In this document: positions 1 through 64,000 of the stretch, one piece after another
How the letters are laid out: every line of letters begins with the position of its first letter
How positions within the stretch are numbered: position 1 is the stretch's first letter
Sequence record: OQ718158.1
From: Escherichia phage vB_Ec-M-J
Direction: 5' to 3' (one strand)
DNA length: 64,000 nucleotides
Made by a program: the position numbers and the translations under genes
Notes under the pieces: model-generated
Database searches by the model: none
The model's input: only the letters and a program-made list of their open reading frames with translations
What the model was told of the DNA's origin: nothing

Positions 1-187
1 TTGATTGGGAATAAAAAGGTATCGACATATAAATCAGATGCTGGTATAATAGCAAATGTAATATTGATAGTGGACCCCAAGACAAAGGATGGGGATATTT
101 ACATAGTCATTTATCAAGATTCGTCGAACAAACGCGATCAGGATATTGATAAATTGAATATTCATTGTGAACTGTAAGGTATAACAA

Positions 188-571
188 ATGATAAACGATG
201 TAATGCTTTATGTATTAATTACTCCGATTCTTATTAACTCAGTAATAACTATTTCAATGGCATTATTTGGTATAGTAGCAATTGTTTATGCGGTTAGTAC
301 TGGAAAGTATACTTTAATTAGTAAGGTTGATTCATGGTTCGCATCTGATAGTGTACCATATTCAGCTAGTATGATTACGATTGGTATTCTAATCGTTGCA
401 TTTACACTGCACTGTATTGGTTTTATTAATACAAGTATTTTTTCAGTTTTTATTGGTCTATCATTATATCCATCACTTTGGTACTTGATTTATGTAATCG
501 ATGTTTGGTATAATAACTACAAGCAGTACAAAGTGAAGAAATCCATTTTATCCAAAGGAAACAAATCATGA
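188..571 (+). CDS. small hydrophobic membrane protein (hypothetical)
   Basis: 127-aa track ORF, several hydrophobic segments; stop overlaps next start (ATGA). Confidence 0.5.
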   Translation: MINDVMLYVLITPILINSVITISMALFGIVAIVYAVSTGKYTLISKVDSWFASDSVPYSASMITIGILIVAFTLHCIGFINTSIFSVFIGLSLYPSLWYLIYVIDVWYNNYKQYKVKKSILSKGNKS

Positions 572-918
572 AAGTAATTTTGTTTTTTGTTTGTATGATT
601 ATATGTGGTATGTCTTATGCAGAACCATTACCTGGACTAGTCTGTACTGAAGGTGATATTAAACACATTTACCAAGGTGATAGCGATGACCATACTATCG
701 TTTATATCGATGGTGAAGTGTATAATTTTGTTAAAGAACATACTGTAGGTGACATTAGTTTTACGCAGTACTCGAATGATACTGATCCCAATATGCTTGC
801 ATTTCTTCAAGTTGATGTATATGAAGAAAGTAATGGTGAACAGTATGTTAAACTTGTGATGATGCGTAAGGCAGCAAAACAGGCAACATTCGGTGGCTTG
901 TGTAAATATGAGGACTAA
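568..918 (+). CDS. secreted hypothetical protein with N-terminal signal peptide
   Basis: N-terminus MKVILFFVCMIICGMSYA is signal-peptide-like; RBS GGAAAC before ATG. Confidence 0.55.
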   Translation: MKVILFFVCMIICGMSYAEPLPGLVCTEGDIKHIYQGDSDDHTIVYIDGEVYNFVKEHTVGDISFTQYSNDTDPNMLAFLQVDVYEESNGEQYVKLVMMRKAAKQATFGGLCKYED

Positions 919-922
919 ACAT

Positions 923-1114
923 ATGTTGATTTATCAATGTGATAACATTCGTGTTATGCAGCATCCCTACTTACAAATCTTTGATGTGCAGCAGTATATG
1001 GAAGGTGATGACCCAAGAACCTATGGTCGTAAGTATGATTACTTCACTGTAAAGCAGTGTCATAACATCAAAGAAGTACGACAATTAGTTCAAGAACTTC
1101 AAAATAAAGGTTGA
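923..1114 (+). CDS. hypothetical protein
   Basis: track ORF 893..1114 trimmed to first ATG after upstream stop; followed by terminator hairpin. Confidence 0.45.
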   Translation: MLIYQCDNIRVMQHPYLQIFDVQQYMEGDDPRTYGRKYDYFTVKQCHNIKEVRQLVQELQNKG

Positions 1115-1140
1115 CTTCGGTCAACCTTTTTTGTTATAAT
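1106..1140 (+). terminator. fused terminator-promoter module (UUCG-loop hairpin holding TTGACT -35, then TATAAT)
   Basis: AAAGGTTGAC-TTCG-GTCAACCTTTTTT followed by TATAAT. Confidence 0.65.
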
Positions 1141-1169
1141 TACTTCATCAACTACTGGGGATTTTAATT

Positions 1170-1610
1170 ATGTACGTATATCGTTTTGAACTTAAATTCA
1201 GTTATATTGAACCTAACTTAGATCCAGCAAAAACAGTAGGGCCGTTCGCACGGTACTCTTCACGATACAGTACTAAAAATGGATTTGACCGTTTGTGCAT
1301 GACCACGCCTTCGCAATTCCAACCAGAACCAACTGAAGATGGAATCTATTCAATCAAACGTGGCTGGGCATTTGGCTGTCAGAGTTTGAATGATTTGTTT
1401 AAGTTCTTTACTATGGACTTGGGTAAATTACATCGTGCAGGGTTTGCTGTATCAGTATATGAAGTTCCTGATAATCATGTTGACATTGGTCGTAGTCAGG
1501 TTCAGTACTATTGTGGTAGTGCCAATCTGGTTCGTATTATGTCAGTGAGAGAAGCAAAGGATGAGTACCGCCAAAGTAAAAGAGTAATACATGAGGCTGT
1601 ATATGGATAA
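1170..1610 (+). CDS. hypothetical protein
   Basis: 146-aa track ORF directly downstream of terminator/promoter module. Confidence 0.55.
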   Translation: MYVYRFELKFSYIEPNLDPAKTVGPFARYSSRYSTKNGFDRLCMTTPSQFQPEPTEDGIYSIKRGWAFGCQSLNDLFKFFTMDLGKLHRAGFAVSVYEVPDNHVDIGRSQVQYYCGSANLVRIMSVREAKDEYRQSKRVIHEAVYG

Positions 1611-1947
1611 GACTCAAATAGAATTAAAAAAATTTGTATCGTTTTATCTACCCAATGACCCACGTTGTACACAATATGATGTTGCATATTACAATGCATT
1701 GACTACACAGTTAATGAAGAAATTCAAACAGTGTTTGACTGTATTCAATGATGATGGTAGACGTAGATATAGAATCATTCCAATGAATGATGAAAACGAT
1801 AACTACTTTGACTTTGATGTTGTTTTTCGAGCATATAATGATGATAGAATAAAATTAAATTATGAGCAAATAATGCTTGACCTCAGTGTTATCTGTGTTA
1901 TAATTACTCACATAGCCGAACTTGATGGTTTAAAAGAATGGTATTAA
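1603..1947 (+). CDS. hypothetical protein
   Basis: track ORF 1591..1947 trimmed to ATG overlapping upstream stop (ATGGATAA). Confidence 0.5.
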   Translation: MDKTQIELKKFVSFYLPNDPRCTQYDVAYYNALTTQLMKKFKQCLTVFNDDGRRRYRIIPMNDENDNYFDFDVVFRAYNDDRIKLNYEQIMLDLSVICVIITHIAELDGLKEWY

Positions 1948-1961
1948 CTTAGAGGATAATC

Positions 1962-2228
1962 ATGAAGCTTAAATTACAATACAATGGTTTTACTTTGCGT
2001 AACGACACTGAGTTTGTCAATCGTTCACCAGGTGCTGAGTTGTTTTTGCGAGAGATGAACATTCCTTTCGTCATCACTACTGTTGGTGACCGTGAAGTGC
2101 TACAATACGCAGAGCATCCAGTTATTGATGTTCCGTGGTATTCTGAGCATATGTATATGGATATGGCCCGTCGCTACGACTGTAAGTTCGTAGTTGAAGG
2201 TGATAAAATTACAGTCCAATTCAAATAA
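1962..2228 (+). CDS. hypothetical protein
   Basis: 88-aa track ORF; RBS GAGGA before ATG. Confidence 0.55.
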   Translation: MKLKLQYNGFTLRNDTEFVNRSPGAELFLREMNIPFVITTVGDREVLQYAEHPVIDVPWYSEHMYMDMARRYDCKFVVEGDKITVQFK

Positions 2229-2239
2229 GGTAACTTAAA

Positions 2240-2533
2240 ATGATCAGTACTTCAGTAAATGCAAGCATCGTGGCAGACGTAGAAATGGTTAAAGAATGTA
2301 CAGACGAAACCCTTCGCAACATGTACATCAATGATTTGATTTCAGAGTACGGAAGTCGTGGTGTTCATGAGTTTGTTCGCCTAAGCGGTGAATTGATGAA
2401 GAATCGCATTCGTATGAAGCTTAATGTGCATCCAAAAGCATGGGCGTTTACAATGAAGTACGCTGAAGATATTGTTGAGTTGCGTCGCAATGATGTGTAT
2501 AATCGTTTACACAATGGTACATTAAAGGACTAA
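2240..2533 (+). CDS. hypothetical protein
   Basis: 97-aa track ORF; AAGG RBS. Confidence 0.55.
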   Translation: MISTSVNASIVADVEMVKECTDETLRNMYINDLISEYGSRGVHEFVRLSGELMKNRIRMKLNVHPKAWAFTMKYAEDIVELRRNDVYNRLHNGTLKD

Positions 2534-2583
2534 ATTATAGGAATCCGTAAAAGGATTCCTGTTCTTGTTTATAAGGTAATAAA

Positions 2584-2808
2584 ATGAAATATCTAGTACT
2601 AGTACTGCTATTCTTGAGTACTGTTGTATGTGCTAAACCAAAGTATCATGTAGTGTGTATCAACGAGATGGAAGGATATACTGAAACATATAAGAACCAT
2701 ATTGTTGAAGTTGCAGCCCAAGGTTCCTATGGGACCATCATCTTCCTTAAGAACAATGTGATTGTTCAGTACAAAAAAGATTCAAATTGTAAAGTGACTA
2801 AAAAATGA
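2584..2808 (+). CDS. secreted hypothetical protein (signal peptide)
   Basis: N-terminus MKYLVLVLLFLSTVVCA; AAGG RBS. Confidence 0.55.
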   Translation: MKYLVLVLLFLSTVVCAKPKYHVVCINEMEGYTETYKNHIVEVAAQGSYGTIIFLKNNVIVQYKKDSNCKVTKK

Positions 2809-2878
2809 TCTAGATCAATTTTTCAGATATTCTCTGTAAATAATAGCAGTACAGAACATTATTTTACGGAGGTGTAAT

Positions 2879-3115
2879 ATGGAAACTATAATCATCATAT
2901 GTGCGTTGTTTGCATTTTTGGTAATGTGGTCACCAACATTCATTGCATATAAAATGAAAAATAAAAATGCAGAAGCAATTATGTACGTAAACTTATGTTG
3001 CATACTAACTTATGGAATACTTTTATTCTTTACTGAATTTACATTAATCCCAGTAGTAGTTTGTTCATCAATGTTTATTTGGTTGTTTCTGCTTTATGAA
3101 TCTATTAAAAAATAA
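2879..3115 (+). CDS. small membrane protein (hypothetical)
   Basis: 78-aa ORF, two hydrophobic helices; GGAGG RBS. Confidence 0.5.
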   Translation: METIIIICALFAFLVMWSPTFIAYKMKNKNAEAIMYVNLCCILTYGILLFFTEFTLIPVVVCSSMFIWLFLLYESIKK

Positions 3116-3169
3116 AAGATATAGGGTTGGTAATATGCCATCCCTTTTACTTTATGTGGGGTTTAATTA

Positions 3170-3742
3170 ATGAATAGAAAAGGTAAGTTCAAAGTATCAA
3201 AGAAGAACAAAAGTTCTAGATTTAGACCTATAACTTTAACTTTTAAGGCTAAAGAAGAATTAACTGCACTTAGTAAAAAGATAATTTCATCTAAGATTAA
3301 AGTATCATACGTAAATTCGGTAAAATTTCAGAAGGTTAAACCACAAGACAAACTCATTTCACTTATATTTAAACGTAATGATTTTGAGATATTAGTAGAT
3401 GATTATAGAGCCTATAATGCTGGATTCATTCATGTCACTTGTAATACCGAACTAACTGAGTTGGAACATTTGACATGTATCATAAGTGTAGATAACGGTG
3501 TGGTGAAGTACAATTTTTTACATTTTACCAATATCAATAATGGAATGGGTGTACAATCCAGACCTATAGTACCTACATGTGATGTGACTAATTTAGCAAA
3601 GCTCAATGAAGAAGAATATTTTCAAGAAAGCATTGTAACTGAGCATTTAGATGCTATAATAGCAACTTACAAAGAATGCATATGGGTTTTGAATGCGATA
3701 AAGCCCAAATTGTGTTTAATGAATGTCGTTCGTGATTTATAA
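3170..3742 (+). CDS. hypothetical protein
   Basis: 190-aa track ORF; GGGG RBS. Confidence 0.55.
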   Translation: MNRKGKFKVSKKNKSSRFRPITLTFKAKEELTALSKKIISSKIKVSYVNSVKFQKVKPQDKLISLIFKRNDFEILVDDYRAYNAGFIHVTCNTELTELEHLTCIISVDNGVVKYNFLHFTNINNGMGVQSRPIVPTCDVTNLAKLNEEEYFQESIVTEHLDAIIATYKECIWVLNAIKPKLCLMNVVRDL

Positions 3743-3755
3743 CTGGAGATGTAGT

Positions 3756-4199
3756 ATGGGTTGGATTAACGTTAATAGCATTGAACTAAATGAGCAAGAC
3801 ATATTTGCCTTTGTTAATTTGGTAGAGAACATTGCTATTAAAGGTCGTCTGTTTAGTTCATCGGACGGTAAAAAATGGATCTCTCTTATGAACGACAATG
3901 GCGAGATTTATGACGTTATGCAACTACCTCATTGGGCTTATAAGAATACATCTGATGATGTGATGGCTGCTGTTATGCGTGAGTTTGAGAAGCTGCCAGG
4001 TGGTGATATTAAGAACATCGTATTCAATGCAGAACGCATGAACTACACACCAGAGCAGCTTCAACAGTTGGCAATTGCTGCCTATCAAGCTGCCATTAAG
4101 AAACCTGAATGTGTGATATTAAAGTACACACCGAACTTGAAGTTAACACTAGAAGATATGGATTCCTTTATCTTCAGTTCAGAACTTAAACAGTACTGA
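3756..4199 (+). CDS. hypothetical protein
   Basis: track ORF 3723..4199 trimmed to ATG after GGAG. Confidence 0.55.
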   Translation: MGWINVNSIELNEQDIFAFVNLVENIAIKGRLFSSSDGKKWISLMNDNGEIYDVMQLPHWAYKNTSDDVMAAVMREFEKLPGGDIKNIVFNAERMNYTPEQLQQLAIAAYQAAIKKPECVILKYTPNLKLTLEDMDSFIFSSELKQY

Positions 4200-4270
4200 T
4201 TTGACTTTGGAACAACCATTTCATATGTGATATAATCTTAAGTGTCTGTTGAAATAAACAGCACATGAAG

Positions 4271-4278
4271 TATAAATA
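4271..4278 (+). promoter_or_regulatory. T4-type late promoter motif TATAAATA (tentative)
   Basis: exact TATAAATA about 35 nt upstream of 4311 start; 8-mer alone expected by chance in AT-rich DNA. Confidence 0.3.
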
Positions 4279-4310
4279 TTAAAGTAATTTATCTCTTTAA
4301 GGAGTATGAA

Positions 4311-4694
4311 ATGGTTGATAAATGGAATAAGAAAGATCCATCGCATGATGTGGATATTTCTGGAATTGATAATGCACATAAGCATAAGTATCTTGATTCA
4401 CTAGGTCTACTAAAGCCTGACCAAAGTCTTGCACATGATCGTCCTTCACGCGAAAAAGCTTTCAGTTTAGAATCACTAGGCCATGAATTGAATCGTGTAT
4501 TTGAAGATCATCCAATTTATGTACGTGATATCATTGAGAAACTTAAAGTGACTCCTAAAGAGCACTTCAAGGCAACAGTACACGCAGCATTCCGTGCACT
4601 ACATGAAGCACTAAAGAAAACTCATAACCTTCGTAAGATTCATGATGATATCGTGAACTCTATTGAAGGCGAAAAACATAAGTTTAAAAAATAA
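4311..4694 (+). CDS. hypothetical protein with Y(L/V)(D/N)SLGLL motif
   Basis: 127-aa ORF; AAGGAG RBS; TATAAATA late-type motif about 35 nt upstream; motif shared with 5542..7053. Confidence 0.6.
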   Translation: MVDKWNKKDPSHDVDISGIDNAHKHKYLDSLGLLKPDQSLAHDRPSREKAFSLESLGHELNRVFEDHPIYVRDIIEKLKVTPKEHFKATVHAAFRALHEALKKTHNLRKIHDDIVNSIEGEKHKFKK

Positions 4695-4698
4695 TTAA

Positions 4699-4734
4699 AA
4701 GGGGTTGACTTCAGTCAGCCCTTTGTCGTATAAT
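4699..4734 (+). terminator. fused terminator-promoter module
   Basis: GGGGTTGACTTCAGTCAGCCC hairpin then TATAAT. Confidence 0.55.
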
Positions 4735-4781
4735 ATTTTCATCAAGTGATACAAAATACAAACAACGTGAGGTATTAAATT

Positions 4782-4895
4782 ATGCAAGGTACTAAATTCA
4801 TCATCGCTGCCCTAATCGCTGCTGTTGTAGTGGGTACAGTATGTTATTCAATTGACACCTATATCAATACACCTAGTGTTGAACAAACCAAATAA
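4782..4895 (+). CDS. small hydrophobic peptide (37 aa, hypothetical)
   Basis: hand-found ORF below track threshold; GAGG RBS; single TM-like segment. Confidence 0.35.
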   Translation: MQGTKFIIAALIAAVVVGTVCYSIDTYINTPSVEQTK

Positions 4896-4903
4896 GGGAT
4901 ATC

Positions 4904-5167
4904 ATGGCTGAAACATTATCACTATATGCGTTAGTACTGTTATTTGTCGGATTTCTTCCCGCACTCATTACAGCCATTCGTGTTGTTAAACATGAAGCTG
5001 CATTGATTGTATGTAGTATTGGGTCGAACATTCTATTGTATTTCTTTTTGACAAACACTATTGTACTGTTCGCTTTCTTTATCATGATTCTGTGGGTACT
5101 TGTAATTCTCGGATTCTTCATTTGGTCATTGGTTGATCCTAAGAAAAAAACAGGAGAAGTGAAATGA
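4904..5167 (+). CDS. small membrane protein (hypothetical)
   Basis: 87-aa hydrophobic ORF; stop overlaps next start. Confidence 0.5.
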   Translation: MAETLSLYALVLLFVGFLPALITAIRVVKHEAALIVCSIGSNILLYFFLTNTIVLFAFFIMILWVLVILGFFIWSLVDPKKKTGEVK

Positions 5168-5460
5168 AATTAATTATTGTAATGATGATGTTTTTGGCTT
5201 TCCCAGTACTGGCTACTCCTAATCTGGACTGCACACTGTTGCGTTCAGATGGTGACACACTTGAAATCAACACATATGAACTCTTTGGTCCAAGTGTAGT
5301 GGAGAATGAAACCACCTACAATTTCAAAGCTATTGACTTTGAAGGTAATGTTCCAGTACTAACTACAATGACTATTGACAAAACTACTTTACTCGGACGA
5401 ATCACCACACAACGCGGAGAAAGTAAAACATTCACAGCGAAAGCTGACTGTAACTACTAA
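5164..5460 (+). CDS. secreted hypothetical protein (signal peptide)
   Basis: N-terminus MKLIIVMMMFLAFPVLA; GGAG RBS. Confidence 0.55.
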   Translation: MKLIIVMMMFLAFPVLATPNLDCTLLRSDGDTLEINTYELFGPSVVENETTYNFKAIDFEGNVPVLTTMTIDKTTLLGRITTQRGESKTFTAKADCNY

Positions 5461-5481
5461 TGGTATAGTACAGTGAAAATA

Positions 5482-5513
5482 GGGTTGACTTCGGTCAACC
5501 TTTTCTTTATACT
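5482..5513 (+). terminator. fused terminator-promoter module
   Basis: GGGTTGAC-TTCG-GTCAACC then T-run and TATACT. Confidence 0.6.
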
Positions 5514-5520
5514 ATAAATA
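5513..5520 (+). promoter_or_regulatory. T4-type late promoter motif TATAAATA (tentative)
   Basis: exact TATAAATA about 25 nt upstream of 5542 start. Confidence 0.3.
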
Positions 5521-5541
5521 TAGTCATAGAGAATAAACAAT

Positions 5542-7053
5542 ATGAAATCTATGGAGAGAAATCAAATGCCAGGTCAATTTACTGATAAAAATGGCGGGAA
5601 CATGGCAGGTCACTCTGATAAATGGAGTGAACGCAATCGTCGTCAAAATAGCTACCAAGCAGGACAGGGGTCACGTGGTTCACGTAATCAAGGGACAGGT
5701 TTAGCTGGTAAGGCAAACGCAGAAGCAGGTGAAGTTAAGAGTACTGAGAACATGACTGAGCTAGAAAAGCTACGTTATGTTAACTCATTAGGTCTTCTTA
5801 ACGCAACACAGAAACAACGCCTTGCTGATATGGAACGTGCTGAGAAAGAACAAGAAGTTCCTAAAGAAGAACCAAAACCAGAAGCTCCTAAAGCAGCTAA
5901 CCCTGTTAAAGAGTTATCTGATAACTTAGGTAAGATCTTTGCTAACAAACCACAGTTGATTCAGGGTATTGTCAAAGCACTACAGGCAGTTCCTAAAGAA
6001 GAACTCAAAGGTAAAGCACAAGCTGTACTTGATGCAATGAAAGGTAATAAGAGCACTGAACCTACTGAAGTATTCAGTACTATCATGCGTGCACTTGAAG
6101 GTACACACAAAGAAGATTCCAAAGAACCTGAACAGGGTGAAGCAAGTCTTGATGGTATTCTTAAAACTTTTGATAGTATTGGTAAAGCAGACCGTGCTAA
6201 TGCCCAGCAAGTCAAGAATGTACTGGCTAAACTTGAAAACCGTTTAGAAGGTAAAGATGATAAGGTTAAGCTCGTATCAGATGCAGTTAACAGTGCACTT
6301 AAATCTTATGTACAAGGTGAGAAAAGTCGCTTCGTAACAGCTATGGATGCTGCATTCAACACTATGAAAAAGTATGAAGCAGAACATGGTGAGAAAGTGA
6401 CACCTGATGGATATCTACTACGTAAAGATGAAGAAGGTGCAGTTGAACAGAAAGATGTTGAGCCTGAGCAAGAAGATCTACCTGATACCGTTGATATGGA
6501 TGGATACATTCATCGTCCTGAGATGGAAGAGTTTGGGTCAGATAAAGAAGGTTTTGAACATGCAATGGCAGTATATAAAGCATTAGTTAAAAATCCAGAT
6601 TATGCTAACCGTTTTGTTGACGAGTTTGATAGTGCATGGAATAACTACAAAGAGAAAGGTTATGATTTCCCTGCTGAAGCTGCATTCTTTGAACTTGGTA
6701 AACTATTAGCTAAACATGGAATTGACGTTGGTTCATCTGATTCCGAAGGTATGGAAGAAGAACATCTTGAAATGACTGATAAATCAATTCATGAACTTCA
6801 AAAGTTAATGATGTGGATATCCGAGATTGGTAAAAAAGCAGGTGCTGATAGTAAAAGTATCAACAAAAATATTAGTTGGATTAAAGATAATGTTGGTAAC
6901 AATGCTCGTAAACTTCAAAAGGCTTGGGCTGATTTAGTAAATGGTGCAGATGATGTTGACATTGAATCACCAGAAGCATATGAGTATGCACTAACTACAC
7001 TTGATAACTCATTCAAAGAGTACGACCGTGGTGTTGGAAAGGATAAAAAATAA
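5542..7053 (+). CDS. acidic K/E-rich 503-aa protein (hypothetical; candidate late/virion protein)
   Basis: longest plus-strand ORF in part 1; TATAAATA at 5513; shares SLGLL motif with 4311..4694. Confidence 0.7.
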   Translation: MKSMERNQMPGQFTDKNGGNMAGHSDKWSERNRRQNSYQAGQGSRGSRNQGTGLAGKANAEAGEVKSTENMTELEKLRYVNSLGLLNATQKQRLADMERAEKEQEVPKEEPKPEAPKAANPVKELSDNLGKIFANKPQLIQGIVKALQAVPKEELKGKAQAVLDAMKGNKSTEPTEVFSTIMRALEGTHKEDSKEPEQGEASLDGILKTFDSIGKADRANAQQVKNVLAKLENRLEGKDDKVKLVSDAVNSALKSYVQGEKSRFVTAMDAAFNTMKKYEAEHGEKVTPDGYLLRKDEEGAVEQKDVEPEQEDLPDTVDMDGYIHRPEMEEFGSDKEGFEHAMAVYKALVKNPDYANRFVDEFDSAWNNYKEKGYDFPAEAAFFELGKLLAKHGIDVGSSDSEGMEEEHLEMTDKSIHELQKLMMWISEIGKKAGADSKSINKNISWIKDNVGNNARKLQKAWADLVNGADDVDIESPEAYEYALTTLDNSFKEYDRGVGKDKK

Positions 7054-7062
7054 ACATTTAAA

Positions 7063-7100
7063 AGGTTGACTTCGGTCAACCTTTTTTTGTAAATATTGTA
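7063..7100 (+). terminator. terminator hairpin of module type
   Basis: AAAGGTTGAC-TTCG-GTCAACCTTTTTTT. Confidence 0.65.
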
Positions 7101-7124
7101 GAGGGTTTTATAAGAGGTAATGCA

Positions 7125-7376
7125 ATGTTTAAATATGTTTTATTTTCACTTGTATTGTTTACTGATATAGTTTATAGTACTGAATACCAGTGCTCCATTG
7201 CTAGACAGGAGTTTAGAAACGGTGAGTTCTATACCAAGTCTTACACTAGAGGATTGGTACATGACAATAATAAAACTATAGGGTTCAATGCATTTGATAA
7301 CAAAGATCGATATACGTCTGGAATACTATCTGAACGTAAGTCTGATATACTAGGTATCGAGCGTGAATTCCGGTGA
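7125..7376 (+). CDS. secreted hypothetical protein (signal peptide)
   Basis: N-terminus MFKYVLFSLVLFTDIVYS; GAGG RBS. Confidence 0.5.
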   Translation: MFKYVLFSLVLFTDIVYSTEYQCSIARQEFRNGEFYTKSYTRGLVHDNNKTIGFNAFDNKDRYTSGILSERKSDILGIEREFR

Positions 7377-7386
7377 CACGGTTGCA

Positions 7387-7737
7387 ATGTGTAATGATAT
7401 TGAGAGTACTAAGAAAGTATATACTAATGGTGAAAATACTTTTAGATTCCACAATCTTACTACTAATGAAAGTTTATACTTCTACAACTGTAAAGAGTTC
7501 ATTAAACCTGTGGATAACTCATGTGATATGCCGGAGCCAAAAGCTGCTGTATGTGAGGAACCACAATCCAAAGCTGACAAAGATTCAAAAGATAAGAAAG
7601 ACAAAGCTGACAAATCGGATAAAAAAGAAAACAAAAAGAAAGCTAAAGATGATAAAGATAAAAAGTCCCCTAAGCCAAATCCATTTGAAAAGCCAAAGAA
7701 TGAAAAGCCAAAACCAGACATGACATGTAAAATATAA
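7387..7737 (+). CDS. hypothetical protein with Lys/Asp-rich low-complexity tail
   Basis: track ORF 7363 (GTG) trimmed to first ATG; may be a frameshifted continuation of 7125..7376. Confidence 0.4.
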   Translation: MCNDIESTKKVYTNGENTFRFHNLTTNESLYFYNCKEFIKPVDNSCDMPEPKAAVCEEPQSKADKDSKDKKDKADKSDKKENKKKAKDDKDKKSPKPNPFEKPKNEKPKPDMTCKI

Positions 7738-7742
7738 AAGAA

Positions 7743-7777
7743 AAGGGTTGACTTCGGTCGGCCTTTTTTGCTATAAT
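7743..7777 (+). terminator. fused terminator-promoter module
   Basis: GGGTTGACTTCGGTCGGCC then TTTTTTGCTATAAT. Confidence 0.6.
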
Positions 7778-7803
7778 CATTTCATCAACTACTGGAGGCA
7801 AAC

Positions 7804-8217
7804 ATGTTAAAAGTTATTTTCCGTTCTATCAGTTCATTACTTCTTATGATTAGTTCAGTTTGTTATGCAAATGAAGTATCTGATTTATTTGAGAAGAATT
7901 ACCCAACTGCACAAGAGATGGGTGTTTTAAAATGCAAGCTAACTTCGTACAACATCATCGGCAGTAAACTTGTACTAGAACATGAACGTAGTACACCAAT
8001 CCCTCTAGTAGAAGAAGGTAGTACCTTTAGCTTCAAGTACGGGGTGAACGTAACATCTGGTGTAATGAACAATGTTGATGCAGAGACTGGTTCAACATGG
8101 AGTACTAGCGGTAAAGATGTGTTTCATCGTATGCGTGAAAATGGTAAACTGAAGTACGTATATGAAAGTTCATTCATGAAACGTGTATTCATTATAAAAA
8201 ATTGTGTACCAGCATAA
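7804..8217 (+). CDS. secreted hypothetical protein (signal peptide)
   Basis: N-terminus with hydrophobic core before CYA; GGAGG RBS. Confidence 0.55.
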   Translation: MLKVIFRSISSLLLMISSVCYANEVSDLFEKNYPTAQEMGVLKCKLTSYNIIGSKLVLEHERSTPIPLVEEGSTFSFKYGVNVTSGVMNNVDAETGSTWSTSGKDVFHRMRENGKLKYVYESSFMKRVFIIKNCVPA

Positions 8218-8228
8218 GGAACAACATC

Positions 8229-8504
8229 ATGCGTTCATTTGAAAACTTAATAGGTAAACTTCGCTTACAAGAAATTGAAGCTGATGTGAAGGAATTATCT
8301 GAAACTAAGAGTTACATTCATTTAGATGAACTGTTTATTAAGTACGGTGAGATTGGTTTTAAGTCATTATTTGTGTTTGTCATGAAGGTGCATAGTTTAA
8401 AGTACTTTGATTTGAGTTCAAAAGACGGACAACCAAATCTGTATTACATGTATTATCTTAAGAACATAGACGAAGCTAATACATTATTCTTAGAATATAT
8501 GTAG
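8229..8504 (+). CDS. hypothetical protein
   Basis: track ORF trimmed to ATG after AAGGAACAA. Confidence 0.5.
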   Translation: MRSFENLIGKLRLQEIEADVKELSETKSYIHLDELFIKYGEIGFKSLFVFVMKVHSLKYFDLSSKDGQPNLYYMYYLKNIDEANTLFLEYM

Positions 8505-8513
8505 GGGTAAAAA

Positions 8514-8852
8514 ATGGAACAACATTTTGAATTAATTAATAAGGTATCATTTTATGTAGTATCATTAATTTGGGTGTATTACATGTTTTGTTACATTATT
8601 GCATTCTTCCGATACACGACCTTGTATCAACGCATATACTACGATGCACCCATTTCATTTATGATGTTCTGTGCATGTACGTGGGGGATAATTGAAGCAC
8701 TGGTATGTGGATATAGTACTGACGAATTAAATCTCGTATCGGGGTTGACATTACTAACAATTGCCATTATGATAGCTACTGTTCCGATATTTTTGCTCTT
8801 TAAACTGCTTCATCGTATCGATGAGTGGCGTAATAAAATCCCTGAAAAGTAA
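8514..8852 (+). CDS. small multi-pass membrane protein, family A paralog 1
   Basis: about 112 aa, hydrophobic, C-terminal basic tail ending KIPEK; tandem with two paralogs. Confidence 0.6.
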   Translation: MEQHFELINKVSFYVVSLIWVYYMFCYIIAFFRYTTLYQRIYYDAPISFMMFCACTWGIIEALVCGYSTDELNLVSGLTLLTIAIMIATVPIFLLFKLLHRIDEWRNKIPEK

Positions 8853-8861
8853 GGATTGATA

Positions 8862-9203
8862 ATGATTTTTTACACTAATGCGTTTGCTTATGCCGTTGCA
8901 TCAATCTACATTGTGTACTTCTTATTTGGTGGAGTACTGTACTTCTTTAAGTACAAAACATTGTTTAACCGAATGTATCCAAATCACCCAATTGTAGTAG
9001 TACTTTTGATGATTTCTGTTGCTCACATCATTGTAGAAACAATAATGGGTATCAGTGCAGTACATTACAGTCTAGGTACTATTGTGATTATTACTATGAT
9101 CATCGCATACATTTTAGTAATGGGTTCTGGTTTATTTGGGAATGTAGCAATGAAATTGTATAATCGAATTAAAACCTTACGTGATAATCTACCGGAGCGT
9201 TGA
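8862..9203 (+). CDS. small multi-pass membrane protein, family A paralog 2
   Basis: track ORF (TTG) trimmed to ATG; tail ends NLPER. Confidence 0.6.
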   Translation: MIFYTNAFAYAVASIYIVYFLFGGVLYFFKYKTLFNRMYPNHPIVVVLLMISVAHIIVETIMGISAVHYSLGTIVIITMIIAYILVMGSGLFGNVAMKLYNRIKTLRDNLPER

Positions 9204-9204
9204 G

Positions 9205-9549
9205 ATGTATAATTTAAATTTAATCTCATATATCATAACAACACTGTTTACTTTCTATACCTTTGTCGGTATACTCCTACTGTACTTTAAATTTTATAAA
9301 CTCTTTGACCGTTTATATCCATCATTGGAACATGAATTCTTATTGGTGATGTACATCTGTTTAACGTGTATGTCTACATTTTTCACTGTATTTGATGGTA
9401 TCATCGGTATTAAAGCTGAAGATCCAAATGGCAGTACACTTGTTGCCTTTATCCTGGTAGGATTCTTCGGTACTTATATCACTTTCATTTCAACATGGTC
9501 TGTGGTTGATTATCTCATTAGATTACGAGATAAAATGCCAAATCGATAG
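9205..9549 (+). CDS. small multi-pass membrane protein, family A paralog 3
   Basis: track ORF (GTG) trimmed to ATG right after upstream stop; tail ends KMPNR. Confidence 0.6.
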   Translation: MYNLNLISYIITTLFTFYTFVGILLLYFKFYKLFDRLYPSLEHEFLLVMYICLTCMSTFFTVFDGIIGIKAEDPNGSTLVAFILVGFFGTYITFISTWSVVDYLIRLRDKMPNR

Positions 9550-9558
9550 GGGATTGCT

Positions 9559-9816
9559 ATGTTTGCATTGCGTAATAAAAATACAAAAGAGATTCTATGT
9601 ATCTCAACAGTATGGGATTGTGCAGGAAGTGAAATGATCCTCGAAGAAGGTTCAGGTGATTGTGTTTATGTTGTTCATGATCGTCGCGAACTGGAATCAT
9701 TACTTGATGAATTTAATGCTGGTGGAAATCCTAAAAGTACTCAATTCCCTGAGATCAGGAATCCAGCACCACCAGGCTCTTATGAAATTCTACAACTGTG
9801 GGAGATGGATAAGTAA
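9559..9816 (+). CDS. hypothetical protein
   Basis: 85-aa track ORF; GGGG RBS. Confidence 0.5.
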   Translation: MFALRNKNTKEILCISTVWDCAGSEMILEEGSGDCVYVVHDRRELESLLDEFNAGGNPKSTQFPEIRNPAPPGSYEILQLWEMDK

Positions 9817-10196
9817 TGCGACAAATGCACAAAGTAACCGAGCTAAACAAGCGTCTGATTAAACAATCAATGTTTGAGGATAAAGAGTCTTACTATAACT
9901 TCAAACGTGCTGTAGAGGCTGCTATCCACATTCAGAAGCTTAAAGATAGTGGATGTATTATTCTCGAAAATGGTTCTGACGTTGTTACTGATGACTTCAG
10001 TGTAGCGTTTGATGTTTCACCTGATGGTTCGCTATCAATGCCACGCTTAGGGACTGGTGACATGACTGTGTGGGTAGGTTTCACTATGGGGAATGTACCA
10101 GGCACGGTGTATGTAGATGATGCTGAGTTGAAAGAAAGCTTTAAAAACTTATCGCATCTTGAACCACAATACGCACATGAAATGAATTTATTTTGA
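9816..10196 (+). CDS. hypothetical protein
   Basis: 126-aa ORF; start overlaps upstream stop (TAATG). Confidence 0.55.
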   Translation: MRQMHKVTELNKRLIKQSMFEDKESYYNFKRAVEAAIHIQKLKDSGCIILENGSDVVTDDFSVAFDVSPDGSLSMPRLGTGDMTVWVGFTMGNVPGTVYVDDAELKESFKNLSHLEPQYAHEMNLF

Positions 10197-10197
10197 G

Positions 10198-10225
10198 TTG
10201 ACAAACTCATTCAGTACTGTATAAT
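10198..10225 (+). promoter_or_regulatory. sigma70-type promoter followed by 5' GC hairpin (10235..10255)
   Basis: TTGACA-N16-TATAAT; hairpin GGGGATGAACTTCTCATCCCC. Confidence 0.6.
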
Positions 10226-10272
10226 GTTTATCAAGGGGATGAACTTCTCATCCCCACAATCGAGGAATTGTC

Positions 10273-10827
10273 ATGATTACTTTTAAGAAAACTGCTAACC
10301 ACATCCATGAGATCTACATTAACGGTCACAAAGCTGGCCTTCTTCGTTTACTCGCCCATCATCCGAATATTACCGTATCTGATAATGAACCTAAAGATTG
10401 GCGTGTATTTTTCTTTGGAAAGTACAGTGATTTTCAAGTATCAAACCTGAAGAACATTCGTTCAGTATGCACGTTAACTGAAATTAAAGAAAAGTTAACC
10501 AAAGCATTGAAAACTAATCCAGATGGTGTTCTTCCACCTGATAACTTTGTAGAGAAAGGATATGCCTTAGCTCATTTCAAAGATGGTACTATTCAATCTA
10601 TCAGTACTGAATATGAATATCAATGGACTGAGTACTTCACTTATGGATCGCGTAATACATTGATGGCTTCACGTAGTAAATTGGAAGAAGTACTGACTCG
10701 TATGAATGAACGCGAGCGTCAGTACTATGACAAACCAGAAATGTGGAGTTCAACTTACATTGACCGTATTGACTATGTTATTATGACTCCAATCTTTGAC
10801 ACTGCTTACTATGATTCTTTGAAATAA
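10273..10827 (+). CDS. hypothetical protein
   Basis: 184-aa ORF behind TTGACA-N16-TATAAT promoter and 5' GC hairpin. Confidence 0.6.
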   Translation: MITFKKTANHIHEIYINGHKAGLLRLLAHHPNITVSDNEPKDWRVFFFGKYSDFQVSNLKNIRSVCTLTEIKEKLTKALKTNPDGVLPPDNFVEKGYALAHFKDGTIQSISTEYEYQWTEYFTYGSRNTLMASRSKLEEVLTRMNERERQYYDKPEMWSSTYIDRIDYVIMTPIFDTAYYDSLK

Positions 10828-10838
10828 GGATAACTTAT

Positions 10839-11015
10839 ATGAAACTACGTACTCGTAATCGACTGATGGATGCACTGTACCATGAACAGCTTTCACTGAA
10901 TGAAGTGAAGCGACAGTTAATGTACACATATCTGTTACCCGCTCGCATTGCAAAACAACGTGCTAAAGAATTGCTGAAAGAAGCAATCGAGTACTGGGAA
11001 TCTGATTCGTACTAA
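10839..11015 (+). CDS. small hypothetical protein (58 aa)
   Basis: hand-found ORF below track threshold; AAGGA RBS. Confidence 0.35.
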   Translation: MKLRTRNRLMDALYHEQLSLNEVKRQLMYTYLLPARIAKQRAKELLKEAIEYWESDSY

Positions 11016-11043
11016 TTGTCACGTTAATTAAGTGAGGCGATAA

Positions 11044-11295
11044 ATGAAAATTTTATTAGTTCTAATACTACTAATTGTTTTACCATTTACGTTAGTATCC
11101 CCTGAACTTGCATGGAATGTGTTTGTGTACTTACTATGTACTATGATAGTAAATGGTATCTTGTTCTTAGTTCTATTCATAAATGGAATAGGACACGGTG
11201 GAGGATGGACCAGTACTGCTGATATTGTACATAAAACCACTATGTCTTTATTTGTAGTGTGGAATTTATTCTGGACTTGGTTTGTGTTCTTCTAA
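11044..11295 (+). CDS. small membrane protein (hypothetical)
   Basis: 83-aa hydrophobic ORF; GAGG RBS. Confidence 0.5.
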   Translation: MKILLVLILLIVLPFTLVSPELAWNVFVYLLCTMIVNGILFLVLFINGIGHGGGWTSTADIVHKTTMSLFVVWNLFWTWFVFF

Positions 11296-11305
11296 TTAAA
11301 AAAAT

Positions 11306-11677
11306 ATGAATATAGATTTGAAAGGTGCAACACGAACTGTCATACTCATTGGGGAATATGCTATCAAGATTCCAACCTTTAAAAGTTGGAAGCTATTCTT
11401 AACAGGGATGATAGCTAACCTCAATGAACGTTCGTGGATGCAGTACTCCAAGCGTAGTGATACTGGTATCTGTCCTACTTTGTGGTCATCATGTACTGGA
11501 CTAGTAACTGTACAGAAACGTTGTAAGCCAGTACAACATAGGGGTTTATTTTGGGTGGAGTTGTGTGCTTTAGCATTGAATTCAGAGTTAAGTACTGACT
11601 TCTTCTATTCAGATGCGAAGCCAGAAAACTTTGGGTATCTGTGTGGTAAGTTGGTTAAACTTGATTATGGAGATTAA
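11306..11677 (+). CDS. mini protein-kinase-like protein (hypothetical)
   Basis: YAIKIP (beta3 Lys-like), DAKPEN (catalytic-loop-like), KLDYGD (DFG-like) in kinase order; weak RBS. Confidence 0.45.
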   Translation: MNIDLKGATRTVILIGEYAIKIPTFKSWKLFLTGMIANLNERSWMQYSKRSDTGICPTLWSSCTGLVTVQKRCKPVQHRGLFWVELCALALNSELSTDFFYSDAKPENFGYLCGKLVKLDYGD

Positions 11678-11678
11678 T

Positions 11679-11948
11679 ATGTACGCATTGTATAATAAAG
11701 AAAAGAAACGATTTGCTAAGGTTGAAATTTCGATTGATACATTTGATATGTTGGAGTACTGTATTGTAACGGACTTATATGCTAACTTGTATTACGTTCT
11801 TGATGACGTATCAGTACTGCAACGATTGCTTGAGAATTCCAAAAGTCAATGCCAGGGCATCCATGATGGTTCATCTTATGAAACACCTGAGTGTTCCTAC
11901 GGCTATCTGGACGGGTATGAGATTGTGAAGTTGGGGATTGTTGAATAA
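11679..11948 (+). CDS. hypothetical protein
   Basis: track ORF trimmed to ATG immediately after upstream stop. Confidence 0.45.
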   Translation: MYALYNKEKKRFAKVEISIDTFDMLEYCIVTDLYANLYYVLDDVSVLQRLLENSKSQCQGIHDGSSYETPECSYGYLDGYEIVKLGIVE

Positions 11949-11960
11949 ATGGATTAAACA

Positions 11961-12374
11961 ATGAAGAAGTGTATCACGTGTAATATTGAAAAAGACATTA
12001 GTGAATTTGGTATAAGAAGTGATACTGGGAAACATAGAAATACATGCAAAGGTTGTAGTAATATTACCAGTAAGAAAACCAGAAATAAAAAAACTGATGT
12101 CAAAAAACTTGAAGAAATCAAAAGAAAAAATAAAGATTTCATGACCAGAGTTAAATCATTTTATGGTTGTAGTGTTTGTATGATGAAGTATCCAGAATGT
12201 TTAGACTTTCACCATCTTGACCCTAATACCAAAGAACATACACCAAGTTCTATGTTCAGTAAAAGTCGAGATGCTATCAAAGATGAAATTCGAAAGTGTA
12301 TGATTCTTTGTTCTAATCACCATCGCATGGTACATTCTGGTAGACTATGTTTGATTGAAAGAAAAAAGGGTTGA
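11961..12374 (+). CDS. HNH endonuclease (homing-endonuclease-like)
   Basis: Cys pairs plus HHLDP...CSNHHRMVH, an HNH-type motif; stop lies inside terminator hairpin. Confidence 0.75.
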   Translation: MKKCITCNIEKDISEFGIRSDTGKHRNTCKGCSNITSKKTRNKKTDVKKLEEIKRKNKDFMTRVKSFYGCSVCMMKYPECLDFHHLDPNTKEHTPSSMFSKSRDAIKDEIRKCMILCSNHHRMVHSGRLCLIERKKG

Positions 12375-12400
12375 CTTCGGTCAGCCCTTTTTGCTATAAT
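12366..12400 (+). terminator. fused terminator-promoter module
   Basis: AAAGGGTTGAC-TTCG-GTCAGCCCTTTTTGCTATAAT; HNH gene stop lies in stem. Confidence 0.65.
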
Positions 12401-12428
12401 CATTTCATCGAAACGAGAGGATGAATAC

Positions 12429-12944
12429 ATGACACGCATTAACTTAGTACACGTTAAAGAACTTGCTGACCAACATCTGATGGCTGAATATCGTGAACTC
12501 CCACGTGTGTTTGGTGCTGTACAAAAACATGTTCAAGCACGTAAGCGAGTCCGTGATTTCAAAATTAACAGTACTTACCTGTTAGGTTCAGGTCATGTAA
12601 CATTCTTCTACAACAAGTTATTGTACTTACAGAAGCGTCATATTGATATTGTTAACGAATGTTTGCGTCGTGGTATGAAGATTCAAAACACTGAAGTAAA
12701 CGACATTAGCGGATTCCCTGCTGAGTTTTGTAATGACTACGTACCATCGGAGTCAGAGATTAAAATGTCTCGTGAGCGTTTGATTGAGAAGCTCCAGATG
12801 AAGCCTACGTGGTATAAATTTACTGACGTTGAACGCCCACAGTACGTTAAAGATATGCAGGACGTAAGTAGTAATATAGAATCTAGTACTGATATGTTAG
12901 ACGAAATTGAAGAACAAATCAAAGATGAAATGAATAATTATTAA
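12429..12944 (+). CDS. denV: endonuclease V, pyrimidine-dimer DNA glycosylase (T4 DenV homolog)
   Basis: N-terminus [31 protein letters not shown] matches T4 DenV as recalled from memory. Confidence 0.85.
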
Positions 12945-12982
12945 AGGTAAGGGTTAACTTCGGTCACACAAAGGAACATAAC

Positions 12983-13177
12983 ATGTTATTAGTATATTCA
13001 AAGCGTTTCTGGATTTCTTTTATTGTACTATCGCTTATCGGCTTCGGTGTGAGTATACTCTTTTCGTGGGATGAATTGGGTACATGGTATTATGAAGTTC
13101 CGTGGTACATGAAGATAGCTCCTTGTTATGCGGCATTGTTCGTGTCATTCCTTATTGTTGTCTTCAGCGAGGATTAG
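12983..13177 (+). CDS. small membrane protein (hypothetical)
   Basis: 64-aa ORF with two hydrophobic segments. Confidence 0.45.
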   Translation: MLLVYSKRFWISFIVLSLIGFGVSILFSWDELGTWYYEVPWYMKIAPCYAALFVSFLIVVFSED

Positions 13178-13283
13178 TTGATGTAGTAGGTGCTACACCA
13201 AAGTATTTGGATATTTGAGATATAAACATTGACACCTGTTCTATCTTTCTGTATTATGTACATCACCAAATGAGGAATACCAC

Positions 13284-13643
13284 ATGGCATCTTTAAGTGA
13301 AATCGCGGAATACAACCCACTAACAATCTCAACAATTCAACGTACAAAAACTTTTTATTTCCGTCCTGCTGATGGATGGAAACGTGGAATGAATGGTGAC
13401 TATCGAGTACTGGAAGATGCACTCGTCGAGCGTATCAACTCTGAACTACATAAGTATGAAGGTGTTAAAGTTGTGCGTTCAACTTCTCGTTATTTTGAGT
13501 ACTACATTGAGTCTTCAACTGTAAATGAAAACTCATCATTCTCGGTGGATAACACTGATATTCTTCGCAATGCAGTTGGTCTGTTATGCAACATTGCTGA
13601 GGAAATGGGATTAACTATTACTACAATGAGTGAATTAGAATGA
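13284..13643 (+). CDS. hypothetical protein
   Basis: 119-aa ORF behind TTGACA-N17-TATTAT promoter; GAGGAA RBS. Confidence 0.55.
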   Translation: MASLSEIAEYNPLTISTIQRTKTFYFRPADGWKRGMNGDYRVLEDALVERINSELHKYEGVKVVRSTSRYFEYYIESSTVNENSSFSVDNTDILRNAVGLLCNIAEEMGLTITTMSELE

Positions 13644-13837
13644 TTAAAACTTTTATTCTTACTATGGTATTTGGGTCTTATGGGTATGGTGGTGGTGTAG
13701 CAACAGTTGAGTATCCATTATACGAAGATTGTAAGGCCGCCGCTGAAGTGTTTGTAAAAACAACCAAAGATTTAGCAACTGTCACTGATGCAAAAGCTTG
13801 GTGTACAACTAAAAATACACCAGAAACTAAGAAATAA
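13640..13837 (+). CDS. small hypothetical protein
   Basis: 65-aa ORF; ATGA overlap with upstream gene. Confidence 0.5.
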   Translation: MIKTFILTMVFGSYGYGGGVATVEYPLYEDCKAAAEVFVKTTKDLATVTDAKAWCTTKNTPETKK

Positions 13838-13843
13838 AAAATA

Positions 13844-13879
13844 AAGGGTTGACTTCGGTCAGCCCTTTTTGCTATAATT
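13844..13879 (+). terminator. fused terminator-promoter module
   Basis: same 36-nt module as at 12366 and 15256. Confidence 0.65.
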
Positions 13880-13904
13880 ATTTCATCAACTGATGAGGTA
13901 ACAA

Positions 13905-14141
13905 ATGAAACTATCTTTTATACGATTAGCTGAATTTTTCGGTACTAATGTAATTACTCTACAACAAATCGCAGATAATACATCATTAACTACTCAAGAA
14001 GTACTTGACTTAGATGTAATTCAGTGCGATAATACTTCCATCGATTACAAAGAAGGTCTTGTCGAAAAAGATAAGATTCAAGCTAAGATTAATGGTGCTG
14101 GACGGGTTCAGTACTGGAAAGGAGTTTTAAGTAATGTATAA
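13905..14141 (+). CDS. hypothetical protein
   Basis: 78-aa ORF after terminator/promoter module; GAGG RBS. Confidence 0.5.
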   Translation: MKLSFIRLAEFFGTNVITLQQIADNTSLTTQEVLDLDVIQCDNTSIDYKEGLVEKDKIQAKINGAGRVQYWKGVLSNV

Positions 14142-15249
14142 ATTTTATTTTAATGACGATGGTGAAAAAGTTTATTTCCACGAAGAACTTGGTATGCGTT
14201 TTGAATGGATGCACGCGGAAGACATTGAACAATTTTCTTGTGGAAAAACTGCCAAAGACCACGTTGATGACATAGAGGCATCATTCTATGATTTAGGAAT
14301 AACTGATATCACAATTTTGGGTATTGGTGTGTCAAACGCAGCTGAATTTGGTATTTCTGGAAATTCACATGCTAAAATCGTCTTAAAAAAAGACGATATC
14401 ATCTATAATAATTATAAAATAACTGCTTTTAAAACAAAGCTTAATAAGTTGTCAGAAGGTGATGGTATTAAGTTATCTTTTTCATACACAAATGATAATT
14501 ATTACTATTACGTAACCAAACTTGCAAAATTACAATCTAAAAACTGTCATATACATCCAAATGAAATAATTGATAATGGAATTTCATCTAAAATAAAATT
14601 CACATATAGTGATGGTGTAACTGTACCTAGAAGAATAAATGATATATTGACAAAAACTAAAATTAATGTGAGTTATTTTGTAGATGATGATATTAGAGAT
14701 GGGGTAGCTTTAAATCGATGTAGAGAATTGAAATATCATTTTCAGTCTATTTACAAGCATGAGAATGGACGATACTTTGTAAAATATGAGTGTACTAGAG
14801 GTCATCAATGTGATCAAGACTATCATGCATTTACTGGTACAGCGAAGCAATCATGTGGTGTGTGTTCTAAACTTAAGACACACTCATATGGTCATAATGA
14901 TACCATGAAATTTTTAAGGAATTTGCATATTACAATAACGGAAAAAACTTTCAATGATTTGAAAGATAAAATGAAACTTCCATATGATTTTTATGTGAAA
15001 GATTTAAATGCGTTGATAGAATATGACGGTAGTGATCATTTTAAAAATAAGTCATCTCGAAACAATTTTATTGATCGTCAGAAGAAAGATAAAATGAAAA
15101 CGGAGTACGCAATCAACAATGGATATAACTTCCTACGAATTGCATATTATGAAGGTCATCTTGAAGTACTGGAATCTTTCCTGAAACTCATCGAAGAGAA
15201 CCCAGGAAAGCAAATCGTACAGATTTATGGTGATGTGAAAATCATCTAA
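14134..15249 (+). CDS. putative nuclease (zinc-ribbon plus PD-(D/E)xK-like C-terminal domain)
   Basis: C-terminus IEYDGSDHF...DRQKKDKMK...GYNFLRIAY resembles restriction-endonuclease-like fold; Cys/His cluster. Confidence 0.5.
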   Translation: MYKFYFNDDGEKVYFHEELGMRFEWMHAEDIEQFSCGKTAKDHVDDIEASFYDLGITDITILGIGVSNAAEFGISGNSHAKIVLKKDDIIYNNYKITAFKTKLNKLSEGDGIKLSFSYTNDNYYYYVTKLAKLQSKNCHIHPNEIIDNGISSKIKFTYSDGVTVPRRINDILTKTKINVSYFVDDDIRDGVALNRCRELKYHFQSIYKHENGRYFVKYECTRGHQCDQDYHAFTGTAKQSCGVCSKLKTHSYGHNDTMKFLRNLHITITEKTFNDLKDKMKLPYDFYVKDLNALIEYDGSDHFKNKSSRNNFIDRQKKDKMKTEYAINNGYNFLRIAYYEGHLEVLESFLKLIEENPGKQIVQIYGDVKII

Positions 15250-15255
15250 AACAAA

Positions 15256-15290
15256 AAGGGTTGACTTCGGTCAGCCCTTTTTGCTATAAT
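15256..15290 (+). terminator. fused terminator-promoter module
   Basis: same module; GCTATAATCATTTCATCAACTGATGAGG continues to RBS. Confidence 0.65.
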
Positions 15291-15318
15291 CATTTCATCA
15301 ACTGATGAGGATAACGAA

Positions 15319-16089
15319 ATGACCAGAGAAGCACGTAGCATTCAAATCCAGAAAAACTTCAACTCCATGATGGTTGCTCTTGAGTGTTTGCTCGACGATA
15401 ACAGTACTGTAAAAAGTATGGTTGTCAGCGGTGCACCTGGTGTTGGTAAGACTTACACCCTGTCACAACGCCTCCAGAAAGCTCATGACGCAGCAGAATG
15501 GAACGTAGCTACTATCAGTGGTAAGATGACTACTCTTGCTCTGTACGAAGTTCTGTACAAGAATCGTCACAGCACTAACGTATTAGTACTGGATGATATG
15601 GACAGCATCTTTGATTCAGAAGACGGTATGAACCTGCTCAAAGCAGTACTGGACAGCGGTAAACGTACTGTGTCTTACATGACTAGCTCTAAGTACTTAA
15701 CTACCAACGGTATCCCTAACAGCTTTGATTTTAACGGTCGTATCGTATTCATTACTAACAAAGATTTAGCACTGAATGCTAAAGCTAAAACCAAAATGTC
15801 TGCTCACTATGCTGCTCTTATGTCTCGCTCTGTGTATGTTGACTTACAGATCCAGACTAAAAGCGATATCATGATTCACATTGAAAACGTAATGAACAAG
15901 ACCAACATCCTGTCAACTAAAGGTGTTAATAGTAATGGTAGCAAAGCAATCCTGAATTGGATGCTGAAACATGAAGATGCACTTCGTGCCCCTTCACTGC
16001 GTATGCCTCTGTTGATTTCAGCAGTATACAACAACAACCCGTATGATTGGGAAGAGCAGTGCGAAAACTTGTTCCTTGAGAAAATTTAA
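15319..16089 (+). CDS. P-loop NTPase (ATPase)
   Basis: Walker A GAPGVGKT and Walker B-like VLVLDDMD. Confidence 0.65.
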   Translation: MTREARSIQIQKNFNSMMVALECLLDDNSTVKSMVVSGAPGVGKTYTLSQRLQKAHDAAEWNVATISGKMTTLALYEVLYKNRHSTNVLVLDDMDSIFDSEDGMNLLKAVLDSGKRTVSYMTSSKYLTTNGIPNSFDFNGRIVFITNKDLALNAKAKTKMSAHYAALMSRSVYVDLQIQTKSDIMIHIENVMNKTNILSTKGVNSNGSKAILNWMLKHEDALRAPSLRMPLLISAVYNNNPYDWEEQCENLFLEKI

Positions 16090-16156
16090 TTACATGTATT
16101 GACAGCACTACACTATGGTAGTACTATAACTTAATATTCACCACCGGAGATACGAT

Positions 16157-16495
16157 ATGCTTGAGTTTTTTAATTCAGATACAATGCTTAGTATTACTTT
16201 GATTTATCTGTTTGGTTTTTTCTTTTATCATGCACTAGTTGTAGTACTATGGTATTTTAAAAAGAAAATTGTTTTCAAACTGTATCCTGATGGAAATATT
16301 TCACTACTTCTTTTCACTATTATCCAAGGTATGTTTGCAATTGTTGGTCTTATCGCACACTTAATTTATTGTGCTAATCCACAGTTGAACTCAATATCAC
16401 AATATATTGTTTTCCTTGGATTACTAATTTGGGTGCTGATATACTTGTTTAATCTCATCATTAATGGTAGAGCAAAAATTCGTGGGGACTTCTAA
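16157..16495 (+). CDS. small multi-pass membrane protein, family B paralog 1
   Basis: 112 aa, hydrophobic; first of 7 tandem paralogs with coupled starts. Confidence 0.6.
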   Translation: MLEFFNSDTMLSITLIYLFGFFFYHALVVVLWYFKKKIVFKLYPDGNISLLLFTIIQGMFAIVGLIAHLIYCANPQLNSISQYIVFLGLLIWVLIYLFNLIINGRAKIRGDF

Positions 16496-16842
16496 TGTTT
16501 GAATCTTATCTTGAGTTTTTAAAGAGTAGTTCTGTTGCACATTCAATTGCAGGGATTATTCTAACAGGTTATGTAACATTTTGGGTAGTTATGTTTCTAG
16601 GATGGTATTTTAAACGACAATTCTATAAGCGTAATGGTGAAGATTTTATGAATTCTTTCATTAATCAATCGTTGTTTGCATCAACATTGATAGCATGTAT
16701 TGTAGCAACACTCACAGGAAAGGTACTGCCAGCATTCTCCGCAGTTTACGGTACATTGGGTATGATATGTGTAGTTTTTTACTTGACCATTAAACTTTGT
16801 TGTGTTATGATTGAACTTCGAAACAAGATACCGGAGGAATGA
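16495..16842 (+). CDS. small multi-pass membrane protein, family B paralog 2
   Basis: tail ELRNKIPEE like family A; TAATG overlap. Confidence 0.6.
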   Translation: MFESYLEFLKSSSVAHSIAGIILTGYVTFWVVMFLGWYFKRQFYKRNGEDFMNSFINQSLFASTLIACIVATLTGKVLPAFSAVYGTLGMICVVFYLTIKLCCVMIELRNKIPEE

Positions 16843-17177
16843 TGGAATATTTTTTACACTTACTGCCGTGGTATATGAAAGTTAGTACTATGTACTATAT
16901 TCTTAGTGCTGGATTCTACTTTCTGATGTGGTTCTTCAAACGACCAATTTCAGTATTCATCTCTGATAACATGCTGCAATTAAAATTACACGCATGGTTT
17001 TTTATGGCGATGTTTATGCCTATTATTCACTACTCAATGATTAGTAGAGGTTTACGTTCTAATGGTGAACCAATTATATTAGTATTCTATTGGGGTTCAA
17101 CTATTGCATATGTAAGTTTGTTGTTGATCCCAGCCGTTCATAAATTGCGTTCTAAAGTTCCTGATGCGAGGTACTAA
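16839..17177 (+). CDS. small multi-pass membrane protein, family B paralog 3
   Basis: tail HKLRSKVPDARY; ATGA overlap. Confidence 0.6.
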   Translation: MMEYFLHLLPWYMKVSTMYYILSAGFYFLMWFFKRPISVFISDNMLQLKLHAWFFMAMFMPIIHYSMISRGLRSNGEPIILVFYWGSTIAYVSLLLIPAVHKLRSKVPDARY

Positions 17178-17491
17178 TGGATATCGTAACATTGATTTAC
17201 ACGTTGTATTCATTCTATTTTATTATGTGTTGGGTTGGATTTTTATTTGTACTGAAAATGTTTGATTATGTTGAAAAACAGATAAAAGAATTTTGTATTC
17301 CTTTTATTGGGTCAACCATAATTAGTATTACTTGTTTGTATTATTTGGTATGTGATCCACCTGTTAATACAGCAATGATTGACTTCATGTTATTACCAAC
17401 AACTGTTATTTTTTTATGTAGTCTGATGCCACCGATTAGTCGTGGGCTAACCGAATTTAGACGCAATCAAAAGCGTAAACGAGGGATGTGA
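17177..17491 (+). CDS. small multi-pass membrane protein, family B paralog 4
   Basis: 104-aa hydrophobic ORF; TAATG overlap. Confidence 0.55.
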   Translation: MDIVTLIYTLYSFYFIMCWVGFLFVLKMFDYVEKQIKEFCIPFIGSTIISITCLYYLVCDPPVNTAMIDFMLLPTTVIFLCSLMPPISRGLTEFRRNQKRKRGM

Positions 17492-17859
17492 TGGAAATTG
17501 CACTTATTATATTAACTGCTATGTTGTTTATTAGTACAATTGTTATTATTGGCAAGTTCTTCTGTGTATCCTTCTTGGAAACCGTATACGATGAAATTGC
17601 TGATGATTATGAATTACATGCGGGATTTTTTACTACGTATTGGATTAGTTTATTACTACTTATCACTGTATGGATTTTACATATATTCAAATGGGGTATG
17701 GTAGATGGTGATCCAGTACTGGCAATTATCTGTGTAGTGTTTGGTCTACTCGGTGGTGCTGTCCATAATCTGATGGTAATTTGGCAAACCGTACAATATG
17801 TATTAGTTCCACATTTTCAGAGAATGCACCAAAGCATCAAATACCGCAAACGAGGATAA
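17491..17859 (+). CDS. small multi-pass membrane protein, family B paralog 5
   Basis: track ORF 17488 (GTG) trimmed to ATG overlapping upstream stop. Confidence 0.55.
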   Translation: MEIALIILTAMLFISTIVIIGKFFCVSFLETVYDEIADDYELHAGFFTTYWISLLLLITVWILHIFKWGMVDGDPVLAIICVVFGLLGGAVHNLMVIWQTVQYVLVPHFQRMHQSIKYRKRG

Positions 17860-17860
17860 C

Positions 17861-18223
17861 ATGAATAATATTGAATTATCTTTTATTGGTCAATTAATGG
17901 TAATGGCGTATACATTTATCTTCTCACTGAATGCATTCGTGTGCATTGGGAAGTACTTCCATAAGCGACCATTATCAAATATATATGATGTAATACAAAG
18001 GAGATATAGTCCAGCATATACTGTGTTGAGTACAGCATTCAATTTTGGTTTTATTCTAATGCTGGTTGCATTATTAACATCGAGTTCGAATTTTATAACA
18101 TTTGGTATTATGGTATGTTCACTAACACTGTGTGTGGTTATTCTCTGTGCATCAGTTGAGTTGATGGCGTGGATGTATAATAAGATTTCCGAAATCCATG
18201 AGCGTTTAGGTAAGAGGAACTAA
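17861..18223 (+). CDS. small multi-pass membrane protein, family B paralog 6
   Basis: 120-aa hydrophobic ORF; GAGGA RBS. Confidence 0.55.
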   Translation: MNNIELSFIGQLMVMAYTFIFSLNAFVCIGKYFHKRPLSNIYDVIQRRYSPAYTVLSTAFNFGFILMLVALLTSSSNFITFGIMVCSLTLCVVILCASVELMAWMYNKISEIHERLGKRN

Positions 18224-18224
18224 A

Positions 18225-18596
18225 ATGAGTTATCGTGAAATATTTTCGATCATTACTATTATTGTGTTTAGTTTAGGTTCTTTGATTTGGTTATTGTATT
18301 ACTTCTGTGTAACCCCAGTATATAATATGCTAAATTCAGTACGCTCTGATGTTGGTATTGTTTCTTTTATTATCTTCATGGCATATTATATGCTAAGTAT
18401 CACAGGTTTGGTTTTGGTTGTTATCTTTGACCTTGGACCGAATCAAGATGGTATGGAGGTGTGGGAATTGATAACGATGTTTGCATGTATGATACCTGCA
18501 TTTGGTGTATGTGCTGGTGTATTTTATGGGTTATGTAAAGGTGTGAACTACTTAAAAAATATCCACAATACTATTCGTAAAAAACGTATGTTATAA
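18225..18596 (+). CDS. small multi-pass membrane protein, family B paralog 7
   Basis: 123-aa hydrophobic ORF; followed by bidirectional hairpin. Confidence 0.55.
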   Translation: MSYREIFSIITIIVFSLGSLIWLLYYFCVTPVYNMLNSVRSDVGIVSFIIFMAYYMLSITGLVLVVIFDLGPNQDGMEVWELITMFACMIPAFGVCAGVFYGLCKGVNYLKNIHNTIRKKRML

Positions 18597-18603
18597 TAAA
18601 AAA

Positions 18604-18626
18604 TCCAGTACTATAATAGTACTGGA
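18604..18626. terminator. bidirectional hairpin between convergent genes
   Basis: TCCAGTACTATAATAGTACTGGA in A/T-rich context. Confidence 0.55.
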
Positions 18627-18632
18627 TTAATT

Positions 18633-19757
18633 TTAATTATCTAAGCCACCAATTACACTGAACTGTGTGGTAACGTCTGAACTATTATCTATGTAAGTTC
18701 TTCGACCAACATAATATAGTTGTCCTTTTGCTTGAATAAAAGTTACGGTCCCTGTATTGAATGTTATAATATCATTGTATGTAATGTCAGGTGGTAGTGC
18801 TGCTGATAATGCAGTAACAGCACTTAATGCAGCACTAGCACTACCATTTATACCAGCAGCAATACTACCAGTACCATAGAACTTATTATCTTTACCAATG
18901 AATACGTTGGCTGATGCTTGTGTAGCTGATGTTATTGCCTTACCAATTTGGAATGCGGTTCCTATGGTGTATGGTGTGCTCCTGGCTGCGTCTATGCTTT
19001 GTGTATATCCATCCCCTAGCTGACCATTAACTTTGTCACCACATGAGTATAGAGTACCATTGAGGCTGTATATGATCCCACGGTTAGAGAAGCTAACAGC
19101 TTCTGCATTAGTCCATACTGGTGCGGTGTATGAGTTTACACGACTAGCGGTAGTTCCTAGACCTAGTATACCATATGTGTTATCACCACATCCAAACCAT
19201 TGTCCAGAACTGTTTTGATAGAACACTGAACGTTCTGTTGATTCCATGCGTACAGCATCCACAGCACCACTTTTAACGAACGAAGTGGATGAGGATGTAG
19301 TACCAGTACCCAATGCACCATAAGTGTTTGTACCAATCGCATAGATTGATCCTAGTGGTGTCATAACACGTATGCAGTTATATCCCAATTGAACTTTACA
19401 TTCAAATAGGTTGTCCCATATTTCAGGAACAGCAGAAAATAAATTTGTAATTTCGAACCATGATGTTGTCGAACCAGTTAATCCTATACTGCTTTTGTTT
19501 CCTAAAATGAAAACAGTTTTGTCCTTCTTAATTATCCATGATGATAGAAAGCCTATCTCACAGCTATGAACATTTGATTCGATTTGGGTAATATAATACT
19601 TAACGGTGTTATCACCCATAAATGCCGCAGCACCAGATGCAAAAAGGTTTCCAGTTTGTTTATTTAAAATGTAGTTATTGTTTCCATATACACTAACATC
19701 ATAAGAACTTTCTTGTTTTTCGTTCCCATAATCAAATAACAATACGAAAGGTAACAT
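18633..19757 (-). CDS. beta-propeller protein, RCC1-like repeats, divergent leader MLPFVLLFDYGN
   Basis: 374 aa; G/S/T/N-rich; motifs YGALGTG, YGILGLG, NGQLGDG. Confidence 0.75.
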   Translation of the reverse strand: MLPFVLLFDYGNEKQESSYDVSVYGNNNYILNKQTGNLFASGAAAFMGDNTVKYYITQIESNVHSCEIGFLSSWIIKKDKTVFILGNKSSIGLTGSTTSWFEITNLFSAVPEIWDNLFECKVQLGYNCIRVMTPLGSIYAIGTNTYGALGTGTTSSSTSFVKSGAVDAVRMESTERSVFYQNSSGQWFGCGDNTYGILGLGTTASRVNSYTAPVWTNAEAVSFSNRGIIYSLNGTLYSCGDKVNGQLGDGYTQSIDAARSTPYTIGTAFQIGKAITSATQASANVFIGKDNKFYGTGSIAAGINGSASAALSAVTALSAALPPDITYNDIITFNTGTVTFIQAKGQLYYVGRRTYIDNSSDVTTQFSVIGGLDN

Positions 19758-19834
19758 GATAAAATCTCCTTGTGTTATACTTTATTTAATCATTTTATAA
19801 TGTACAATTTTACAGCGATTTAATTGAGGTACTC

Positions 19835-20485
19835 ATGAATAAAAGAAGTAAGTTCTATCAAGAATATTTCACTAAACAGAAACGATTCACAAAAAAATAC
19901 TTTACATCATCCCACCGACCAGTTGCAAGTTACAAACGTCCTAATACTAACTATCTTACTGGTGGCAAGTTTAGTGCAAAGTTCGAATTACTTATGCGTG
20001 AAAAGAATATCAAGATGCATTACGCAGAGACAAGAAAAAACTCATCAATTATTTGTTCTGATTTTCTTGAGTACGGTTGCTTAACTTATAAATTCAATGA
20101 TGTATATTTGTATATTGATGTTGATTGTAACAGTACTCGTATGTTTGAGATTTCAATTCACCCAAATCACAACCGTTATATAAACATTAACTTGGTTGAT
20201 AAAGTACTGATTGGTATATCTAGTACTGATGGTGGTGGATTTGAATTTATTGCTTCAAAATATGATGAAGATTTCGTACTTTACCCAGTACTTGATGATG
20301 TGAAAGATATTCTCAATTCATTAAAAGGAAGTCAATACAAATTATCTGAAGAACAGCTATTTCAGTACTCACTTATTCATGATGATATCGAGATATACTT
20401 AGAGTGTGCGAGAATCTTGGAGTATCTTTATAATGAACTAACAACAACTGGTAAAGTGACAGCATTCACATTATATAATATGTAA
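19835..20485 (+). CDS. hypothetical protein (plus-strand gene embedded in propeller array)
   Basis: 216-aa ORF flanked by AGTACT hairpins on both sides. Confidence 0.55.
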   Translation: MNKRSKFYQEYFTKQKRFTKKYFTSSHRPVASYKRPNTNYLTGGKFSAKFELLMREKNIKMHYAETRKNSSIICSDFLEYGCLTYKFNDVYLYIDVDCNSTRMFEISIHPNHNRYININLVDKVLIGISSTDGGGFEFIASKYDEDFVLYPVLDDVKDILNSLKGSQYKLSEEQLFQYSLIHDDIEIYLECARILEYLYNELTTTGKVTAFTLYNM

Positions 20486-20493
20486 AAGAAAAA

Positions 20494-20512
20494 GCCAGTA
20501 CATAGTACTGGC
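20494..20512. terminator. bidirectional hairpin between convergent genes
   Basis: GCCAGTACATAGTACTGGC flanked by A and T runs. Confidence 0.55.
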
Positions 20513-20518
20513 TTTATA

Positions 20519-21652
20519 TTAAACTGGTGGAGAATTATATGGCTCAAATTTATAAGTTGTCGTAGCAGTACCAGCAATGGCGTTGTTAGCTAGTATGTAC
20601 ATAGTCCTATAGTCGATTACTACCACAGTAATACTACCACCAAAAGCATAGTCTGTTATGTTATTAGTGTTGAATGGTAAATTAGATGAACTGGTCCATG
20701 TATTAGCTGTTGTGCTATTTGTACCATTGGAATAGCCGACACTAGATGCACCAGTTGTCCATAAGTTTCCATCATTGAACAACGATACATGGTTAGCTGT
20801 ATATGATTTATTAGGTATAGAACTATCAATTGGCGTATTCCAAACTTTAGTAACCCATGTTGTGACGGCTGTATTATTAGTAACACCATTACCTAACGAA
20901 CCATTTATTGGTATACCTCTTATATAAGAAGTGTTAGTACTAGGGTCAACATATCCAAATGTATATGTATCAAATGCAAATTGAAAACAATCAGAACTCG
21001 GTAATGTGTACAGTAATGTATATGAAGACGTGATTATTGATGAATTTGTACCGTTCACGCCTTGGTATAAAATACCACTACCCAATATTTGATTATTATT
21101 TTTTGTTATAGCAGTCATAGATGGATATGTTTTTACTTCACGCACATCATTAGTTACATATGTTTGTGTTGATAATGCAACATTACTACCATTACCAATA
21201 ACACCTGTATTTGCACCGCTTCCATAAAGTGAACCATCATTCAAAAGTACCATTGTGGCATTACTATTTCCAGTAATTGTTTTAATATTACTAACATCCA
21301 CCGCAGCAAATACAGTTGATGTTAAATCAGTGAAACGTGTATAATGTGATGTTGTGCCATTGATTGGTGTCGCAAAACCAGAATACAAAATTCTATTTTC
21401 TTTGGTAATAAGGAATGTTCCAGTAACACCGTTTGAATGGATATCAATAATATTATCGCCCATTAATACCCAATCACTTACGAATGTTGTACCAGCACCC
21501 AACCCATATGTCGTATTGTATCCACGTCCATACACTCTACCATCACTGAGTAATGTTACCACACATTGACCACCACCACCAAGGATAACTTTTTGGATAG
21601 TACTCTTTACTTTTATATTCCCGTACTTAACCATTCTTGCAAAAGGTAACAT
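20519..21652 (-). CDS. beta-propeller protein, RCC1-like, leader MLPFARMVKYGN
   Basis: 377 aa; conserved leader and upstream cassette with AAGGAGG RBS. Confidence 0.8.
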   Translation of the reverse strand: MLPFARMVKYGNIKVKSTIQKVILGGGGQCVVTLLSDGRVYGRGYNTTYGLGAGTTFVSDWVLMGDNIIDIHSNGVTGTFLITKENRILYSGFATPINGTTSHYTRFTDLTSTVFAAVDVSNIKTITGNSNATMVLLNDGSLYGSGANTGVIGNGSNVALSTQTYVTNDVREVKTYPSMTAITKNNNQILGSGILYQGVNGTNSSIITSSYTLLYTLPSSDCFQFAFDTYTFGYVDPSTNTSYIRGIPINGSLGNGVTNNTAVTTWVTKVWNTPIDSSIPNKSYTANHVSLFNDGNLWTTGASSVGYSNGTNSTTANTWTSSSNLPFNTNNITDYAFGGSITVVVIDYRTMYILANNAIAGTATTTYKFEPYNSPPV

Positions 21653-21696
21653 AATTCCCTCCTTTATTCTTTATACTATATTTAATCAAAAAGAAA

Positions 21697-21715
21697 AGCC
21701 AGTACTCTGTACTGG
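21697..21715 (-). terminator. inter-cassette terminator hairpin of propeller array (representative)
   Basis: GCCAGTACAGAGTACTGGC followed by TTTTCTTTTT on minus strand; same design between most paralogs. Confidence 0.6.
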
Positions 21716-21722
21716 CATTATT

Positions 21723-22883
21723 TTAAATTGGTGAATCTTCAACAAATATAGTACTAGCAGTACCACCAGATACTAGGTTAGTACCACTTGAATATATTTT
21801 GTTTCCATCTGTCATATATGTTTTACCATAGCAACTTTGGATTTTAACATCTTTGAAATTCAAATCAGGAGTAATAGATTTAGTGTAAGTTAATACGTTA
21901 GTAGTTGAACCTGTACTTAATTGTCCATAGTATGAAGTCGCTGAGTTATTACCAGCAACGTATACACCTGTGTCAGTAATAACAAAGTTAGAGTAATATC
22001 CGTACCCATATCCTATATCTAATATATTTCCTTGTGGTTGATTTGCCACAACAGTTGTCAATATGTTGGTTGATGCTGCTGTATTAGTAGCAGCCTGTCC
22101 ATATGATTGGTCACCACCAGTATACACAGTAACAACAGACGTACTATTGTTTCTAGCAATACCTTGAACCATACCATTAACAGTACTTATAAATGCTATA
22201 GTACTAACAGTTGCTGGTAATCTATCTGATAATGCGAATACATTATAAAAACTCACGGTTGAAGTACTGTTAGTATCACCCTTAACTTCACCTGTGTAAT
22301 ATAGTCTACCACTTTCGGCAATAAACGAACACATGTTTATACCTGCAATAATCCTTTTCGGAACCGCACCACTTGGTATAATTGATTGTACTAAAGTAGA
22401 GAAACTGTTAGAATAAGAAGCATTCCCAAGCTGCCCTCCTGTGTTATAACCACCACTCCAAATTGTCCCATTACTCATAAGTATTGAAATGAAGTTATTC
22501 CCTAGTGATATTTCTGAAATTGTTCCTTGGGAATTAACTTGATTAATAACAGTTTGCATAGAAGTCCATGCATTAACAGATGATGTACCCATACACACAT
22601 TGTATTGTCGCCCTGTGTATTGATATGTACCATCTGATTTGTGAATCATTGTAGCATACTGACCACACCATACATCAATGACATCCGATGCAGTTACTGT
22701 CCATGATGTTCTGGTTGTATTGTCTCCTAAACCCAACTGACCACTTGAATTGGAACCACGGGTATATAATTTACCATTACTACCCAATACCATAACCCAG
22801 TTATACCCTGCAACTAATTTTTTAATGGCAGCAGGGGATGGTGCAATGTTCCCGTAATCAAACAATCTTACAAAAGGTAACAT
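21723..22883 (-). CDS. beta-propeller protein, RCC1-like, leader MLPFVRLFDYGN
   Basis: track ORF trimmed to MLPF start (AAGGAG RBS); motifs SGQLGLGDN, GGQLGN. Confidence 0.8.
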   Translation of the reverse strand: MLPFVRLFDYGNIAPSPAAIKKLVAGYNWVMVLGSNGKLYTRGSNSSGQLGLGDNTTRTSWTVTASDVIDVWCGQYATMIHKSDGTYQYTGRQYNVCMGTSSVNAWTSMQTVINQVNSQGTISEISLGNNFISILMSNGTIWSGGYNTGGQLGNASYSNSFSTLVQSIIPSGAVPKRIIAGINMCSFIAESGRLYYTGEVKGDTNSTSTVSFYNVFALSDRLPATVSTIAFISTVNGMVQGIARNNSTSVVTVYTGGDQSYGQAATNTAASTNILTTVVANQPQGNILDIGYGYGYYSNFVITDTGVYVAGNNSATSYYGQLSTGSTTNVLTYTKSITPDLNFKDVKIQSCYGKTYMTDGNKIYSSGTNLVSGGTASTIFVEDSPI

Positions 22884-22896
22884 TTTTTTCTCCTTA

Positions 22897-24045
22897 TTAT
22901 ATTGATGGCATATCCAACACATATGAGTTGCTAGTAATTGATGAATATGTAGAATTTAAACCTGTACTATAAACATAATCACCTGCCCATAAGAATGTTC
23001 TATCCAATGTTGTATGTATTTCAATATCATCATATGATGATAATGATATTTGTGCTAGTGTATATGTAGTAGCATCAATGTTTGAACCAATACCCAAAGT
23101 ACCATTGTATTGTGATTGGGAGTTTTGACCAGTTGCATATATACCAGATTTGGTTATTAAATGCTGATTGTACATTGACGTACCTTTAAACAATTTAATT
23201 AAATTAGAGTTAGGTGTAGTTATTGGTGCAGGAGCAAGTATTGTTGTTGTAGTGCCACCATCACCTAATTGTCCATATCGTTGGTAACCACCAGCGTATA
23301 CCTGTTTAACTCCAGCCGTAGTTTCAATAATAAAGAATGAACCATAGCCAGTAGTATTAAAGTCTATAATTTTATTTGTACTCAAACCAACATTATATCT
23401 AGTAAATGTTGTTGCATTTGCTGAACCACCAGCATTCCCACCTACCATTTGCCCACTATAATAAAATGCTCCAGTACTGTCAGTATAAGCCATACAGTTC
23501 TCACTACCATAGATTTTTACTGGTGTACTGGGGAAACTAGAGGTTATATTCACACATGTATTATATTTTGCAGTAGTTCCAGTAATTTCACCATTGTTGT
23601 TTTGCCCAATTACCCAAACTGTGTCATCCGAACGTATAGCCATTGAGCTATAAAACGAGGATACAAATTGTTTAATAAAGGAACCAGGGAGAGAAGTAAG
23701 CATACTATTGATTTGTGCACTCACATTGGTCCATGTATTCACAACTGAATTGACACCTGCGGCTGCACCTGAACCAGAACTCCACCATGATTCATCATTC
23801 TTTTTAATCAATGTACCATTAGCAGAGCAATAAACATCAGCAACTGAACTATTAACTAATATCCATGCCCTCGCTGCTGTTGTATTACCAGTACCTAGCT
23901 GTCCTGCTGCATTACTACCCTTAGCATATAAATCTCCATTCTGCGTTAAAAGCATAGCATGTTGGTATCCAGTTGACAATTTCTTTATTTTTGGTAATGC
24001 TGGTGCTTCATTTCCATAATCAAACATTCTAACAAAAGGTAACAT
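22897..24045 (-). CDS. beta-propeller protein, RCC1-like, leader MLPFVRMFDYGN
   Basis: 382 aa; motifs AGQLGTGN, YGQLGDGG. Confidence 0.8.
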   Translation of the reverse strand: MLPFVRMFDYGNEAPALPKIKKLSTGYQHAMLLTQNGDLYAKGSNAAGQLGTGNTTAARAWILVNSSVADVYCSANGTLIKKNDESWWSSGSGAAAGVNSVVNTWTNVSAQINSMLTSLPGSFIKQFVSSFYSSMAIRSDDTVWVIGQNNNGEITGTTAKYNTCVNITSSFPSTPVKIYGSENCMAYTDSTGAFYYSGQMVGGNAGGSANATTFTRYNVGLSTNKIIDFNTTGYGSFFIIETTAGVKQVYAGGYQRYGQLGDGGTTTTILAPAPITTPNSNLIKLFKGTSMYNQHLITKSGIYATGQNSQSQYNGTLGIGSNIDATTYTLAQISLSSYDDIEIHTTLDRTFLWAGDYVYSTGLNSTYSSITSNSYVLDMPSI

Positions 24046-24116
24046 AATTCCCTCCTTTATTCATTATACTATATTTAATCAAAAAGAAAAGCCAGTACTC
24101 AAGTACTGGCATTATC

Positions 24117-25295
24117 TTAAAATTGTGGTAGTTGGTATTCAGTTAATGTCCATGTACCTGTAACTGTTCCATTCGGGGACATCCCTGTGTAGTATAATTT
24201 GCCACCAGCGTATACAAATAATGCATTGTCATTAGCAGCAACCATCGAAGTTTCTGGATCAAATACTACAGAAATTGGTAATTGTGATTGAACAAATACT
24301 GACGCATTGGTAGTTGAATTGTTACCAAGTTGTCCATAGTTGTTATACCCAGTACTGAAAATACGGCTACCATTTCTATATAATATACCCCTAGTACTTT
24401 GTGAATGTAGATCTATAAATTCAAAATCGGAAACATTAGTTAATTGCAAATAAGTACTTTGTGGAGTTAGTGCTGTCTTATTCGTATTGGTTGTAACTCC
24501 ATTACCTAATTGACCGTAAAATTGTGATCCTAAACCATATAGCGGATAAGTACCATCTGAATAAAGAACTATACCCAACATCTTATTATGTGAAAGAATA
24601 TCTATTGGATATTTCCCTGTACCAAAGTCGTATCTAGTCCAAGACGTTAATGTAGCCGACGCTGCCCCAGTTAACAAAGTACCAGTGGTAGTTGTGCCAC
24701 ATCGCCACGCTGAATTATCATTCTTAATTATCCAAGTTGGACTATTAAAAAATGAACTAACCTTTTTAACATTAATATTGACCTGGGTTAATTCTGTAAG
24801 CATTGATGAACTTGAACCCAACTCATATGTGGAGTTATTACCTATTGCATAAAGAACCCCACTATTTGTTAGTACAAACAAATTACGAACATTAGGATAT
24901 ATCTCTTTAATATCATCAATATTAATACCCGAAAAATAAGAAGTACATTCCACAAAGGTAGTACTTTGTACTTCACTCGATGCACCTGTCCAGGTGTTCC
25001 ATCCTGCATAATAAAATTTATTATCATTAGTCTGTACTAAGCTATATGAAGAGTTCCTAGTGCACCAGAAATTTTTCACATTTTGCATTAATCGAACCCA
25101 TGATGTCTGTGTTGTAGTATTACCCAGTCCGAAAATACCAGCATTGTTTCCACCGATACCCCACAAATCACCGTTACTATACTGTAGCATCAATGTATTG
25201 TTGGTGAACGCTGATGGTGCTTGCATTTTAATTACATTAGCTGATGGTGCAGGTTTAATATTCCCGTACTTAACCATTCTTGCAAAAGGTAACAT
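24117..25295 (-). CDS. beta-propeller protein, RCC1-like, leader MLPFARMVKYGN
   Basis: 392 aa; motifs YGQLGNGV, YGQLGNNS. Confidence 0.8.
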   Translation of the reverse strand: MLPFARMVKYGNIKPAPSANVIKMQAPSAFTNNTLMLQYSNGDLWGIGGNNAGIFGLGNTTTQTSWVRLMQNVKNFWCTRNSSYSLVQTNDNKFYYAGWNTWTGASSEVQSTTFVECTSYFSGINIDDIKEIYPNVRNLFVLTNSGVLYAIGNNSTYELGSSSSMLTELTQVNINVKKVSSFFNSPTWIIKNDNSAWRCGTTTTGTLLTGAASATLTSWTRYDFGTGKYPIDILSHNKMLGIVLYSDGTYPLYGLGSQFYGQLGNGVTTNTNKTALTPQSTYLQLTNVSDFEFIDLHSQSTRGILYRNGSRIFSTGYNNYGQLGNNSTTNASVFVQSQLPISVVFDPETSMVAANDNALFVYAGGKLYYTGMSPNGTVTGTWTLTEYQLPQF

Positions 25296-25370
25296 ATATT
25301 TTTCCTCCTTTATTCATTATACTATATTTAATCAAAACGAAATGCCAGCACTCAAGTACTGGCATTATTG

Positions 25371-26561
25371 TTATAGTTGTCTTGGAGTATCAAGTACATA
25401 TCTATTTGTACTAGGACCACCATCATCATAAGTTCCGGTTGAATATATATTTTTCATATCAGCAGTTAGGAAAGTACGTAACGACCCTCGATATATTTTT
25501 ATTTTATCATACATAGAATATGTTATTTCTGACGGCAATGGACATGCAGTAAATTTACCAATGGTAACATTAGAACCAACACCCAATGAACCAGCATAAC
25601 TACTCGCATTTAAACCTGTTGCATATACACCAGAACTCGTAACTAGTATACTAGATTGTGCTGGGTATCCAGTATGAATTGAATACAAAGTACCGGGTGG
25701 TAAGGTTGTACTATTATTTCCTAATACTGCTCGTGCTGTACTAGACGTAGTGTTATTACCCCATGCCCCATTATTGGCGTTCCCACCCACTAGGAACTGA
25801 CGTGCTCCTGTACTTGGATTCTCCACTAAAGCACTGACTGCACCAATTGTACATACAACATATTGTAATGTTTTTGTATATGTTGTACTTGGCTGATATA
25901 AAGTATATTGATTGTATGGAGTCCATGTATCAGTAGTACTTATACCTGATGTACTACCACCAATATATAAATTATTTTGTGTATCATAAAACATTACACA
26001 GCTATTTGTTGACTGTATTCGTGCAATATCAACATTAGGCGTGACAGCTTTTACAAATGATCCATCTGTTATTTGCTGAGTACTACCAGTACCATCAGCG
26101 AATTGTCTAGCCCCACTCCAACCAGTACTCCATATTGTATTATTATCCATTAAGAAAGTAAACCAAGTAGTACCTGCATACATCTGTTTAATTGAAGTAC
26201 CTGAACTTTGTGTGTACAAATTTTCAATATATTGGTTATAACTTAAAAATGATGTAGTACTAGTTTCTAAACCAATATGACTACCATATCCACAATAAAA
26301 ATAATTTAAGTCCTTATCTTGAACTAACAAAGTTCCTTGTGTCATCCAGCAATCTTTGACATTTTCTCTAATTAATGTCCACGACCTTACTGCATTATTA
26401 TTTCCGCGACCGAACTTCCCATAACTATTATTTCCTCGTGCGTATAGTTGACCGTCAGTATAAAGTACAACCACATCAGTATCAGTTGGTATTATTTTCT
26501 TAATTAGAAGAGGTTCAGGTGTGATATTCCCATAATCAAACAATCTAACAAAAGGTAACAT
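25371..26561 (-). CDS. beta-propeller protein, RCC1-like, leader MLPFVRLFDYGN
   Basis: 396 aa; conserved leader and cassette. Confidence 0.8.
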   Translation of the reverse strand: MLPFVRLFDYGNITPEPLLIKKIIPTDTDVVVLYTDGQLYARGNNSYGKFGRGNNNAVRSWTLIRENVKDCWMTQGTLLVQDKDLNYFYCGYGSHIGLETSTTSFLSYNQYIENLYTQSSGTSIKQMYAGTTWFTFLMDNNTIWSTGWSGARQFADGTGSTQQITDGSFVKAVTPNVDIARIQSTNSCVMFYDTQNNLYIGGSTSGISTTDTWTPYNQYTLYQPSTTYTKTLQYVVCTIGAVSALVENPSTGARQFLVGGNANNGAWGNNTTSSTARAVLGNNSTTLPPGTLYSIHTGYPAQSSILVTSSGVYATGLNASSYAGSLGVGSNVTIGKFTACPLPSEITYSMYDKIKIYRGSLRTFLTADMKNIYSTGTYDDGGPSTNRYVLDTPRQL

Positions 26562-26631
26562 ATTTTCCTCCTTTATTCATAATACTATATTTAACCAAAA
26601 AGAAAAGCCAGTACTTGATACTGGCGTAATG

Positions 26632-27774
26632 TCAATAAGCTTCCCACGGTAAGGGTGTCTTCCTAAATCCATACCTGGTTGTGGTCGCACCATCACCAGC
26701 AATGTATCGACCGATACCACATTGGTATAACTCTGTACTACTACATATAGCACCACCAATAGTACCACTACTCCACAGAATTATATTAGAATATGTTATT
26801 GGTAAATCACTACATTTAGTATATACACCAACGGTAGCAGTCCCACTAATACCACCAAACATACTTCGGTTAGCACCAGTATAATATATACCATCTGGAC
26901 TCATAAATGCAGAGGTGTAAGTTGTACTACAATCCACTGGACTTCTTATAGTATTAAGATCGCCTGGGTATGTCCTGACACCAAAGGTGTATACATTACC
27001 ATCAGTTGTAATACCATTACCTAACTGCCCACTGTTTTGTCCACCACATGTAAGCAACAATGCAGAACCAGAAACAATTGCAGTAGCATTATACGAAGTA
27101 CCCATCGCAATAGAAGCACCAGACAATAGTTTTGGAGTAACAATAGCTGTTGTATTACCCTGGCCTAATTCACCATTGATATTTCGTCCCCATGCGTATA
27201 TAGAAGTTGTATCCAATCGACATAGTACTGAACCATAACTAAACGTATATCGCATGTCAATTACCGCATTAGGCAAATTAACCTTAGTTGCAACACTAAT
27301 AACACCACCAGTAACACCACTGTTTGCGTTCATGTTACGACCATATGCATATAAAGAACCATCTGAAGTTTTAATATGCATCATACCATCTGTACAATAC
27401 AATGCATCTATACTATCCACTGCAACCGGACCCATACTGGTAGTTATATCGGTCCACCCAAGCGTGGTAGTACTGGAAATTAAGTTATTTCCGGCGTATA
27501 GTATTCTATTATTATTAGTAACTACAACTGTATATCTGGCAGTAACACCAATTAATCGAACATCAGTATATATCTTAGACCACGCACCTAATGAATTGGT
27601 GTTTGCATCCAAAAAGCCCAACTGCCCATCTGTATTGTATCCAATACCCCATACATCACCTGCACTGTCCAATAACACTTCATGTGAAAATCCAATCTTA
27701 AAATCTTTTATTGTAGGAACTACCGGAACTGGTGCAATATTCCCGTACTTAACCATTCTAGCAAAAGGTAACAT
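26632..27774 (-). CDS. beta-propeller protein, RCC1-like, leader MLPFARMVKYGN
   Basis: 380 aa; motifs DGQLGF, SGQLGNG, NGELGQGN. Confidence 0.8.
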   Translation of the reverse strand: MLPFARMVKYGNIAPVPVVPTIKDFKIGFSHEVLLDSAGDVWGIGYNTDGQLGFLDANTNSLGAWSKIYTDVRLIGVTARYTVVVTNNNRILYAGNNLISSTTTLGWTDITTSMGPVAVDSIDALYCTDGMMHIKTSDGSLYAYGRNMNANSGVTGGVISVATKVNLPNAVIDMRYTFSYGSVLCRLDTTSIYAWGRNINGELGQGNTTAIVTPKLLSGASIAMGTSYNATAIVSGSALLLTCGGQNSGQLGNGITTDGNVYTFGVRTYPGDLNTIRSPVDCSTTYTSAFMSPDGIYYTGANRSMFGGISGTATVGVYTKCSDLPITYSNIILWSSGTIGGAICSSTELYQCGIGRYIAGDGATTTRYGFRKTPLPWEAY

Positions 27775-27850
27775 AATTCCCTCCTTTATTCATTATACTA
27801 TATTTAATACAAAAAAGAAAAGCCAGCACTCAAGTACTGGCATTTTAATT

Positions 27851-28999
27851 TTAACGAGGTATAACTATTTTTTTGAATAATCCAGTATTTCCTGCATTTT
27901 CTTCTTCATATGGAATTGTACCCATACCAGCAGTTCTGCCACCATTCCCTGAACCATACAGTTCTCCATTCTTAATCATGAATGTTATCATATAACCATG
28001 TGTCATTTTATCATATGGAACTGGTTCAGTTATATTATTACATGCTCGCCATGTACTAATAACACTAGAGTTCGTTATACCATCACCTGATGCGTTTCCT
28101 CGACCAGCGAAATACCATATCCCACCTGCTCTAACGTGTGCTTCATAATTAGAACCACCTATGTAATCAATCGCAGTACTAGGAATACTAGAAGCTGGTA
28201 TCTTTGTGATTGTTCTAAGACTGTTAATAGTGCCATTAGTACCATCACCCAACTGTCCATATATTTGTGAACCGAATACATATAGCCCATCACTCTTTAA
28301 TACGTAATTAGCACTATATGCATTTTCTGAATTTACCTGTAATACTCCAGTAGTAACAGTAGTCAATGTGGTGGTAGTTGTACCAGTCGAACCAATACTA
28401 GATTTATTCCCACTGTACTTTAATATTCCATTATTGTATAATACAAATGAAGCATTATCAGCGGTTACACCAATATCTTTAACATCAACTTCTGGTGTCA
28501 ATGTCAGTACTGATACTCTTTGGTCAACAGCCCCAGTAAAAACTTCACCGTTGTTATTGTAACCCATCTTATATAATTTATTATCTATTGTTAATAATAA
28601 TGTAACGCCGTTTCCTATAACTATTTTACTATATGTGTCATTCACATCATCAAAAATACCAAGTATTTCTGTCCATACACGATAAGTAGTATTAACACCA
28701 CGATAGATTTGAGCACCAGTACTCCACCATGTGCCATCATTTTTACGTACTAATATTCCATGTGTATTACCAGTAGTCCAAAATTCCTTTACATCAGTTA
28801 AACATAAAACCCACTCTTCAACTATAGTAGGAGAACTACTACCAGTACCTAATTGATAGTAAAAATTATGCCCTCTGCCATATAATCTTCCGTCTTCTAA
28901 TAAAATAAACACATTATTCTGTAAAACTTTTACCATCTTTATACCAACTGGCACAGGTGCTTCATTCCCATAATCAAACATTCTAACAAAAGGTAACAT
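27851..28999 (-). CDS. beta-propeller protein, RCC1-like, leader MLPFVRMFDYGN
   Basis: 382 aa; motifs YYQLGTGS, YGQLGDGT. Confidence 0.8.
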   Translation of the reverse strand: MLPFVRMFDYGNEAPVPVGIKMVKVLQNNVFILLEDGRLYGRGHNFYYQLGTGSSSPTIVEEWVLCLTDVKEFWTTGNTHGILVRKNDGTWWSTGAQIYRGVNTTYRVWTEILGIFDDVNDTYSKIVIGNGVTLLLTIDNKLYKMGYNNNGEVFTGAVDQRVSVLTLTPEVDVKDIGVTADNASFVLYNNGILKYSGNKSSIGSTGTTTTTLTTVTTGVLQVNSENAYSANYVLKSDGLYVFGSQIYGQLGDGTNGTINSLRTITKIPASSIPSTAIDYIGGSNYEAHVRAGGIWYFAGRGNASGDGITNSSVISTWRACNNITEPVPYDKMTHGYMITFMIKNGELYGSGNGGRTAGMGTIPYEEENAGNTGLFKKIVIPR

Positions 29000-29070
29000 A
29001 TTTCCCTCCTTTATTCATTATACTATATTTAATTCAAAAAGAAAAGCCAGTATCAAGTACTGGCATTATG

Positions 29071-30180
29071 TTATTTTGGTAAATCAATTTTAGTAAAGAC
29101 TGCAACATCCTCGCTTGCCCCTGGGATGGCGTAATAAGAACCAGTACTATATACATCTCCGTCTTTTGTTAATATTGAAGTTAAACCATCACTAAAAAGA
29201 ACATCACTAATCTCACTAACTGAAACAGGTAATTGTAAATTAGTAGCACTATATATTGCACCAGTTTGAGAATTGTTTAATCCCAAACCACGGTTCGCCC
29301 CAACACCCTTCTGATATGTACTAGTAATTATAATTTGTGTAGCAGTATTTAATGCAGGTGAATTCGTCATAAACAACGGAGAACTATTAGGCAAAGAACT
29401 TACAGGAACTGCACGAAATGTAGTTGTATCTGAACTAAGAAAGTTTGGCGTTTGACCACATACGAAATATGATGTACCATTATAGTAATTAAATGCATTA
29501 CCACCTATAGCTGCATCTATTACTCCAGTACTACGTAATCCCCACGTGTTAATTTGTGTTCGGTTCCCCGTGCCATGCTGACCCCTGTCATTCCACCCAG
29601 AACTATATAACTTATTATCTAATGTAATATACATACTGTCATTTGAATTCGTCATTACTTTACGCACATTAGTAGCACATTGAGTTAATGTGTAAATTGA
29701 TGATGAACCAATACCTAAAGCACCACGATATCCATTAGCCCCTGCACCATAGAGTACTGAACTAGTGCTAAGTACAAATATTAAACCATACGAACATACT
29801 ATATCAGCAATTTCATTTACCGATAGTACACTCGTAAACCACGCAGTCCTATCAACTAATACAGTACTGTAAGAAGTCCCAGTAGAAGACGAAAACCAAT
29901 AAGTCTCACCAGCAGTCCATATAGTATTGTCACTCTTAATAACAACAACTGTACGATCACCAGCAAAAAAATTAGTAACTTCTGTACTCACTAATCTCCA
30001 TGAAGATACAGTGTTGGTATTACCATTTCCAGATTCACCACCTTGATTTCTACCTATGTAATATAAATCATGTGAATCAGTCAATAAGAATTGACCCTGT
30101 GTAGACGCACCAACTTTTATTATATTTTTAGGACCAGGTGTGATATTCCCATAATCAAACATTCTTACAAAAGGTAACAT
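29071..30180 (-). CDS. beta-propeller protein, RCC1-like, leader MLPFVRMFDYGN
   Basis: 369 aa; motif RGQHGTGN; only 10 nt from upstream paralog (co-transcribed). Confidence 0.8.
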   Translation of the reverse strand: MLPFVRMFDYGNITPGPKNIIKVGASTQGQFLLTDSHDLYYIGRNQGGESGNGNTNTVSSWRLVSTEVTNFFAGDRTVVVIKSDNTIWTAGETYWFSSSTGTSYSTVLVDRTAWFTSVLSVNEIADIVCSYGLIFVLSTSSVLYGAGANGYRGALGIGSSSIYTLTQCATNVRKVMTNSNDSMYITLDNKLYSSGWNDRGQHGTGNRTQINTWGLRSTGVIDAAIGGNAFNYYNGTSYFVCGQTPNFLSSDTTTFRAVPVSSLPNSSPLFMTNSPALNTATQIIITSTYQKGVGANRGLGLNNSQTGAIYSATNLQLPVSVSEISDVLFSDGLTSILTKDGDVYSTGSYYAIPGASEDVAVFTKIDLPK

Positions 30181-30190
30181 ATTTCTCTCC

Positions 30191-31321
30191 TTAATTTAAT
30201 AATGCCCCTGGCAAATCCACTTTGACGAATTGTGCATATGCTGAGGAATTTTGATCAAAGTTTGGTCCCAATCCATAAAATGAGCTAATGCCGTCTTCAT
30301 TTGTGTATATGATATAAACGTTCTTTACATCATTTCCGCATATAAATCGAATGTCTTTCGTTTGTGTTCCCGCTGGAACATTACGAAGGTTCACAACGCC
30401 ATTACTTGCATTGTTATCAGCCGACGCAATTGGTAATTGATTTTGACCATATTGACCACGCATATTTTTTGCATCTAAACCAAACACAGTATCTGATACC
30501 GCACCAACTTTCAAAAATGAACCAAAACTATTATTGAATGACTTTGGAAATGTACCACTATAAACACTTCTCCCATCTGATAATACCGCTGAACTGAATT
30601 TCCCGCTATTCGATATGGCAAATTCATTGTAAGGAAGTGTACCCATTTTGGTATATACAGAATATGAATTAGTGGAAGTATTATCAATAATCTTATTACC
30701 ATTATATCCAATACCATACTGGTATCCGTCTGCATCTTGAACTATACACAAAGGACCACTTGGGGTTTGTGTCAACGAAACAACACGTTCAACTTGTATA
30801 TCACCAAATGTATTTCTTCGCCATGTTCTATCTATTATAGTACTAGTATTACCCAAAGATAATGCCACACTATATAATAGATTGTTTTCAGTAAAAATGG
30901 CAACATAATATGCGTGGTTAATAACTTGCTTCATCCCAGCATCAATAACTTCCTGTGGAATATGATCAGTAACATCCAACCAATCAAGGTTAGATGATGC
31001 AATATCTGGAGTACTGAATTTGTCAAATCTAGTTGAGCCACAAACTAGCACTCTATCATCATTTGTCAAAGCCACTGTGCTAGTCTGCATATTAGAACTG
31101 AATGATTTAACATTACTAATGTTAGACTTGTACCAACCCTTATCAGCAGCACCCACCGTGAATCCGGTTCCCATTGATCCACTTGTACTTGTACCATAAG
31201 CCCACATCTCACCACTATATGTTAGTGCCATACAGTGGCTTCCATTTGCTTGGAAATCCTTTATACCAGTGGGAGCAACCACTGTATTCCCATAATCAAA
31301 CATTCTAACAAAAGGTAACAT
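30191..31321 (-). CDS. beta-propeller-like protein, leader MLPFVRMFDYGN
   Basis: 376 aa; same leader; variant upstream cassette. Confidence 0.75.
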   Translation of the reverse strand: MLPFVRMFDYGNTVVAPTGIKDFQANGSHCMALTYSGEMWAYGTSTSGSMGTGFTVGAADKGWYKSNISNVKSFSSNMQTSTVALTNDDRVLVCGSTRFDKFSTPDIASSNLDWLDVTDHIPQEVIDAGMKQVINHAYYVAIFTENNLLYSVALSLGNTSTIIDRTWRRNTFGDIQVERVVSLTQTPSGPLCIVQDADGYQYGIGYNGNKIIDNTSTNSYSVYTKMGTLPYNEFAISNSGKFSSAVLSDGRSVYSGTFPKSFNNSFGSFLKVGAVSDTVFGLDAKNMRGQYGQNQLPIASADNNASNGVVNLRNVPAGTQTKDIRFICGNDVKNVYIIYTNEDGISSFYGLGPNFDQNSSAYAQFVKVDLPGALLN

Positions 31322-31398
31322 AACTAATTCTCCAAATTCAAATAATTATAATGTATTTACAAAAAAAATACCAGCACATATTTCAGTACTGGTATCAT

Positions 31399-32580
31399 TT
31401 ATGGTAAAATGATAGATTGTAACGAACTCATACCCAATGCTGGAACACTAGCCTGTGGTGCTGGAGAATTCAATTTTGGTGATGAAACCGCATATGACAT
31501 TCCTGAACCCAAATCTGGATCAAAAACTACAGCACAATAATTCCCACTATATATAAGTCCATTCTTGTATCCTTGTGCACTTTGAATGCATTTCGTGAAC
31601 GTACCAATATCTGTAGTGGCATTTATTAAGTTCCTCCCACGATAACCGCAGGTGTATATGAAATTATCATCGCCTATGTACATACTAGAATCCCCAGAAG
31701 AACTACATAGATACGACATATAAGCACGCATGTTTTTAGGAGCAACTGACAATGTACCTGCATAGAATTTATTATTCGAACCCGTAATATCACCATCACC
31801 CAATGCACCAAAACTTCCCCAGCCAGTACCATAATATCTCTTATCACTCAAGAATATAATACAGTTGTTATTACACATCTTGACTTGATATATCAATGAA
31901 GGATCAACCCCAGGGAATGATTCAGTGTATGTTAGAACAGCCAGATCAGTACTAGCATTACATTGATGATATGTATTAGTACCAGCGGACAAGATTGTTC
32001 CATTAGCTAACAGAATTCTCGCAGTACCAGTACCAGCAGTACAAGCAACTGCACTTCCTGCACTTCCGGTGTATATTTGTCTGAAAGTAAAGAAACCAAC
32101 AGTTTTACTTCCCTGCCCACTCCAACCAGTATTATCAACTCCACACGCCCATACTGAACCATCTTGCATGATCATCATTACACCAAAGCGTTCTATTGAA
32201 ATATAAACAATCTTCGTTGTATCAACTGCACTAAATCTAGAAGTTATATCAGTCCATACCTTAACACTTACCGCCGTCGCACTGGAAGTAGGATCTTCAC
32301 CAGCTATCATTATCCTCCCATTGTTAGTAAGATACATTGTCTGACTATAACCAGTACTACAAAACTTAACACTATCAGTCTCTGGAACTTTTAACCACTC
32401 GTTGTAACGTGTTACGTTAGTGTTATTACCTAACTGATAATAGTTATTCATCCCAGATACATATAACACACCATCCTTTATTAAACTATAAGTCGCACTA
32501 TAGTCACTACAGGTATAACGTGTACCCACAGGTCGCTCAACGACGTTCCCATAATCAAACATTCTAACAAAAGGTAACAT
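31399..32580 (-). CDS. beta-propeller protein, RCC1-like, leader MLPFVRMFDYGN
   Basis: 393 aa; motif YYQLGNNT. Confidence 0.8.
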   Translation of the reverse strand: MLPFVRMFDYGNVVERPVGTRYTCSDYSATYSLIKDGVLYVSGMNNYYQLGNNTNVTRYNEWLKVPETDSVKFCSTGYSQTMYLTNNGRIMIAGEDPTSSATAVSVKVWTDITSRFSAVDTTKIVYISIERFGVMMIMQDGSVWACGVDNTGWSGQGSKTVGFFTFRQIYTGSAGSAVACTAGTGTARILLANGTILSAGTNTYHQCNASTDLAVLTYTESFPGVDPSLIYQVKMCNNNCIIFLSDKRYYGTGWGSFGALGDGDITGSNNKFYAGTLSVAPKNMRAYMSYLCSSSGDSSMYIGDDNFIYTCGYRGRNLINATTDIGTFTKCIQSAQGYKNGLIYSGNYCAVVFDPDLGSGMSYAVSSPKLNSPAPQASVPALGMSSLQSIILP

Positions 32581-32653
32581 AATAAAATCTCCGTAATTAA
32601 ATTATATAGTATTTACAAAAAATACCAGTACATATTTCAGTACTGACCTATTA

Positions 32654-33775
32654 TTAAAAGGGCAACGGTAACTCAGTAAAAGTACTTACGTCCGGTAAAC
32701 CATACATTGAATTAGCATCACCACAGTAATACCACTTCGTAGAATCATGTACCACCGATAAACGCTGTGCACATAACACTTCCTGTATGTCATTAAACAC
32801 CATCGGGACTAACTCATATGTATCCGCAAATGAAGATACACCACCACTCGCATGAAAAGTATTCGTCCCAGCATAAAATAACTGATTAGTGTTCTTACCC
32901 ACAGCAAATGTCATCAATATCCCATCATTCTCCCATAAAGAAGAAAACTTATCAACACTACCAGAAAGCTCTGTGTAAGTACTCGTAATGGCACTCGCAG
33001 CCGCCGCATTACCCATCTGTTTATTCAAGTTCTGTCCAGCAATAAAATATCTCGTGCGTGCACTAGAATCAGTATATAATAACCCAGTGTTCGTAGTCAT
33101 CATTCCAATGTCCTTAATCGTCATACCAGTCTGTGAATAACTTAGATACGAAGTTAAACTACCATTATTACCCAACGAACCGTTATCACTCATGCCACAA
33201 CGATGTAATATACCACTTGTATCAACGTAGATAGTACTAACTAAACTCGTATACAACTCTTGTACATTATTCGCAATAAACACAGCAGTCGCCTTATTAC
33301 TAACCCCACCAAATGATAGGTTATTATCAAATCCCTTAGCGTATAATTGATTATTAGTAGTCAATAATCCAATCGTGAAATAAGACATTTTCATATCCCT
33401 TACTGTACTCAAATCTACTGCCCCAAATTGGTGCGTAACATCTGTCCATGTGAAAATCTGTGCACTACCAACACCACCCGTTTCAAACCATTTGTCACCA
33501 CAGTACAATATGCGATTACCCTTAGTAAAGATAACTGTTACCAATCCACTACCACACGCAAACTTTACATCACTTCTAACCTTCGTCCAATCAAGTACAT
33601 AGGTAGTGGTGTTATTACCTATACCTAACTTGCCATAACGGTTATAACCACGCACCCACAAATCACCACTCTTAGTAATTAATAGTAATGCGTCTCCTGT
33701 ACTTATTATTCGAAATCCCGAACTAGGATCAGGTACTTCATTTCCATAATCAAACATTCTAACAAAAGGTAACAT
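32654..33775 (-). CDS. beta-propeller-like protein, leader MLPFVRMFDYGN
   Basis: 373 aa; conserved leader and cassette. Confidence 0.75.
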   Translation of the reverse strand: MLPFVRMFDYGNEVPDPSSGFRIISTGDALLLITKSGDLWVRGYNRYGKLGIGNNTTTYVLDWTKVRSDVKFACGSGLVTVIFTKGNRILYCGDKWFETGGVGSAQIFTWTDVTHQFGAVDLSTVRDMKMSYFTIGLLTTNNQLYAKGFDNNLSFGGVSNKATAVFIANNVQELYTSLVSTIYVDTSGILHRCGMSDNGSLGNNGSLTSYLSYSQTGMTIKDIGMMTTNTGLLYTDSSARTRYFIAGQNLNKQMGNAAAASAITSTYTELSGSVDKFSSLWENDGILMTFAVGKNTNQLFYAGTNTFHASGGVSSFADTYELVPMVFNDIQEVLCAQRLSVVHDSTKWYYCGDANSMYGLPDVSTFTELPLPF

Positions 33776-33848
33776 ATATCCCTCCTTTATTCATTATACT
33801 ATATTTAATCAAAAAAGAAATGCCAGTACTCAAGTACTGGCATAGTAT

Positions 33849-34976
33849 TCAAAAAGGTAAATCAATTTGCTTAGTAATAATAGTATCTAACGGTATTGAA
33901 CACAATGAGAAATTCTTTCCACCCGTATTTTCAGGATTATATCCATTCATCCATACATTATTACCTTCGTAAAATGTATTCCAGTATAAAGACCCACTAT
34001 ATCGTGTATTCGAATTGAACGATGTAAAATTGAATTCTTGAAATGCTGTAAAATATGGAAGGGAACTTGAACTACTTCCCGTAAATGGGGTATGCCCAGT
34101 TGCTATTAGTTTGTTTGTATCTGCATTAATTAAAAATACAACACTAGTCGAATAGTCCAACGAATCAGGATGATATATATTACTCATATCACCTATAGTA
34201 AAACCAACATCAAAAACTTTACTATGTGCACCACTACCAGCAAAAGTAGTTCCAGTTGCATATATTTTATTATCAGATGTTATCATTACAAAACCAACAC
34301 CAGAAACAAAACTGCATTTTATATCATAAGATATATCATCAAACAACGGAACAAATGTGGTTGCATCACCCGATGTTGCTTTAACTTGAAAGCTGTTATT
34401 TGAACCTGAACCATATACAGTTCCATCGTTTTTAATCTTAAACAATGTATCGCCAAGGTAACCGCCAAATATATTATCCACATTAGTGTCAAGTACAGTC
34501 CACGCTGAAACATAATTTTTATGTCCTAAACCTAATGTACCACTTCGATTCCATCCTCTTCCATAAAGTGTTCCGTCTTTCATTAATATAAATGCTGTAT
34601 AACCACATAACATTTTTTTAATTTGGGTAACATCTATACCAGTGAAATACACAGCCCAGTCAGTATATCCTTGTTGGAAAGTATTAGAATTCGTGAATGC
34701 ATATGTTGAACCTGAACCATATATTTTATCACCTTTAATAACAACGGAAAACGATCCTAACCATAAGTCATCAACTTCAGTTGTGATTTGTTGAACTGCT
34801 CCTAACGATACAAACTGTGTACTTAAACCCGCATTATAGTTTGAATCTTCACCGTGTGCATATACAGTGCCATCTTGCATTAGAAACATTTCAAGAGTGT
34901 AACTAACAACACTTTTCTTTATATTATTAACTTCGATTATATTCCCATAATCAAACATTCTAACAAAAGGTAACAT
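33849..34976 (-). CDS. beta-propeller protein, RCC1-like, leader MLPFVRMFDYGN
   Basis: 375 aa; motifs YGRGWNRSGTLGLGH, YGSGSNNS. Confidence 0.8.
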   Translation of the reverse strand: MLPFVRMFDYGNIIEVNNIKKSVVSYTLEMFLMQDGTVYAHGEDSNYNAGLSTQFVSLGAVQQITTEVDDLWLGSFSVVIKGDKIYGSGSTYAFTNSNTFQQGYTDWAVYFTGIDVTQIKKMLCGYTAFILMKDGTLYGRGWNRSGTLGLGHKNYVSAWTVLDTNVDNIFGGYLGDTLFKIKNDGTVYGSGSNNSFQVKATSGDATTFVPLFDDISYDIKCSFVSGVGFVMITSDNKIYATGTTFAGSGAHSKVFDVGFTIGDMSNIYHPDSLDYSTSVVFLINADTNKLIATGHTPFTGSSSSSLPYFTAFQEFNFTSFNSNTRYSGSLYWNTFYEGNNVWMNGYNPENTGGKNFSLCSIPLDTIITKQIDLPF

Positions 34977-35045
34977 AATTCCCTCCTTTATTCATTATAC
35001 TATATTTAATCAAAAAAAGCCAGTATCAAGTACTGGCATATTAAT

Positions 35046-36194
35046 TTACTGCAAAAATGACATATCGACTTCTGTATAATTAAGAACGTTCTGTCCAGAA
35101 ATACCACCCATTACTACTATTGCAAGGCCACAATAATATAATTTTCCAGTATCAGTAAGTATAAGTGAACCAGATGGGGTGCGTACCAAATTACAAGAGG
35201 TATTAAACGAAGTATATGAAGGAGTATAGGAGTACTGATTAATATTATTACCAACACCTAATTGACCAGACGCGTTGCTTCCAGATGCATAAAGTACTTC
35301 ATCACCTTTAACTATATGTGATGCCATGTTACCAACACAAGTATATAAACTATAAACACCTGCACTCAATAATGTGGGGGTTTTATATTGTATATCAGTA
35401 GAAGAGGAAGTACCACCTGTACCAAATTCGTTCCCATATTGTGCACCGAACTGTTTACCACAAGCGTACAAATTATTATCCGATTTGATAAAAAATGTAC
35501 TCTGATAACTTACATTAAAATCTATAACATCCGAAGAAATCATCGTCACCCCAGTAATAGAAGTTTGATTACCCGTGCCCAACTGGTAGTAATAGTTAAA
35601 ACCACAACCCCATAAAGTATTATCTTCTCGCAAATAAATGTTACCAACTGCCTTTTTAACCGAAGTTATAGTATCTACTCTTTTGAATGTGTTAAAAGAA
35701 TTAATGTTTGTGCCATCACCAAATGATGATATGTTCGATATATTGTTAGCTCCACAACAATACAATGTACCATCGTTTGTTATCAAATTCACCTTCATAT
35801 CATAAAAACTACTCATGTATTTTATATCAGAAACATTAATACCACTTGATGTTATCCACGTAGTACAGTCCGTCCACAAAGTTTTTCTATCAGTTACACC
35901 AGTGAATGCCTTCGTGTTACCAGTGATAAAAACTTTTCCAGTACCTTTCTCTTCATACAATTGACAATCACTACTGTTATCTTCCAATAGAACTCGTTTA
36001 ACATTCTCCGCACAAAGAATAAATTTACTCGATGCTACACCTGTACCAGTACCCCAATTCGTCGCAGAAGATGCATACAACTTATCAGTATAAGTATCAT
36101 GAAGATACATAGAATCACTGGAATATATTTTAAAACGCCCAGAGTTGGTAGGTGCTTCATTCCCATAATCAAACATTCTTACAAAAGGTAACAT
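35046..36194 (-). CDS. beta-propeller protein, RCC1-like, leader MLPFVRMFDYGN
   Basis: 382 aa; motifs YYQLGTGN, SGQLGVGN. Confidence 0.8.
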   Translation of the reverse strand: MLPFVRMFDYGNEAPTNSGRFKIYSSDSMYLHDTYTDKLYASSATNWGTGTGVASSKFILCAENVKRVLLEDNSSDCQLYEEKGTGKVFITGNTKAFTGVTDRKTLWTDCTTWITSSGINVSDIKYMSSFYDMKVNLITNDGTLYCCGANNISNISSFGDGTNINSFNTFKRVDTITSVKKAVGNIYLREDNTLWGCGFNYYYQLGTGNQTSITGVTMISSDVIDFNVSYQSTFFIKSDNNLYACGKQFGAQYGNEFGTGGTSSSTDIQYKTPTLLSAGVYSLYTCVGNMASHIVKGDEVLYASGSNASGQLGVGNNINQYSYTPSYTSFNTSCNLVRTPSGSLILTDTGKLYYCGLAIVVMGGISGQNVLNYTEVDMSFLQ

Positions 36195-36206
36195 ATTTCC
36201 TCCAAA

Positions 36207-37112
36207 TTATTTAAAAACATACTGCGTATTAACACGTGTCCCGTTGTCGTAACCAAGTACGTAAAATATTTCAGCACTATTATTAGAGCCAAATAATGCA
36301 CCAGTACTATTACTCAACGTTGTATTGATAGCTAATGGTATCCATTTGTTTTGCTCGGCATCATATTTTAATAAATTTAATGCACCATAAGATACTGCAT
36401 ATATACCTTTGTCATATCTATTGTAAATTATCTTACTAGGGTTAGCTCCACCAACTGCTGCCATTCTTGACCAAACCGCACTCTCTATGTGATATTTTTG
36501 TGCAGGAGTAGATCCTTGTCCTGTAAAATATATGTAAGTACCATCAGTGCACATATCACCACCACCATTGTTTGTTGTATTCCCAGTAGTACCTAACGAT
36601 GTCCATGTATTAGTACTCGGCGTATAACTATATAATGCAGTATTAGACGGTGAACCCCACAAATATATCTTATCCCCTGTAGTAATCATCTTACTATATA
36701 CTGCCTGGTTAGGTTTGCCAACACTTGTATTATTCAGTGTCCATGTATCAGAGCTTATGTCATATACATAAAAATTATTATTAGCAACATTCGCTGCACC
36801 TAAACCACCGAACAAATATATTTTTCCTTGATAGGCACACAATGCACTTCCATAGGTGGATACTGGTGGTGATGATAATTGTACCCATATTCTAGAATTT
36901 AAATTAAAACTCCATAACTGATTATCCTGGTTCGAAGTATTCATTATACCACCAAATATATAAGCAGTATTTCTTGATGCATCATACGTATAACCAAAGT
37001 TATTTCGTGCTGAAGGTACTGGTGATGTGGTAAATTGAGTTCGTATACCACCATTTGGGGCTGGTAATGGAGCTTCATTCCCATAATCAAACATTCTAAC
37101 AAAAGGTAACAT
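36207..37112 (-). CDS. Kelch-type beta-propeller protein with the same leader MLPFVRMFDYGN
   Basis: track ORF trimmed to MLPF start; Kelch-like blades YIFGG, IYLFGG, IYLWG, YIYFTG. Confidence 0.75.
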   Translation of the reverse strand: MLPFVRMFDYGNEAPLPAPNGGIRTQFTTSPVPSARNNFGYTYDASRNTAYIFGGIMNTSNQDNQLWSFNLNSRIWVQLSSPPVSTYGSALCAYQGKIYLFGGLGAANVANNNFYVYDISSDTWTLNNTSVGKPNQAVYSKMITTGDKIYLWGSPSNTALYSYTPSTNTWTSLGTTGNTTNNGGGDMCTDGTYIYFTGQGSTPAQKYHIESAVWSRMAAVGGANPSKIIYNRYDKGIYAVSYGALNLLKYDAEQNKWIPLAINTTLSNSTGALFGSNNSAEIFYVLGYDNGTRVNTQYVFK

Positions 37113-37159
37113 ATTTCCTCCTTTATTCATTATATCATATTTACCCCATAAACAAAACC

Positions 37160-37188
37160 CTTGACATCCTTTCAGTACTGGTGTACTA
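37160..37188 (+). promoter_or_regulatory. sigma70-type promoter for the plus-strand small-gene array
   Basis: TTGACA-N17-TACTAT in divergent region between Kelch gene start and array. Confidence 0.55.
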
Positions 37189-37214
37189 TAGAAGGAATAC
37201 AAGGAGAACTACAC

Positions 37215-37442
37215 ATGACAGCTACACTTAAGTACTACATTAATACTCTAAATGAACTAGAGTACGGTAAGTTTCTCGCGGATAGTTCGTGGCTAATTGA
37301 GCTAAAAACACATAACAGTACTGGATGTAACCTTATGCTGAACAATGCACTTGATACCCTTGTAGTGAGTATTTTACACAGCACCATCTGCGGGGATAGC
37401 AATAAACAATTATCAAAAATCTTAGTACTGGTAGCTCTATGA
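37215..37442 (+). CDS. small protein, EYY-family-like (first gene of plus-strand array)
   Basis: track ORF trimmed to ATG after AAGGAG; N-terminal KYYINTL; behind TTGACA-N17-TACTAT promoter. Confidence 0.5.
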   Translation: MTATLKYYINTLNELEYGKFLADSSWLIELKTHNSTGCNLMLNNALDTLVVSILHSTICGDSNKQLSKILVLVAL

Positions 37443-37651
37443 ACACTATGAACATTGAACAGTACTACATTGATGCACTGCCAACAAAAGGTCTACGAGA
37501 AAGCCTACTGTATACACAAAATAATTATATAAACCTCAAACATTGTCCTAAACTATTGAACTCGTACAGGAATAATAAAATAAGAAATGCTGTACAAGGG
37601 GTAGAAAGTATGCAATACTATTACATCCTAACCCTTTTAATCGAGCACTAA
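37439..37651 (+). CDS. small protein, EYY-family paralog
   Basis: about 70 aa; N-terminal QYYIDAL, C-terminal YYYILTLLIEH. Confidence 0.55.
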   Translation: MNTMNIEQYYIDALPTKGLRESLLYTQNNYINLKHCPKLLNSYRNNKIRNAVQGVESMQYYYILTLLIEH

Positions 37652-37652
37652 T

Positions 37653-37838
37653 ATGTATAAAGAATTCTACTGTAGTAAGCTGCACAAACAATACAGAGAT
37701 TCATTTCCCAATGAACCTATGGATATGAATAGTCCCTTTTATAAATTTGACTTCAGACTGGAGACACGTTATGCAATAGAACATCAATTTCCTGAAACTA
37801 AGTACTTATCTATCATGAACCTCATCTTTAAGTTCTAA
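37653..37838 (+). CDS. small protein, EYY-family paralog
   Basis: N-terminal MYKEFY; hydrophobic C-terminal motif. Confidence 0.55.
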   Translation: MYKEFYCSKLHKQYRDSFPNEPMDMNSPFYKFDFRLETRYAIEHQFPETKYLSIMNLIFKF

Positions 37839-37849
37839 AAGAGTACTAT

Positions 37850-38062
37850 ATGAAAACTATGAACATACACCAGTACTACTTAGATATTCTCCCTAAAGAT
37901 GTACAGTTCATCCTTAAACAAGAATACAGTACTTTAAAAAACCTTAAAAGATCCGCACCGAATGTATTAATCCTGCACCAAGAAAATGTAGTTGATAATA
38001 TTCTACAAGGTGTACCAGGGACCGAGTACTTTAACATAATAAGGCTAATTACATTACCATGA
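37850..38062 (+). CDS. small protein, EYY-family paralog
   Basis: N-terminal HQYYLDILP; C-terminal EYFNIIRLITLP. Confidence 0.55.
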   Translation: MKTMNIHQYYLDILPKDVQFILKQEYSTLKNLKRSAPNVLILHQENVVDNILQGVPGTEYFNIIRLITLP

Positions 38063-38244
38063 ATCATATATTATACTATTACCAAAATCTATCCGACAGG
38101 GACAAGTACACCCACAACTCCAATGTATGGTACTACAAACGCGGTAGTATAAGAGACAAACAACATTACTTCTGTATTGCTATAAAAGAAGCACTAACAA
38201 CTAAGTACACGTACAGAGCAGTACTGAAACTTATTGATATGTAA
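38059..38244 (+). CDS. small protein, EYY-family paralog
   Basis: C-terminal YTYRAVLKLIDM; ATGA overlap. Confidence 0.55.
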   Translation: MNHILYYYQNLSDRDKYTHNSNVWYYKRGSIRDKQHYFCIAIKEALTTKYTYRAVLKLIDM

Positions 38245-38254
38245 AGAGAATACT

Positions 38255-38437
38255 ATGAGCATTGAATTGTACTTAAGTAAATTACAGCCTGGCGATAGAT
38301 TCATCTACAATAAGTTCGAATTCAACTACAAGAACGGGAGCAACAAATATCGTCGAGGATACCTATATACAAGCACAAGAGATGCACAAAACGAAAAGTA
38401 CACATACAGAGAAGTACTTAAACTAATCTCTATTTGA
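38255..38437 (+). CDS. small protein, EYY-family paralog
   Basis: track ORF trimmed to ATG; C-terminal YTYREVLKLISI. Confidence 0.5.
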   Translation: MSIELYLSKLQPGDRFIYNKFEFNYKNGSNKYRRGYLYTSTRDAQNEKYTYREVLKLISI

Positions 38438-38445
38438 GGTAATAT

Positions 38446-38631
38446 ATGAATACATTTGAGTACTATACAAATAAACTATCTATGCCTGAAAGATCTCATC
38501 TCTATGTGTGGAGAAATGCGTATAAAAGCGGCAATAAACTTATACAAAGAAATTCCCTTACAGTGTGTACAAATTTAATTAAAGCAGAGTACCGCACATA
38601 TATTGAAGTACTCAAACTGATAGCAATCTAA
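38446..38631 (+). CDS. small protein, EYY-family paralog
   Basis: N-terminal MNTFEYYTNKL; C-terminal EVLKLIAI. Confidence 0.55.
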   Translation: MNTFEYYTNKLSMPERSHLYVWRNAYKSGNKLIQRNSLTVCTNLIKAEYRTYIEVLKLIAI

Positions 38632-38639
38632 GGTACTCT

Positions 38640-38819
38640 ATGCAAGAATTCTATATCTATAACCTCCAGCACAAAGATAGATACAACTATAATAAATTCC
38701 AAAGGTACTACACAGTCGGGAACAAAAGAGATAAAAAACGTTATCTACTCTCGTGTACAGTAGAAGCACAAAACGAAAAGTACACGTACAGAGAAGTACT
38801 TAAACTAATCTTAATCTAA
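38640..38819 (+). CDS. small protein, EYY-family paralog (59 aa)
   Basis: hand-found ORF below track threshold; MQEFYIYNL...YTYREVLKLILI. Confidence 0.5.
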   Translation: MQEFYIYNLQHKDRYNYNKFQRYYTVGNKRDKKRYLLSCTVEAQNEKYTYREVLKLILI

Positions 38820-38826
38820 GGTAGAC

Positions 38827-39015
38827 ATGAACACTTTTGAGTACTACTTCAATAAACTAAACCACATAGAACAAAGTATGCACAACTCATTTATTCAGCA
38901 CCATCAATCATCTGCACATGGAATTAAAAATATATCGATTGAGATTATCACTACCCGTGTACTGTCATCTGAACGTTATATGTATATTGATGTACTGAAA
39001 CTCATCTCTATGTAA
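38827..39015 (+). CDS. small protein, EYY-family paralog
   Basis: N-terminal MNTFEYYFNKL; C-terminal DVLKLISM. Confidence 0.55.
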   Translation: MNTFEYYFNKLNHIEQSMHNSFIQHHQSSAHGIKNISIEIITTRVLSSERYMYIDVLKLISM

Positions 39016-39023
39016 GGAATAAT

Positions 39024-39203
39024 ATGCAAGAATACTATATAGAACACATAAGCATTAAAGACCGTTTCATGTACGACACCTTCGTGAAGTACTACAACCT
39101 GGCAACTAATAGTACTAAAAATATTAATCTCAATAGCTGCATTCATCACGCACTAACAAAAGATAATCCCTTCAGGGAAATCCTCGCTCTCGCATCTGTA
39201 TAA
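39024..39203 (+). CDS. small protein, EYY-family paralog (59 aa)
   Basis: hand-found ORF below track threshold; N-terminal MQEYYIEHI. Confidence 0.45.
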   Translation: MQEYYIEHISIKDRFMYDTFVKYYNLATNSTKNINLNSCIHHALTKDNPFREILALASV

Positions 39204-39213
39204 AGGAAACCAA

Positions 39214-39873
39214 ATGAAACTTAATGCACACAGCAAACAATACCTTAAGCACTTTAAATACCTCAACAGTATTCAAGCAGAATCAGTTACATCATCTTAT
39301 ACGTATCACCCGAATATACTAAAGAAACGAAATAAAAAGAAAAAATCCAGAAATGTTCTCGTATCTAAGAACCTCAAATCGTACTTGAAGAAAAATAATA
39401 TAGCTCTTGCTTTTATTAATATCTATAATACTGATTTAAAAGTATTGAGTACTAATACCAGCACAAAAGCACTAAAGAATGCATCTATCTATATACACAT
39501 GGATAATATCCCGTGCACTATAATTCTATCTTTCGGGAATGTATACTTCTTCGGGAATTGTAATAGCACCCATGATATCAGTACTGCACAATTCCAAATC
39601 GGCGATATGTACTGCATGGGTTCAGAAAAAATACACGATAACATGCACTTCTTCCAAAAGCAACGTACTAACGAAACTGATACAGTACTGCAATTCCTCA
39701 AAGAATTACCAGGCAAAGAATTAACACCAGAAGAAGAATTCATGTACAGTACTGTAATCGATAATCCAGGACTCTATAAAAACGCGTACAAACTAACAAA
39801 ACATGTACAGGAACTTATCAGTACTGATAAGAAAATTCATCACCTCATTACGTATATTACAAACTATGTATAA
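39214..39873 (+). CDS. hypothetical protein (219 aa) interrupting the small-gene array
   Basis: track ORF; basic N-terminal region; GGAAAC RBS. Confidence 0.55.
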   Translation: MKLNAHSKQYLKHFKYLNSIQAESVTSSYTYHPNILKKRNKKKKSRNVLVSKNLKSYLKKNNIALAFINIYNTDLKVLSTNTSTKALKNASIYIHMDNIPCTIILSFGNVYFFGNCNSTHDISTAQFQIGDMYCMGSEKIHDNMHFFQKQRTNETDTVLQFLKELPGKELTPEEEFMYSTVIDNPGLYKNAYKLTKHVQELISTDKKIHHLITYITNYV

Positions 39874-40048
39874 AGAATACTACAAAGATAAAATCCCAAT
39901 GCATCTACAACACCATATACCAAACGTTGCATTGGGTATCAAAGATCACGCAAAGATAATGTTCCAACAATGTACTAAGTACACGCTCATATACGATGAT
40001 AATCCATATATGCTGTACTACGTAGTAATGCTAACATTCAGGTACTAA
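39866..40048 (+). CDS. small protein, EYY-family paralog
   Basis: track ORF trimmed to MYKEYYKDKIP; C-terminal YYVVMLTFRY. Confidence 0.5.
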   Translation: MYKEYYKDKIPMHLQHHIPNVALGIKDHAKIMFQQCTKYTLIYDDNPYMLYYVVMLTFRY

Positions 40049-40049
40049 T

Positions 40050-40229
40050 ATGCACAAACATAAAGAATTCTACCTCTCGTACCTTAATTCCGATATAGTA
40101 ACATCCAATACCTTCAGTACTAAAATTATCTATAATGAATTAATGAAAGAGTGTATTAAAGGTGCTATTAACCCTAAAGATACGTATGACTTGTACTATG
40201 CAGTACTAACCCTTGTTTTCACGAAATAA
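40050..40229 (+). CDS. small protein, EYY-family paralog (59 aa)
   Basis: hand-found ORF below track threshold; N-terminal MHKHKEFYLSYL. Confidence 0.45.
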   Translation: MHKHKEFYLSYLNSDIVTSNTFSTKIIYNELMKECIKGAINPKDTYDLYYAVLTLVFTK

Positions 40230-40237
40230 CACATAAT

Positions 40238-40429
40238 ATGAATAACCACAAAGAATACTACATAGATAAACTCCCAATGCATCTACAATACCTTGTACCA
40301 ACAGAACCATTGGGTATAGAAAAAGACTACGAAAAAGACTACTTCGTTAAGTGCACTAAATCCTCGATAGATATTGAGGACTATAATCGAGTACTGTATC
40401 ACATCCTTTTACTAATATATAAGTACTAA
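40238..40429 (+). CDS. small protein, EYY-family paralog
   Basis: N-terminal MNNHKEYYIDKLP; C-terminal ILLLIYKY. Confidence 0.55.
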   Translation: MNNHKEYYIDKLPMHLQYLVPTEPLGIEKDYEKDYFVKCTKSSIDIEDYNRVLYHILLLIYKY

Positions 40430-40430
40430 T

Positions 40431-40619
40431 ATGAATAACCACAAAGAATACTACATACAATTTCTCCCCAGTATTTTTGAACACTACGCCAGATATAAAG
40501 TCCCCCTGGATAACGATTTGGCAGTACTGGGATTCAATAACTGCATAGAACGAAGTATAGAAAATAGTAGTAGTTATGACCAATTATATAACACTATCCT
40601 ACTTATATTCAGGTACTAA
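40431..40619 (+). CDS. small protein, EYY-family paralog
   Basis: N-terminal MNNHKEYYIQFLP; C-terminal ILLIFRY. Confidence 0.55.
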   Translation: MNNHKEYYIQFLPSIFEHYARYKVPLDNDLAVLGFNNCIERSIENSSSYDQLYNTILLIFRY

Positions 40620-40620
40620 T

Positions 40621-40812
40621 GTGTATAAAGAATACTACATAAAAGATTTACCACCGCACCTTCAAGGTAATCTGTTAGAAGATGAACCTCGCGGTATCAA
40701 TGCTCAAAACGATAAAGTGTACTTTACTATGTGCACTAAAGCATGTATACTAGATTTTGACAGCTATCATCGAGTACTGTATCATGTACTGTACCTAGCT
40801 TTCGTGTACTAA
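40621..40812 (+). CDS. small protein, EYY-family paralog (probable GTG start)
   Basis: paralog alignment places start at GTG giving (M)YKEYYIKDLP; C-terminal VLYLAFVY. Confidence 0.45.
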   Translation: MYKEYYIKDLPPHLQGNLLEDEPRGINAQNDKVYFTMCTKACILDFDSYHRVLYHVLYLAFVY

Positions 40813-40822
40813 AGAGGCCAAT

Positions 40823-41029
40823 ATGAACGAACAGAAAGAATTTTACACCAAACACCTCAGTGCATCAGAACAAATGTTTCTAAGGAGTGTATCACCTTTA
40901 AGTTTAGATACACCACACGCCAGAGATTGTTTTAATAATTGTATACGTATTACTCTAGAAGCTTTAGAAAATAATAACAAAAATATTCAGTACTCAGGCG
41001 TAATGGGACTAATATTCTTCTATGAATAA
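40823..41029 (+). CDS. small protein, EYY-family paralog
   Basis: N-terminal MNEQKEFYTKHL; C-terminal GLIFFYE. Confidence 0.55.
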   Translation: MNEQKEFYTKHLSASEQMFLRSVSPLSLDTPHARDCFNNCIRITLEALENNNKNIQYSGVMGLIFFYE

Positions 41030-41210
41030 CAAAGAATTCTACATAAACCATCTGGAACTAAACTCCCAAATGCTTATACCACTAAACCCAATAGATATCA
41101 AGGATAAGAAAAATACCCAACAATTCATTTACCATACACAGTGTGCTATCACTCCAGATTATAATACATATAAACTGTACTACATTCTCGCCCTAATATA
41201 CAGGTACTAA
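41022..41210 (+). CDS. small protein, EYY-family paralog
   Basis: N-terminal MNNKEFYINHL; start overlaps upstream stop. Confidence 0.55.
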   Translation: MNNKEFYINHLELNSQMLIPLNPIDIKDKKNTQQFIYHTQCAITPDYNTYKLYYILALIYRY

Positions 41211-41211
41211 T

Positions 41212-41397
41212 ATGCATAGAGAATACTACACACAATTTGTTAAAGGGAACTACAAACACGCCGTCCCCGTAAACCCCTTAAATTCTAATGACCCAAGTAC
41301 TATATTCTTGTTCCATGACGCAATACGTACAGTACTCAATACTAAAGATGAACAGGTGCAGTACGTATTCTTACTATTACTTATATACAGACACTAA
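41212..41397 (+). CDS. small protein, EYY-family paralog
   Basis: N-terminal MHREYYTQF; C-terminal LLLLIYRH. Confidence 0.55.
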   Translation: MHREYYTQFVKGNYKHAVPVNPLNSNDPSTIFLFHDAIRTVLNTKDEQVQYVFLLLLIYRH

Positions 41398-41402
41398 CTA
41401 AT

Positions 41403-41612
41403 ATGAATAAAGAACATAAAGAATACTACTCCAAACACCTCAGCCCCTCAGAACAAATGTTTCTAAGGACTACAGCACCTTTAAGTACTGATACATATTT
41501 CGGCAGATTATGCTACAATAATTGTATTCAAATGACTTTAAACGCAAACGACAATAATAACAGTACTAACCTGTACTCAGGCATCATAGGTATACTATTT
41601 CTATATGAATAA
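41403..41612 (+). CDS. small protein, EYY-family paralog
   Basis: N-terminal MNKEHKEYYSKHL; close paralog of 40823..41029. Confidence 0.55.
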   Translation: MNKEHKEYYSKHLSPSEQMFLRTTAPLSTDTYFGRLCYNNCIQMTLNANDNNNSTNLYSGIIGILFLYE

Positions 41613-41787
41613 AGAACATAAAGACTTCTATATAAGAAAACTAACATTCGTCCCCGTAAAAATATATAAAGAATGCGACCCAAGATTATACCTATGGCAC
41701 TTCAATGAGTGCATAAAAGATTCTATATACCCTAAGAACTACAAAGAACAATTGTGCTCAGTACTAACCCTAGTACTATCATATTAA
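41605..41787 (+). CDS. small protein, EYY-family paralog
   Basis: N-terminal MNKEHKDFYIRKL. Confidence 0.55.
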   Translation: MNKEHKDFYIRKLTFVPVKIYKECDPRLYLWHFNECIKDSIYPKNYKEQLCSVLTLVLSY

Positions 41788-41800
41788 TAGAGATAATACT

Positions 41801-41983
41801 ATGCATAAAGACTTCTATATAAGTAAACTCAAAGAGAATGAACAAGCATGGGTTAACAATTTAATCCCCCTGGCAATGACTCAATACGAATTTAATATGT
41901 GTACAAAGATTGTTTTAACTAGTAATGATATCTCTAATACGTACTACTTCCTATTAAGAGTACTATATGGTACTTTGAAATAA
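41801..41983 (+). CDS. small protein, EYY-family paralog
   Basis: N-terminal MHKDFYISKL. Confidence 0.55.
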   Translation: MHKDFYISKLKENEQAWVNNLIPLAMTQYEFNMCTKIVLTSNDISNTYYFLLRVLYGTLK

Positions 41984-41994
41984 TAAGGTATACT

Positions 41995-42201
41995 ATGCAG
42001 AACATAAAAAACTATAAAGAGTACTATATAAGTAAACTACCACCGACTGACCAAGCATGGATTAGATCTATAATAGTACTGGCATTTAATAGATATGCAT
42101 TTAACAGATGTACCGAGATTGCTATAGACCCTTATAATATTAAAGAGAATGTACAGCATAATCAGTACTACTATATGTTAATGCTTATATATAGGAAGTA
42201 A
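41995..42201 (+). CDS. small protein, EYY-family paralog (last of array)
   Basis: N-terminal KEYYISKLP; C-terminal YYYMLMLIYRK. Confidence 0.55.
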   Translation: MQNIKNYKEYYISKLPPTDQAWIRSIIVLAFNRYAFNRCTEIAIDPYNIKENVQHNQYYYMLMLIYRK

Positions 42202-42547
42202 TTCAACATATAGACAGGGGGAAGCTCCGCAGGGAAAGCATTGGACAGGCTTTAACATATGTTATATATGTTAAAATTCAGCCTGGACAAATGCGATCAC
42301 TAGGATTCTCCCCAGGCTAAACCCCGTAATCATATGTAGTCATAAGTAATCATATATAAACATTTAAGTAATCATTTATAATCACTGTAGTGATCAGTAG
42401 TGAGTACTAGAGTGTAATAGAGTACAGGAATGTGCACGTTTAATCAAGAACGTAGCAGTACTGATATGTCACTAAAGTAGGCAGAGGAAGTCTGCCGTAC
42501 TTTGTAGTTTCCAAGCTCCTTTTCCATTTTGCAAATTACATCAAATG

Positions 42548-42574
42548 TAATCAAAAGTAATCAAAAGTAATCAC
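42548..42574. repeat. short tandem repeat GTAATCAAAA x2.7
   Basis: AATGTAATCAAAAGTAATCAAAAGTAATCA. Confidence 0.6.
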
Positions 42575-43263
42575 GCAATGATTAGTACTGAATTATTACT
42601 TTCACCTTAATTTCAATTACCCCTTTACCCTTCGGGGTAAAATTCCATTACCCCTTGAGGCTCCAGCAAAAAGTTGGTTAGTACTCCATCCTAAATCTCG
42701 ATCCTAAAAATTTTGGAGTACCTATGAAATAAAAGTTGGATCTTCGAAATTTGAAATTTACGTTGGGACGTTTATGATTTGTGGGATATAATGATGTTTG
42801 TAGTCGGGTAGTTTTCAAGAATATCAGCACTGAATAATGAAAGAAAGCTATTGACATTATGATTCAGTACTGTATAATGTTCTACATAGGGTGATGAGTT
42901 GCTGCGAACAATTCATTTACTCTACCTCCTGTCGTGAGACAGTACAGAAAAGATAGTTCCTCCTGTGGTGGTACATCTTTTTGAACCTCATATGAAAATC
43001 GTAATAACAGTACTGATATTAACAGAATGGTGTCAGTACTGATTTTAATCTAAAGCATTATGCCACCAGCACAAGCTGGTGGATTCCCTCTAACAGTATT
43101 CAGTACTACATGATGGTCTTCATCCTCCTAGGGTAACATAGTGAGGGCTATGATGGCAGTACTGAATACTCCCTTTCAAAAGATAGATCTATGGTATAGT
43201 ACTGACGGATTTTGGGCGTAGTTACCCTGGATGGATTTTGGACGTAGATATGTCTAGCCCTCC

Positions 43264-43395
43264 AGAAGTCTGGAAGTAAAGATGGCTATCCATCTAGACG
43301 GCTAAACGGCTAGATTTCTGGATGGCTAGATGGCTAGACGTTTGGACGGCTAAACGGCTAGATGGTTACACGTCTGGAAGTATAGACGGCTAAAT
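43264..43395. repeat. iteron-like direct repeats of (C/T)GGCTA(A/G)A
   Basis: about 9 copies of GGCTAGA/GGCTAAA within 130 bp, plus repeated TCTGGAAGT. Confidence 0.6.
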
Positions 43396-44151
43396 CAAAA
43401 TTTTATTTTGTTTTTCCAATAGTTCCCCTACCGCGTGGGGATAGTTTCCCCGCAGTATCTGGAGTTAGATTTTTCTGAATCTGGAATCATTATCTTATAA
43501 ACTGGGGGCAATGTCAACGACCTGGACGGATATTTTTAAAAATTTTTTCAGTACTGAATTTTGGGCGTAACTATGCACCCGGTGGGCTTGAGTCTTTCTC
43601 GACTTGATGGAACTATTATACAGTACTGAAAAAATAAAGCAATACCCTGGAAGCAAAAAAGTTTTAATTAATTTGCTTGCTATCCTGGGCCGGACTATGG
43701 TACTATATTTCAGTACTGAGAAAGTGCGTTTACCTGCTAGGGTGCGGGAGTGTATCCTTTTTTTATATCTTGAATTTTGGGCGTAATTCCGCACCCTCTG
43801 GGGTTTCCGCTTTCTCGCGTCTATGTAGTAATTATACGCTTTTTCAGGATCAAGTCAATACCTAAAAACAAAATAATTGAAAATAATTTAACGCGTTTAA
43901 ACGGCCCGTAAAGCCCTGGAATGATTGGAATGGTGCAAATGTATAGCTTAGGTGTATTAATGCGTTAGAATGCGTCTGAGGCCGTTTTACGGGGTATAGG
44001 GATGATTTGGTGGATTGATTCAGTACTGAATGATAGTACTACTATATAGAAAGATAGTTCCCCTGGATGGTTGCAGTACTGAATGATAGTACTGAATAAT
44101 AGTTCCCCTATATAGAAAGAAAACTATTTTAAAAGTATTTGTAGAAAGTAC

Positions 44152-44179
44152 TTGCAAACTAAGTTTAACGGCGTATAAT
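44152..44179 (+). promoter_or_regulatory. class-A early promoter
   Basis: AAAGTACTTGCAA-N16-TATAATGTTTTACATC, one of about 30 near-identical copies. Confidence 0.7.
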
Positions 44180-44234
44180 GTTTTACATCGAGAGCGGGAA
44201 CACTTCCCGCTACATATTACGAGAGATTAAAACG

Positions 44235-44597
44235 ATGGCGACTCAAATCACTAAAATTATTGCTAACCTGGTTAACTTTCGCGACGAGATGAAAGATCTT
44301 CCGGCAGAAACGGTAAAAATTCACATTTCAGCTTATCGGGAACTTATTGCAATGTTACCGCTTAAGCGTGAACAATACGCCGCGACCGTGATGCTTGATG
44401 CGATGATCCATAAGATGATCGCCAGTGATTTAACGATGGTTTATCAGTATATGGGCGAAAATTTCGCGGTGTATAGTAAACCAGTACCAGGAATGGAAAG
44501 TACAGAAGTATTACACGGTTTAAATTTAAAACAAGATGCATGGGATAATATGCCTCGTTTCCTGGTATGGGCTGACAGTGGCAAGATTTACGAATAA
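44235..44597 (+). CDS. small early-type ORF (hypothetical)
   Basis: track ORF trimmed to ATG after class-A promoter and GC hairpin. Confidence 0.55.
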   Translation: MATQITKIIANLVNFRDEMKDLPAETVKIHISAYRELIAMLPLKREQYAATVMLDAMIHKMIASDLTMVYQYMGENFAVYSKPVPGMESTEVLHGLNLKQDAWDNMPRFLVWADSGKIYE

Positions 44598-44611
44598 GTT
44601 TTAAAAAGTAC

Positions 44612-44639
44612 TTGCAAACTAAGTTTAAAAGCGTATAAT
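44612..44639 (+). promoter_or_regulatory. class-A early promoter
   Basis: same consensus; hairpin at 44651..44671. Confidence 0.7.
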
Positions 44640-44691
44640 GTTTTACATCAGGTGGGGAATAGTTCCCCACTATAATTAAGAGATTAATTTC

Positions 44692-44925
44692 ATGAGTACT
44701 ATTTTAACTGTTTCTCAATCCGTTGCACTGACTGACCTATTAAACGCTTTAAGCCGTTGCACTGAGGTTGGCTTGTTTGATGTGGTAGACGTTGCACCGG
44801 ACGTTATTAATCATTTTTGTGATGCGATGGAAGAATGTAAGGAAGATGATAGCCGTATGATGGCGGTCGCCTTTGAGGAAGTACAACCAGGTGAGATCAA
44901 AGGTTTACCAGTACTGAAAAAATAG
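44692..44925 (+). CDS. small early-type ORF (hypothetical)
   Basis: behind class-A promoter and hairpin GGTGGGGAATAGTTCCCCACT. Confidence 0.55.
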   Translation: MSTILTVSQSVALTDLLNALSRCTEVGLFDVVDVAPDVINHFCDAMEECKEDDSRMMAVAFEEVQPGEIKGLPVLKK

Positions 44926-44928
44926 TAC

Positions 44929-44956
44929 TTGCAAACTAAGTTTAAAAGCGTATAAT
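44929..44956 (+). promoter_or_regulatory. class-A early promoter
   Basis: same consensus; hairpin at 44968..44988. Confidence 0.7.
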
Positions 44957-45007
44957 ACTTTCTATCAGGTGGGGAATAGTTCCCCACTATATAAGAGGAT
45001 TTAAAAA

Positions 45008-45247
45008 ATGGCTAAATCAAAAATGTTCTTAGGTCACAAAAACAAAACTCATTGGAATGTAAGCCTTTGGATTAATAACGATGAGTCATTGTACCGGTTG
45101 GCCCAGGACTTTATTAACGATAGCACTAATCGCAATGATGCGGCCCGTCATATGATGTTATTTTTAGAACAGACTGGACAAGATAAAACACCGGACGGAT
45201 TCAAATATAGCACTACTGCGATCCGTGCGGCGATGGTTGGAATGTAA
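45008..45247 (+). CDS. small early-type ORF, paralog of 47111..47350
   Basis: shared HKNKTHWNVSLWINN and C-terminal TPDGFKYSTTAIRAAMVGM. Confidence 0.65.
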   Translation: MAKSKMFLGHKNKTHWNVSLWINNDESLYRLAQDFINDSTNRNDAARHMMLFLEQTGQDKTPDGFKYSTTAIRAAMVGM

Positions 45248-45335
45248 TAGAATAGAATTTATTTAAAGTACTATTGCACGGGGATAGTACTTTATAATAG
45301 TGTTTTATTCATACACCAACGATAAGGGCAACAGC

Positions 45336-45602
45336 ATGAATATTAAGTATTTTGCGACGCGTGAACAAGCTCGGATCGCCGCACGGCAGGACGGGGCAAC
45401 GTTTAAAGATATGGGCGTACAATCGGAACGTGGTAAACGTTGGGCCATTGTAAAGCGTAGTACCGCCAGATCATTACAGTACTGGTTAGCGGCCTTAAAA
45501 AGTCCCGATAGTGTATCGCGTCGAGTGGTAGAAATAAAGCTCGACCGAAAGGGCAACCGCGTGACTGTGTACCGTACTAAAAAGATTGCAGTACTTGAAT
45601 AA
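45336..45602 (+). CDS. small early-type ORF, paralog of 57850..58245
   Basis: track ORF trimmed to ATG after AAGGGCAACAGC; shared FATREQARI...RKGNRVTVY. Confidence 0.6.
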   Translation: MNIKYFATREQARIAARQDGATFKDMGVQSERGKRWAIVKRSTARSLQYWLAALKSPDSVSRRVVEIKLDRKGNRVTVYRTKKIAVLE

Positions 45603-45609
45603 AAAGTAC

Positions 45610-45637
45610 TTGCAAACTATGTTTAATGGCGTATAAT
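45610..45637 (+). promoter_or_regulatory. class-A early promoter
   Basis: TTGCAA-N16-TATAAT then GCGGGAACACTTCCCGC hairpin. Confidence 0.7.
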
Positions 45638-45689
45638 GTTTTACATCGAGAGCGGGAACACTTCCCGCCTATAACCTGGAGTAATAAAA

Positions 45690-45920
45690 ATGACTAATAT
45701 GTATATGACTGAAGTTAAAACCGTAAAAGATACTACCACGAATAAAACTACTTACTTACAGCGGATCTGCGGTGTATGGCAACGTATCAGCAAATCAAAG
45801 TACTTTAAATTAACATCATATGCAAACCGTTCGGATTCATTCAGTACTGAAATAAAAGGTAATAAAGTACACCAATACGGCACTTATTATTATTATAGCC
45901 TGGACGCGATTGCAGTCTAA
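45690..45920 (+). CDS. small early-type ORF (hypothetical)
   Basis: behind class-A promoter and hairpin; GGAG RBS. Confidence 0.55.
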   Translation: MTNMYMTEVKTVKDTTTNKTTYLQRICGVWQRISKSKYFKLTSYANRSDSFSTEIKGNKVHQYGTYYYYSLDAIAV

Positions 45921-46201
45921 GCAGTTTACAAATCTTTACAATTGCCGGTATTGACTTATTTTGTCAGTACTGGCATAATGTATTCATTGGCAGATAAGCC
46001 GTAGCCCATAGGGTGCGGGAGTGTATCTATAGAAAAATTAGTTTAGTACAGTTACAATTGTGCACCCGGTGGGTTAGCTGTTGTCATGGGGTATATTATG
46101 CCAGTACTTGATAATGCTGTCAATACTTTTTTAATATTCAGTACTGAAAACTATTTTTAAAAAGTACTTGCAAACTATGTTTAAAGGCGTATAATGTTTT
46201 A

Positions 46202-46276
46202 CATCAGGACGGGGAACGAAATAAGTAACTTCCCGTTAAGTAGCCCAGGAGTAAGGCACACGAAAAACTCCCCTGA
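46202..46276 (+). ncRNA. candidate structured leader or small RNA, copy A
   Basis: ORF-free transcribed segment between two promoters; ATCAGG...CCTGAT closing stem plus inner ACGGG/CCCGT stem. Confidence 0.35.
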
Positions 46277-46327
46277 TAAAATAGTTTGACAATTGTTTTT
46301 AAAAGCGTATAATACTTACATCAACTA

Positions 46328-46453
46328 CTGAATGAGGGTTACAAAATGAAAACTATCACTACTACTACTTTCGTTATGGATTTTTCTGAATTGAATGAGG
46401 GTTGCAAAGCGAAAACTGTCACTAATACTACTTTCGTTATGGATTTTTCTGAA
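46328..46453 (+). repeat. 63-bp tandem duplication spanning the start of gene 46346
   Basis: TGAATGAGGGTT(A/G)CAAA...TTTCGTTATGGATTTTTCTGAAT occurs twice. Confidence 0.7.
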
Positions 46454-47020
46454 TTGAACGCAGAACAAAAAACGTCAGCTATCGAACTGGTTCGGGAACG
46501 TGAAAAAAACTTAAACGATGATTATTTTTCTGAAAGTGAAATTGAATACTATAAAGAAACAGTACTACCGGAATATGGCATTAATGACGCTGAAATACAA
46601 TTCAGTGGTTTTTGGTCCCAGGGTGACGGTGCATCAATCAGTACTGACCACGTTGACGCAGTGAAGTTTTTACGCAAGGTAAGAGCATTAACTAAATATC
46701 GCTCAATCCGTCACTTGCTGAATGAAGATGATTTGGCGATGAGTGTAAAGCGTTCTCACTCCCACTACTCGCATGAGAATACTGTAAGCGGGTACATTGA
46801 ATCGGCTTACACTGATTTAACCGCAAAACAAGAAACGTTAGTTAATGAGCTTGAGGAACTACTCACTGAAACTATTCGTGAATTATCCCGCAAGTTGTAC
46901 CGTGATTTAGAGAATGCATATGAGGATCAATTCACTACTGAAAACATTACGGCACTGATTGAGGGTAACGAATATCAATTCAATGTTATTAATGGCGTAG
47001 TAGAATCAATCGAATATTAA
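46346..47020 (+). CDS. hypothetical protein with 21-aa N-terminal tandem duplication
   Basis: 224-aa track ORF; 63-bp direct duplication spans the start region. Confidence 0.6.
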   Translation: MKTITTTTFVMDFSELNEGCKAKTVTNTTFVMDFSELNAEQKTSAIELVREREKNLNDDYFSESEIEYYKETVLPEYGINDAEIQFSGFWSQGDGASISTDHVDAVKFLRKVRALTKYRSIRHLLNEDDLAMSVKRSHSHYSHENTVSGYIESAYTDLTAKQETLVNELEELLTETIRELSRKLYRDLENAYEDQFTTENITALIEGNEYQFNVINGVVESIEY

Positions 47021-47110
47021 TTTAAAAAGTACTTGCAAACTAAGTTTAAAGGCGTATAATACTTTATATCGAGGCGGGGAGTGGTTCCCCGCTCAAACGA
47101 GGATTAAAAA

Positions 47111-47350
47111 ATGGCTAGTACTAAAACTTACAACGGGCACAAAAACAAAACTCATTGGAATGTTTCCTTATGGATTAATAACGGTGAGTCATTGTATCGG
47201 CTTGCTCAAAGTTGCATCGCACAAAGTAGAACTAAAGATATTGCTGCGGAATGTATGTACCGCAGATTAAAAGCCAACGGTACTACTACAACGCCGGACG
47301 GATTCAAGTATAGCACTACGGCGATCCGTGCTGCAATGGTTGGAATGTAA
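47111..47350 (+). CDS. small early-type ORF, paralog of 45008..45247
   Basis: near-identical N- and C-terminal blocks; own promoter and hairpin. Confidence 0.65.
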   Translation: MASTKTYNGHKNKTHWNVSLWINNGESLYRLAQSCIAQSRTKDIAAECMYRRLKANGTTTTPDGFKYSTTAIRAAMVGM

Positions 47351-47408
47351 TATTCAGTACTGTAACAATGGCGGGGAATGGTTCCCGCCTTTATTGAGGG
47401 TTTATCTA

Positions 47409-47669
47409 ATGAGTAAAGTAATTAGCTATACAGTACTAAGCAAGTCATTATCTATTAGCCAGTGCACCGATGGTTATTGGCTATTTGATGAAACGCGTGG
47501 AATGAATTTAGCTATGCGTGCAAAAACTGCTGAGGCGGCGTATCTTGAGGCACTGGAATACTACCAGGAACGTTTAACGGAAGTAGAAGAAGATTATAAA
47601 AGCCTCAAAGCGAAAGTAGATCATTTCGTCGGTCAATTCATCGAGGAAGACGACGACAAACAATATTGA
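47409..47669 (+). CDS. small early-type ORF (hypothetical)
   Basis: track ORF trimmed to ATG after GAGGG; acidic C-terminus. Confidence 0.5.
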   Translation: MSKVISYTVLSKSLSISQCTDGYWLFDETRGMNLAMRAKTAEAAYLEALEYYQERLTEVEEDYKSLKAKVDHFVGQFIEEDDDKQY

Positions 47670-47755
47670 AAAAGTACTTGCAATTAGTTTTAAGTACTGT
47701 ATAATGGTTTACATCAAAGGGAGAAATGGTTCTCCCTGGTAATGAGGAAAATAAA

Positions 47756-47977
47756 ATGGCTAATATCACTACTCTTTCCCAACTGGAAGCACTGGTTAAA
47801 TCTATGCGGGAACATGCCGACAAAATCGGCGTACAAGATCCAGCCGTTTGCTTCTGCGACGAATTGAATGATGATACCCTGGTAATAGCAGAAGTCCAGG
47901 ACGTTTCTAACTATTCCTCGCGTTACACTGGCGGCGTAGCAAATAAAGGTGACTTCTGTTTATACCTTACAAAATAA
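47756..47977 (+). CDS. small early-type ORF (hypothetical)
   Basis: track ORF trimmed to ATG after promoter and hairpin. Confidence 0.55.
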   Translation: MANITTLSQLEALVKSMREHADKIGVQDPAVCFCDELNDDTLVIAEVQDVSNYSSRYTGGVANKGDFCLYLTK

Positions 47978-48220
47978 CAACGCGGGGAGATAATAACTCC
48001 CCGTTACTTTTTCAGTACTGAATCATTTAATAGACGGATCTCGGCACCCGGTGGGTTAGTGACTGTTTCGTCTTGATGTAGTAATTATGCCAGTACTGGA
48101 TGCACTTGTCAACAATTATTTTTCAAATACTTTTTATTAAAATACTTGCAATTAGTTTTTAAACGCGTATAATGTTTTGCATAGGGGGAGCGGTTCCCCT
48201 GGTAACTAAGGAATAAGAAA

Positions 48221-48457
48221 ATGGTCGAACAAATCAAATCAACGTCTTCGAATGTAACGGGAACGGTAGCACACTTTACTAGTGATGAATCGCGGGGCGT
48301 TCCCTATTGTGCTGTACATGTAAACACTGAGGGTAACTACTGGTTTACGGTTTACGGATCATATTCATTTGGACGGCCAGGGCATCAAAAAATTCTGGAT
48401 AAAGTACAACCAACGGGTAAAAATATCACTGCCGAAATGTTTTATAAAAAATCATAA
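48221..48457 (+). CDS. small early-type ORF (hypothetical)
   Basis: behind promoter and hairpin; AAGGAATAAG RBS. Confidence 0.55.
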   Translation: MVEQIKSTSSNVTGTVAHFTSDESRGVPYCAVHVNTEGNYWFTVYGSYSFGRPGHQKILDKVQPTGKNITAEMFYKKS

Positions 48458-48541
48458 AGTACTTGCAATTAGTTTTTAGTACTGTATAATATTTTACATC
48501 GCAAGGGGGAGCGGTTCCCCCTGGTAACTAAGGATAATCAA

Positions 48542-48841
48542 ATGAAAATTGCAATCATCGCCCTGGCTTTATCTGTTTCCTCTTTCGCTGTTAATGCGTC
48601 ATTAGATGTAAGTAGTGAAAAATTCATTCAGTGCACTGTTGCAATGACCGATGAAAGAACTGGCGAGATTGTATTAAAGGATTTAGAGATCCAGCCGGAA
48701 GCATTTAAAAACGGGCCGTTCCATGAAGAAGACGAAAAAGGTAGCACGACAATTTATTACGATGCCAGTACTAAACGCGGTTCGGTCACTGTAATGGATA
48801 CTGAGAAAGTAACTCATACTGGCGTTATTAATTGCCGTTGA
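48542..48841 (+). CDS. secreted small protein (signal peptide)
   Basis: N-terminus MKIAIIALALSVSSFAVNA; own promoter and hairpin. Confidence 0.6.
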   Translation: MKIAIIALALSVSSFAVNASLDVSSEKFIQCTVAMTDERTGEIVLKDLEIQPEAFKNGPFHEEDEKGSTTIYYDASTKRGSVTVMDTEKVTHTGVINCR

Positions 48842-48862
48842 TAGATACTACGGGGTAACATC

Positions 48863-49093
48863 ATGACTAAGCGAATTGTTTTACTTAACGAAAGCAGTAC
48901 TACACAACTACTTAACGCCGTGCATTATGATATTGAAACGAGCGTTAATCTTATCAGTACTGTCGTACTGTTGGACACTGGAAAGGTCGCCAATGATAAA
49001 GCGATTGCAGGTATATTAACGGATCTTGAGCCTGGTAGCAGTGCACCCATAACGTTAAATGGTAAAGTGTTTAATATTTTACTCACTGATTAA
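48863..49093 (+). CDS. small ORF (hypothetical)
   Basis: 76-aa track ORF co-directional with neighbours. Confidence 0.5.
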   Translation: MTKRIVLLNESSTTQLLNAVHYDIETSVNLISTVVLLDTGKVANDKAIAGILTDLEPGSSAPITLNGKVFNILLTD

Positions 49094-49327
49094 GTACATA
49101 GCCCACCTGGTGGGCTTTTTTTGTTTTTGTAGTATCGTAGTACTGAGATACTTTGAAAATAGTTTTAAAAAAGTAGTTGACATTACCGCAGAAAAGCGTA
49201 GAATGTATTACATCAAGACGGGGAGCACTAAGTAGACCGCCAGTAAGTCGAACGAAAAACTGGACACGTCGAGAAAACTTTGATACACTAATAAACGTAA
49301 ACTAAACTTTAATTGAGGATTTATAAA

Positions 49328-49810
49328 ATGGCTAATGTAAAATCATTCATCAAAGCACTGGTAGCAAATGAAACTAACGTCGCGGCTGAGATCCTGGCTG
49401 AACTGGATAACGATACCATGAAAGCGGTACGCAATAATTTTAACATCGCGTACAGTACTGCGAAAGAACTACAAGCAAATAAAGCGGCAGAAATTGAAGC
49501 GGCAAAGGCTGCCCGTGAAGCAGAACTACAAGCAACAATCGAAAGTATTCAGGCGGCAGTAGTTGGATTGGATCTGGAAGTAGTTACAGAGATGGCACAA
49601 AAAGCCCTGGCGGTTAAGTATGGGGAAGACAAGCCAGAAGTAAAAGCCAAAAAATGGATTCAGGAACGCGTAGCGGTAGTACTGGATAATGGGGAAGAAT
49701 ATCTGATTCCGGTGCGTGGTAACTGTATTGCGGTAGTACTGGACGCGATTAACGCCAGCGGTATGACTCGCGAGGAATGGATCGAATCTCATCGCAAAGT
49801 TGAAGCATAA
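49328..49810 (+). CDS. hypothetical protein (161 aa), Ala/Glu-rich
   Basis: track ORF trimmed to ATG after GAGGA; followed by strong terminator. Confidence 0.6.
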   Translation: MANVKSFIKALVANETNVAAEILAELDNDTMKAVRNNFNIAYSTAKELQANKAAEIEAAKAAREAELQATIESIQAAVVGLDLEVVTEMAQKALAVKYGEDKPEVKAKKWIQERVAVVLDNGEEYLIPVRGNCIAVVLDAINASGMTREEWIESHRKVEA

Positions 49811-49831
49811 CAATTAAAGTACTGAATCACT

Positions 49832-49857
49832 AGCCCACTGTATAAGTGGGCTTTTTT
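49832..49857 (+). terminator. rho-independent terminator
   Basis: AGCCCACTGTATAAGTGGGCT then TTTTTT. Confidence 0.7.
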
Positions 49858-50094
49858 GTGTTTATCGTTTACCAGGCCACCAGCACCGCCTAGAAACGAT
49901 TCTAACGTATTAAACTGTTTATCTGATGCATTGCCCTAGCTGGTGGCGTGAAGGTCGTTAGAATGCGATTGAGAGCGTTTAAAGTATTTTGCAAAAAGTA
50001 ATAAAAAGTACTTGCACGATTAAGAGATTAGCGTATAATGTTTTACATCGAGAGGGGGAAACGGTTCTCCTTCCAAATCAAAGGAATCAAAACA

Positions 50095-50322
50095 ATGGCT
50101 ATCGTAATCACTCGCGTAACTGGTACTACTGGCAATTCTTCTACTGTTGCTGTAATTACTAATAAGAAAGGTGCGGAATTGCATTTTGCAATGGATAAAT
50201 GGGCCGTTAATGAGTTCGGTCAGTGGGCAAGTGTAGCATACATTGAAACCTATCAAGTGCCGTCGATTAGTTTAACTGATTTGGGCGTTGAGCGTATCCT
50301 TTGCCTTGATGAATTAAATTAA
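50095..50322 (+). CDS. small early-type ORF (hypothetical)
   Basis: track ORF trimmed to ATG after promoter and hairpin. Confidence 0.55.
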   Translation: MAIVITRVTGTTGNSSTVAVITNKKGAELHFAMDKWAVNEFGQWASVAYIETYQVPSISLTDLGVERILCLDELN

Positions 50323-50407
50323 AAAAGTACTTGCAAAGTAAATCGAATAAAGTATAATACATTACATCAAGGGGAGAAATGGTTCTCCCCACTACAAGGA
50401 AACTAAA

Positions 50408-50551
50408 ATGAAAACTTGTCAATGTGGTCAGAAATCTATTACGGGTTTAAAGCGGGGCGTTGCTCTTTGCCAGTACCATTATAATTTACAAGTATGGGGT
50501 AAAGAATGGGCCGACCAGGTGGAAGCAGCAAAGAAAGCAAAAAGTAAGTAA
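50408..50551 (+). CDS. small Cys-containing ORF (47 aa)
   Basis: hand-found ORF below track threshold; CQCG...CQYH; own promoter and hairpin. Confidence 0.45.
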   Translation: MKTCQCGQKSITGLKRGVALCQYHYNLQVWGKEWADQVEAAKKAKSK

Positions 50552-50569
50552 AATATTATCACAGTACTA

Positions 50570-50598
50570 TTGACATAGTTTGATAGTACTGGCATAAT
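50570..50598 (+). promoter_or_regulatory. class-B promoter (TTGACA-N17-CATAAT flanked by AGTACT)
   Basis: CAGTACTATTGACATAGTTTGATAGTACTGGCATAAT; repeated at 50864, about 53706 and about 61900. Confidence 0.65.
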
Positions 50599-50631
50599 AG
50601 ATTTTATCAAGACAACTAAGAGGAAACAATA

Positions 50632-50844
50632 ATGGCTATCATCACAAAAATCAAAGTTAACAAATCACTGGTTAAACTTGAACAAGTGAAAGCAGGTTAT
50701 AAAGTATCGTGGTGCGGTATGTATCGGATGTTCACCGATATAGACAATGCAATCAAGTACTACACTGACACCGTTGCCTCATTCGTTCGTGCTGATGTGG
50801 TTATGGCAGTGGCAACGCACAAAGCAGCGAAAGAAAGTAAGTAA
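50632..50844 (+). CDS. small early-type ORF (hypothetical)
   Basis: behind class-B promoter TTGACA-N17-CATAAT; AAGAGGAAAC RBS. Confidence 0.55.
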   Translation: MAIITKIKVNKSLVKLEQVKAGYKVSWCGMYRMFTDIDNAIKYYTDTVASFVRADVVMAVATHKAAKESK

Positions 50845-50863
50845 AAATATTATCACAGTACTA

Positions 50864-50892
50864 TTGACATAGTTTGATAGTACTGGCATAAT
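50864..50892 (+). promoter_or_regulatory. class-B promoter
   Basis: identical block to 50570..50598. Confidence 0.65.
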
Positions 50893-50933
50893 AGATTTTA
50901 TCAAGACAACATATTAATTTAAGGAATACAAAA

Positions 50934-51257
50934 ATGGCTAAAACTATCATTAACACCGTTTCCCTGGCTGCAATCCGTGCAATCAATGTTGACGGTAAAC
51001 GTTGGACTGATTCATATGGCAATACTTATCATTCTTGTCATGTAAGCGTTGAACTGGATAACGGTTTGAATGATCTGGCGGTTGAATCATTTACTTATGG
51101 CTATGAAGATGCATATCAACAAACGGCGTTATCTCTCTTAAAGGAATCAGTAGACGGGCTTAATACTGATGAAACCTCCCTTACTCGTGTGTGCAATGAT
51201 CTTAATATCCCGTTGCATTGTACTGTACAGAATGTTAAACGCAAAAAAGATCTTTAA
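50934..51257 (+). CDS. small early-type ORF, paralog of 57431..57754
   Basis: shared RWTDSYGNTYHSCHVS and C-terminal VKRKKDL. Confidence 0.65.
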   Translation: MAKTIINTVSLAAIRAINVDGKRWTDSYGNTYHSCHVSVELDNGLNDLAVESFTYGYEDAYQQTALSLLKESVDGLNTDETSLTRVCNDLNIPLHCTVQNVKRKKDL

Positions 51258-51336
51258 TTAGCTTTACTTTATGCAGATACTTTGATATAGTGTCTGCATA
51301 GGGGAAAGAAATTAAACTACTTAAGAGGATCGTATA

Positions 51337-51606
51337 ATGAAAAATATCAGTACTTTAATCGATGCAGGTACTCATGTTCGTCGGTCTATGGTTGCAACCA
51401 GTACTACAAAACAAGTAGCGAGCGGTTATCTTGTATTTGTGCACGATGGTAAACTCCTGGAACGTTCAATCAATTTTGATGTTAAAAACAATTGCCGTTT
51501 TATTATCTTTAAGCGTGAGCAATATAAAATTGATTTACCAGCAAAGCCCATTAGTGGGGCGTACAACGTGCAATCATTGTTTGAACGTCAACCATACACC
51601 TATTAA
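51337..51606 (+). CDS. small ORF (hypothetical)
   Basis: 89-aa track ORF; AAGAGGA RBS. Confidence 0.55.
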   Translation: MKNISTLIDAGTHVRRSMVATSTTKQVASGYLVFVHDGKLLERSINFDVKNNCRFIIFKREQYKIDLPAKPISGAYNVQSLFERQPYTY

Positions 51607-51657
51607 TCAAAACATCGTTAGCGGTCGATTCAGGCCGCTTATATTGGGGATTATACC

Positions 51658-51930
51658 ATGAACGTTAATCAAGTACTGAATGAGATCGAAAGCATCATTA
51701 AACCGATGAAGCGTACTGATGCTATGTTAACACCGGAAGAATGCCGCCTTTATGAGCGTTACAGCGTCGAACAAGTCCAGGCAATGGCTATGGCTACCCC
51801 AGCCGTTAAACCGCCTGAGAATGCGTTACAGGACGTTACAGGGGATTATATCATCAATCCAGTACTAGGGAAGATGGCTGCAATCACCGAAGATCAACAA
51901 GACTACTTAAGCCAGTACTTAAAAGGTTAA
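51658..51930 (+). CDS. small ORF (hypothetical)
   Basis: 90-aa track ORF; GGGG RBS. Confidence 0.5.
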   Translation: MNVNQVLNEIESIIKPMKRTDAMLTPEECRLYERYSVEQVQAMAMATPAVKPPENALQDVTGDYIINPVLGKMAAITEDQQDYLSQYLKG

Positions 51931-51935
51931 TTAAT

Positions 51936-52145
51936 ATGCTTACTGTACAGGATAAGATCGACATCTTAAAGGTTAATATGTATGTGATTGATGCAGTACC
52001 TGGTAAAGTATTTGCCTACGATGACACCACTGTAAGCGATTTCTACTATAGCCAGGCCGTGGGGGATCTTTCTGTACAGTCGGTTATTGAAAACGTAGTT
52101 AATGCAGCGTATGAGCATTTACTTTCAAATAGTACTTGCAATTAG
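51936..52145 (+). CDS. small ORF (hypothetical)
   Basis: 69-aa ORF; stop falls inside next promoter. Confidence 0.5.
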   Translation: MLTVQDKIDILKVNMYVIDAVPGKVFAYDDTTVSDFYYSQAVGDLSVQSVIENVVNAAYEHLLSNSTCN

Positions 52146-52214
52146 TTTTTAAACGCGTATAATGTTTTACATGAAGGGGAGAAATGATTCTCCCCACTAA
52201 TTAAGGAATATGAA

Positions 52215-52361
52215 ATGAAAGCATCAAAAAAGAGTACTAACAAGAAAGCACGTTCAACCTTAGATGGGGTATTCCCTTTACGTTTCGTTGATGAAGTGGT
52301 TTCCTACCCGCCTGGCCTTACTCCTGAGATGGTAGAAAGTTTGCGTAAATCTAAAAAATAG
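52215..52361 (+). CDS. small basic ORF (48 aa)
   Basis: hand-found ORF below track threshold; own promoter and hairpin. Confidence 0.45.
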   Translation: MKASKKSTNKKARSTLDGVFPLRFVDEVVSYPPGLTPEMVESLRKSKK

Positions 52362-52442
52362 TACTTGCAATTAGTTTTTAGTACTGTATAATGTTTTACA
52401 TGAAGGGGAGAAATGATTCTCCCCAATAACAGGAGAAACAAA

Positions 52443-52595
52443 ATGAAACAATACAACGCTCGGTTTGATGTTACTATCGGTAACGGCAAAGGTCAATTCT
52501 CTTTCAGTACTCGCAAAAGTTATACAGAAAACTTCCTGCGTAATTGTGCACTGACCGCCGCACAAATTAAACATTACTTTCAGGCTAAAAAATGA
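52443..52595 (+). CDS. small ORF (50 aa)
   Basis: track ORF trimmed to ATG after promoter and hairpin. Confidence 0.5.
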   Translation: MKQYNARFDVTIGNGKGQFSFSTRKSYTENFLRNCALTAAQIKHYFQAKK

Positions 52596-52681
52596 AATCA
52601 TTAGCTTACTATAGTTCTGCGGTGATCGGTGCATTGATCGCGGCGTTGTTAGTAACCTATCTATTCTTTATGGTGATTTAA

Positions 52682-52825
52682 ATGAATCCAACAGGTTTAA
52701 ACTATAAAAGTTGTTCGGCGTTTACGAAAGCAAATAAAGCGAATGCACGTAAAGCGAAAGTACAGGAATACATCAAGCAAGGCATGACGCGAAAAGCGGC
52801 GATTATAAAAGCTAAAAATAAATGA
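52682..52825 (+). CDS. small basic ORF (47 aa)
   Basis: hand-found ORF; preceded by a 29-aa hydrophobic mini-ORF at about 52592..52681. Confidence 0.4.
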   Translation: MNPTGLNYKSCSAFTKANKANARKAKVQEYIKQGMTRKAAIIKAKNK

Positions 52826-52831
52826 AAAAAG

Positions 52832-52862
52832 TGGTTGACTCCGGTCAGCCATTTTGCTATTA
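52832..52862 (+). terminator. fused terminator-promoter module, UCCG-loop variant
   Basis: GGTTGAC-TCCG-GTCAGCC then TTTTGCTATTATAT. Confidence 0.55.
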
Positions 52863-53036
52863 TATATTCATTGAGAGATAGCTCACTAGCCCACAGGGTG
52901 CATAAGTGTATCTATTATATGAGTATTGAGTACTGAAAACTATTTTTAAAAAGTACTTGCAAACTATCTCAATAAGCGTATAATGTTTTACATCGAGAGG
53001 GGGAAACGGTTTCCCCTGGTAATAAGGAAACAAATC

Positions 53037-53378
53037 ATGACTATCTCAATTGCTCAATCTAACTTTGAAAATGAAATCATCGCCCAGGCACTGCGTTTAA
53101 ATGATGGTCGGGCCGAAATTAATTACGGTTTCAATTCAGGCGGTTGCGAAAACTATCAGTACTTTGTAACGGCTGATGGCGGTGTCCTGGGTATCAATAC
53201 AGTTATTGTAAACATCCAAAAAATTAATTTCAATGATCCAGACGATAGCCAGTTTTACATCACTGGCGTAGACGTGAACTATGAGGATGACTCACTAACT
53301 GATGATCACACTGGCGAGCGGTTAGAAAGTGCATACGGTGAAGATGATTATCAGTCCGGTCCAGAAGATTTCGAATAA
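53037..53378 (+). CDS. small acidic early-type ORF
   Basis: track ORF trimmed to ATG after promoter and hairpin. Confidence 0.55.
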   Translation: MTISIAQSNFENEIIAQALRLNDGRAEINYGFNSGGCENYQYFVTADGGVLGINTVIVNIQKINFNDPDDSQFYITGVDVNYEDDSLTDDHTGERLESAYGEDDYQSGPEDFE

Positions 53379-53473
53379 TATAAAAAATAGTTTGACAATA
53401 GATTATAGTACTGTATAATTAATTACATCAAGGGGAGAAAAACTTCTCCCCACTAACAGAGAGAGAAAACAAA

Positions 53474-53686
53474 ATGGCTAATATCCGGTCGAAATTAAAA
53501 AATGCAAAACAAGTTTTATTTTCAGATCATGAATACTTTAATAAAGATATTACAGGAGTTACAAGTATCAAGGAAGTAAAAGAAAAAACCGGCGTTTTGT
53601 GTGATGTGCGATTAGTTGGGACATTTGGGAATAACGTGCTATATCGCTGCGGTGATTACAATTTTACACTGACTATCATTAACTAA
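53474..53686 (+). CDS. small early-type ORF (hypothetical)
   Basis: behind TTGACA-variant promoter and hairpin. Confidence 0.55.
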   Translation: MANIRSKLKNAKQVLFSDHEYFNKDITGVTSIKEVKEKTGVLCDVRLVGTFGNNVLYRCGDYNFTLTIIN

Positions 53687-53769
53687 AAATATTATCACAG
53701 TACTATTGACATAGTTTGATAGTACTGACATAATAACTTTTATCAACTACACTACTAAGGAATTAAAAA

Positions 53770-53949
53770 ATGGCTATCATCGCAAAAACTGAAATCGTTG
53801 GTCTGGATTCTATCATCATGACGTTTGAAGATCAAAAAGGTATGTATGTAGTTTCCTATGGTGATTATGTTCGGGAGTATGAAACGGTAGACGAAGCCTT
53901 TGAAAGTTATATTCGCCAGGTGAATAAAGCATACGACGACTACCGCTAA
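53770..53949 (+). CDS. small ORF (59 aa), loosely similar to 50632..50844
   Basis: hand-found ORF below track threshold; behind class-B promoter; N-terminal MAII. Confidence 0.45.
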   Translation: MAIIAKTEIVGLDSIIMTFEDQKGMYVVSYGDYVREYETVDEAFESYIRQVNKAYDDYR

Positions 53950-54048
53950 AATATATTACCAGTACTATTAAATCTATTGACAACGTTTGATAGTACTGTA
54001 TAATAAGTTTTATAAACAGTAGTTAACTTAACCTAAGAGAGAAACAAA

Positions 54049-54192
54049 ATGATCGCACTGGATTCATTCATCGACGCAGTACTGGCAAAAACTGGCGAGG
54101 ATCTGACCGCAGAACAATACGCGATGATCGAGCAATGTCAGCAAAACGGTAAATCGGTGAAAGATACTGTTAAGATTATCCGCAAGATGTAA
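54049..54192 (+). CDS. small ORF (47 aa)
   Basis: hand-found ORF; class-B-like promoter upstream; terminator hairpin downstream. Confidence 0.4.
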   Translation: MIALDSFIDAVLAKTGEDLTAEQYAMIEQCQQNGKSVKDTVKIIRKM

Positions 54193-54198
54193 TATTAT

Positions 54199-54226
54199 AG
54201 CCCACTGGTTAACGCTGGTGGGCTTT
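54199..54226 (+). terminator. terminator-like hairpin containing a Chi octamer
   Basis: AGCCCACTGGTTAACGCTGGTGGGCT then TTT. Confidence 0.5.
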
Positions 54227-54297
54227 AATCATTTACCCTATACAATGCCAGTACTAAACCGTTTATCTCGTTAGAATGCGTTACAGGACGTTTGACA

Positions 54298-54495
54298 ATG
54301 ATTAGCATGAAATCAGTACAAAAACAAATAGAAACATTATCAAAAATTAAACGTAAACAATACTCGTTAGAATATACAATCAATGGTAACTATCATCTAA
54401 TGAAAGAAAATAATTTTATAGTCATTGATGAATCATTGCAAGTTATTAGTATAGTACTGAAAGCATTAATTAATGATAGAAAAAAATTAAAATAA
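54298..54495 (+). CDS. small AT-rich ORF (hypothetical)
   Basis: track ORF (TTG) trimmed to ATG; composition differs from neighbours. Confidence 0.4.
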   Translation: MISMKSVQKQIETLSKIKRKQYSLEYTINGNYHLMKENNFIVIDESLQVISIVLKALINDRKKLK

Positions 54496-54823
54496 TTGTT
54501 GACATACAATGCCAGTACTGGCATAATACTTACATCAAGACGAGAACGTCACTAACCCATAGGGTGCACAAATGTAACTATATAATATCGATCAATAAAT
54601 GATCAAAAAAGTACTGGATCAATTTAGCATAAGGAGTATAATTCTGATCAATTCTTGATCAAAGGCAATATACGCAGTTGAATTTATATAGACAGTACAA
54701 AGGCGTTACTATCCGTGGTAATGCTGATGGATATGTAGTATCATACGGTTTGAATAAGATAAGCACTAGTAGTATTATTGTAGCATTACAGTACTATAGT
54801 ATTTTTATAATGAGGTTAAAATA

Positions 54824-55081
54824 ATGGCTGTTGGATTCGCGAAGGACGGGGCCGAGCAAGACGAGATTAACGCAGTTATTCAGGCCGCTGTAAACCACGC
54901 TAGAACGCAAATTAACGCACAAATAGAATCACTGATACATTGCCTCGACTGTGGCGATAAAATCCCTGAGAATCGCCGCCAGGTCGTTAAGGGGTGTAAG
55001 TACTGTATCACTTGCCAGGAGGATCATGATAGTACTTTTAAACGTCAACCGCGTAATTGTTGGCATAGATCTATGAGATAA
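54824..55081 (+). CDS. TraR/DksA-family-like C4 zinc-finger protein
   Basis: CLDCG...(17 aa)...CITCQ, the CxxC-N17-CxxC spacing typical of TraR/DksA. Confidence 0.55.
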   Translation: MAVGFAKDGAEQDEINAVIQAAVNHARTQINAQIESLIHCLDCGDKIPENRRQVVKGCKYCITCQEDHDSTFKRQPRNCWHRSMR

Positions 55082-55144
55082 AAAGTATTGACAGTACTAT
55101 CCAGTAGTGTATAATGTTTTATATCTTAACTGAGGATAGAAATC

Positions 55145-55501
55145 ATGGGAATACAACATATCACGCGTACTACTGACAATGGCGAGATCACTGGCTATCA
55201 AGTACAGGGCAAAGTAGCACAATTGCAGTACTGGTTTGTTAAACGTGGAATCATTGCACCGGATCTTGATTATGACCGTGTAGCGTTTATTGATTCTCTT
55301 TATGTTGATCCTGATAGTCGGGGGAATGGTGAAGGTAACGAATTAATGAATGCCTTTATTGATGCCGCCGATGATTCAGATTGTATCATCTTAGAATGCG
55401 ATACGGGAGAAGATAACGCCTTTAATCTTAAAGAATGGTATGAAGGTTTCGGATTCGAGGTACTGATCGATAGTGAATATCCTATCATGATTTTATCATA
55501 G
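55145..55501 (+). CDS. small GNAT-like acetyltransferase (putative)
   Basis: LYVDPDSRGNGEGNELMNAFIDAA resembles GNAT acetyl-CoA-binding motif A. Confidence 0.4.
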   Translation: MGIQHITRTTDNGEITGYQVQGKVAQLQYWFVKRGIIAPDLDYDRVAFIDSLYVDPDSRGNGEGNELMNAFIDAADDSDCIILECDTGEDNAFNLKEWYEGFGFEVLIDSEYPIMILS

Positions 55502-55580
55502 TACTTGCATTTAGTTTTCAGTACTGTATAATAGTTTACATGAAGGGGAGAATAGTTCTCCCCACTACAAGGAAAGACAA

Positions 55581-55769
55581 ATGGAAAACTTATCAAGTAT
55601 TTTAGTACAAGATGATTTCGGTAATCCTGGAAGTGCTATCATTGTTCGGGGTAATAAAGCAACGTTTGTTATTGCTGGTGGACCCGTACAGCGTAGCATT
55701 AAAAATAATGCTGTTACCATTAATAATGTACGCTATCGCTTAGATAAAGAATTAATTCATAAACTGTAA
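55581..55769 (+). CDS. small early-type ORF (hypothetical)
   Basis: behind class-A promoter and hairpin. Confidence 0.55.
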   Translation: MENLSSILVQDDFGNPGSAIIVRGNKATFVIAGGPVQRSIKNNAVTINNVRYRLDKELIHKL

Positions 55770-55855
55770 AAAAGTACTGGACAATAGATTATAGTACTGT
55801 ATAATAAGTTACATGAAGGGGAGAAAATGATTCTCCCCACTAAGAGGAAAGAAAA

Positions 55856-56068
55856 ATGCAAGGTCAACTAATCGTTCGTAAATGGTCTGATACTAACGCT
55901 AAACCGTGGGATGTACAATACATCGCCCCCAATGGTGAATCCAGATATCAACCAGGTGTAACGCATAGTACTGAGCAATTCGCCGCCGCTCATCGTGAAC
56001 GTCTGTTACAATCAATGCAGCAAGGTTTCGGTGAAAAATTCATTCAGGATCATTGGCTGAAAGATTAA
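55856..56068 (+). CDS. small early-type ORF (hypothetical)
   Basis: behind TTGGACA-type promoter and hairpin. Confidence 0.55.
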   Translation: MQGQLIVRKWSDTNAKPWDVQYIAPNGESRYQPGVTHSTEQFAAAHRERLLQSMQQGFGEKFIQDHWLKD

Positions 56069-56154
56069 AAAGTTCTTGCACAGTACTGAATAAAGTGTAT
56101 AATGTTTTATATCGAGAGGGGAATAGTTCCCCTCCTAACAAAAAGGAAAGTATA

Positions 56155-56328
56155 ATGATCCAAGTAGAATTATCAGTACTGAAAGATCTATTTTATCGGT
56201 TAGGTACTAATGGCGAGTATCCTAAAAGTGATACCGCAAAACTTTTTGTATCACTCGACTTATGGCAACGCGAACAATTAGTAATGTCGTGGCGTAAAGG
56301 TAAAGCAGATCGCGAGGTGAAAGCATGA
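56155..56328 (+). CDS. small early-type ORF (57 aa)
   Basis: track ORF trimmed to ATG after promoter and hairpin. Confidence 0.5.
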   Translation: MIQVELSVLKDLFYRLGTNGEYPKSDTAKLFVSLDLWQREQLVMSWRKGKADREVKA

Positions 56329-56474
56329 AAGAATTCTTATTTGAAGTAGTGTTTCAAGGTGTCGGTAGTAACCAACTGATTCGCTCAAGTGGTTACAATG
56401 TTAACCAGGCATGGAATAACATTAAACAAATGTACCCGAACGCTATCACATATCGCAACCCGAAAGAAGTTTAA
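56325..56474 (+). CDS. small ORF (49 aa), translationally coupled
   Basis: hand-found ORF; ATGA overlap; followed by terminator/promoter module. Confidence 0.45.
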   Translation: MKEFLFEVVFQGVGSNQLIRSSGYNVNQAWNNIKQMYPNAITYRNPKEV

Positions 56475-56488
56475 AAATAATTGAAAAA

Positions 56489-56521
56489 GGGATTGACTCC
56501 GGTCAGTCCCTTTGCTATTAT
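56489..56521 (+). terminator. fused terminator-promoter module, UCCG-loop variant
   Basis: GGGATTGAC-TCCG-GTCAGTCCC then TTTGCTATTATAT. Confidence 0.6.
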
Positions 56522-56656
56522 ATACGCATAGAAACAAATTAGCCCACCGGGTGCATAAATGTATCTATTGTTTGCTGGTGGCTAGTACTATCAAGTACTG
56601 AAAACTATTTTTAAAAAGTACTTGCAAAGTATCACGATAAGCGTATAATGTTTTAC

Positions 56657-56729
56657 ATCAGGACGGGGAACGAAACAAGTAACCCCGTTAAGTAGTCCAG
56701 GAGTAAGACATACGAAAAACTCCCCTGAT
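56657..56729 (+). ncRNA. candidate structured leader or small RNA, copy B
   Basis: about 90% identical to copy A, with stem-preserving differences. Confidence 0.35.
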
Positions 56730-56798
56730 AAAATAGTTTGACAATAGAAAGTAAACGAGTATAATACTTACATCAACCACTGATAAGGAAACATTAAA

Positions 56799-57074
56799 AT
56801 GCGGATTCTACTGACAGCTAACGAAATCGAACAAGTACTGACTACTAACCTGGAAGACTGGAAACGTGAAGCAGATATCCAGGCGGTTCAATGGCTTAAT
56901 GATAAGTTAACGCCGGATGATTTAAGTAAGATTGTAGATCCTCAATTCTACGAAGATATTCACGACACCGCGTTAAGCGTCGAGGATGTACTTGATAAGC
57001 ACTACATTGATACTGATTTACATGTTTACGGTCGTAAAAACTTTATCACTATTCACGACATTTACAATACTTAA
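56799..57074 (+). CDS. small acidic early-type ORF
   Basis: downstream of duplicated dual-promoter cassette. Confidence 0.55.
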   Translation: MRILLTANEIEQVLTTNLEDWKREADIQAVQWLNDKLTPDDLSKIVDPQFYEDIHDTALSVEDVLDKHYIDTDLHVYGRKNFITIHDIYNT

Positions 57075-57160
57075 GTATTGACAAAGTATCTTAGTACTGT
57101 ATAATAGTTTACATCGAGAGGGGAAACGGTTCCCCTCCTAACAAAGAGAGAGAAATAAAA

Positions 57161-57343
57161 ATGGCTAAGTGCACTATCTGCAAGAAAGAAATAGTATTAG
57201 TTCCAAGTGCCCGTGAACGTGCCGCTCGGTTTGGTGGCAAAGCGTCAGACTATACAAAAATGTTTACTGCCCATACAGCTTGCCAGGTAGCAAAACGTTC
57301 ACAAGAAAGCGTAGAATTAATGCGTAAACTTTCCAAAAAATAA
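57161..57343 (+). CDS. small early-type ORF with Cys pairs
   Basis: CTICKK...HTACQ; behind promoter and hairpin. Confidence 0.55.
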   Translation: MAKCTICKKEIVLVPSARERAARFGGKASDYTKMFTAHTACQVAKRSQESVELMRKLSKK

Positions 57344-57430
57344 GTATTGACAAAGTATCTTAGTACTGTATAATAGTTTACATCAAGCGAGGGGAATGGT
57401 TCCCCTCCTAACAAAGAGAGAGAAATAAAA

Positions 57431-57754
57431 ATGGCTATGATCCTTACCCAGAAAGTAGAACTGAAAATTGTAACCTCCTTTGACATTAACGTTAATCGGT
57501 GGACTGATTCACACGGCAATACTTACCACTCTTGCTACGTGTCTGCGTTAATTGGCGACCGCTGGGAAGACCTGGGACACGAAACCTTTACATACGGTTA
57601 CGGTACACAAGGCGAATACACGGGCTTGGAGATCATTAAAGAAACCGTTATAGGTTTCAACCCGAAAGAAAAAGTTATTCACCGCATCGAGGAAGAGATC
57701 AACAAAGAAATAACAGTTCGATACAACGATGTAAAACGTAAGAAAGACATGTAA
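57431..57754 (+). CDS. small early-type ORF, paralog of 50934..51257
   Basis: shared RWTDSHGNTYHSCYVS and VKRKKDM; upstream region duplicated from 57161 gene. Confidence 0.65.
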   Translation: MAMILTQKVELKIVTSFDINVNRWTDSHGNTYHSCYVSALIGDRWEDLGHETFTYGYGTQGEYTGLEIIKETVIGFNPKEKVIHRIEEEINKEITVRYNDVKRKKDM

Positions 57755-57849
57755 TAGAATCCATTTAAAGTACTATTTGACATTGCCCAGATAGTACTTT
57801 ATAATAGACTCTAACTTGTAGTACTAACTCAACTAATAGGATGTATACC

Positions 57850-58245
57850 ATGATTACTAAATTCTACGCTACCCGTGAAGCTGCCCGTATTGTTGCACGC
57901 GAGGAAGGAGCAGCATTTAAAGACATGGGCAAAGATGCACCGAAAGGTCAACGCTGGGCCGTACAGTTCAAAGAAATCTCTGATATTGTGAATTCACCTG
58001 AGCCAGTACTGACAGCAGCAGAACTAAAACGAGCGGATATGCTGGCGGCAATACTTGACGCACAAGATGAGTTTATCGCTGATTCTGATATCAAAGTACA
58101 GGTAAACCACACCGCATGGACTCACGCGGATCACCTGGCAAACCTTAAGCGTCCAAGTGAACTGATTCGCAACCAGAAAGAGATCCGACACGACCGTAAG
58201 GGTAATCGTGTAACAGTATACAGTAAACGCCGCCAGGTTATCTAA
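57850..58245 (+). CDS. small early-type ORF, paralog of 45336..45602
   Basis: start set by paralog alignment; shared FYATREAARI...RKGNRVTVY; terminator follows. Confidence 0.6.
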   Translation: MITKFYATREAARIVAREEGAAFKDMGKDAPKGQRWAVQFKEISDIVNSPEPVLTAAELKRADMLAAILDAQDEFIADSDIKVQVNHTAWTHADHLANLKRPSELIRNQKEIRHDRKGNRVTVYSKRRQVI

Positions 58246-58267
58246 TAACTTGCAGTACTAACAACAC

Positions 58268-58292
58268 GGCGGGATCAGTTCCCGCCTTTTTT
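58268..58292 (+). terminator. rho-independent terminator
   Basis: GGCGGGATCAGTTCCCGCC then TTTTTT. Confidence 0.7.
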
Positions 58293-58306
58293 ATAGGACA
58301 AACAAC

Positions 58307-58561
58307 ATGATTAAGGTTCAACTATCAAACGATAATGTATTACGGGTACACTATAAAGCACCTCAGAGAATCATCACAAAGGCCGTACAGCTTGCTAATG
58401 AGTTTATTAATGGTAACCTATTACCTAGGAAGTTAAGCAACGGGAAACTGCGTGTAATCGACGTGGACACTAACAACAGGATAGTAATCGAGAACACAGG
58501 AAAGATAAACCTTTATGAGCATCAACAATACAATAAGAAAATAAAACTAATATCACGTTGA
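58307..58561 (+). CDS. small ORF (hypothetical)
   Basis: 84-aa track ORF; AGGA RBS. Confidence 0.5.
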   Translation: MIKVQLSNDNVLRVHYKAPQRIITKAVQLANEFINGNLLPRKLSNGKLRVIDVDTNNRIVIENTGKINLYEHQQYNKKIKLISR

Positions 58562-58614
58562 CAGTACTCAATTGTTTTAGTACTATGTACACATACCAAC
58601 ACGGGAGAAACAAA

Positions 58615-58833
58615 ATGAAATTATCTAAAATCGAAAAGAAAACTATTGATGAAGCAGTTAAGCACGGTTATACCTTTCGTAATGATTCACATTTTACCAA
58701 TTTTCAACAAGGGTATCGTACTATTAAAAAACTAATTGACAAAGGTTTATTAGTTGAAGTCAATAACGGTAACGGTATCGAGTATCAACCAACACAGGAC
58801 GCATTTTATTTTAAGAAATATAATATTATCTAA
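58615..58833 (+). CDS. small ORF, promoter-duplicate partner of 58891..59133
   Basis: track ORF trimmed to ATG; identical upstream TTGACA promoter block. Confidence 0.5.
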   Translation: MKLSKIEKKTIDEAVKHGYTFRNDSHFTNFQQGYRTIKKLIDKGLLVEVNNGNGIEYQPTQDAFYFKKYNII

Positions 58834-58890
58834 TTGACAGTACTCAAATGTTTTAGTACTATATGTACATACCAACACGGGGGAAACAAA

Positions 58891-59133
58891 ATGATTACTT
58901 TAGAAAAACGTATCAAAGAAACTACATCGCTGGTGGAACTGTTAACAGTACTCAAATGTAAAACAACACCATTCAGCACGCCGGACTTTATTAATATGGT
59001 TGATGTTAATGGTCGCTATCGTATCACGGTCGAACAAGGAGCGGCGAAAGTATTCAGTACTAAAAACACTAAGGAAGTGATCCACGCCGTTAATGTTAAA
59101 AAAGTAGTTGCCATTGATAGTAAAGTACTGTAA
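58891..59133 (+). CDS. small ORF, promoter-duplicate partner of 58615..58833
   Basis: track ORF trimmed to ATG after GGGGGAAAC. Confidence 0.5.
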   Translation: MITLEKRIKETTSLVELLTVLKCKTTPFSTPDFINMVDVNGRYRITVEQGAAKVFSTKNTKEVIHAVNVKKVVAIDSKVL

Positions 59134-59164
59134 TATAGTTTCATTAACTCAAGGAGAACATGCA

Positions 59165-59749
59165 ATGCGTAATTATACTAAATTCATCCGTACACTGTCA
59201 GAAATGGAAACCAACAAAGAGATCCTTTCAGCTTGTCGGTTAGCTGGACTGGAGATCATCGGTGCTGGTTCTTCCCGTATAGTATTCGCTTTAAATGATC
59301 GGTTAGTGATTAAGGTCGCGAATTGTGATGCGGGTGTAGAACAAAATGAAACTGAATGTAAGGTATGGAATTTTTTAGACTATGACCGCCCTCAGTTGAA
59401 ACAGTACTTTGCAAAGGTGCATATGCATTTATGCGATCCTGATAATATGTTTATCGTTATGGATCGGTTGAGTACTGCAAGTAAAGGCAGTGTGAAGCAC
59501 GTTAACGCGTGCAATGAATTAAAGTACAATATTAAACGTAATGCAATTGAACGCCAGCACCGCTTTGCTGATGCACTACAACACGTCGATGATACATTAT
59601 CAACACTAACGATAAGAGATATCAGAAAACAGAATATCGGCCAGGATCGTAATGGCCTTATTAAAGTACTTGATTACGGTTTAACCTGCAATATCTGGAA
59701 TCAGTACTATAAAAAGCGTGATGTGGCAGCAAGTAAGGTAACACGATAA
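59165..59749 (+). CDS. mini protein-kinase-like protein (putative)
   Basis: IGAGSSRIVF (Gly loop), VIKVA (Lys), IRDIRKQNIG (catalytic loop), KVLDYG (DFG-like); AAGGAG RBS. Confidence 0.5.
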   Translation: MRNYTKFIRTLSEMETNKEILSACRLAGLEIIGAGSSRIVFALNDRLVIKVANCDAGVEQNETECKVWNFLDYDRPQLKQYFAKVHMHLCDPDNMFIVMDRLSTASKGSVKHVNACNELKYNIKRNAIERQHRFADALQHVDDTLSTLTIRDIRKQNIGQDRNGLIKVLDYGLTCNIWNQYYKKRDVAASKVTR

Positions 59750-59763
59750 AAAAGATTAAAAAA

Positions 59764-59796
59764 GGGATTGACTCCGGTCAGTCCCTTTGCTATTAT
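59764..59796 (+). terminator. fused terminator-promoter module, UCCG-loop variant
   Basis: identical to module at 56489. Confidence 0.6.
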
Positions 59797-59973
59797 ATAT
59801 TCATTGAGAGATAACTCACTGACCCATAGGGTGCGGAAGTGTATCTATTATATAAGTATTCAGTACTGAAAACTATTTTAAAAAAAAGTACTTGCATTGT
59901 ACTTAGAATCAAGTATAATGTTTTATATCGAGAGGGGGAAATGGTTCTCCCTGGTATATTAAGGAATAAAATC

Positions 59974-60195
59974 ATGACTACAATGACTTGCATTTACGCT
60001 TCCAATCTTCTGAATGATGCGGCCTTTAATGTTGATTCAGAATATCAATGTTATCGGGATGAAAATAAAAAAGTTTTTGTAGTTGATAATAATGGTTTCC
60101 ATATTGAATTACAATCCGGCTTCACTGGCGTTGATGGTAAATCAGTATGGGGCGTACAGGATGATAAAGGTACATATCATTTTAAACGTAATTAA
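59974..60195 (+). CDS. small early-type ORF (hypothetical)
   Basis: track ORF trimmed to ATG after promoter and hairpin. Confidence 0.55.
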   Translation: MTTMTCIYASNLLNDAAFNVDSEYQCYRDENKKVFVVDNNGFHIELQSGFTGVDGKSVWGVQDDKGTYHFKRN

Positions 60196-60278
60196 GTATT
60201 GACAAAGTATCTTAGTACTGTATAATAGTTTACATCAAGGGGAGAATAGTTCTCCCCGATACTAAAAGGAATAAAATC

Positions 60279-60686
60279 ATGACTACTACTAATCAAGCTC
60301 GGTCCATCGCCAACGATAAAAATCATGCTGAAATGGTCGCTGGTTACATTGAAGCTATGCAATTCAGTACTGTACACAATGAGAACGGCGAATACCTGGA
60401 AGATTATGAATTATCAGAGCAAGCCCATCAAGCGGCAGTGATTGCATGTTCACGTTTCCTTGCTGTACATGGTGAAGATATGGAAACAGTACAAAAACAC
60501 CATAATCCTGATTATACTTATAGTCATGCGGGTCATGATCTCTTTCTTACTCGCGAAGGTCACGGCACTGGTTTTTGGGATCGTGATATCGGTCACTATG
60601 ATGATATATTCACTAAGTACTGCGAAGAAATCAACGTTTGCGATCCCTATGTAGGCGATGATAATCTAATCTATATGGGCGAATAA
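60279..60686 (+). CDS. small early-type ORF, His/Asp-rich
   Basis: 135-aa track ORF behind promoter and hairpin. Confidence 0.55.
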   Translation: MTTTNQARSIANDKNHAEMVAGYIEAMQFSTVHNENGEYLEDYELSEQAHQAAVIACSRFLAVHGEDMETVQKHHNPDYTYSHAGHDLFLTREGHGTGFWDRDIGHYDDIFTKYCEEINVCDPYVGDDNLIYMGE

Positions 60687-60773
60687 AAGTATTTGACAAA
60701 GTATATCAGTACTGTATAATAGTTTACATCAAGGGGAGAATAGTTCTCCCCACCAATAAAAGGAAACAAAATT

Positions 60774-61046
60774 ATGTCCAGCTACTCCGCTACTATGATC
60801 ATTAAAGATATGAACGGTAATCCTACTTCTGCTGGTGGATCATTTGGAAACATTAATTTAGATGGTCGGTTATCCATGCAATCAGCCATCGATGCAGCGA
60901 AAGAAGTTTTTAAGAATGAATGTACTGTAAGTAAGCTGGATTATATGGGATTCGCTATCGAAAAAACTAATCGTTTTGTGAACTACAAAAATCCACTGAT
61001 GATCGATACTAACCTGAAAGCAAACGAAGTGGGGTACTTATTATGA
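60774..61046 (+). CDS. small early-type ORF (hypothetical)
   Basis: behind promoter and hairpin. Confidence 0.55.
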   Translation: MSSYSATMIIKDMNGNPTSAGGSFGNINLDGRLSMQSAIDAAKEVFKNECTVSKLDYMGFAIEKTNRFVNYKNPLMIDTNLKANEVGYLL

Positions 61047-61234
61047 CAGTAGAAGAAGTTAAAAAAGTACTGGCAGTACTACGCTATCATAATCATTGCA
61101 AGGTGAAGAATGATCCTGATTATCTCGATTCATCCCTGGAAGAGGATACACTACAAGCAATAAGCCATATGCAAAAAATGCTTAAGCGTATGACCGAAAA
61201 GAATAGGCCGGACTATATCGGAAATAAAATTTAA
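61043..61234 (+). CDS. small ORF, translationally coupled
   Basis: ATGA overlap with upstream gene. Confidence 0.5.
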   Translation: MTVEEVKKVLAVLRYHNHCKVKNDPDYLDSSLEEDTLQAISHMQKMLKRMTEKNRPDYIGNKI

Positions 61235-61321
61235 AAAGTACTTGCATTGTAGTTAGATTAACGTATAATGTTTTATATCGAGAGGGGGAAATGGTTTCCC
61301 CTCAAGTCCAGGAGATACACC

Positions 61322-61585
61322 ATGAACACTATCGAAATCACTATCAATGCACACGTATACGACAACGTAGTACTGCAAACTACTATGACCGCTAATGATA
61401 CCAGTACTTTGCGGAATACTGTTATTAGTGCCGTATGTGCTGCAATCGGTGATGTCGCCCTGGAAAATGCAGAACACATCAACAACGGTTTCACTATGTG
61501 CAAACGTGATAACGCAAAACATATCATCGTAGAAGGTTACGGCGGTGTAGAATTTAATGTTTATATGAAAAAAGTACTTGCATAA
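61322..61585 (+). CDS. small early-type ORF (hypothetical)
   Basis: track ORF trimmed to ATG after promoter and hairpin. Confidence 0.55.
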   Translation: MNTIEITINAHVYDNVVLQTTMTANDTSTLRNTVISAVCAAIGDVALENAEHINNGFTMCKRDNAKHIIVEGYGGVEFNVYMKKVLA

Positions 61586-61652
61586 TAACTAAAACAAAGT
61601 ATAATGTTTTGCATAGGGGGAGATATCCTCCCCCACTAAAAGGAGTAATAAA

Positions 61653-61877
61653 ATGGCTAACTTTGATGAACTGATGCGGGAAGTAGCTAACCTGGCAGAA
61701 GAGAAGAAATCATTCGATTCTATCTATAACACCGCTCACCGTGATTCAGTACTGGCATGTAACCAGGATCAAAAAGATGAACTAATCGCCACCTATCATG
61801 AAGCATGGAAGTACTACCGACAATGGGAGAAAGAAGAAAGTGAGTCTACCATCGAAGGTATCAATAATCTAATCTAA
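61653..61877 (+). CDS. small early-type ORF (hypothetical)
   Basis: behind promoter and hairpin; AAGGAG RBS. Confidence 0.55.
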   Translation: MANFDELMREVANLAEEKKSFDSIYNTAHRDSVLACNQDQKDELIATYHEAWKYYRQWEKEESESTIEGINNLI

Positions 61878-61953
61878 AAGTTTTATTTCAGTACTATTGA
61901 CATAGCTTGATAGTACTGATGTAATAACTTTACTAACTACAAGGGGAAACATA

Positions 61954-62211
61954 ATGGATCAATTCACACAATATCGGGTAAATCCTCAATCTATGGCCTA
62001 CGTAGAAGACCATAAAACGTTACCAGTACTGCAACCAGTTAAAGGCCGTATCTATCGTGGCCTTGCCTGGGATACGGCCCAGGATGGATATAAAACCGTC
62101 GCCGTGGGGATGTATTGCGGGAATGGTGAATGGTTTGATCCTAACAATCCGATTGCACTTGACAGTACTGAAAAAATGAAATGGGCCGACTACATCGAAG
62201 ATATTTCATAA
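61954..62211 (+). CDS. small early-type ORF (hypothetical)
   Basis: behind class-B promoter. Confidence 0.55.
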   Translation: MDQFTQYRVNPQSMAYVEDHKTLPVLQPVKGRIYRGLAWDTAQDGYKTVAVGMYCGNGEWFDPNNPIALDSTEKMKWADYIEDIS

Positions 62212-62301
62212 AAACTATTTGACAGTACTAACCAGTAATGTATAATGTTTTACATAGAGCGGGGGAATAGTTCTCCCGCCAATAGTTTGGAGTTAAACAT
62301 T

Positions 62302-62502
62302 ATGTCTATCGCTATCGCCCTGGTTGAAGTACTGAAAGAAGCTAAAGCCAACCTTATCGATGTACAGATTAAGGAATTGCAAAACGGCTTAATCGGCTGT
62401 ACTTGTACCGCTGGTGGAGCGGCAGACTATCGAGAACACGAATCACTCGAATCACTGGTTCGGTATCTTACCATGATCGTTGATGATTGGAGAATCATCT
62501 AA
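62302..62502 (+). CDS. small early-type ORF (hypothetical)
   Basis: track ORF trimmed to ATG after promoter and hairpin. Confidence 0.5.
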   Translation: MSIAIALVEVLKEAKANLIDVQIKELQNGLIGCTCTAGGAADYREHESLESLVRYLTMIVDDWRII

Positions 62503-62519
62503 CAAAAAAGAATAAAAAA

Positions 62520-62552
62520 GGGATTGACTCCGGTCAGTCCCTTTGCTATTAT
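62520..62552 (+). terminator. fused terminator-promoter module, UCCG-loop variant
   Basis: identical to module at 56489. Confidence 0.6.
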
Positions 62553-62746
62553 ATACGCATAGACAAAAACTAGCCCACAGGGTGCATAAGTGTATCCAAA
62601 ATATATAGTTAATAACGGTGAGTAACTATCTGCTGGTGGAGTGAAAACTATTAATAAAAAAGTATTGACAAAGTATATCAGTACTGCAATAATGTATCTC
62701 GTAGGGCGGCAATGGTGCGACGGCCCACAAAGTTAGGAGCTTCAAA

Positions 62747-63079
62747 ATGACTACTTCAATCGCTATCGTTAAAGCTTTCATCCGTACTAATGTTTCCTCT
62801 GTATTCATCGACGGCCTCGACCGTAACGTAGAATACTCAATCATTATCGCACAAACGGCAAACGGTTCTCGGTACATCCTGAATGATAGTGAAGCAAATC
62901 ACTACTACTTCACTAAAGCCACTGGCTTTAAACGCATCGATGCTGATGTAGTATACGCTAAGATGAATAAGCTGGTAGATAAGATTAACGCTAAAGGTAC
63001 TATAGATTTACAGTACTGGACCGAAACCGATCCAGAATATGGATCTCACCGCTACCTGAATCCAGGTATTAAAATGTAA
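62747..63079 (+). CDS. small early-type ORF (hypothetical)
   Basis: 110-aa track ORF; AGGAG RBS. Confidence 0.55.
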   Translation: MTTSIAIVKAFIRTNVSSVFIDGLDRNVEYSIIIAQTANGSRYILNDSEANHYYFTKATGFKRIDADVVYAKMNKLVDKINAKGTIDLQYWTETDPEYGSHRYLNPGIKM

Positions 63080-63168
63080 AAAGTACTTGCATAGTACTTA
63101 GATTCATGTATAATGTTTTACATAGAGAGGGGGAAATGGTTCTCCCTCCTAAATTAAGGAGTTTTATC

Positions 63169-63570
63169 ATGACCTTCTCAATCACTTCCTTCGCTGACGT
63201 TTTAGTACTGGCTCGGACTTTTGGTAAAGATGCACTGGAGTACGCTGTAAGTAATGGCACTATCCAACCGGAACAGTGCCGCATCATTGGAAACTGCAAA
63301 CGTTGGGCGGTATCCAATACTATTGCACTGGAAAACTTCAACGATGGCAACAATGAATATTCTGTTGATGCAGTATTCGAAGCCGTAGACCTGGGCGGTA
63401 TCTATAACACTAACCTGAATGATGTGCGTATCGTTCGCACGGGGTTCGGTGCTTATGATGTATCTATCCGTGAAGCTATGGACAATGGATACATTAGCAA
63501 GGACTTACTTGCTCACATCATGCAGCTATGGACGGAACGTAACGAAGCACGCACTATCTTAGGGCTGTAA
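63169..63570 (+). CDS. small early-type ORF (hypothetical)
   Basis: track ORF trimmed to ATG after promoter and hairpin. Confidence 0.55.
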   Translation: MTFSITSFADVLVLARTFGKDALEYAVSNGTIQPEQCRIIGNCKRWAVSNTIALENFNDGNNEYSVDAVFEAVDLGGIYNTNLNDVRIVRTGFGAYDVSIREAMDNGYISKDLLAHIMQLWTERNEARTILGL

Positions 63571-63638
63571 GCGTTACACATCACTAAACATCATAGGCCG
63601 CTCTCTAGCGGCCTTAACTATATCAGGAGGGCATACAT

Positions 63639-63848
63639 ATGTTCTATACAGTATATAGCGTTATAGGCACTATTGCAGGCGTACATGATAACGTCGATAG
63701 TGCTATGCGTACAGTACTGCAACAGGTTCCACTTAAGCCTAAGACCATTAAGCAGATGACAGCACGACTAACCAGGGCGACGGCTGGCGTGGAAGTATGG
63801 CAGGACTATGGGGATACACAGATAATCGTAAGCGTAACGAAGGATTAA
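63639..63848 (+). CDS. small ORF (hypothetical)
   Basis: 69-aa track ORF; AGGAGG RBS; hairpin upstream. Confidence 0.5.
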   Translation: MFYTVYSVIGTIAGVHDNVDSAMRTVLQQVPLKPKTIKQMTARLTRATAGVEVWQDYGDTQIIVSVTKD

Positions 63849-64000
63849 TGCGTAAAAGGATTTAGTACTGAATCATAAAAAAGTCAAGGTATTTTTAAAC
63901 TTCAGCGTTAAAAAAATGCATAGGTAATCCCTTGACTTTTATGAATAAAAAGGGATTGGACTATGGCAAAATGCGTAGGGGGCTAAAGGGCGGGTAACCT

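Follow-up and report, generated by a model that had tools for sequence, protein, structure and literature searches.

A GC and CpG step at the inner edge of the long terminal repeat in an Asteriusvirus jumbo coliphage

Organization of the window

The window, a 64,000-bp stretch of Escherichia phage vB_Ec-M-J (OQ718158.1), holds four gene blocks, A to D, the last of them within a direct terminal repeat (DTR) (Table 1). In relatives, the block B paralogues are annotated as RCC1-like or 'regulator of chromosome condensation', and megablast matches of the left-hand blocks are mainly to jumbo phages of 230-390 kb. The DTR opens with a leader that contains AGTAATCA repeats with a 10-nt period and many TTCAGTACTGAA palindromes, and in which an Rfam search found no family above threshold. 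Its promoter-like site is followed by no + strand ORF of >=40 aa for ~725 nt, the next lying at 43,604.

All ~52 genes of block D are oriented towards the terminus. Most are preceded by a module in the order AAAAAGTACTTGCAA, N17, TATAAT, GTTTTACATC, G+C-rich hairpin, Shine-Dalgarno, ATG, and the right-hand block contains more than 24 copies of this promoter-plus-hairpin module. Sigma-70-like matches on the + strand number 32 in the DTR versus 7 in the twice-longer remainder, and the median intergenic gap is 80 nt versus 8-10 nt elsewhere. Only DksA/TraR zinc finger, ParE-like, GNAT acetyltransferase, DUF7249 (twice) and DUF7217 domains were found by Pfam in block D. Another hairpin, of the terminator/promoter type (AAAAAGGGTTGAC-TTCG-GTCAGCCCTTTTT-GCTATAAT), has a UUCG loop in 7/7 block A copies and a UCCG loop in 4/4 right-hand copies, a replacement that the first-pass annotation had described correctly. 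Short stretches that match the UUCG-loop hairpin at 95-99% occur in phages of Erwinia, Serratia, Yersinia, Aeromonas and Vibrio.

Table 1. Features of the 64,000-bp window
Feature	Position	Strand	Properties
Block A, unique genome	1..18596	+	Tightly packed small/medium genes; GC 0.351; GC1/2/3 0.44/0.32/0.30
Tandem paralogues in block A	16,157-18,596		Seven, ~115 aa
Block B	18633..37202	-	15-16 tandem paralogues, ~375 aa; GC 0.355, GC3 0.23, CAI 0.28
Block C	37161..42201	+	~20-24 tandem ORFs, ~60-70 aa; GC 0.333; median gap 8 nt
Spacer, unique genome	42202..42475	.	Non-coding; directly outside the terminal repeat
Direct terminal repeat, right-hand copy	42476..64000	.	21,525 bp; GC 0.386, CpG o/e 1.10
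DTR leader	42476..44147	.	Non-coding, repeat-rich; 1.7 kb
Hairpin at extreme DTR edge	42,480-42,496
Promoter-like site in leader	42851..42878	+	Perfect TTGACA-16-TATAAT (sigma-70)
8-nt periodic array in leader	43232..43391	.	GGCTAGAC/GGCTAAAC-like repeats
Block D	44148..63848	+	~52 small genes averaging 94 aa; ORF GC 0.398; CAI 0.42; median gap 80 nt
UUCG-loop hairpins (PeSL-like), first three	1106..1129, 5,481-5,502, 7,060-7,085	+ (first)
UUCG-loop hairpins (PeSL-like), other four	7,740-7,769, 12,363-12,392, 13,843-13,868, 15,252-15,283
UCCG-loop hairpins (PeSL-like), four	52828..52855, 56,486-56,513, 59,761-59,788, 62,517-62,544	+ (first)

The composition step and the repeat edge

Base composition jumps near 42-44 kb, and the jump marks the inner edge of the DTR. 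The maximum-likelihood single GC change-point falls at 43,060 (LLR 40; support region within 2 lnL, 42,180-43,220) and separates a GC of 0.3505 (1-43,060) from one of 0.3868 (43,061-64,000), with 2-kb windows at 0.33-0.38 up to 43 kb and 0.36-0.42 beyond; no shuffle of 500-, 1000- or 2000-bp blocks (1000 each) matched the observed LLR, the top shuffled value being 30. CpG observed/expected (o/e) is 0.69 to the left of the step and 1.10 to the right (in 1-kb bins, 0.71+/-0.17 versus 1.11+/-0.13, p=1e-9), and median GC3 is 0.314 versus 0.390 (p=2e-6), although array C taken alone does not differ from block D in GC3 (0.36 versus 0.385, p=0.5). The GC shift is seen at all three codon positions and is larger in coding DNA (0.396 in the DTR versus 0.353 in the rest) than in non-coding DNA (0.356 versus 0.322). 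CpG at the codon junction (position 3 to position 1) is 0.69 outside and 1.13 in the DTR, a contrast that is weaker in non-coding DNA (0.62 versus 0.77-0.87).

Codons containing CG reach 72 per 1000 in block D versus 44, 40 and 26 in A, B and C. The same holds, per 1000 codons, for GCG (13.1 versus 3.4, 7.9 and 2.1), CCG (5.4 versus 2.5, 2.8 and 3.5) and CGG (8.1 versus 0.7, 0 and 0); CGT is not raised over block A (19.9 versus 19.4) and exceeds only arrays B and C (6.5 and 6.2). CAI, with E. coli ribosomal-protein and elongation-factor genes as reference, is 0.42 in D versus 0.34, 0.28 and 0.29 in A, B and C. The first-pass annotation had noted a step in this region, an AT-rich left part poor in CG-containing codons, and frequent CGT, GCG and CCG on the right; apart from CGT, for which the claim fails against block A, this description is borne out, and the GC3, dinucleotide and codon adaptation statistics agree with it.

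Alignment with relatives shows that the step corresponds to the inner boundary (42,476) of the 21.5 kb DTR of an Asteriusvirus (121Q/PBECO4/G17-like) jumbo coliphage. The same alignments indicate that the end of the window is the physical genome end, the window starting in unique genome and ending with the right-hand copy of the repeat; the second copy lies outside it. The DTRs of G17 and BF17 begin with 25 nt that occur at window position 42,476, inside the change-point support region, while in the spacer G17 and BF17 differ right up to the DTR edge. At the other end, G17 position 1 aligns with window position 64,000, and the last gene (63,639-63,848) stops 152 nt before the window end, as does the last BF17 gene (383,132-383,341 of 383,493). 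In both relatives the block is found in 100% identical copies at the two record ends (G17, 1-20,668 = 350,150-370,817; BF17, 1-20,590 = 362,904-383,493). A repeat length of 21,525 bp is listed for vB_Ec-M-J (PMC13070987), and the published DTRs measure 20,668 bp in Sharanji (PhageTerm) and 20,993 bp in fEgEco12 (PhageTerm and restriction digests). The exact edge falls in non-coding DNA rather than at the limit of a gene. The contrast drawn earlier between the arrays and an 'early-gene block' holds as a step, but that it is the edge of a terminal repeat had been missed; the label itself seems reasonable by analogy.

The complete relative ECO103 4-12-1 (351,992 bp; GC 0.341 overall, 0.338 outside the DTR) shows the same island at genome scale. 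Unsupervised segmentation isolates 300,951-321,800 (GC 0.389), the DTR homologue being 300,965-322,251, which is also the highest-GC 21-kb window of the genome, and both island edges match repeat edges. CpG o/e in 10-kb bins is 1.08-1.17 in the DTR and 0.52-0.82 in every other bin, making the DTR the sole region that is not CpG-depleted. The GC gain of the DTR amounts to 3.6 points in the window and to 5 points in the complete relative, where it is measured against the remainder of the genome.

Gene ancestry, codon usage and the source of the composition

The DTR is mosaic in ancestry. A blastn comparison with two Vequintavirinae (rV5-like) loci gave 28-29 HSPs (68-91% identity), every one of them within the right-hand block, the 42.4 kb on its left yielding none, and these loci contain homologues of 18/52 DTR proteins and of no protein outside the DTR. 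With 44-64 kb as query, megablast matched 194 phage records, among them many rV5-like and Phapecoctavirus-like phages of 135-154 kb, the best record covering just 67% of the query; over 218 nt the identity to a 150 kb coliphage reaches 99.5%, and DTR gene content varies among Asteriusvirus genomes. DTR composition, in turn, is independent of ancestry. Ten DTR genes have homologues in the distant Mimasvirus CBB (28-57% amino-acid identity), every one of them within its DTR; these ten genes show a GC of 0.404, a CAI of 0.424 and a CpG of 1.30. Vequintavirinae-shared, CBB-homologous and remaining DTR genes alike have GC 0.39-0.40, CAI 0.42 and CpG o/e 1.14-1.30, versus 0.347, 0.30 and 0.70 for non-DTR genes, and GC does not differ between nucleotide-shared and non-shared DTR genes (0.403 versus 0.392, p=0.55). 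Because ten long-resident genes bear the same signature, mosaic ancestry does not explain the composition; gene exchange with rV5-like early regions is a second, separate property of the DTR, not the cause. Mosaic ancestry and different selective regimes, offered as alternatives by the first-pass annotation, both exist, but only the regimes would account for the composition.

Codon usage in the DTR is closer to that of the host. RSCU correlates with the E. coli reference genes at 0.49 in the DTR versus 0.10 in the rest, and genome-wide CAI in the relative is 0.409 versus 0.335 (p=5e-5). Broken down by codon position, CpG reads 1.58/0.95/1.10 for the DTR, 1.77/1.01/1.01 for the E. coli reference genes and 1.14/0.52/0.70 for the remainder of the phage. 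The tRNAs of the relative are Arg-UCU, Thr-UGU, Gly-UCC, Ser-UGA, Ser-ACU, Met/Ile-CAU and Asn-GUU; the codons AGA, ACA, GGA, TCA, AGT and ATA, cognate to phage tRNAs, are all rarer in the DTR. For G/C-ending codons the DTR shift tracks E. coli preference (r=0.55). Among the largest gains, however, are CGG (+0.96 RSCU) and GCC (+0.49), both rare in highly expressed E. coli genes, a pattern that resembles a general shift in composition more than translational optimisation; nor does simple tRNA matching predict a CpG contrast at the codon junction and in non-coding DNA.

The best overall explanation, and in our judgement probably the correct one, combines the identity of the block as a DTR with a host-like regime for time-zero genes. 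The DTR is a self-contained module, a 1.7 kb non-coding leader followed by ~52 small genes, most of which appear to bear their own strong host-type (sigma-70) promoter, 5' hairpin and ribosome-binding site. Expression of these genes would begin at time zero and would depend on host transcription and translation machinery that is still unmodified, at a stage when phage tRNAs and other takeover functions are not yet available, and early expression on host machinery would thereby hold the DTR at more E. coli-like codon and dinucleotide usage. Promoter sequence and analogy suggest that the DTR may be an immediate-early or host-takeover block. Selection on early-expressed genes is most likely what holds the host-like composition. 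From the substitutions that separate four relatives, the DTR has an estimated equilibrium GC of 0.35-0.37 (95% range 0.32-0.41), and GC-to-AT changes are in slight but non-significant excess (370 AT-to-GC versus 420 GC-to-AT); this spectrum is no proof that the composition is maintained and is compatible with its slow decay.

Foreign origin, in which rV5-like or other coliphages of higher GC, or host-like DNA, supplied the block and it kept the donor composition, accommodates the confinement of all Vequintavirinae nucleotide matches to the DTR, the 18/52 shared proteins, the 218-nt near-identity and the variable gene content, and the donor-type loci are near DTR values (GC 0.40-0.41, CpG 0.86-0.96). 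We nevertheless regard it as unlikely: the CBB-homologous long-term residents show an equal or stronger signature, shared and non-shared genes are alike, the island edges fit the DTR edges and not imported genes, conserved DTR genes of CBB and T5 show the same contrast, and the DTR CpG of 1.10 exceeds that of the putative donor loci. Similarly doubtful is a mutational regime linked to the repeat itself, whose copies would recombine each cycle (circularisation, concatemers, repeat regeneration at packaging) and raise GC and CpG, either through gene conversion biased towards GC or because repair or replication proceeds differently there. The shift at three codon positions and codon junctions and, more weakly, in non-coding DNA fits such a regime, as do the coincidence of both island edges with repeat edges and the higher terminal repeat GC in 4/4 lineages (Asteriusvirus, CBB, T5 and SPO1). 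Yet the coding effect is much stronger than the non-coding one, the shift is codon-specific, following E. coli preference and depleting phage-tRNA codons, the DTR shows no AT-to-GC excess, and SPO1 lacks a CpG contrast.

Two further readings are refuted. That the block's GC is a by-product of regulation, raised by its many G+C-rich promoter-proximal hairpins or terminators, would suit the abundance of modules and the wide intergenic gaps, but has very little left to commend it, as non-ORF DNA inside the DTR has a lower GC (0.356) than the ORFs (0.396) and the step is reproduced by ORFs alone (0.396 versus 0.353), by GC3 and by codon counts; these coding-only statistics rule it out. Still less credible is that the anomaly lies in the tandem paralogue arrays, through an unusually high AT content, and that the right-hand block has normal genome composition. 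It is true that GC3 is lowest in array B (0.23) and GC2 in array C (0.27), and that CG-containing codons are fewest in these arrays, but array GC (0.33-0.355) is typical against the 0.341 of the complete relative and the published 34.1% of Sharanji, whereas the DTR (0.389) is the outlier, and likewise for CpG. The GC and CpG profile of the complete relative rules this reading out: the compositional outlier is the right-hand block, not the arrays.

Comparison with known systems

The terminal repeat structure is already known; what this analysis adds is that it forms a sharp GC/CpG island with host-like codon usage, a signature that goes unmentioned in the consulted parts of the Sharanji, fEgEco12 and CBB papers. 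The G17, BF17 and ECO103 DTRs are the same element (92-98% identity over alignable parts), the start sequence being common to the window, G17 and BF17, and the present DTR does not differ structurally from the known Asteriusvirus/Rak2-like DTRs (G17, Sharanji, fEgEco12, vB_Ec-M-J, CBB, PA5oct; ~20.6-21.5 kb). CBB has the same layout of opposite-strand beta-propeller paralogue array, repeat edge, non-coding leader (~1.4-1.7 kb in the two phages) and small co-oriented genes; its GC is 0.378 in the DTR versus 0.352 in adjoining DNA, and its change-point lies 295 bp from where the DTR is annotated to start. In PA5oct, a related phage, RNA-seq showed many DTR genes to be strongly transcribed early in infection.

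The UUCG/UCCG hairpins resemble the PeSLs, the cassettes of T4-type phages that combine promoter and terminator (Arbiol et al. 2010; Comeau et al. 2014), which have an A3-4G3-loop-C3T3-4 stem and sigma-70-like boxes. They too form a stem-loop of A-run/G-run, loop and C-run/T-run, whose stem contains TTGAC and which has TATAAT/TATTAT ~17 nt downstream, and they sit between small variable genes. The commoner DTR module reverses the PeSL order, the promoter coming first and the hairpin following the -10 box within the 5' untranslated region.

The pre-early (first-step-transfer) repeat of T5 is likewise a long terminal repeat with small genes behind host-type promoters, and has a repeat-rich non-coding stretch at one end, there the injection stop signal (9,140-10,149 of 10,219 bp). 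Its composition also stands apart from the rest of T5 (CpG o/e 1.31 versus 0.76; GC3 0.383 versus 0.323; per 1000 codons, GCG 28.6 versus 4.7 and AGA 1.4 versus 7.5), with more NCG codons and fewer AGA, ATA and CTA, as in the window. However, its GC gain is small (+1.4 points), its CAI difference is non-significant (p=0.14), 0/52 DTR proteins match T5 proteins, and the T5 genes form two divergent operons whereas those of the window DTR all run in one direction. Two-step DNA transfer is a demonstrated feature of T5. The host-takeover module of the Bacillus phage SPO1 is a terminal redundancy full of small early genes, some annotated as shutting off host functions; many SPO1 genes reportedly have their own strong early promoters. 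GC in this redundancy is 0.422 versus 0.399 in neighbouring DNA (+2.3 points), but there is no CpG contrast (0.49 versus 0.45), and host and lineage differ. With so small a GC gain and no CpG contrast in SPO1, a composition island is therefore not universal for terminal repeats.

Like genomic islands gained by horizontal transfer, the DTR has sharp edges and is atypical in its GC, dinucleotide and codon usage, with one third of its genes common to an unrelated phage lineage. In contrast to such islands, its long-resident genes are equally atypical and its edges are those of a structural repeat, so that the composition does not stem from a foreign origin.

The composition step and the edge of the terminal repeat

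By megablast, the entire window belongs to the genus Asteriusvirus (121Q/PBECO4/G17-like jumbo coliphages, 350-385 kb), and ORF calling divides it into five zones: three gene blocks (A, B and C), an interval and a fourth gene block (D). The first-pass annotation, a visual impression, had placed a composition step near 42-44 kb and had offered mosaic ancestry or different selective regimes as its cause. The step itself was confirmed: in 2-kb windows, GC is 0.33-0.38 before 43 kb and 0.36-0.42 after it, and scanning with a binomial likelihood yields one GC change-point, at 43,060 (0.3505 on the left versus 0.3868 on the right; LLR 40), with a support region of 42,180-43,220. None of 1000 shuffles each of 500-, 1000- and 2000-bp blocks reached the observed LLR. 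The step shows most clearly in CpG observed/expected (o/e), at 0.69 left of it and 1.10 right of it (per 1-kb bin, 0.71+/-0.17 versus 1.11+/-0.13, p=1e-9). The dinucleotide signal is confined to CpG, GpC and CpA/TpG, and a Karlin-type dinucleotide distance does not discriminate, A, B and C lying 119-130 from one another versus 103-179 from D.

Positions of the gene blocks, regulatory elements and leader features in the window
Feature	Position	Strand	Description
Block A	1-18,596	+	small genes, tightly packed
Block B	18,633-37,202	-	15-16 tandem paralogues of ~375 aa, RCC1-like by annotation of relatives
Block C	37,161-42,201	+	~20-24 tandem ORFs of ~60-70 aa
Interval	between blocks C and D		~2 kb lacking credible ORFs
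Block D	44,178-63,848	+	~52 small genes, mean 94 aa, spacers ~80 nt
PeSL-like hairpins	within 1,106-15,283		7 copies
PeSL-like hairpins	within 52,828-62,544		4 copies
33-nt motif (..GCCCACAGGGTGCATAAGTGTATC..)	45,998-46,030; 52,883-52,915; 54,549-54,581; 56,536-56,568; 59,816-59,848; 62,567-62,599		six copies
Non-coding, repeat-rich leader	42,476-44,147		first 1.7 kb of the direct terminal repeat
Hairpin	42,480-42,496		at the very edge of the direct terminal repeat
Promoter-like site	42,851-42,878		perfect TTGACA-16-TATAAT; no same-strand ORF of at least 40 aa for ~725 nt downstream
8-nt periodic array	43,232-43,391		~20 units: GGCTAGAC, GGCTAAAC, GTCTGGAA

Three tandem paralogue arrays adjoin in this region: next to the ~16 RCC1-like genes (18,633-37,202) are the ~20-24 ORFs at 37,161-42,201 and seven ORFs of ~115 aa at 16,157-18,596. 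The distant Mimasvirus CBB has kelch-like beta-propeller paralogues in the equivalent place beside its repeat.

The position of the step was interpreted with two relatives, G17 and BF17, that were deposited with both genome ends. Each carries identical end copies (in G17, 1-20,668 equals 350,150-370,817, and in BF17, 1-20,590 equals 362,904-383,493, both at 100% identity), and block D is present twice in both genomes; the duplication was tested in these relatives, the window holding one copy. The two repeats share their first 25 nt, AGTAGGCAGAGGAAGTCTGCCGTAC; the window has a single copy of this sequence, at 42,476, and further upstream the G17 and BF17 sequences diverge. At the other end, the final base of the window aligns to position 1 of G17, and 152 nt separate the last gene from the end both here and in BF17. 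The shared 25-nt start, the alignment to G17 position 1 and the distance of the last gene argue that the window ends at a physical terminus, and these alignments indicate that it is made of unique DNA followed by the right-hand copy of the direct terminal repeat (DTR), 42,476-64,000. The resulting 21,525 bp fall within the ~20-21.5 kb class of Asteriusvirus/Rak2-like repeats and match exactly the repeat length that PMC13070987 lists for vB_Ec-M-J. In published work, the DTR of Sharanji, whose termini were determined by PhageTerm, is 20,668 bp, a length equal to that of the G17 repeat, and the DTR of fEgEco12, determined by PhageTerm and restriction digests, is 20,993 bp (PMC13070987). The end copies identical in relatives, the determined termini and the length are all those of an Asteriusvirus/Rak2-like DTR, and they indicate that the step marks one edge of an already known structure, the direct terminal repeat of Asteriusvirus.

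A compositional island and its possible causes

Which side of the step is the outlier was read from the full 351,992 bp of an unannotated relative, ECO103 4-12-1, which we assembled (GC 0.341). Unsupervised segmentation of this genome isolates a segment at 300,951-321,800 with GC 0.389, the homologue of the window DTR being 300,965-322,251. This segment is the top-GC 21 kb window genome-wide (remainder 0.338), and CpG o/e is 0.52-0.82 in all 10 kb bins but the two DTR bins (1.08 and 1.17). This whole-genome profile of GC and CpG rejects the arrays as the outlier: they are typical, and the DTR is therefore the island. In G17 and BF17 the DTR has a GC of 0.384, versus 0.327-0.355 in the flanks. 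The DTR is thus a compositional island with sharp limits at both edges.

The first-pass annotation had also described frequent use of CGT, GCG and CCG codons from about 44 kb. CG-containing codons do rise from 26-44 to 72 per 1000, with GCG, CCG, CGC and especially CGG up, but CGT is equally frequent in A and D. With the ribosomal-protein and elongation-factor genes of E. coli as reference, CAI is 0.42 for D and 0.34, 0.28 and 0.29 for A, B and C, respectively, and the RSCU correlation with the E. coli reference genes is r=0.49 for D versus 0.10; across the ECO103 genome, CAI is 0.409 in the DTR versus 0.335 elsewhere (p=5e-5). Split by codon position, CpG reads 1.58/0.95/1.10 for the DTR, 1.77/1.01/1.01 for the E. 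coli reference genes and 1.14/0.52/0.70 for the phage outside the DTR. The codons most reduced in the DTR are AGA, CCA, ACA, TGT, ATA, TTG, GGT, CGA and CTA. The window holds no tRNA genes; ECO103 has seven (Arg-UCU, Thr-UGU, Gly-UCC, Ser-UGA, Ser-ACU, Met/Ile-CAU and Asn-GUU), and the six codons read by these tRNAs (AGA, ACA, GGA, TCA, AGT and ATA) are without exception less frequent in the DTR than outside it. The more general view that late genes are served by phage tRNAs is established (Bailly-Bechet et al. 2007, as summarized in a citing paper). Together, the codon, CpG and tRNA patterns fit translation by a naive host before phage tRNAs exist.

Several other causes were weighed. A strand switch or GC skew was rejected, as the AT-rich array C shares the strand of block D. 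GC-rich regulatory hairpins were rejected because the ORFs of the DTR exceed its spacers in GC (0.396 and 0.356, with 0.353 and 0.322 outside the DTR). On foreign origin, megablast of 44-64 kb returns 194 records, many of them rV5-like, Phapecoctavirus-like and Justusliebigvirus phages of 135-154 kb (identity up to 99.5% over 218 nt), while the left blocks return 67 and 41 records, almost all jumbo phages of at least 230 kb, the exceptions being a few matches of very short length. When two Vequintavirinae loci (GC 0.40-0.41) were compared with the window by blastn, every one of the 28-29 HSPs lay within the DTR, and 18 of the 52 DTR proteins have homologues in these loci. For a separate ten DTR proteins, homologues (28-57% identity) were located in the distant CBB, every one within its DTR, which makes these ten long-term residents of the repeat. 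When genes were split by ancestry, the resident, Vequintavirinae-shared and other DTR genes had GC values of 0.404, 0.400 and 0.388 (non-DTR 0.347), CpG values of 1.30, 1.14 and 1.18 (non-DTR 0.70) and a CAI of 0.42 in each class (non-DTR 0.30). The three classes are indistinguishable, and composition therefore tracks location in the repeat, not origin. The island has the sharp-edged atypical composition of an acquired one, but its atypia is not confined to acquired genes, and foreign origin was rejected as the cause, resident genes being equally atypical. Among the two causes first proposed, different selective regimes is accordingly the better reading; the ancestry is indeed mosaic, but this is incidental to composition.

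Host-like codon usage would not account for everything. CGG and GCC, which are poor codons of highly expressed E. coli genes, are likewise up in the DTR, and the CpG contrast reaches codon junctions and, more weakly, non-coding DNA; some general compositional component is therefore unexplained by host matching. These junction and non-coding components would be accounted for by the one rival left, in which the repeat has a mutational regime of its own, for example biased gene conversion associated with recombination. Three-taxon parsimony on the window, BF17, G17 and ECO103 counted 360-373 AT-to-GC versus 397-420 GC-to-AT substitutions in the DTR, and the equilibrium GC of the DTR comes to 0.35-0.37 (with a wide 95% range of 0.32-0.41) versus a current 0.385; the corresponding values for the B array are probably distorted by paralogy. 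The DTR thus lacks an AT-to-GC excess, which argues against biased conversion; the counts are compatible both with a maintained composition and with its slow decay.

Among the records matched on the DTR side, four labelled 'Campylobacter phage' (MG065639.1, MG065689.1, MG065647.1 and MG065662.1; 137-146 kb) match at 44.9-45.9 kb and 61.0-61.2 kb with 87-88% identity, in the manner of rV5-like coliphages; mislabelling or contamination of these records is suspected.

Promoters, hairpins and leader of the repeat

In front of most genes from 44,148 on stands a stereotyped module consisting of AAAAAGTACTTGCAA, N17, TATAAT and GTTTTACATC, then a G+C-rich hairpin, a Shine-Dalgarno sequence and ATG. 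Searches with a simple sigma-70 pattern give 32 matches on the + strand within the DTR, versus 7 in the remainder of the window, which is twice as long. Few DTR products have Pfam domains (a DksA/TraR zinc finger, a ParE-like domain and a GNAT acetyltransferase in three proteins, and three DUF hits), and those without one fall in PHROGs of unknown function. With the pre-early or host-takeover regions of T5 and SPO1 the DTR shares its place in a terminal repeat, its small genes and its promoters of the host-RNA-polymerase type. It is thus built like an immediate-early or host-takeover block, from which we infer early timing. In the related phage PA5oct, RNA-seq found many DTR genes strongly transcribed early in infection, and the CBB authors likewise suggest that the repeat may extend the early-gene region.

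The hexamer AGTACT, often inside the palindrome TTCAGTACTGAA, is 10-20-fold over-represented, with 146 copies versus 14.5 expected outside the DTR and 142 versus 6.9 inside it. The complete relative has 919 versus 119 expected, with a peak of 61-67 per 10 kb at 300-330 kb, that is, in the DTR and adjoining DNA. At many DTR promoters the hexamer lies just upstream of the -35 box and within the spacer, and this placement suggests that a phage or host protein may bind it.

The first-pass impression that a UUCG module on the left gives way to a UCCG variant on the right was borne out, UUCG loops being those of block A and UCCG loops those of block D. Each hairpin combines a terminator stem with TTGAC and TATAAT downstream; the UUCG form reads GGGTTGAC-TTCG-GTCAGCCC, TTTTT, GCTATAAT, and the UCCG form occurs with GCTATTAT. 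A stem-loop with sigma-70-like -35/-10 boxes at the correct spacing is what defines PeSL, the composite promoter/terminator cassette of T4-type phages (PMC4122927), and this arrangement is found here. Short matches to the hairpins, 95-99% identical, occur in Erwinia, Serratia, Yersinia, Aeromonas and Vibrio phages, and the regulatory cassette is therefore also found far outside the genus. Three copies of the 33-nt motif (56,536, 59,816 and 62,567) lie ~20-30 nt downstream of a UCCG hairpin, and for the copy at 52,883 such a hairpin ends ~28 nt upstream; these copies may mark very short transcripts or processing sites.

The leader has many TTCAGTACTGAA palindromes and carries four ATTTTGGGCGTA boxes, and AGTAATCA repeats with a period of 10 nt flank the DTR edge on either side. 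Its perfect promoter-like site could be a candidate promoter of a non-coding RNA, and its periodic array has the appearance of one resembling iterons or another protein-binding array. A scan of the whole window with Rfam, leader included, gave nothing at gathering thresholds. A 52-nt element at 43,787-43,838 has 96% identity to unannotated DNA of the Salmonella jumbo phages Munch, 7t3, SE_PL and PHA46, which are otherwise dissimilar to this phage, and 94% identity in Erwinia phage Kaldavass; judged by these matches, it is a putative conserved non-coding element.

Significance and comparison with other phages

The repeat itself is already known, and its early-gene character has been suggested in the literature. 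A sharp GC/CpG island with host-like codons was not found described in the reports consulted on Sharanji, fEgEco12, CBB and T5, and within that material both the island and the same contrast in T5 are unreported. The biological gain is modest and not surprising, as the view of how these phages work is unchanged; the use lies in locating termini and pre-early regions with nothing but the sequence. The assemblies behind most Asteriusvirus records are collapsed or were opened at an arbitrary point, and according to PMC13070987 the termini of only five related jumbo phages have been determined. In ECO103, which has no annotation, the GC/CpG island placed one edge of the repeat to within 15 bp and the other to within ~450 bp. 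The DTR also offers a clean within-genome contrast between genes for a naive host (their timing inferred) and genes read after takeover: the codons avoided in it match the specificities of phage tRNAs, the unrelated T5 shows the same compositional contrast, and the idea of genes tuned early to the host and late to phage tRNAs becomes directly testable in a jumbo phage.

A broader reading, which we consider improbable, is that the terminal repeat of long-repeat coliphages (Asteriusvirus, T5 and, more weakly, CBB) mimics the host because it works alone in an untouched cell; if so, Asteriusvirus genomes, like that of T5, would enter or act in two stages. The leader would then be a pause or stop signal, or the ~30 strong co-oriented promoters would pull the 370 kb DNA in by transcription, and the CpG o/e island could predict termini and pre-early regions in jumbo-phage assemblies without determined ends.

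In position and character (repeat-rich, non-coding, at one end of the repeat), the leader is reminiscent of the injection stop signal of T5, a phage in which the first-step-transfer DNA with the pre-early genes forms the left repeat. The likeness of the DTR to the pre-early modules of T5 and SPO1 is functional and architectural only: in the test for homology to the T5 pre-early proteins A1, A2 and Dmp, none of the 52 DTR proteins matches T5 1-50 kb by tblastn (E<1e-4). In composition, the annotated 22,456 bp repeat of CBB has a GC of 0.378 versus 0.352 in adjoining DNA, with a change-point 295 bp from the repeat start. The terminal redundancy of SPO1 is only 2.3 GC points higher than its surroundings and has no CpG contrast, and the CpG pattern is thus not universal among terminal repeats. 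In T5 (NC_005859.1), the difference in CAI between the repeat and the next 40 kb is not significant, GC3 is 0.383 versus 0.323 (p=2e-4), and per 1000 codons GCG stands at 28.6 versus 4.7 and AGA at 1.4 versus 7.5. CpG o/e is 1.31 in the T5 repeat (1-10,219) and 0.76 in 10,220-50,000, and at codon positions 2-3 and 3|1 it is 1.32 and 1.35 in the repeat versus 0.58 and 0.77 in the adjoining early region. The CpG pattern is common to two unrelated coliphage lineages.

Follow-up and report, generated by a model that had tools for sequence, protein, structure and literature searches.

Organization of the locus

The window is the whole 64,000-nt stretch of Escherichia phage vB_Ec-M-J (OQ718158.1) that was analyzed, and sequence comparison shows it to be mosaic and related to Escherichia phages 121Q, JP4, and G17 (Asteriusvirus). 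Arrays of small hypothetical genes occupy 1–18.6 kb and 42–64 kb, a minus-strand block lies at 20–42 kb, and no tRNA was found in the window. A search of the window with GGGTTGACTTCGGTCAGCCC, allowing up to 3 mismatches, gave 12 matches, all on the plus strand (Table 1), whereas 0 of 100 dinucleotide-preserving shuffles contained a match. All 12 copies are intergenic, have the same orientation as the genes, and lie in the arrays of small hypothetical genes; the same search found no copy in the minus-strand block.

The sequence-only reading that preceded this analysis had described a repeated element of about 36 nt, with eight copies in the first part of the window and a UCCG-loop variant at four further sites, and the search confirmed this description. 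The UUCG group comprises 8 of the 12 copies (C(UUCG)G loop, matches at 1108–15258; the loop of the 4702 copy is UUCA), and the UCCG group comprises the other four (C(UCCG)G loop, 52832–62521). The UCCG variant GGGATTGACTCCGGTCAGTCCC occurs exactly at 56489, 59764, and 62520, and the outer stem of the 52832 copy covaries (TGG...CCA).

The ORF at 893..1114, upstream of module 1, ends with the TGA within TTGAC, and the CDS of its JP4 orthologue ends likewise. An HNH-endonuclease ORF (11961..12374), an insertion adjoining module 6 upstream that is not in 121Q or G17, also stops at the TGA within TTGAC. Module 3 leads into a gene for a 503-aa protein, annotated in relatives as a structural protein, and module 6 into a homologue of endonuclease V (denV). 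Downstream of module 9 come about 105 nt of conserved sequence and a second promoter.

Table 1. Modules of the window, all on the plus strand, with hairpin and predicted promoter
Module	Match	Coordinates	Strand	Hairpin	kcal/mol (z)	Predicted promoter	ATG
1	1108	1106..1140	+	1106-1129, AGGTTGAC-UUCG-GUCAACCU plus A/U extension	-14.0 (-5.0)	-35 TTGACT 1111-1116, 18-nt spacer, TGn-TATAAT 1135-1140, start ~1147	1170
2	4702	4699..4734	+	4699-4724, loop UUCA, 3 U after stem	-16.0	-35 4705-4710, 18-nt spacer, TATAAT 4729-4734 without TG	4782
3	5482	5481..5513	+	5481-5502	-12.7	-35 5485-5490, 17-nt spacer, TATACT 5508-5513	5542
4, degenerate	7063	7060..7093	+	7060-7085, perfect, U7 tract	-14.2	-35 7066-7071	
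5	7745	7740..7777	+	7740-7769, GGGUUGAC-UUCG-GUCGGCCU, three G.U pairs	-15.3	-35 7748-7753, 18-nt spacer, TGn-TATAAT 7772-7777	7804
6	12368	12363..12400	+	12363-12392	-19.0	-35 12371-12376, 18-nt spacer, TGn-TATAAT 12395-12400	12429
7	13846	13843..13878	+	13843-13868	-16.6	-35 13849-13854, 18-nt spacer, TGn-TATAAT 13873-13878	13905
8, canonical	15258	15252..15290	+	15252-15283	-21.6 (-6.7)	-35 15261-15266, 18-nt spacer, TGn-TATAAT 15285-15290, then CATTTCATCAACTGATGAGG	15319
9	52832	52828..52863	+	UCCG loop, covarying outer stem UGG...CCA	-16.9	-35 52835-52840, 17-nt spacer, TGn-TATTAT 52858-52863	
10	56490	56486..56521	+	UCCG loop, 9-bp GC stem GGGAUUGAC/GUCAGUCCC, 3 U after stem	-19.5	TGn-TATTAT 56516-56521, then long leader and second promoter	
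11	59765	59761..59796	+	UCCG loop, built as module 10	-19.5	TGn-TATTAT 59791-59796	
12	62521	62517..62552	+	UCCG loop, built as module 10	-19.5	TGn-TATTAT 62547-62552	

Promoter anatomy

The modules follow one order: stop codons, an A-run, GGG-TTGAC, the tetraloop, GTCAG-CCC, a T-run, (TG)n-TATAAT or TATTAT, a CAT start region, a Shine–Dalgarno sequence (SD), and ATG. The stop codons lie directly upstream in several frames, and the A-run is present in all copies. The -35 hexamer is TTGACT, whose final T is the first base of the loop. It had been read as lying about 18 nt from a TATAAT, which holds for six copies of the UUCG group but not for module 3 (17 nt, TATACT) or the four UCCG copies (17 nt, TATTAT), and at module 4 no credible -10 was found (TGTAAA/TAAATA at the site). 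Six copies match the consensus at 11 of 12 promoter positions, and the 18-nt spacer is one base above the optimum. TG at -15/-14 gives 9 of the 12 copies an extended -10 of the sigma70 type. The leader to SD and ATG is 20–41 nt long in the UUCG group, and the leader sequence CATTTCATCAACTGATGAGG that had been noticed behind several copies is exact after module 8, one base off after module 7, and close to it after modules 5 and 1. Promoters without any hairpin are predicted in the same region at 10198, 13229, and 16099, so the hairpin appears dispensable for promoter function.

Hairpin and terminator features

All 12 copies fold into hairpins, with energies of -12.7 to -21.6 kcal/mol and z-scores of -3.9 to -6.7; the native stability was equaled in 0 of 200 shuffles. 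The anatomy agrees with the proposal of a terminator-like hairpin carrying TTGACT in its 5' arm, as TTGAC lies in that arm and the U-tract lies within the promoter spacer. Intrinsic terminators were defined by a GC-rich stem of 5–14 bp, a loop of 3–8 nt, a U-rich tract immediately 3', and a position downstream of a coding region. These features are clear in seven copies (modules 1 and 3–8), where a U-tract of 4–7 nt follows the GC-rich stem, and weak in module 2 and the four UCCG copies. The latter five are probably leaky as terminators because only 3–4 U follow their GC stems. Module 4 has a terminator score on both strands, and module 5, folded as minus-strand RNA, reaches merely -6.1 kcal/mol.

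In G17, the orthologous hairpins carry ARNOLD terminator annotations, and the CBB paper lists them as Torf39/515/518/520; both sources give them as terminators only. Rfam yielded no gathering-score match across the whole window, and at E ≤ 1 the matches in 43.4–63 kb were sub-threshold and away from the modules.

Conservation of the hairpin at the RNA level

The 3-bp seed TTGAC-N4-GTC occurs 66 times in related phage loci, and in 59 of these the pairing continues to at least 8 contiguous pairs. Among 45 distinct copies, 91.3% of cells pair, compared with 25–62% for slid partners, and compensatory changes occur at 7 of the 12 stem pairs; none of 500 shuffles attained these values. A U.G wobble, which weakens the minus-strand fold, is retained in 37 of the 45 distinct copies and in 45 of 50 copies of a filtered set. 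The loops are UNCG in 39 of 50 copies and GNRA in 3 of 50, with UNCG over-counted because the sample was partly gathered with a TTCG-containing seed. Pairing, compensatory changes, the conserved wobble, and the loop classes together support an RNA hairpin, and on this comparative evidence its structure is strand-specific at the RNA level.

Relatives and exchange of gene cassettes

Comparison with JP4, 121Q, and G17 gave about 20 homology endpoints, of which five fall no more than 15 nt from a module (4745, 5476, 12354, 13833/13838, and 15253), all in the UUCG group. The endpoints came from BLAST, which pulls them towards any conserved repeat, so they are no proof of crossover within the module. 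Homology with the three relatives stops at 4745, about 10 nt past the -10 of module 2, and restarts at 5476, 6 nt ahead of the module 3 hairpin, leaving a swapped cassette between the two modules. The site directly upstream of module 7 has three states: it is empty in 121Q, holds a 65-aa ORF (13642-13837) in the window, and holds a 203-aa ORF in JP4. Homology with 121Q restarts at 15253, past a replaced homing-endonuclease cassette. The four UCCG modules, compared with JP4, lie within conserved blocks away from breakpoints.

Near-identical modules were found in Vibrio, Aeromonas, Certrevirus, and Xanthomonas phages. Approximately the same 30–40 nt recur in five lineages (Asteriusvirus/RaK2-like, Schizotequatrovirus, Ishigurovirus, Certrevirus, and Mimasvirus); the likeness reaches positions that look free to vary, as all five share the conserved U.G wobble and several share the CATCGAAAC start region. 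One IMG/VR variant (L010) has the hairpin around TTGAC and TGn-TATAAT without a U-tract. A literature search found no transcriptome study of vB_Ec-M-J or any Asteriusvirus.

Comparison with known systems

Promoter-early stem-loops (PeSLs) are cassettes of T4-like phages (Arbiol et al. 2010, PMC2839356; Comeau et al. 2014, PMC4122927), and a subclass in which the stem-loop overlaps the -35 has already been published (Arbiol et al. 2010, PMC2839356). In RB49 and phi1, reporter assays showed PeSLs to be strong promoters and to terminate transcription on a par with rrnB T1, and mini-circles formed between PeSLs were detected; these properties have been demonstrated for RB49/phi1 PeSLs only (PMC2839356). 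The window modules resemble PeSLs in their A/T-rich upstream sequence, sigma70-like -35/-10, stem-loop able to overlap the -35, and subsequent SD and start codon, in their intergenic position in regions rich in small ORFans, and, for the UUCG group, in a possible tie to indels or replacements between close relatives. All 12 copies have the stem-loop; 11 of 12 have the early promoter, for which PeSLs require a spacing of 16–18 nt (here TTGACT, 17–18 nt, and TATAAT, TATTAT, or TATACT); and in the small-ORF regions the modules are preceded by a stop codon and followed by an SD and ATG. Module 4, which lacks the -10, is probably a terminator only, or a "half PeSL." The association with indels and replacements may apply to the UUCG group (the 5 of about 20 endpoints, biased to conserved repeats) but was seen for no UCCG copy in the comparison with JP4.

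PeSLs of the nt-1/KVP40 type are especially close, and in Vibrio phage nt-1 the published PeSL site AAAAAGGGTTGAC-AGAT-GTCAGCCCTTTTTTGTATCAT between ORF109 and ORF110 has the architecture of the window modules. The nt-1 stem consensus, A3-4 G3-loop-C3 T3-4, matches them, and the stem at nt-1 position 44632 (GGGTTGAC...GTCAGCCC) is the same as theirs. The module is not new as a kind, as the PeSL type is already described in T4-like phages, and no new mechanism is opened because the concept and its experimental proof of principle date from 2010–2014. Differences from the published PeSLs are the host lineage, here a 121Q/RaK2-like jumbo phage, the mostly hyperstable C(UUCG)G loops, and the 18-nt spacer with TGn in the main group. 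No paper in the open literature searched names PeSLs in 121Q/RaK2-like jumbo phages.

Intrinsic terminators with C(UUCG)G tetraloops were reportedly described in T4 intercistronic regions by Tuerk and colleagues in 1988. Like the modules, they combine a GC-rich stem and a C(UNCG)G loop with a U-tract that comes right after a stop codon, but in the modules the 5' arm is also the -35 and the U-tract is also promoter spacer. T4 early promoters have a GTTTAC-like -35 box, whereas the -35 of the modules is the E. coli consensus TTGAC and their spacer holds a terminator arm. The stacking of an A-rich upstream element, -35, TGn, and -10 is common to both, and in T4 early "UP/-35/TGn/-10" promoters the stacked RNA polymerase elements out-compete host promoters (Hinton 2010, PMC2988021). 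Lambdoid "morons," genes with their own flanking promoter and terminator, are likewise self-contained expression units addable to a phage genome, but in morons the signals are separate and form no conserved repeat, nor are they considered a means of mobility, a contrast with PeSLs drawn in Arbiol 2010 (PMC2839356). RNA polymerase can be retained after termination and re-initiate (Harden et al. 2020, PMC6978322), and bacterial coupled promoters and terminators are treated in a 2026 preprint. The putative terminator of the module lies within a few bases of the promoter, a geometry that could permit re-initiation without leaving the DNA; recycling of polymerase is a possible added mechanism at the modules and no ground for counting them in this class.

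Proposed mechanism and alternative readings

It is proposed, with a probability of about 0.8, that the modules are composite regulatory cassettes of the PeSL type in a 121Q/RaK2-like jumbo coliphage and that each acts as both a stop and a start signal. The anatomy and the published PeSL precedent support the original view of one element as terminator and promoter. The analysis establishes sequence, fold, covariation, position, comparative breakpoints, and architectural identity with published PeSLs; that transcription really ends and begins at the modules, and that recombination takes place within them, is inference. In the RNA of an incoming transcript, GGG-UUGAC and GUCAG-CCC would pair into a GC-rich stem of 8–9 bp, which with its C(UNCG)G cap and the following U-tract would act as an intrinsic terminator or attenuator; once the mRNA is released, the hairpin may also shield its 3' end. 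In double-stranded DNA, the same bases would serve as a strong early promoter for E. coli sigma70, with the A-run and GGG as a proximal UP-like element, TTGAC(T) as the -35, the 3' arm and T-run as the 17–18 nt spacer, TGn-TATAAT as the extended -10, and the CAT start about 7 nt further. Because transcription is predicted to start downstream of the hairpin, incoming transcripts would be stopped and the module's own transcript spared, so that small gene cassettes would be insulated from read-through and their transcription reset at a set strength. As the module of about 60 nt is repeated, it would also provide homology through which recombination could swap, insert, or delete cassettes between copies.

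This last function may be the main selected role, a reading compatible with the composite cassette and plausible, though its chances are below even. The module would then be a portable homology patch for PeSL shuffling and mini-circles, with the transcription signals as cargo that gives inserted genes immediate expression. The swap between modules 2 and 3, the insertions adjoining modules 6 and 7 upstream (the latter with three allelic states), the replacement ending at module 8, and the PeSL–PeSL mini-circles of Arbiol 2010 (PMC2839356) point in this direction, and all-frame stop codons with the TGA within TTGAC make the module frame-independent. However, the UCCG copies lie away from breakpoints, two of the insertions are homing-endonuclease genes that move by themselves, and alignment endpoints are biased to any conserved repeat.

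A bolder and rather unlikely view is that the module is a horizontally mobile, minimal bifunctional cassette across phage lineages in which the fusion itself is the functional point. Polymerase released at the U-tract within the spacer would be handed directly to the promoter and re-initiate, giving each cassette an insulated, reset transcription rate with no need to compete for free polymerase. Retention of the U.G wobble would serve to prevent the mirror-image TTGAC from working as a -35 on the antisense strand and to make the antisense terminator weaker.

It is improbable that the modules are promoters only, with the hairpin serving mainly as an RNA 3'-end stabilizer or weak attenuator that most polymerases read through. 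The 3–4 U after the GC stem in 5 of the 12 copies, the IMG/VR variant without a U-tract, and a far more numerous second promoter family at 44–64 kb, which has hairpins without U-tracts, are consistent with such a role. On the other side, 7 of the 8 UUCG-group copies have the canonical shape of an intrinsic terminator, with 4–7 consecutive U behind a GC-rich stem, the orthologues are called as terminators by ARNOLD, and a PeSL stem-loop equaled rrnB T1 termination in a reporter (Arbiol 2010, PMC2839356). A DNA operator, where a dimeric regulator from the phage or its host would recognize the palindrome over the -35 and spacer and turn early promoters off or on, could account for an inverted repeat centered on the -35/spacer, for the need to shut off early promoters later in infection, and for another palindrome, AGTACT, built into the neighboring promoter family. 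It is highly improbable, however: the commonest form, with a T facing a G in 37 of 45 copies, is not palindromic as DNA, compensatory changes keep the pairing and not the half-site sequence, the loops belong to UNCG and GNRA, stable classes specific to RNA, and one common regulator is unlikely because the five lineages with near-identical modules use different hosts.

As PeSL-type stop-and-start cassettes, the modules would widen the known range of PeSLs beyond T4-like Straboviridae to include 121Q/RaK2-like jumbo phages and other lineages. In the published annotations of these genomes, the single element is divided between two unrelated lists, "terminator" and "promoter." The modules would provide a rule for where transcription units begin and end in the early regions of these candidate therapeutic phages, and would mark likely hot spots of gene-cassette exchange, homing endonucleases included. 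A compact 36-nt part that insulates and restarts transcription may also be of use in synthetic biology.

Two short motifs are over-represented in the window, AGTACT 13-fold and Chi 22-fold.

Module copies and layout

In mosaic blocks, the window DNA shares 82–98% identity with Escherichia jumbo phages of the 121Q group (Asteriusvirus), among them JP4, 121Q, G17, and Turkey3; the GC content of the window is 35%. Its genes run rightward in 1–18.6 kb and 42–64 kb and leftward between them. A search for the hairpin core confirmed the repeat claimed by the sequence-only reading, in which the −35 box lies inside a terminator stem: 12 copies were found, all on the + strand, and none in 100 dinucleotide-preserving shuffles. 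The eight UUCG copies and the UCCG variant it had counted were likewise recovered, eight at 1.1–15.3 kb and four at 52.8–62.5 kb. The loop of the first group is UUCG except at copy 4702, which has UUCA, and three of the four UCCG modules are identical over 22 nt. No module lies outside the two rightward arrays, whose genes are small and of unknown function.

All copies share one layout, which consists of stop codons in multiple frames, an A-run, GGG-TTGAC, a 4-nt loop, GTCAG-CCC, a T-run, (TG)C-TATAAT (TATTAT in the UCCG group), and a CAT start region about 7 nt further on. The −35 box is TTGACT, and the extended −10 TG is present in nine copies. The distance from TTGACT to TATAAT, first given as about 18 nt, measures 18 nt in six copies and 17 nt in another five, and copy 7063 has no usable −10. 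The lead-in to the ribosome-binding site described earlier stands for the UUCG group, where a leader of 20–41 nt carries an SD sequence and an ATG. The UCCG modules differ: behind each comes a conserved, non-coding leader about 105 nt long, then a promoter of a second family, so these modules do not run straight into a ribosome-binding site like the UUCG copies. The TGA inside TTGAC is the stop codon of the upstream ORF at copies 1108 and 12368, and orthologous genes in the JP4 record are annotated with that same stop inside TTGAC. The first interpretation of the module, as a combined stop and start signal, is the best one.

Positions of the modules and associated features in the window
Feature	Positions	Strand	Remark
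Modules, UUCG group	1108, 4702, 5482, 7063, 7745, 12368, 13846, 15258	+	
Modules, UCCG group	52832, 56490, 59765, 62521	+	
Second-family cassettes (examples)	44152, 44612, 47033, 52957, 56622, 57078, 60199, 62219	+	
Breakpoints near second-family cassettes (examples)	44924, 47018, 47658, 55769, 56725, 57330, 60687		Homology to JP4
Conserved element CCCAYMGGGTGC	46005, 52890, 54556, 56543, 59823, 62574	+	Continues as RYAARTGTATCTAT
Conserved element CCCAYMGGGTGC	43575, 43791, 46062, 48044	−	
HNH homing-endonuclease gene	11961–12374		137 aa; directly upstream of module 12368
Homing-endonuclease gene by JP4 annotation	14134–15249		371 aa; immediately upstream of a module
Inverted repeat AATCCAGTACTATAATAGTACTGGATT	18602–18628		Perfect, 12 bp; two AGTACT sites inside

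The hairpin as a probable selected RNA structure

All 12 modules give the expected hairpin, with folding energies of −12.7 to −21.6 kcal/mol (z −3.9 to −6.7), and none of 200 shuffles was as stable. To test the stem, only TTGAC-N4-GTC, a seed that imposes three pairs, was looked for in the window, three relatives, the Vibrio phage nt-1, and five large IMG/VR contigs. Of its 66 occurrences, 59 have stems of 8 or more contiguous pairs. Among 45 distinct copies, 91.3% of cells pair, compared with 25–62% when the 3' partners are slid, and both-sided changes occur in 7 of the 12 stem pairs, values that none of 500 shuffles reached. The first T of TTGAC pairs as a U.G wobble in 37 of these 45 copies and in 45 of 50 copies of a full-stem-filtered set. 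Because of this wobble, the module DNA is usually no true palindrome, and the minus-strand RNA folds less well (−6 to −19 versus −14 to −22 kcal/mol). UNCG and GNRA are RNA-specific stable tetraloops. The loops differ among copies and are UNCG in 39 of 50, a share that is over-counted because part of the loop sample was gathered with a TTCG seed, and GNRA in 3 of 50. An inverted repeat may also be a DNA palindrome bound by a protein, and the wobble, the loop classes, and the strand asymmetry count against this explanation. Pairing, wobble, and loop features together favor an RNA hairpin read from the + strand.

Proposed working of the module

An incoming polymerase from the upstream gene would transcribe the hairpin and U-tract and would terminate or be attenuated within the spacer of the next promoter. 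A promoter-bound polymerase would start about 20 nt past the hairpin and would thus leave the terminator out of its own transcript. We infer both termination and initiation from the module layout, in which each segment would have two jobs. The A-run with GGG would act like a proximal UP-element subsite, reportedly AAAAAARNR according to Estrem et al., and, paired with the U-tract, would also make the stem longer. TTGAC would serve both as −35 box and as 5' stem arm and would also supply the TGA stop codon, and the 3' arm with the T-run would form the promoter spacer and the terminator. The terminator half is probably weaker at copy 4702 and the four UCCG copies, which have 3–4 U, and copy 7063 probably has no working promoter half. 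RNA polymerase stays on DNA after intrinsic termination and re-initiates nearby (Harden et al. 2020, PMC6978322), and a direct hand-off of polymerase at the fused module is therefore conceivable.

Relation to promoter-early stem-loops

Judged from its sequence, the module has the architecture of a promoter-early stem-loop (PeSL). PeSLs are repeated intergenic motifs of phages RB49 and phi1 in which a stem-loop is joined to a consensus sigma70 promoter and an A/T-rich region, and they fall into five subclasses, including one with the stem-loop over the −35 (Arbiol et al. 2010, PMC2839356). In a lacZ reporter, one of these stem-loops cut expression to a degree similar to that of rrnB T1, and the promoters were strong enough that clones acquired −35 or −10 mutations (PMC2839356). 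PeSLs were extended to PST/T4 and nt-1/KVP40, with an nt-1 stem consensus of A3-4 G3-loop-C3 T3-4 and the promoter TTGYVH-N17-TAWWAT (Comeau et al. 2014, PMC4122927). The nt-1 ORF109/ORF110 gap discussed in that paper reads AAAAAGGGTTGAC-AGAT-GTCAGCCCTTTTTTGTATCAT and has both the stem of the window module and its fusion with the −35. T4 early promoters likewise stack UP, −35, TGn, and −10, out-competing host promoters (Hinton 2010, PMC2988021).

In G17, seven "terminator" features assigned by ARNOLD are exactly the seven module positions found there. In the supplement of the paper on phage CBB, the terminators Torf39, 515, 518, and 520 are GGGTTGACTTCGGTCAGCCC hairpins. None of them is among the 18 RpoD-like promoters tabulated there, although the variant Porf_41 is entered as a promoter. 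Both halves have therefore been seen, and their fusion is unremarked in this lineage. No paper in the open literature was found to use the term PeSL for 121Q/RaK2-like phages, and a literature search for transcriptome studies of Asteriusvirus or RaK2-like phages turned up none. Elements of this kind were known from the 2010 and 2014 papers, and annotations of relatives already contain both halves. The near-identity across lineages, the conserved U.G wobble, and the use of the TGA of the −35 as a stop codon seem to be new.

Distribution in other genomes

BLAST with one module returned 176 phage records. Near-identical modules before a gene were read directly in Vibrio phages VH7D (Schizotequatrovirus) and D482, Aeromonas phage 65.2 (Ishigurovirus), Enterobacter phage F1M1E (Certrevirus), and Xanthomonas phage XbC2 (Mimasvirus). 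An IMG/VR scan with the 14-mer GTTGACTTCGGTCA gave at least 120 matches, mostly chance ones inside GC-rich coding sequence, and only about 15 full modules, on large phage contigs. A search of 5,426 complete E. coli genomes found no match to the module, and a host origin was therefore rejected. Among bacterial species genomes, the exact hairpin followed by TTT occurs in only eight contigs (Vibrio, Bdellovibrio, and Bacteroidetes/Clostridia MAGs), where it is a plain terminator, sometimes with a −10-like hexamer after it.

Genome plasticity at the modules

Local BLAST of 1–21 kb against JP4, 121Q, and G17 gave about 20 distinct homology endpoints. Five of them lie at most 15 nt from a module, where about 0.6 would be expected by chance because module neighborhoods make up about 3% of the region; however, any conserved repeat attracts alignment endpoints, and homing endonucleases, mobile by their own mechanism, take part in two of the events. 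Between modules 4702 and 5482, the window holds a 730-nt cassette and the relatives a 135-nt one. The HNH gene inserted before module 12368 is present in JP4 and missing from 121Q and G17. Directly upstream of 13846, there is a 65-aa ORF in the window, a 203-aa ORF in JP4, and an empty site in 121Q, and a replaced homing-endonuclease segment stops 5 nt short of module 15258. This clustering fits PeSL-mediated shuffling. In 44–64 kb, the UCCG modules lie inside conserved blocks and not at breakpoints, which tend to coincide with the second promoter family instead; many JP4 homology breakpoints are about 20 nt or less from its cassettes.

Both homing-endonuclease genes lack a promoter of their own, and their presence varies among relatives. 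Their expression would come from read-through of the preceding genes, stopping at the module. In JP4 (locus L138, PQ330092 120275–145838), the gene pattern at locus positions 3460–5616 recurs at 23574–25564, and BLAST puts the same window segments at both. This recurrence suggests that the early region carries a direct repeat with copies about 20 kb from each other, or that assembly or a terminal repeat produced the pattern.

Second promoter family and UCCG leaders

The 44–64 kb region contains 103 promoter-like sites versus 65 ± 8.5 in shuffles, and 11 of the 103 are perfect TTGACA-N16/17-TATAAT. About 30 of these sites form a second cassette family on the + strand at 44150–62700, with one copy also at 10198, and nearly each small ORF in that stretch has its own cassette. 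The layout is AAAAAGTAC (AGTAC)-TTGCAA/TTGACA, N16, TATAAT, GTTTTACATC, and then a Gn-loop-Cn leader hairpin, an SD sequence, and ATG; this 5'-leader hairpin has no U-tract. The family resembles the RB49/phi1-type PeSL (PMC4122927).

Ten copies of the conserved element CCCAYMGGGTGC were observed, each with a strong TG-extended sigma70 promoter about 25 nt upstream; the UCCG modules are four of these promoters. Copies 46005(+) and 46062(−) overlap and are convergent. The element gave no Rfam match, convincing consensus fold, or conserved ORF; it may represent a small RNA or a site for a regulator. For the long leaders after the UCCG modules, RNAalifold gave only a weak 7-bp hairpin without compensatory change. 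A micropeptide starting at the GTG in GGGTGC of these leaders was rejected, as it has no spaced SD and is unconserved in the minus-strand copies. A tRNA scan of the window found none, and an Rfam scan of it gave no gathering-score match; at E ≤ 1, Rfam gave only sub-threshold matches in 43.4–63 kb, away from the modules.

AGTACT and Chi sites

Palindromic AGTACT is the most over-represented hexamer of the window, with 288 sites versus 22.5 ± 5 expected (13-fold) and CAGTACTG as its preferred context. It is densest at 36–64 kb and occurs at 9.4/kb in intergenic versus 3.0/kb in coding sequence, in all three frames; a search for periodicity found a nearly Poisson distribution of gaps. JP4, 121Q, G17, a RaK2-like contig, and CBB also show an enrichment of about 9-fold; Vibrio phage nt-1 shows none. 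Promoters of the second family contain AGTACT, at positions of about −38 and −20, and the hexamer also lies within the inverted repeat AATCCAGTACTATAATAGTACTGGATT, which is placed between the convergent genes 18225..18596 (+) and 18633..19757 (−) and has a terminator score on both strands. A literature search found no paper on AGTACT over-representation; a lineage-specific protein binding site, a modification target, and a priming or nicking site are candidates for its role.

The E. coli Chi octamer GCTGGTGG has 15 sites (9718–62639) versus 0.67 expected, about 22-fold. The Chi sites at 56574 and 62632 lie inside the long leaders after UCCG modules. All eight sites in 49939–62632 are on the + strand, and this pattern suggests an oriented protection of that region from RecBCD.

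What the first reader, a model, noticed from the sequence alone, without database searches (positions are those of the whole stretch)
4271..7053. Two late-motif genes sharing a Y(L/V)(D/N)SLGLL motif, one a 503-aa acidic protein
4311..4694 and 5542..7053 each have an exact TATAAATA about 25-35 nt upstream, unlike the sigma70-type neighbours. They share the short motif KYLDSLGLLK and RYVNSLGLLN near the N-terminus. The 503-aa protein is strongly acidic and K/E-rich. They may be virion or injected proteins. The 8-mer alone is not statistically significant in AT-rich DNA.
Basis: inference. Interest (0 to 1): 0.4.

Follow-up and report, generated by a model that had tools for sequence, protein, structure and literature searches.

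The report
Paralogous late-expressed virion proteins, jumbo coliphage

Summary
The window comes from an Asteriusvirus, a 121Q/PBECO4/phAPEC6-like jumbo coliphage. Exact TATAAATA occurs only twice in 64 kb (13.4 expected), both times just upstream of the two genes. The looser [AC]TAAATA occurs 3 times against 64.6 expected. In 300 kb of the relative phAPEC6 there are only 15 TATAAATA. Twelve lie upstream of a same-strand gene, 11 of them within 24-64 nt. These genes include the major capsid protein, the scaffold and the orthologues of both genes here. That phage also encodes a gp55-like late sigma factor.

Published virion mass spectrometry detected both orthologues in phAPEC6 (gp037c, gp035c) and a family member in phage CBB (CBB_38).

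The two proteins are true paralogues (BLASTP E=1e-8 over about 115 aa), not just motif-sharers. The long one starts at 5566 (495 aa), not 5542. They belong to a small family restricted to Rak2-like jumbo phages. It has a basic disordered N-part, the hallmark EKLKYFNSLGLL peptide, a four-helix domain and a fast-evolving acidic tail. No known fold or domain matches.

Each gene also has a sigma70-like promoter. My inference is that they are head-internal, DNA-associated or ejected proteins; this is untested. The virion and late-promoter facts are largely known already, so interest is modest.

The parts
4207..4236 (+). sigma70-like promoter upstream of P1 (TTGGAA-18-TATAAT, with TG before the -10)
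   Evidence: 10 of 12 consensus positions. A consensus match only; function is not shown.
4271..4278 (+). T4-type late promoter motif TATAAATA, 32 nt before the P1 ATG
   Evidence: one of only two copies in 64 kb. The motif is conserved in 121Q and phAPEC6 although the flanking sequence differs.
4311..4694 (+). P1: a 127-aa basic virion protein (phrog_16530). It is the short form of the family: a DKW remnant, the KYLDSLGLL motif (nt 4386-4415) and the helical domain.
   Evidence: Its orthologue phAPEC6 gp037c was detected in virions.
4698..4734 (+). PeSL-type cassette: a terminator stem-loop that contains TTGACT, followed 18 nt later by TATAAT
5481..5513 (+). PeSL-type cassette upstream of P2: stem-loop 5481-5502 containing the -35 TTGACT, with the -10 TATACT at 5508-5513
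5513..5520 (+). T4-type late promoter motif TATAAATA. It overlaps the sigma70-like -10 by one base (5513) and lies 45 nt before ATG 5566.
5566..7053 (+). P2: a 495-aa virion protein (phrog_20398, with an N-terminal phrog_16530-like module). Residues 1-180 form the conserved module, which includes RYVNSLGLL (nt 5773-5802). Residues 181-495 form a variable acidic helical region. The ORF extends upstream to ATG 5542, but that start is unlikely.
   Evidence: Its orthologue phAPEC6 gp035c was detected in virions.
7060..7085 (+). Terminator stem-loop / PeSL stem that closes the P2 transcription unit

Best explanation
P1 (4311-4694) and P2 (5566-7053) are paralogous virion proteins of an Asteriusvirus jumbo coliphage. 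Each is a single-gene unit bounded by stem-loop terminators in the early-gene region, and each has two stacked promoters. The first is a sigma70-type promoter, read by unmodified host RNA polymerase early in infection. The second is an exact T4-type TATAAATA, read late by polymerase carrying the phage's gp55-like sigma factor. The same perfect motif precedes the capsid and scaffold genes, so late expression is probably strong.

Both proteins belong to a family confined to Rak2-like jumbo phages. The family is built from four parts:
- a basic, disordered region rich in G, S, N, Q and R (HSDKW...GQGSRGSRNQGTG);
- the hallmark amphipathic peptide DTSKMxPEEKLKYFNSLGLL;
- a four-helix domain (NPVKELSD...EVFSTIMxAIEG);
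- in the long forms, a fast-evolving acidic helical region.

Shown: the sequence facts, the paralogy, the promoter statistics, and virion association of the orthologues.

Inferred: the conserved N-terminal module docks the protein inside the assembling head. The basic tail lies against packaged DNA, so the proteins would contribute to the inner body seen in 121Q and phAPEC6 and/or leave with the DNA at infection. The variable acidic part would be a payload or spacer.
For: Source phage: the window is 99.6% identical to phage Turkey3 and 93% to 121Q.

Motif rarity: 2 TATAAATA against 13.4 expected, and 3 [AC]TAAATA against 64.6 expected, in the window.

Motif distribution in phAPEC6 (bases 1-300000): only 15 TATAAATA against about 50 expected from Markov models. 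Twelve lie upstream of a same-strand gene, 11 at 24-64 nt and one at 195 nt. Seven lie 42-55 nt before proteins detected in virions by mass spectrometry: capsid gp225c, scaffold gp226c, gp158c, gp238, gp323c, gp035c and gp037c (gene tables). My own estimate of the chance expectation for those seven target windows is about 0.06 sites.

Late sigma factor: phAPEC6 gp237c matches phrog_234 'late sigma transcription factor' at 8e-18. The CBB paper predicted an ATAAATA late motif and a gp55-like factor for this phage group.

Conservation of a late-type motif before family members: TATAAATA in 121Q, phAPEC6, KP13-7 and Munch_040; ATAAATA in RaK2; CTAAATA in GAP32, CBB, BF and Munch_498.

Virion mass spectrometry: and probably the 17.0-kDa row (matched by mass).

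Paralogy and module structure.

Family restriction: 46 cluster representatives among 1.84 billion proteins, about 30 of them genuine.

Support for an internal location:
- An inner body is seen by bubblegram in 121Q and phAPEC6, and its components are unidentified.
- The predicted structure is all-alpha 'beads on a string' with a disordered basic N-terminus.
- Some family members are just 82-127-aa basic disordered peptides that end in the motif.
- The genes sit among early genes, away from the structural cluster.
Against: No transcript mapping exists for any Asteriusvirus, so late and early promoter use is inferred from sequence alone.

Nothing places the proteins inside the head rather than on the capsid surface or tail.

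There is no T4-like capsid-targeting sequence and no conserved [LI]xE protease site near the N-terminus, although the capsid protein's LTE43 fits a T4-like protease specificity.

The Erwinia phage proteomes were made from ghost particles. If the 17-kDa row is the family member, it stayed with DNA-free particles, which argues mildly against a freely ejected protein.

The phAPEC6 virion list also contains evident passengers (SSB, RecA-like protein, thymidylate synthase).

Other virion proteins encoded in the window (the RCC1-like array) lack [AC]TAAATA, so the motif is not universal for virion genes.
Confidence: 0.6

Rival explanations
1. They are external accessory proteins: capsid decoration or cement proteins, or anchors for the hair-like fibres. 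They would be made late and added to the outside of the particle, as T4 Soc is. T4 soc is likewise encoded away from the structural cluster and has a late promoter.
For: phAPEC6 cryo-EM shows an unassigned decoration protein and a fibre-anchoring protein on the capsid (figure legends). In GAP32, CBB and BF, the family member has its ribosome-binding site inside a hairpin, with the promoter elements in the loop; from my own knowledge this resembles the T4 soc/e arrangement. The protein probably persists in ghost preparations.
Against: The predicted structure is all-alpha, with long disordered basic and acidic segments and no fixed domain arrangement (pTM 0.26). This is unlike the beta-rich decoration proteins I know of. 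Foldseek found no capsid or tail accessory fold. The C-terminal two thirds vary greatly between close relatives, which fits poorly with a lattice-bound cement protein.
Confidence: 0.2
2. They are scaffold-like assembly factors of the prohead core. They would be needed during head assembly and would mostly be removed, with the mass-spectrometry signal reflecting leftovers.
For: The composition is helical, acidic and coiled-coil-like; P2's orthologue was auto-annotated as SMC-like. The perfect late motif is shared with the scaffold gene gp226c.
Against: The bona fide scaffold gp226c has 25 [LIV]xE sites in 371 aa. P2 has 4 in 495 aa and P1 has 3, so they are not built for T4-type degradation. 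Peptide coverage of 29-57% in purified virions is high for a leftover; the scaffold itself gave 4.9%.
Confidence: 0.1
3. They are early host-takeover proteins that merely co-purify with virions, and the TATAAATA copies are incidental.
For: Both genes sit in the early region and have sigma70-like promoters. Virion proteomes of these phages list obvious non-structural passengers.
Against: The motif is strongly avoided elsewhere in the window, yet a late-type motif is kept before family members in five genera while the flanking sequence diverges. Family members were detected in independent virion preparations of phages from different genera.
Confidence: 0.07

Closest known systems
phAPEC6 gp037c/gp035c, 121Q gp199/gp201, CBB_38, GAP32_032 and RaK2 ORF275 (PHROG 16530 / 20398 'virion structural protein')
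   Same: These are direct orthologues or family members. P1 matches phrog_16530 at 7.7e-55 and P2 matches phrog_20398 at 7.3e-245. Family members were detected in virions by mass spectrometry.
   Different: Nothing essential differs. The published records give no function, do not note that the short and long proteins are paralogues, and do not describe the module structure or the KYFNSLGLL hallmark.
T4 late promoters (TATAAATA read by gp55, with gp33 and the gp45 clamp)
   Same: The octamer is identical and sits 24-64 nt before start codons of capsid, scaffold and other virion genes. The phage group encodes a gp55-like sigma factor. The motif is counter-selected elsewhere in the genome.
   Different: The CBB paper found no gp33 or gp45 homologue in that relative. 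Variants such as CTAAATA appear to be used. No transcription start sites have been mapped.
T4 internal head proteins IPI-III and Alt
   Same: From my own knowledge of T4, these are virion proteins encoded outside the structural gene clusters, among early genes; they have late promoters and vary between relatives. P1 and P2 share that layout.
   Different: There is no sequence or fold similarity. There is no short N-terminal targeting sequence followed by an L/I-x-E cleavage site. Head-internal location and ejection are not shown here.
phiKZ-type inner-body proteins
   Same: 121Q and phAPEC6 show a phiKZ-like inner body by bubblegram. phiKZ inner-body proteins form paralogous families, as P1 and P2 do.
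   Different: The phAPEC6 authors found no similarity between phiKZ inner-body proteins and any phAPEC6 protein, and my fold searches found none either. Membership of the inner body is only my inference.
PeSL promoter-terminator cassettes of T4-like phages (PMC2839356, PMC4122927)
   Same: The stem-loops GGTTGACTTCGGTCARCC carry a -35 hexamer in the stem and a -10 hexamer 17-18 nt downstream. They bound P1 and P2 and recur 9 times in the window.
   Different: Here one cassette (5481-5520) has a late TATAAATA fused onto its -10 hexamer.

Membership tests
PHROG 16530 / 20398 (Rak2-like phage 'virion structural protein') | Significant match to the family profile HMM | tested here: met
   P1 matches phrog_16530 at 7.7e-55. 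P2 matches phrog_20398 at 7.3e-245, and its N-terminal 180 aa match phrog_16530 at 1.8e-40.
PHROG 16530 / 20398 (Rak2-like phage 'virion structural protein') | Physical presence in purified virions | not testable with these tools
   Known only from published mass spectrometry on orthologues: phAPEC6 gp035c and gp037c and CBB_38.
T4-type late promoter | TATAAATA octamer in an intergenic position a few tens of nt upstream of the start codon | tested here: met
   exact octamers at 4271-4278 and 5513-5520, lying 32 and 45 nt before the ATGs.
T4-type late promoter | The phage encodes a gp55-type late sigma factor | tested here: met
   phAPEC6 gp237c is annotated as a late sigma factor and matches phrog_12791 at 3e-154 and phrog_234 at 8e-18. 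This was shown in the close relative; the gene lies outside this window.
T4-type late promoter | The motif is associated with late or virion genes and is rare elsewhere | tested here: met
   12 of 15 genomic copies precede a same-strand gene, and 7 precede virion proteins confirmed by mass spectrometry, including capsid and scaffold; strong depletion in the window.
T4-type late promoter | Transcripts start 6-8 nt downstream of the motif, late in infection, and depend on gp55 | not testable with these tools
   No transcriptome of an Asteriusvirus was found.
T4 internal proteins (IPI-III, Alt) | An N-terminal capsid-targeting sequence of about 10-20 aa ending in an L/I-x-E protease site | tested here: not met
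   P2 has no [LIV]xE before residue 114 and P1 has none before residue 63. Short family members have no conserved site.
T4 internal proteins (IPI-III, Alt) | Sequence or fold homology | tested here: not met
   Pfam, NCBIfam, PDB sequence and Foldseek searches found nothing beyond the family itself.
phiKZ-type inner-body proteins | Homology to phiKZ inner-body proteins | tested here: not met
   The Foldseek search of viral structures returned only family members. The phAPEC6 authors likewise report no similarity.
phiKZ-type inner-body proteins | Location in the DNA-embedded inner body | not testable with these tools
   An inner body exists in 121Q and phAPEC6, but its composition is unknown.
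PeSL cassette | A GC-rich stem-loop terminator containing a -35 hexamer, with a -10 hexamer 16-18 nt downstream, repeated between genes | tested here: met
   9 sites against 0.35 expected. TTGACT-18-TATAAT at 4705-4734 and TTGACT-17-TATACT at 5485-5513.

The most novel reading that the evidence does not exclude
The KYFNSLGLL-module family is the missing protein component of the inner body of Rak2-like jumbo phages. The conserved N-terminal module (basic disordered tail, amphipathic peptide and four-helix domain) would act as a new kind of packaging and anchoring signal, unrelated to the T4 capsid-targeting sequence or to phiKZ propeptides. It would load fast-evolving acidic payloads into the head for delivery into the host with the DNA. 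The stacked early and late promoters would supply the same proteins both from the incoming particle and from early transcription.
Probability: 0.25. Interest if true: 0.6.

Novelty: new member of a known kind. Interest (0 to 1): 0.33.

Why it matters
This is a clean computational case that T4-type late promoters operate in Asteriusvirus jumbo phages. The motif is so strongly avoided elsewhere that a single exact copy is informative. This gives a simple way to flag late or virion genes hidden among the hundreds of unannotated genes in these 350-kb genomes.

The analysis also defines a jumbo-phage-specific protein family with a conserved N-terminal module and a hypervariable remainder. That family is a concrete candidate for the still-unidentified inner-body or ejected proteins of 121Q-like phages.

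The basic facts (virion protein, ATAAATA-type late motif) are already in the literature for relatives, so the gain is incremental unless the internal or ejected role is demonstrated.

Tried and rejected
Function by homology. Nothing turned up outside the family:
- Pfam on P1, P2 and ten variant homologues
- NCBIfam
- PDB sequence profiles of the full-length protein and of the N-module
- AlphaFold model followed by Foldseek against PDB and BFVD

The 'chromosome segregation/SMC' label on phAPEC6 gp035c is a composition artefact.

T4-style capsid-targeting sequence and protease site. The capsid protein's LTE43 fits the published 42.2 to 37 kDa processing, so the protease is probably T4-like. However, the family has no conserved [LI]xE near its N-terminus. 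Only the long forms have NPVKE116, and the short forms lack it. I rejected this as a defining feature.

Translational control by a hairpin that hides the ribosome-binding site in read-through transcripts. This is present in the GAP32, CBB and BF loci but not in this window, where only weak local stems form (-4 to -5 kcal/mol).

Transcriptome evidence. The PA5oct paper has no late-promoter motif information, and no Asteriusvirus transcriptome was found.

Peptide-level mass spectrometry to map processed N-termini. No supplement is held for the phAPEC6 paper. The RaK2 paper's main text does not mention ORF275.

Solved structure of a Rak2-like capsid, to place the proteins. None exists in the PDB; only T4-type gp23 structures match the capsid protein.

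The last 52.6 kb of phAPEC6 were not fetched, so the genome-wide counts cover bases 1-300000 only.
Full report
**Source of the window.** Bases 4200-7100 match jumbo coliphages of the genus Asteriusvirus. Identity is 99.6% to phage Turkey3, 99.3% to fEgEco12, 93% to 121Q and PBECO4, and about 85% to phAPEC6. In 121Q, fEgEco12 and other records the two genes are annotated 'virion structural protein'.

**Checking the observation.** Both ORFs exist. TATAAATA lies at 4271-4278 and 5513-5520 on the + strand.
- These are the only two copies on either strand of the 64-kb window, against 13.4 +/- 3.9 expected from dinucleotide-preserving shuffles.
- The 7-mer [AC]TAAATA occurs 3 times against 64.6 +/- 7.9 expected. 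The third copy is inside an ORF.
- The motif is therefore strongly avoided in this region, and its only intergenic copies precede the two genes.

Three corrections apply.
- The long gene most likely starts at ATG 5566 (MPGQF..., 495 aa). It has a GGAGAG Shine-Dalgarno sequence, it is annotated this way in relatives, and all distant homologues begin with MP.
- Both genes also have a sigma70-like promoter, at 4207-4236 and 5485-5513. The second sits in a stem-loop cassette, and its -10 hexamer (TATACT) overlaps the late octamer.
- The two proteins share about 115 alignable residues (BLASTP E=1e-8), not just a 9-residue motif. Both hit phrog_16530.

**Is TATAAATA a working late promoter in this phage group?** I fetched bases 1-300000 of phAPEC6 with its annotation and compared the motif with the 60 mass-spectrometry-detected virion proteins encoded in that stretch (62 in all).
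- There are only 15 TATAAATA on both strands, against about 50 expected from Markov models.
- Twelve lie upstream of a same-strand gene: 11 at 24-64 nt and one at 195 nt.
- Seven lie 42-55 nt before detected virion proteins: capsid gp225c, scaffold gp226c, gp158c, gp238, gp323c, and the orthologues of P2 (gp035c) and P1 (gp037c). By my own estimate, about 0.06 sites would fall in those windows by chance.
- Other copies precede the packaging endonuclease VII gene, a baseplate-region gene and the GroES operon.
- Many other virion genes have ATAAATA or CTAAATA at -36 to -65.
- phAPEC6 gp237c is a gp55-like late sigma factor (phrog_234 at 8e-18).
- The CBB paper had already predicted an ATAAATA late motif before structural genes, and a gp55-like factor, in Rak2-like phages.

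A late-type motif is kept before family members in five genera although the flanking sequence has diverged: TATAAATA in 121Q, phAPEC6, Klebsiella KP13-7 and Salmonella Munch_040; ATAAATA in RaK2; CTAAATA in GAP32, CBB, Serratia BF and Munch_498. No transcript mapping exists for these phages, so timing remains inferred.

**Virion association.** This rests on published proteomics of relatives.
- phAPEC6 gp037c (95% identical to P1): 5 unique peptides, 48% coverage. gp035c: 8 peptides, 28.8%.
- CBB_38: 9 peptides, 56.6% coverage.
- The 17.0-kDa 'putative structural protein' row in the Erwinia Eneladusvirus ghost proteomes probably corresponds to pEa_SNUABM_12_00027, whose computed mass is 17.0 kDa. 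That table gives no gene identifiers, so the match is not certain.

**The protein family.** Homologues of P2 keep residues 1-180 at 58-79% identity, while residues 181-495 fall to 1-38%. Residues 300-400 are present in only a few homologues. A profile of the N-terminal module, searched against 1.84 billion representative proteins, found only 46 hits. About 30 are genuine and all look like Rak2-like phage proteins; the remainder match only the low-complexity linker (tblastn).

The module has four parts:
- a basic, predicted-disordered region rich in G, S, N, Q and R (HSDKW..NRR..AGQGSRGSRNQGTG);
- the peptide DTSKMxPEEKLKYFNSLGLL;
- a linker rich in P, A, K and E;
- a four-helix domain (NPVKELSD...EVFSTIMxAIEG).

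Some family members have only the basic part plus the peptide (82-127 aa). Others, including P1, have only the peptide plus the helical domain.

AlphaFold predicts P2 as all-alpha domains joined by disordered linkers (mean pLDDT 69.5, pTM 0.26). Foldseek against PDB and viral models, Pfam, NCBIfam and PDB sequence searches return nothing informative.

**Mechanism.**
Shown or well supported:
- two single-gene units bounded by stem-loop terminators;
- each unit has a sigma70-like promoter and an exact late motif of the kind that precedes capsid and scaffold genes;
- the products are found in virions of relatives.

Inferred: the proteins are head-internal. The arguments for this are:
- 121Q and phAPEC6 have a phiKZ-like inner body whose proteins are unidentified;
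- the family's basic disordered tail and the mini-members that are little more than that tail would suit contact with DNA;
- the helical, flexible, fast-evolving acidic remainder does not resemble decoration or tail proteins;
- the genes lie among early genes, as (from my own knowledge) the T4 internal-protein and alt genes do.

The arguments against are:
- there is no T4-type targeting sequence or conserved protease site, although the capsid protein's LTE43 fits the published 42.2 to 37 kDa processing;
- the protein possibly persists in ghost particles;
- the published virion lists contain known passenger proteins.

I put about 0.9 on 'late-transcribed virion proteins' and about 0.4 on 'head-internal or ejected'.

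**Comparison with known systems, and verdict.** The genes are members of PHROGs 16530 and 20398 and orthologues of proteins already detected in virions. The promoter is of the T4 gp55 type. The flanking stem-loops are PeSL-type cassettes. Membership of the T4 internal-protein or phiKZ inner-body families fails the sequence tests, so any resemblance is only in how they might work.

What this analysis adds:
- the strength of the promoter statistics;
- the corrected start codon;
- the dual promoters;
- the paralogy between P1 and P2;
- the modular definition of the family.

Interest is modest unless the inner-body or ejection role is demonstrated.

Noticed in passing
window, both strands (whole 64 kb): The late-promoter core [AC]TAAATA is extremely depleted on both strands: 3 copies against 64.6 +/- 7.9 expected. 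TATAAATA shows 2 against 13.4. phAPEC6 shows the same avoidance genome-wide (15 TATAAATA in 300 kb against about 50 expected).
   Followed up: yes
window 1110, 4704, 5484, 7065, 7747, 12370, 13848, 15260, 52834 (+ strand): Nine copies of a stem-loop GTTGACTTCGGTCARC (0.35 expected). The stem carries a TTGAC -35 hexamer, and at least two copies have a -10 hexamer 17-18 nt downstream. These are PeSL-type terminator-promoter cassettes, as described for T4-like phages. The same element occurs in Klebsiella, Serratia and Salmonella relatives.
   Followed up: partly
window 4904-5460 (+): Two small genes lie between P1 and P2: an 87-aa protein that looks membrane-embedded and a 98-aa protein that appears to have a signal peptide. 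Both are absent from 121Q and phAPEC6 but present in fEgEco12. The indel sits next to the stem-loop cassette at 5484, which fits cassette-mediated gene shuffling.
   Followed up: partly
window 18633-37202 (- strand): A tandem array of about 15 paralogous genes of 370-400 aa encodes RCC1-repeat proteins (Pfam RCC1 / RCC1-like). Their phAPEC6 counterparts are virion proteins detected by mass spectrometry and labelled 'DNA condensation protein'. Nine of the genes are preceded by a conserved TTAAATATAGTATAAT instead of [AC]TAAATA, which suggests a different or variant promoter class for these virion genes.
   Followed up: partly
L016 about 1431-1500 (CBB_38), L014 (GAP32_032), L004 (Serratia BF gp027): In these genera, the family member's Shine-Dalgarno sequence (AGGGGA) is the 3' arm of a hairpin of -21 to -22 kcal/mol. 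The loop of the hairpin holds CTAAATA and a TATAAT -10 hexamer, and a U-run follows the stem. Read-through transcripts would hide the ribosome-binding site, whereas transcripts started inside the hairpin would expose it. From my own knowledge, this resembles the T4 e/soc arrangement. It is not present in this window.
   Followed up: partly
window 8514-9549 (+): Three adjacent ORFs of 112-122 aa look like paralogous small proteins with several hydrophobic segments and similar C-terminal ends (...NKIPEK, ...DNLPER, ...DKMPNR). They appear to be a local tandem triplication. This is from reading the translations only.
   Followed up: no
window 568-918, 2584-2808, 5164-5460, 7125-7376, 7804-8217 (+): Several small ORFs start with what look like signal peptides and contain cysteines. 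The one at 7125-7376 is annotated 'lytic conversion lipoprotein' in fEgEco12. This suggests a set of secreted or lipoprotein-like early proteins.
   Followed up: no
window 7363-7737 (+): A 124-aa ORF has a long low-complexity tract rich in K, D, S and P (KADKDSKDKKDKADKSDKKENKKKAKDDKDKK...).
   Followed up: no
L012 about 10495 (phAPEC6 record 260495, + strand): An exact TATAAATA lies 195 nt upstream of gp347, a virion protein with 75% mass-spectrometry coverage. This implies either a long leader or an unannotated small ORF between them.
   Followed up: no
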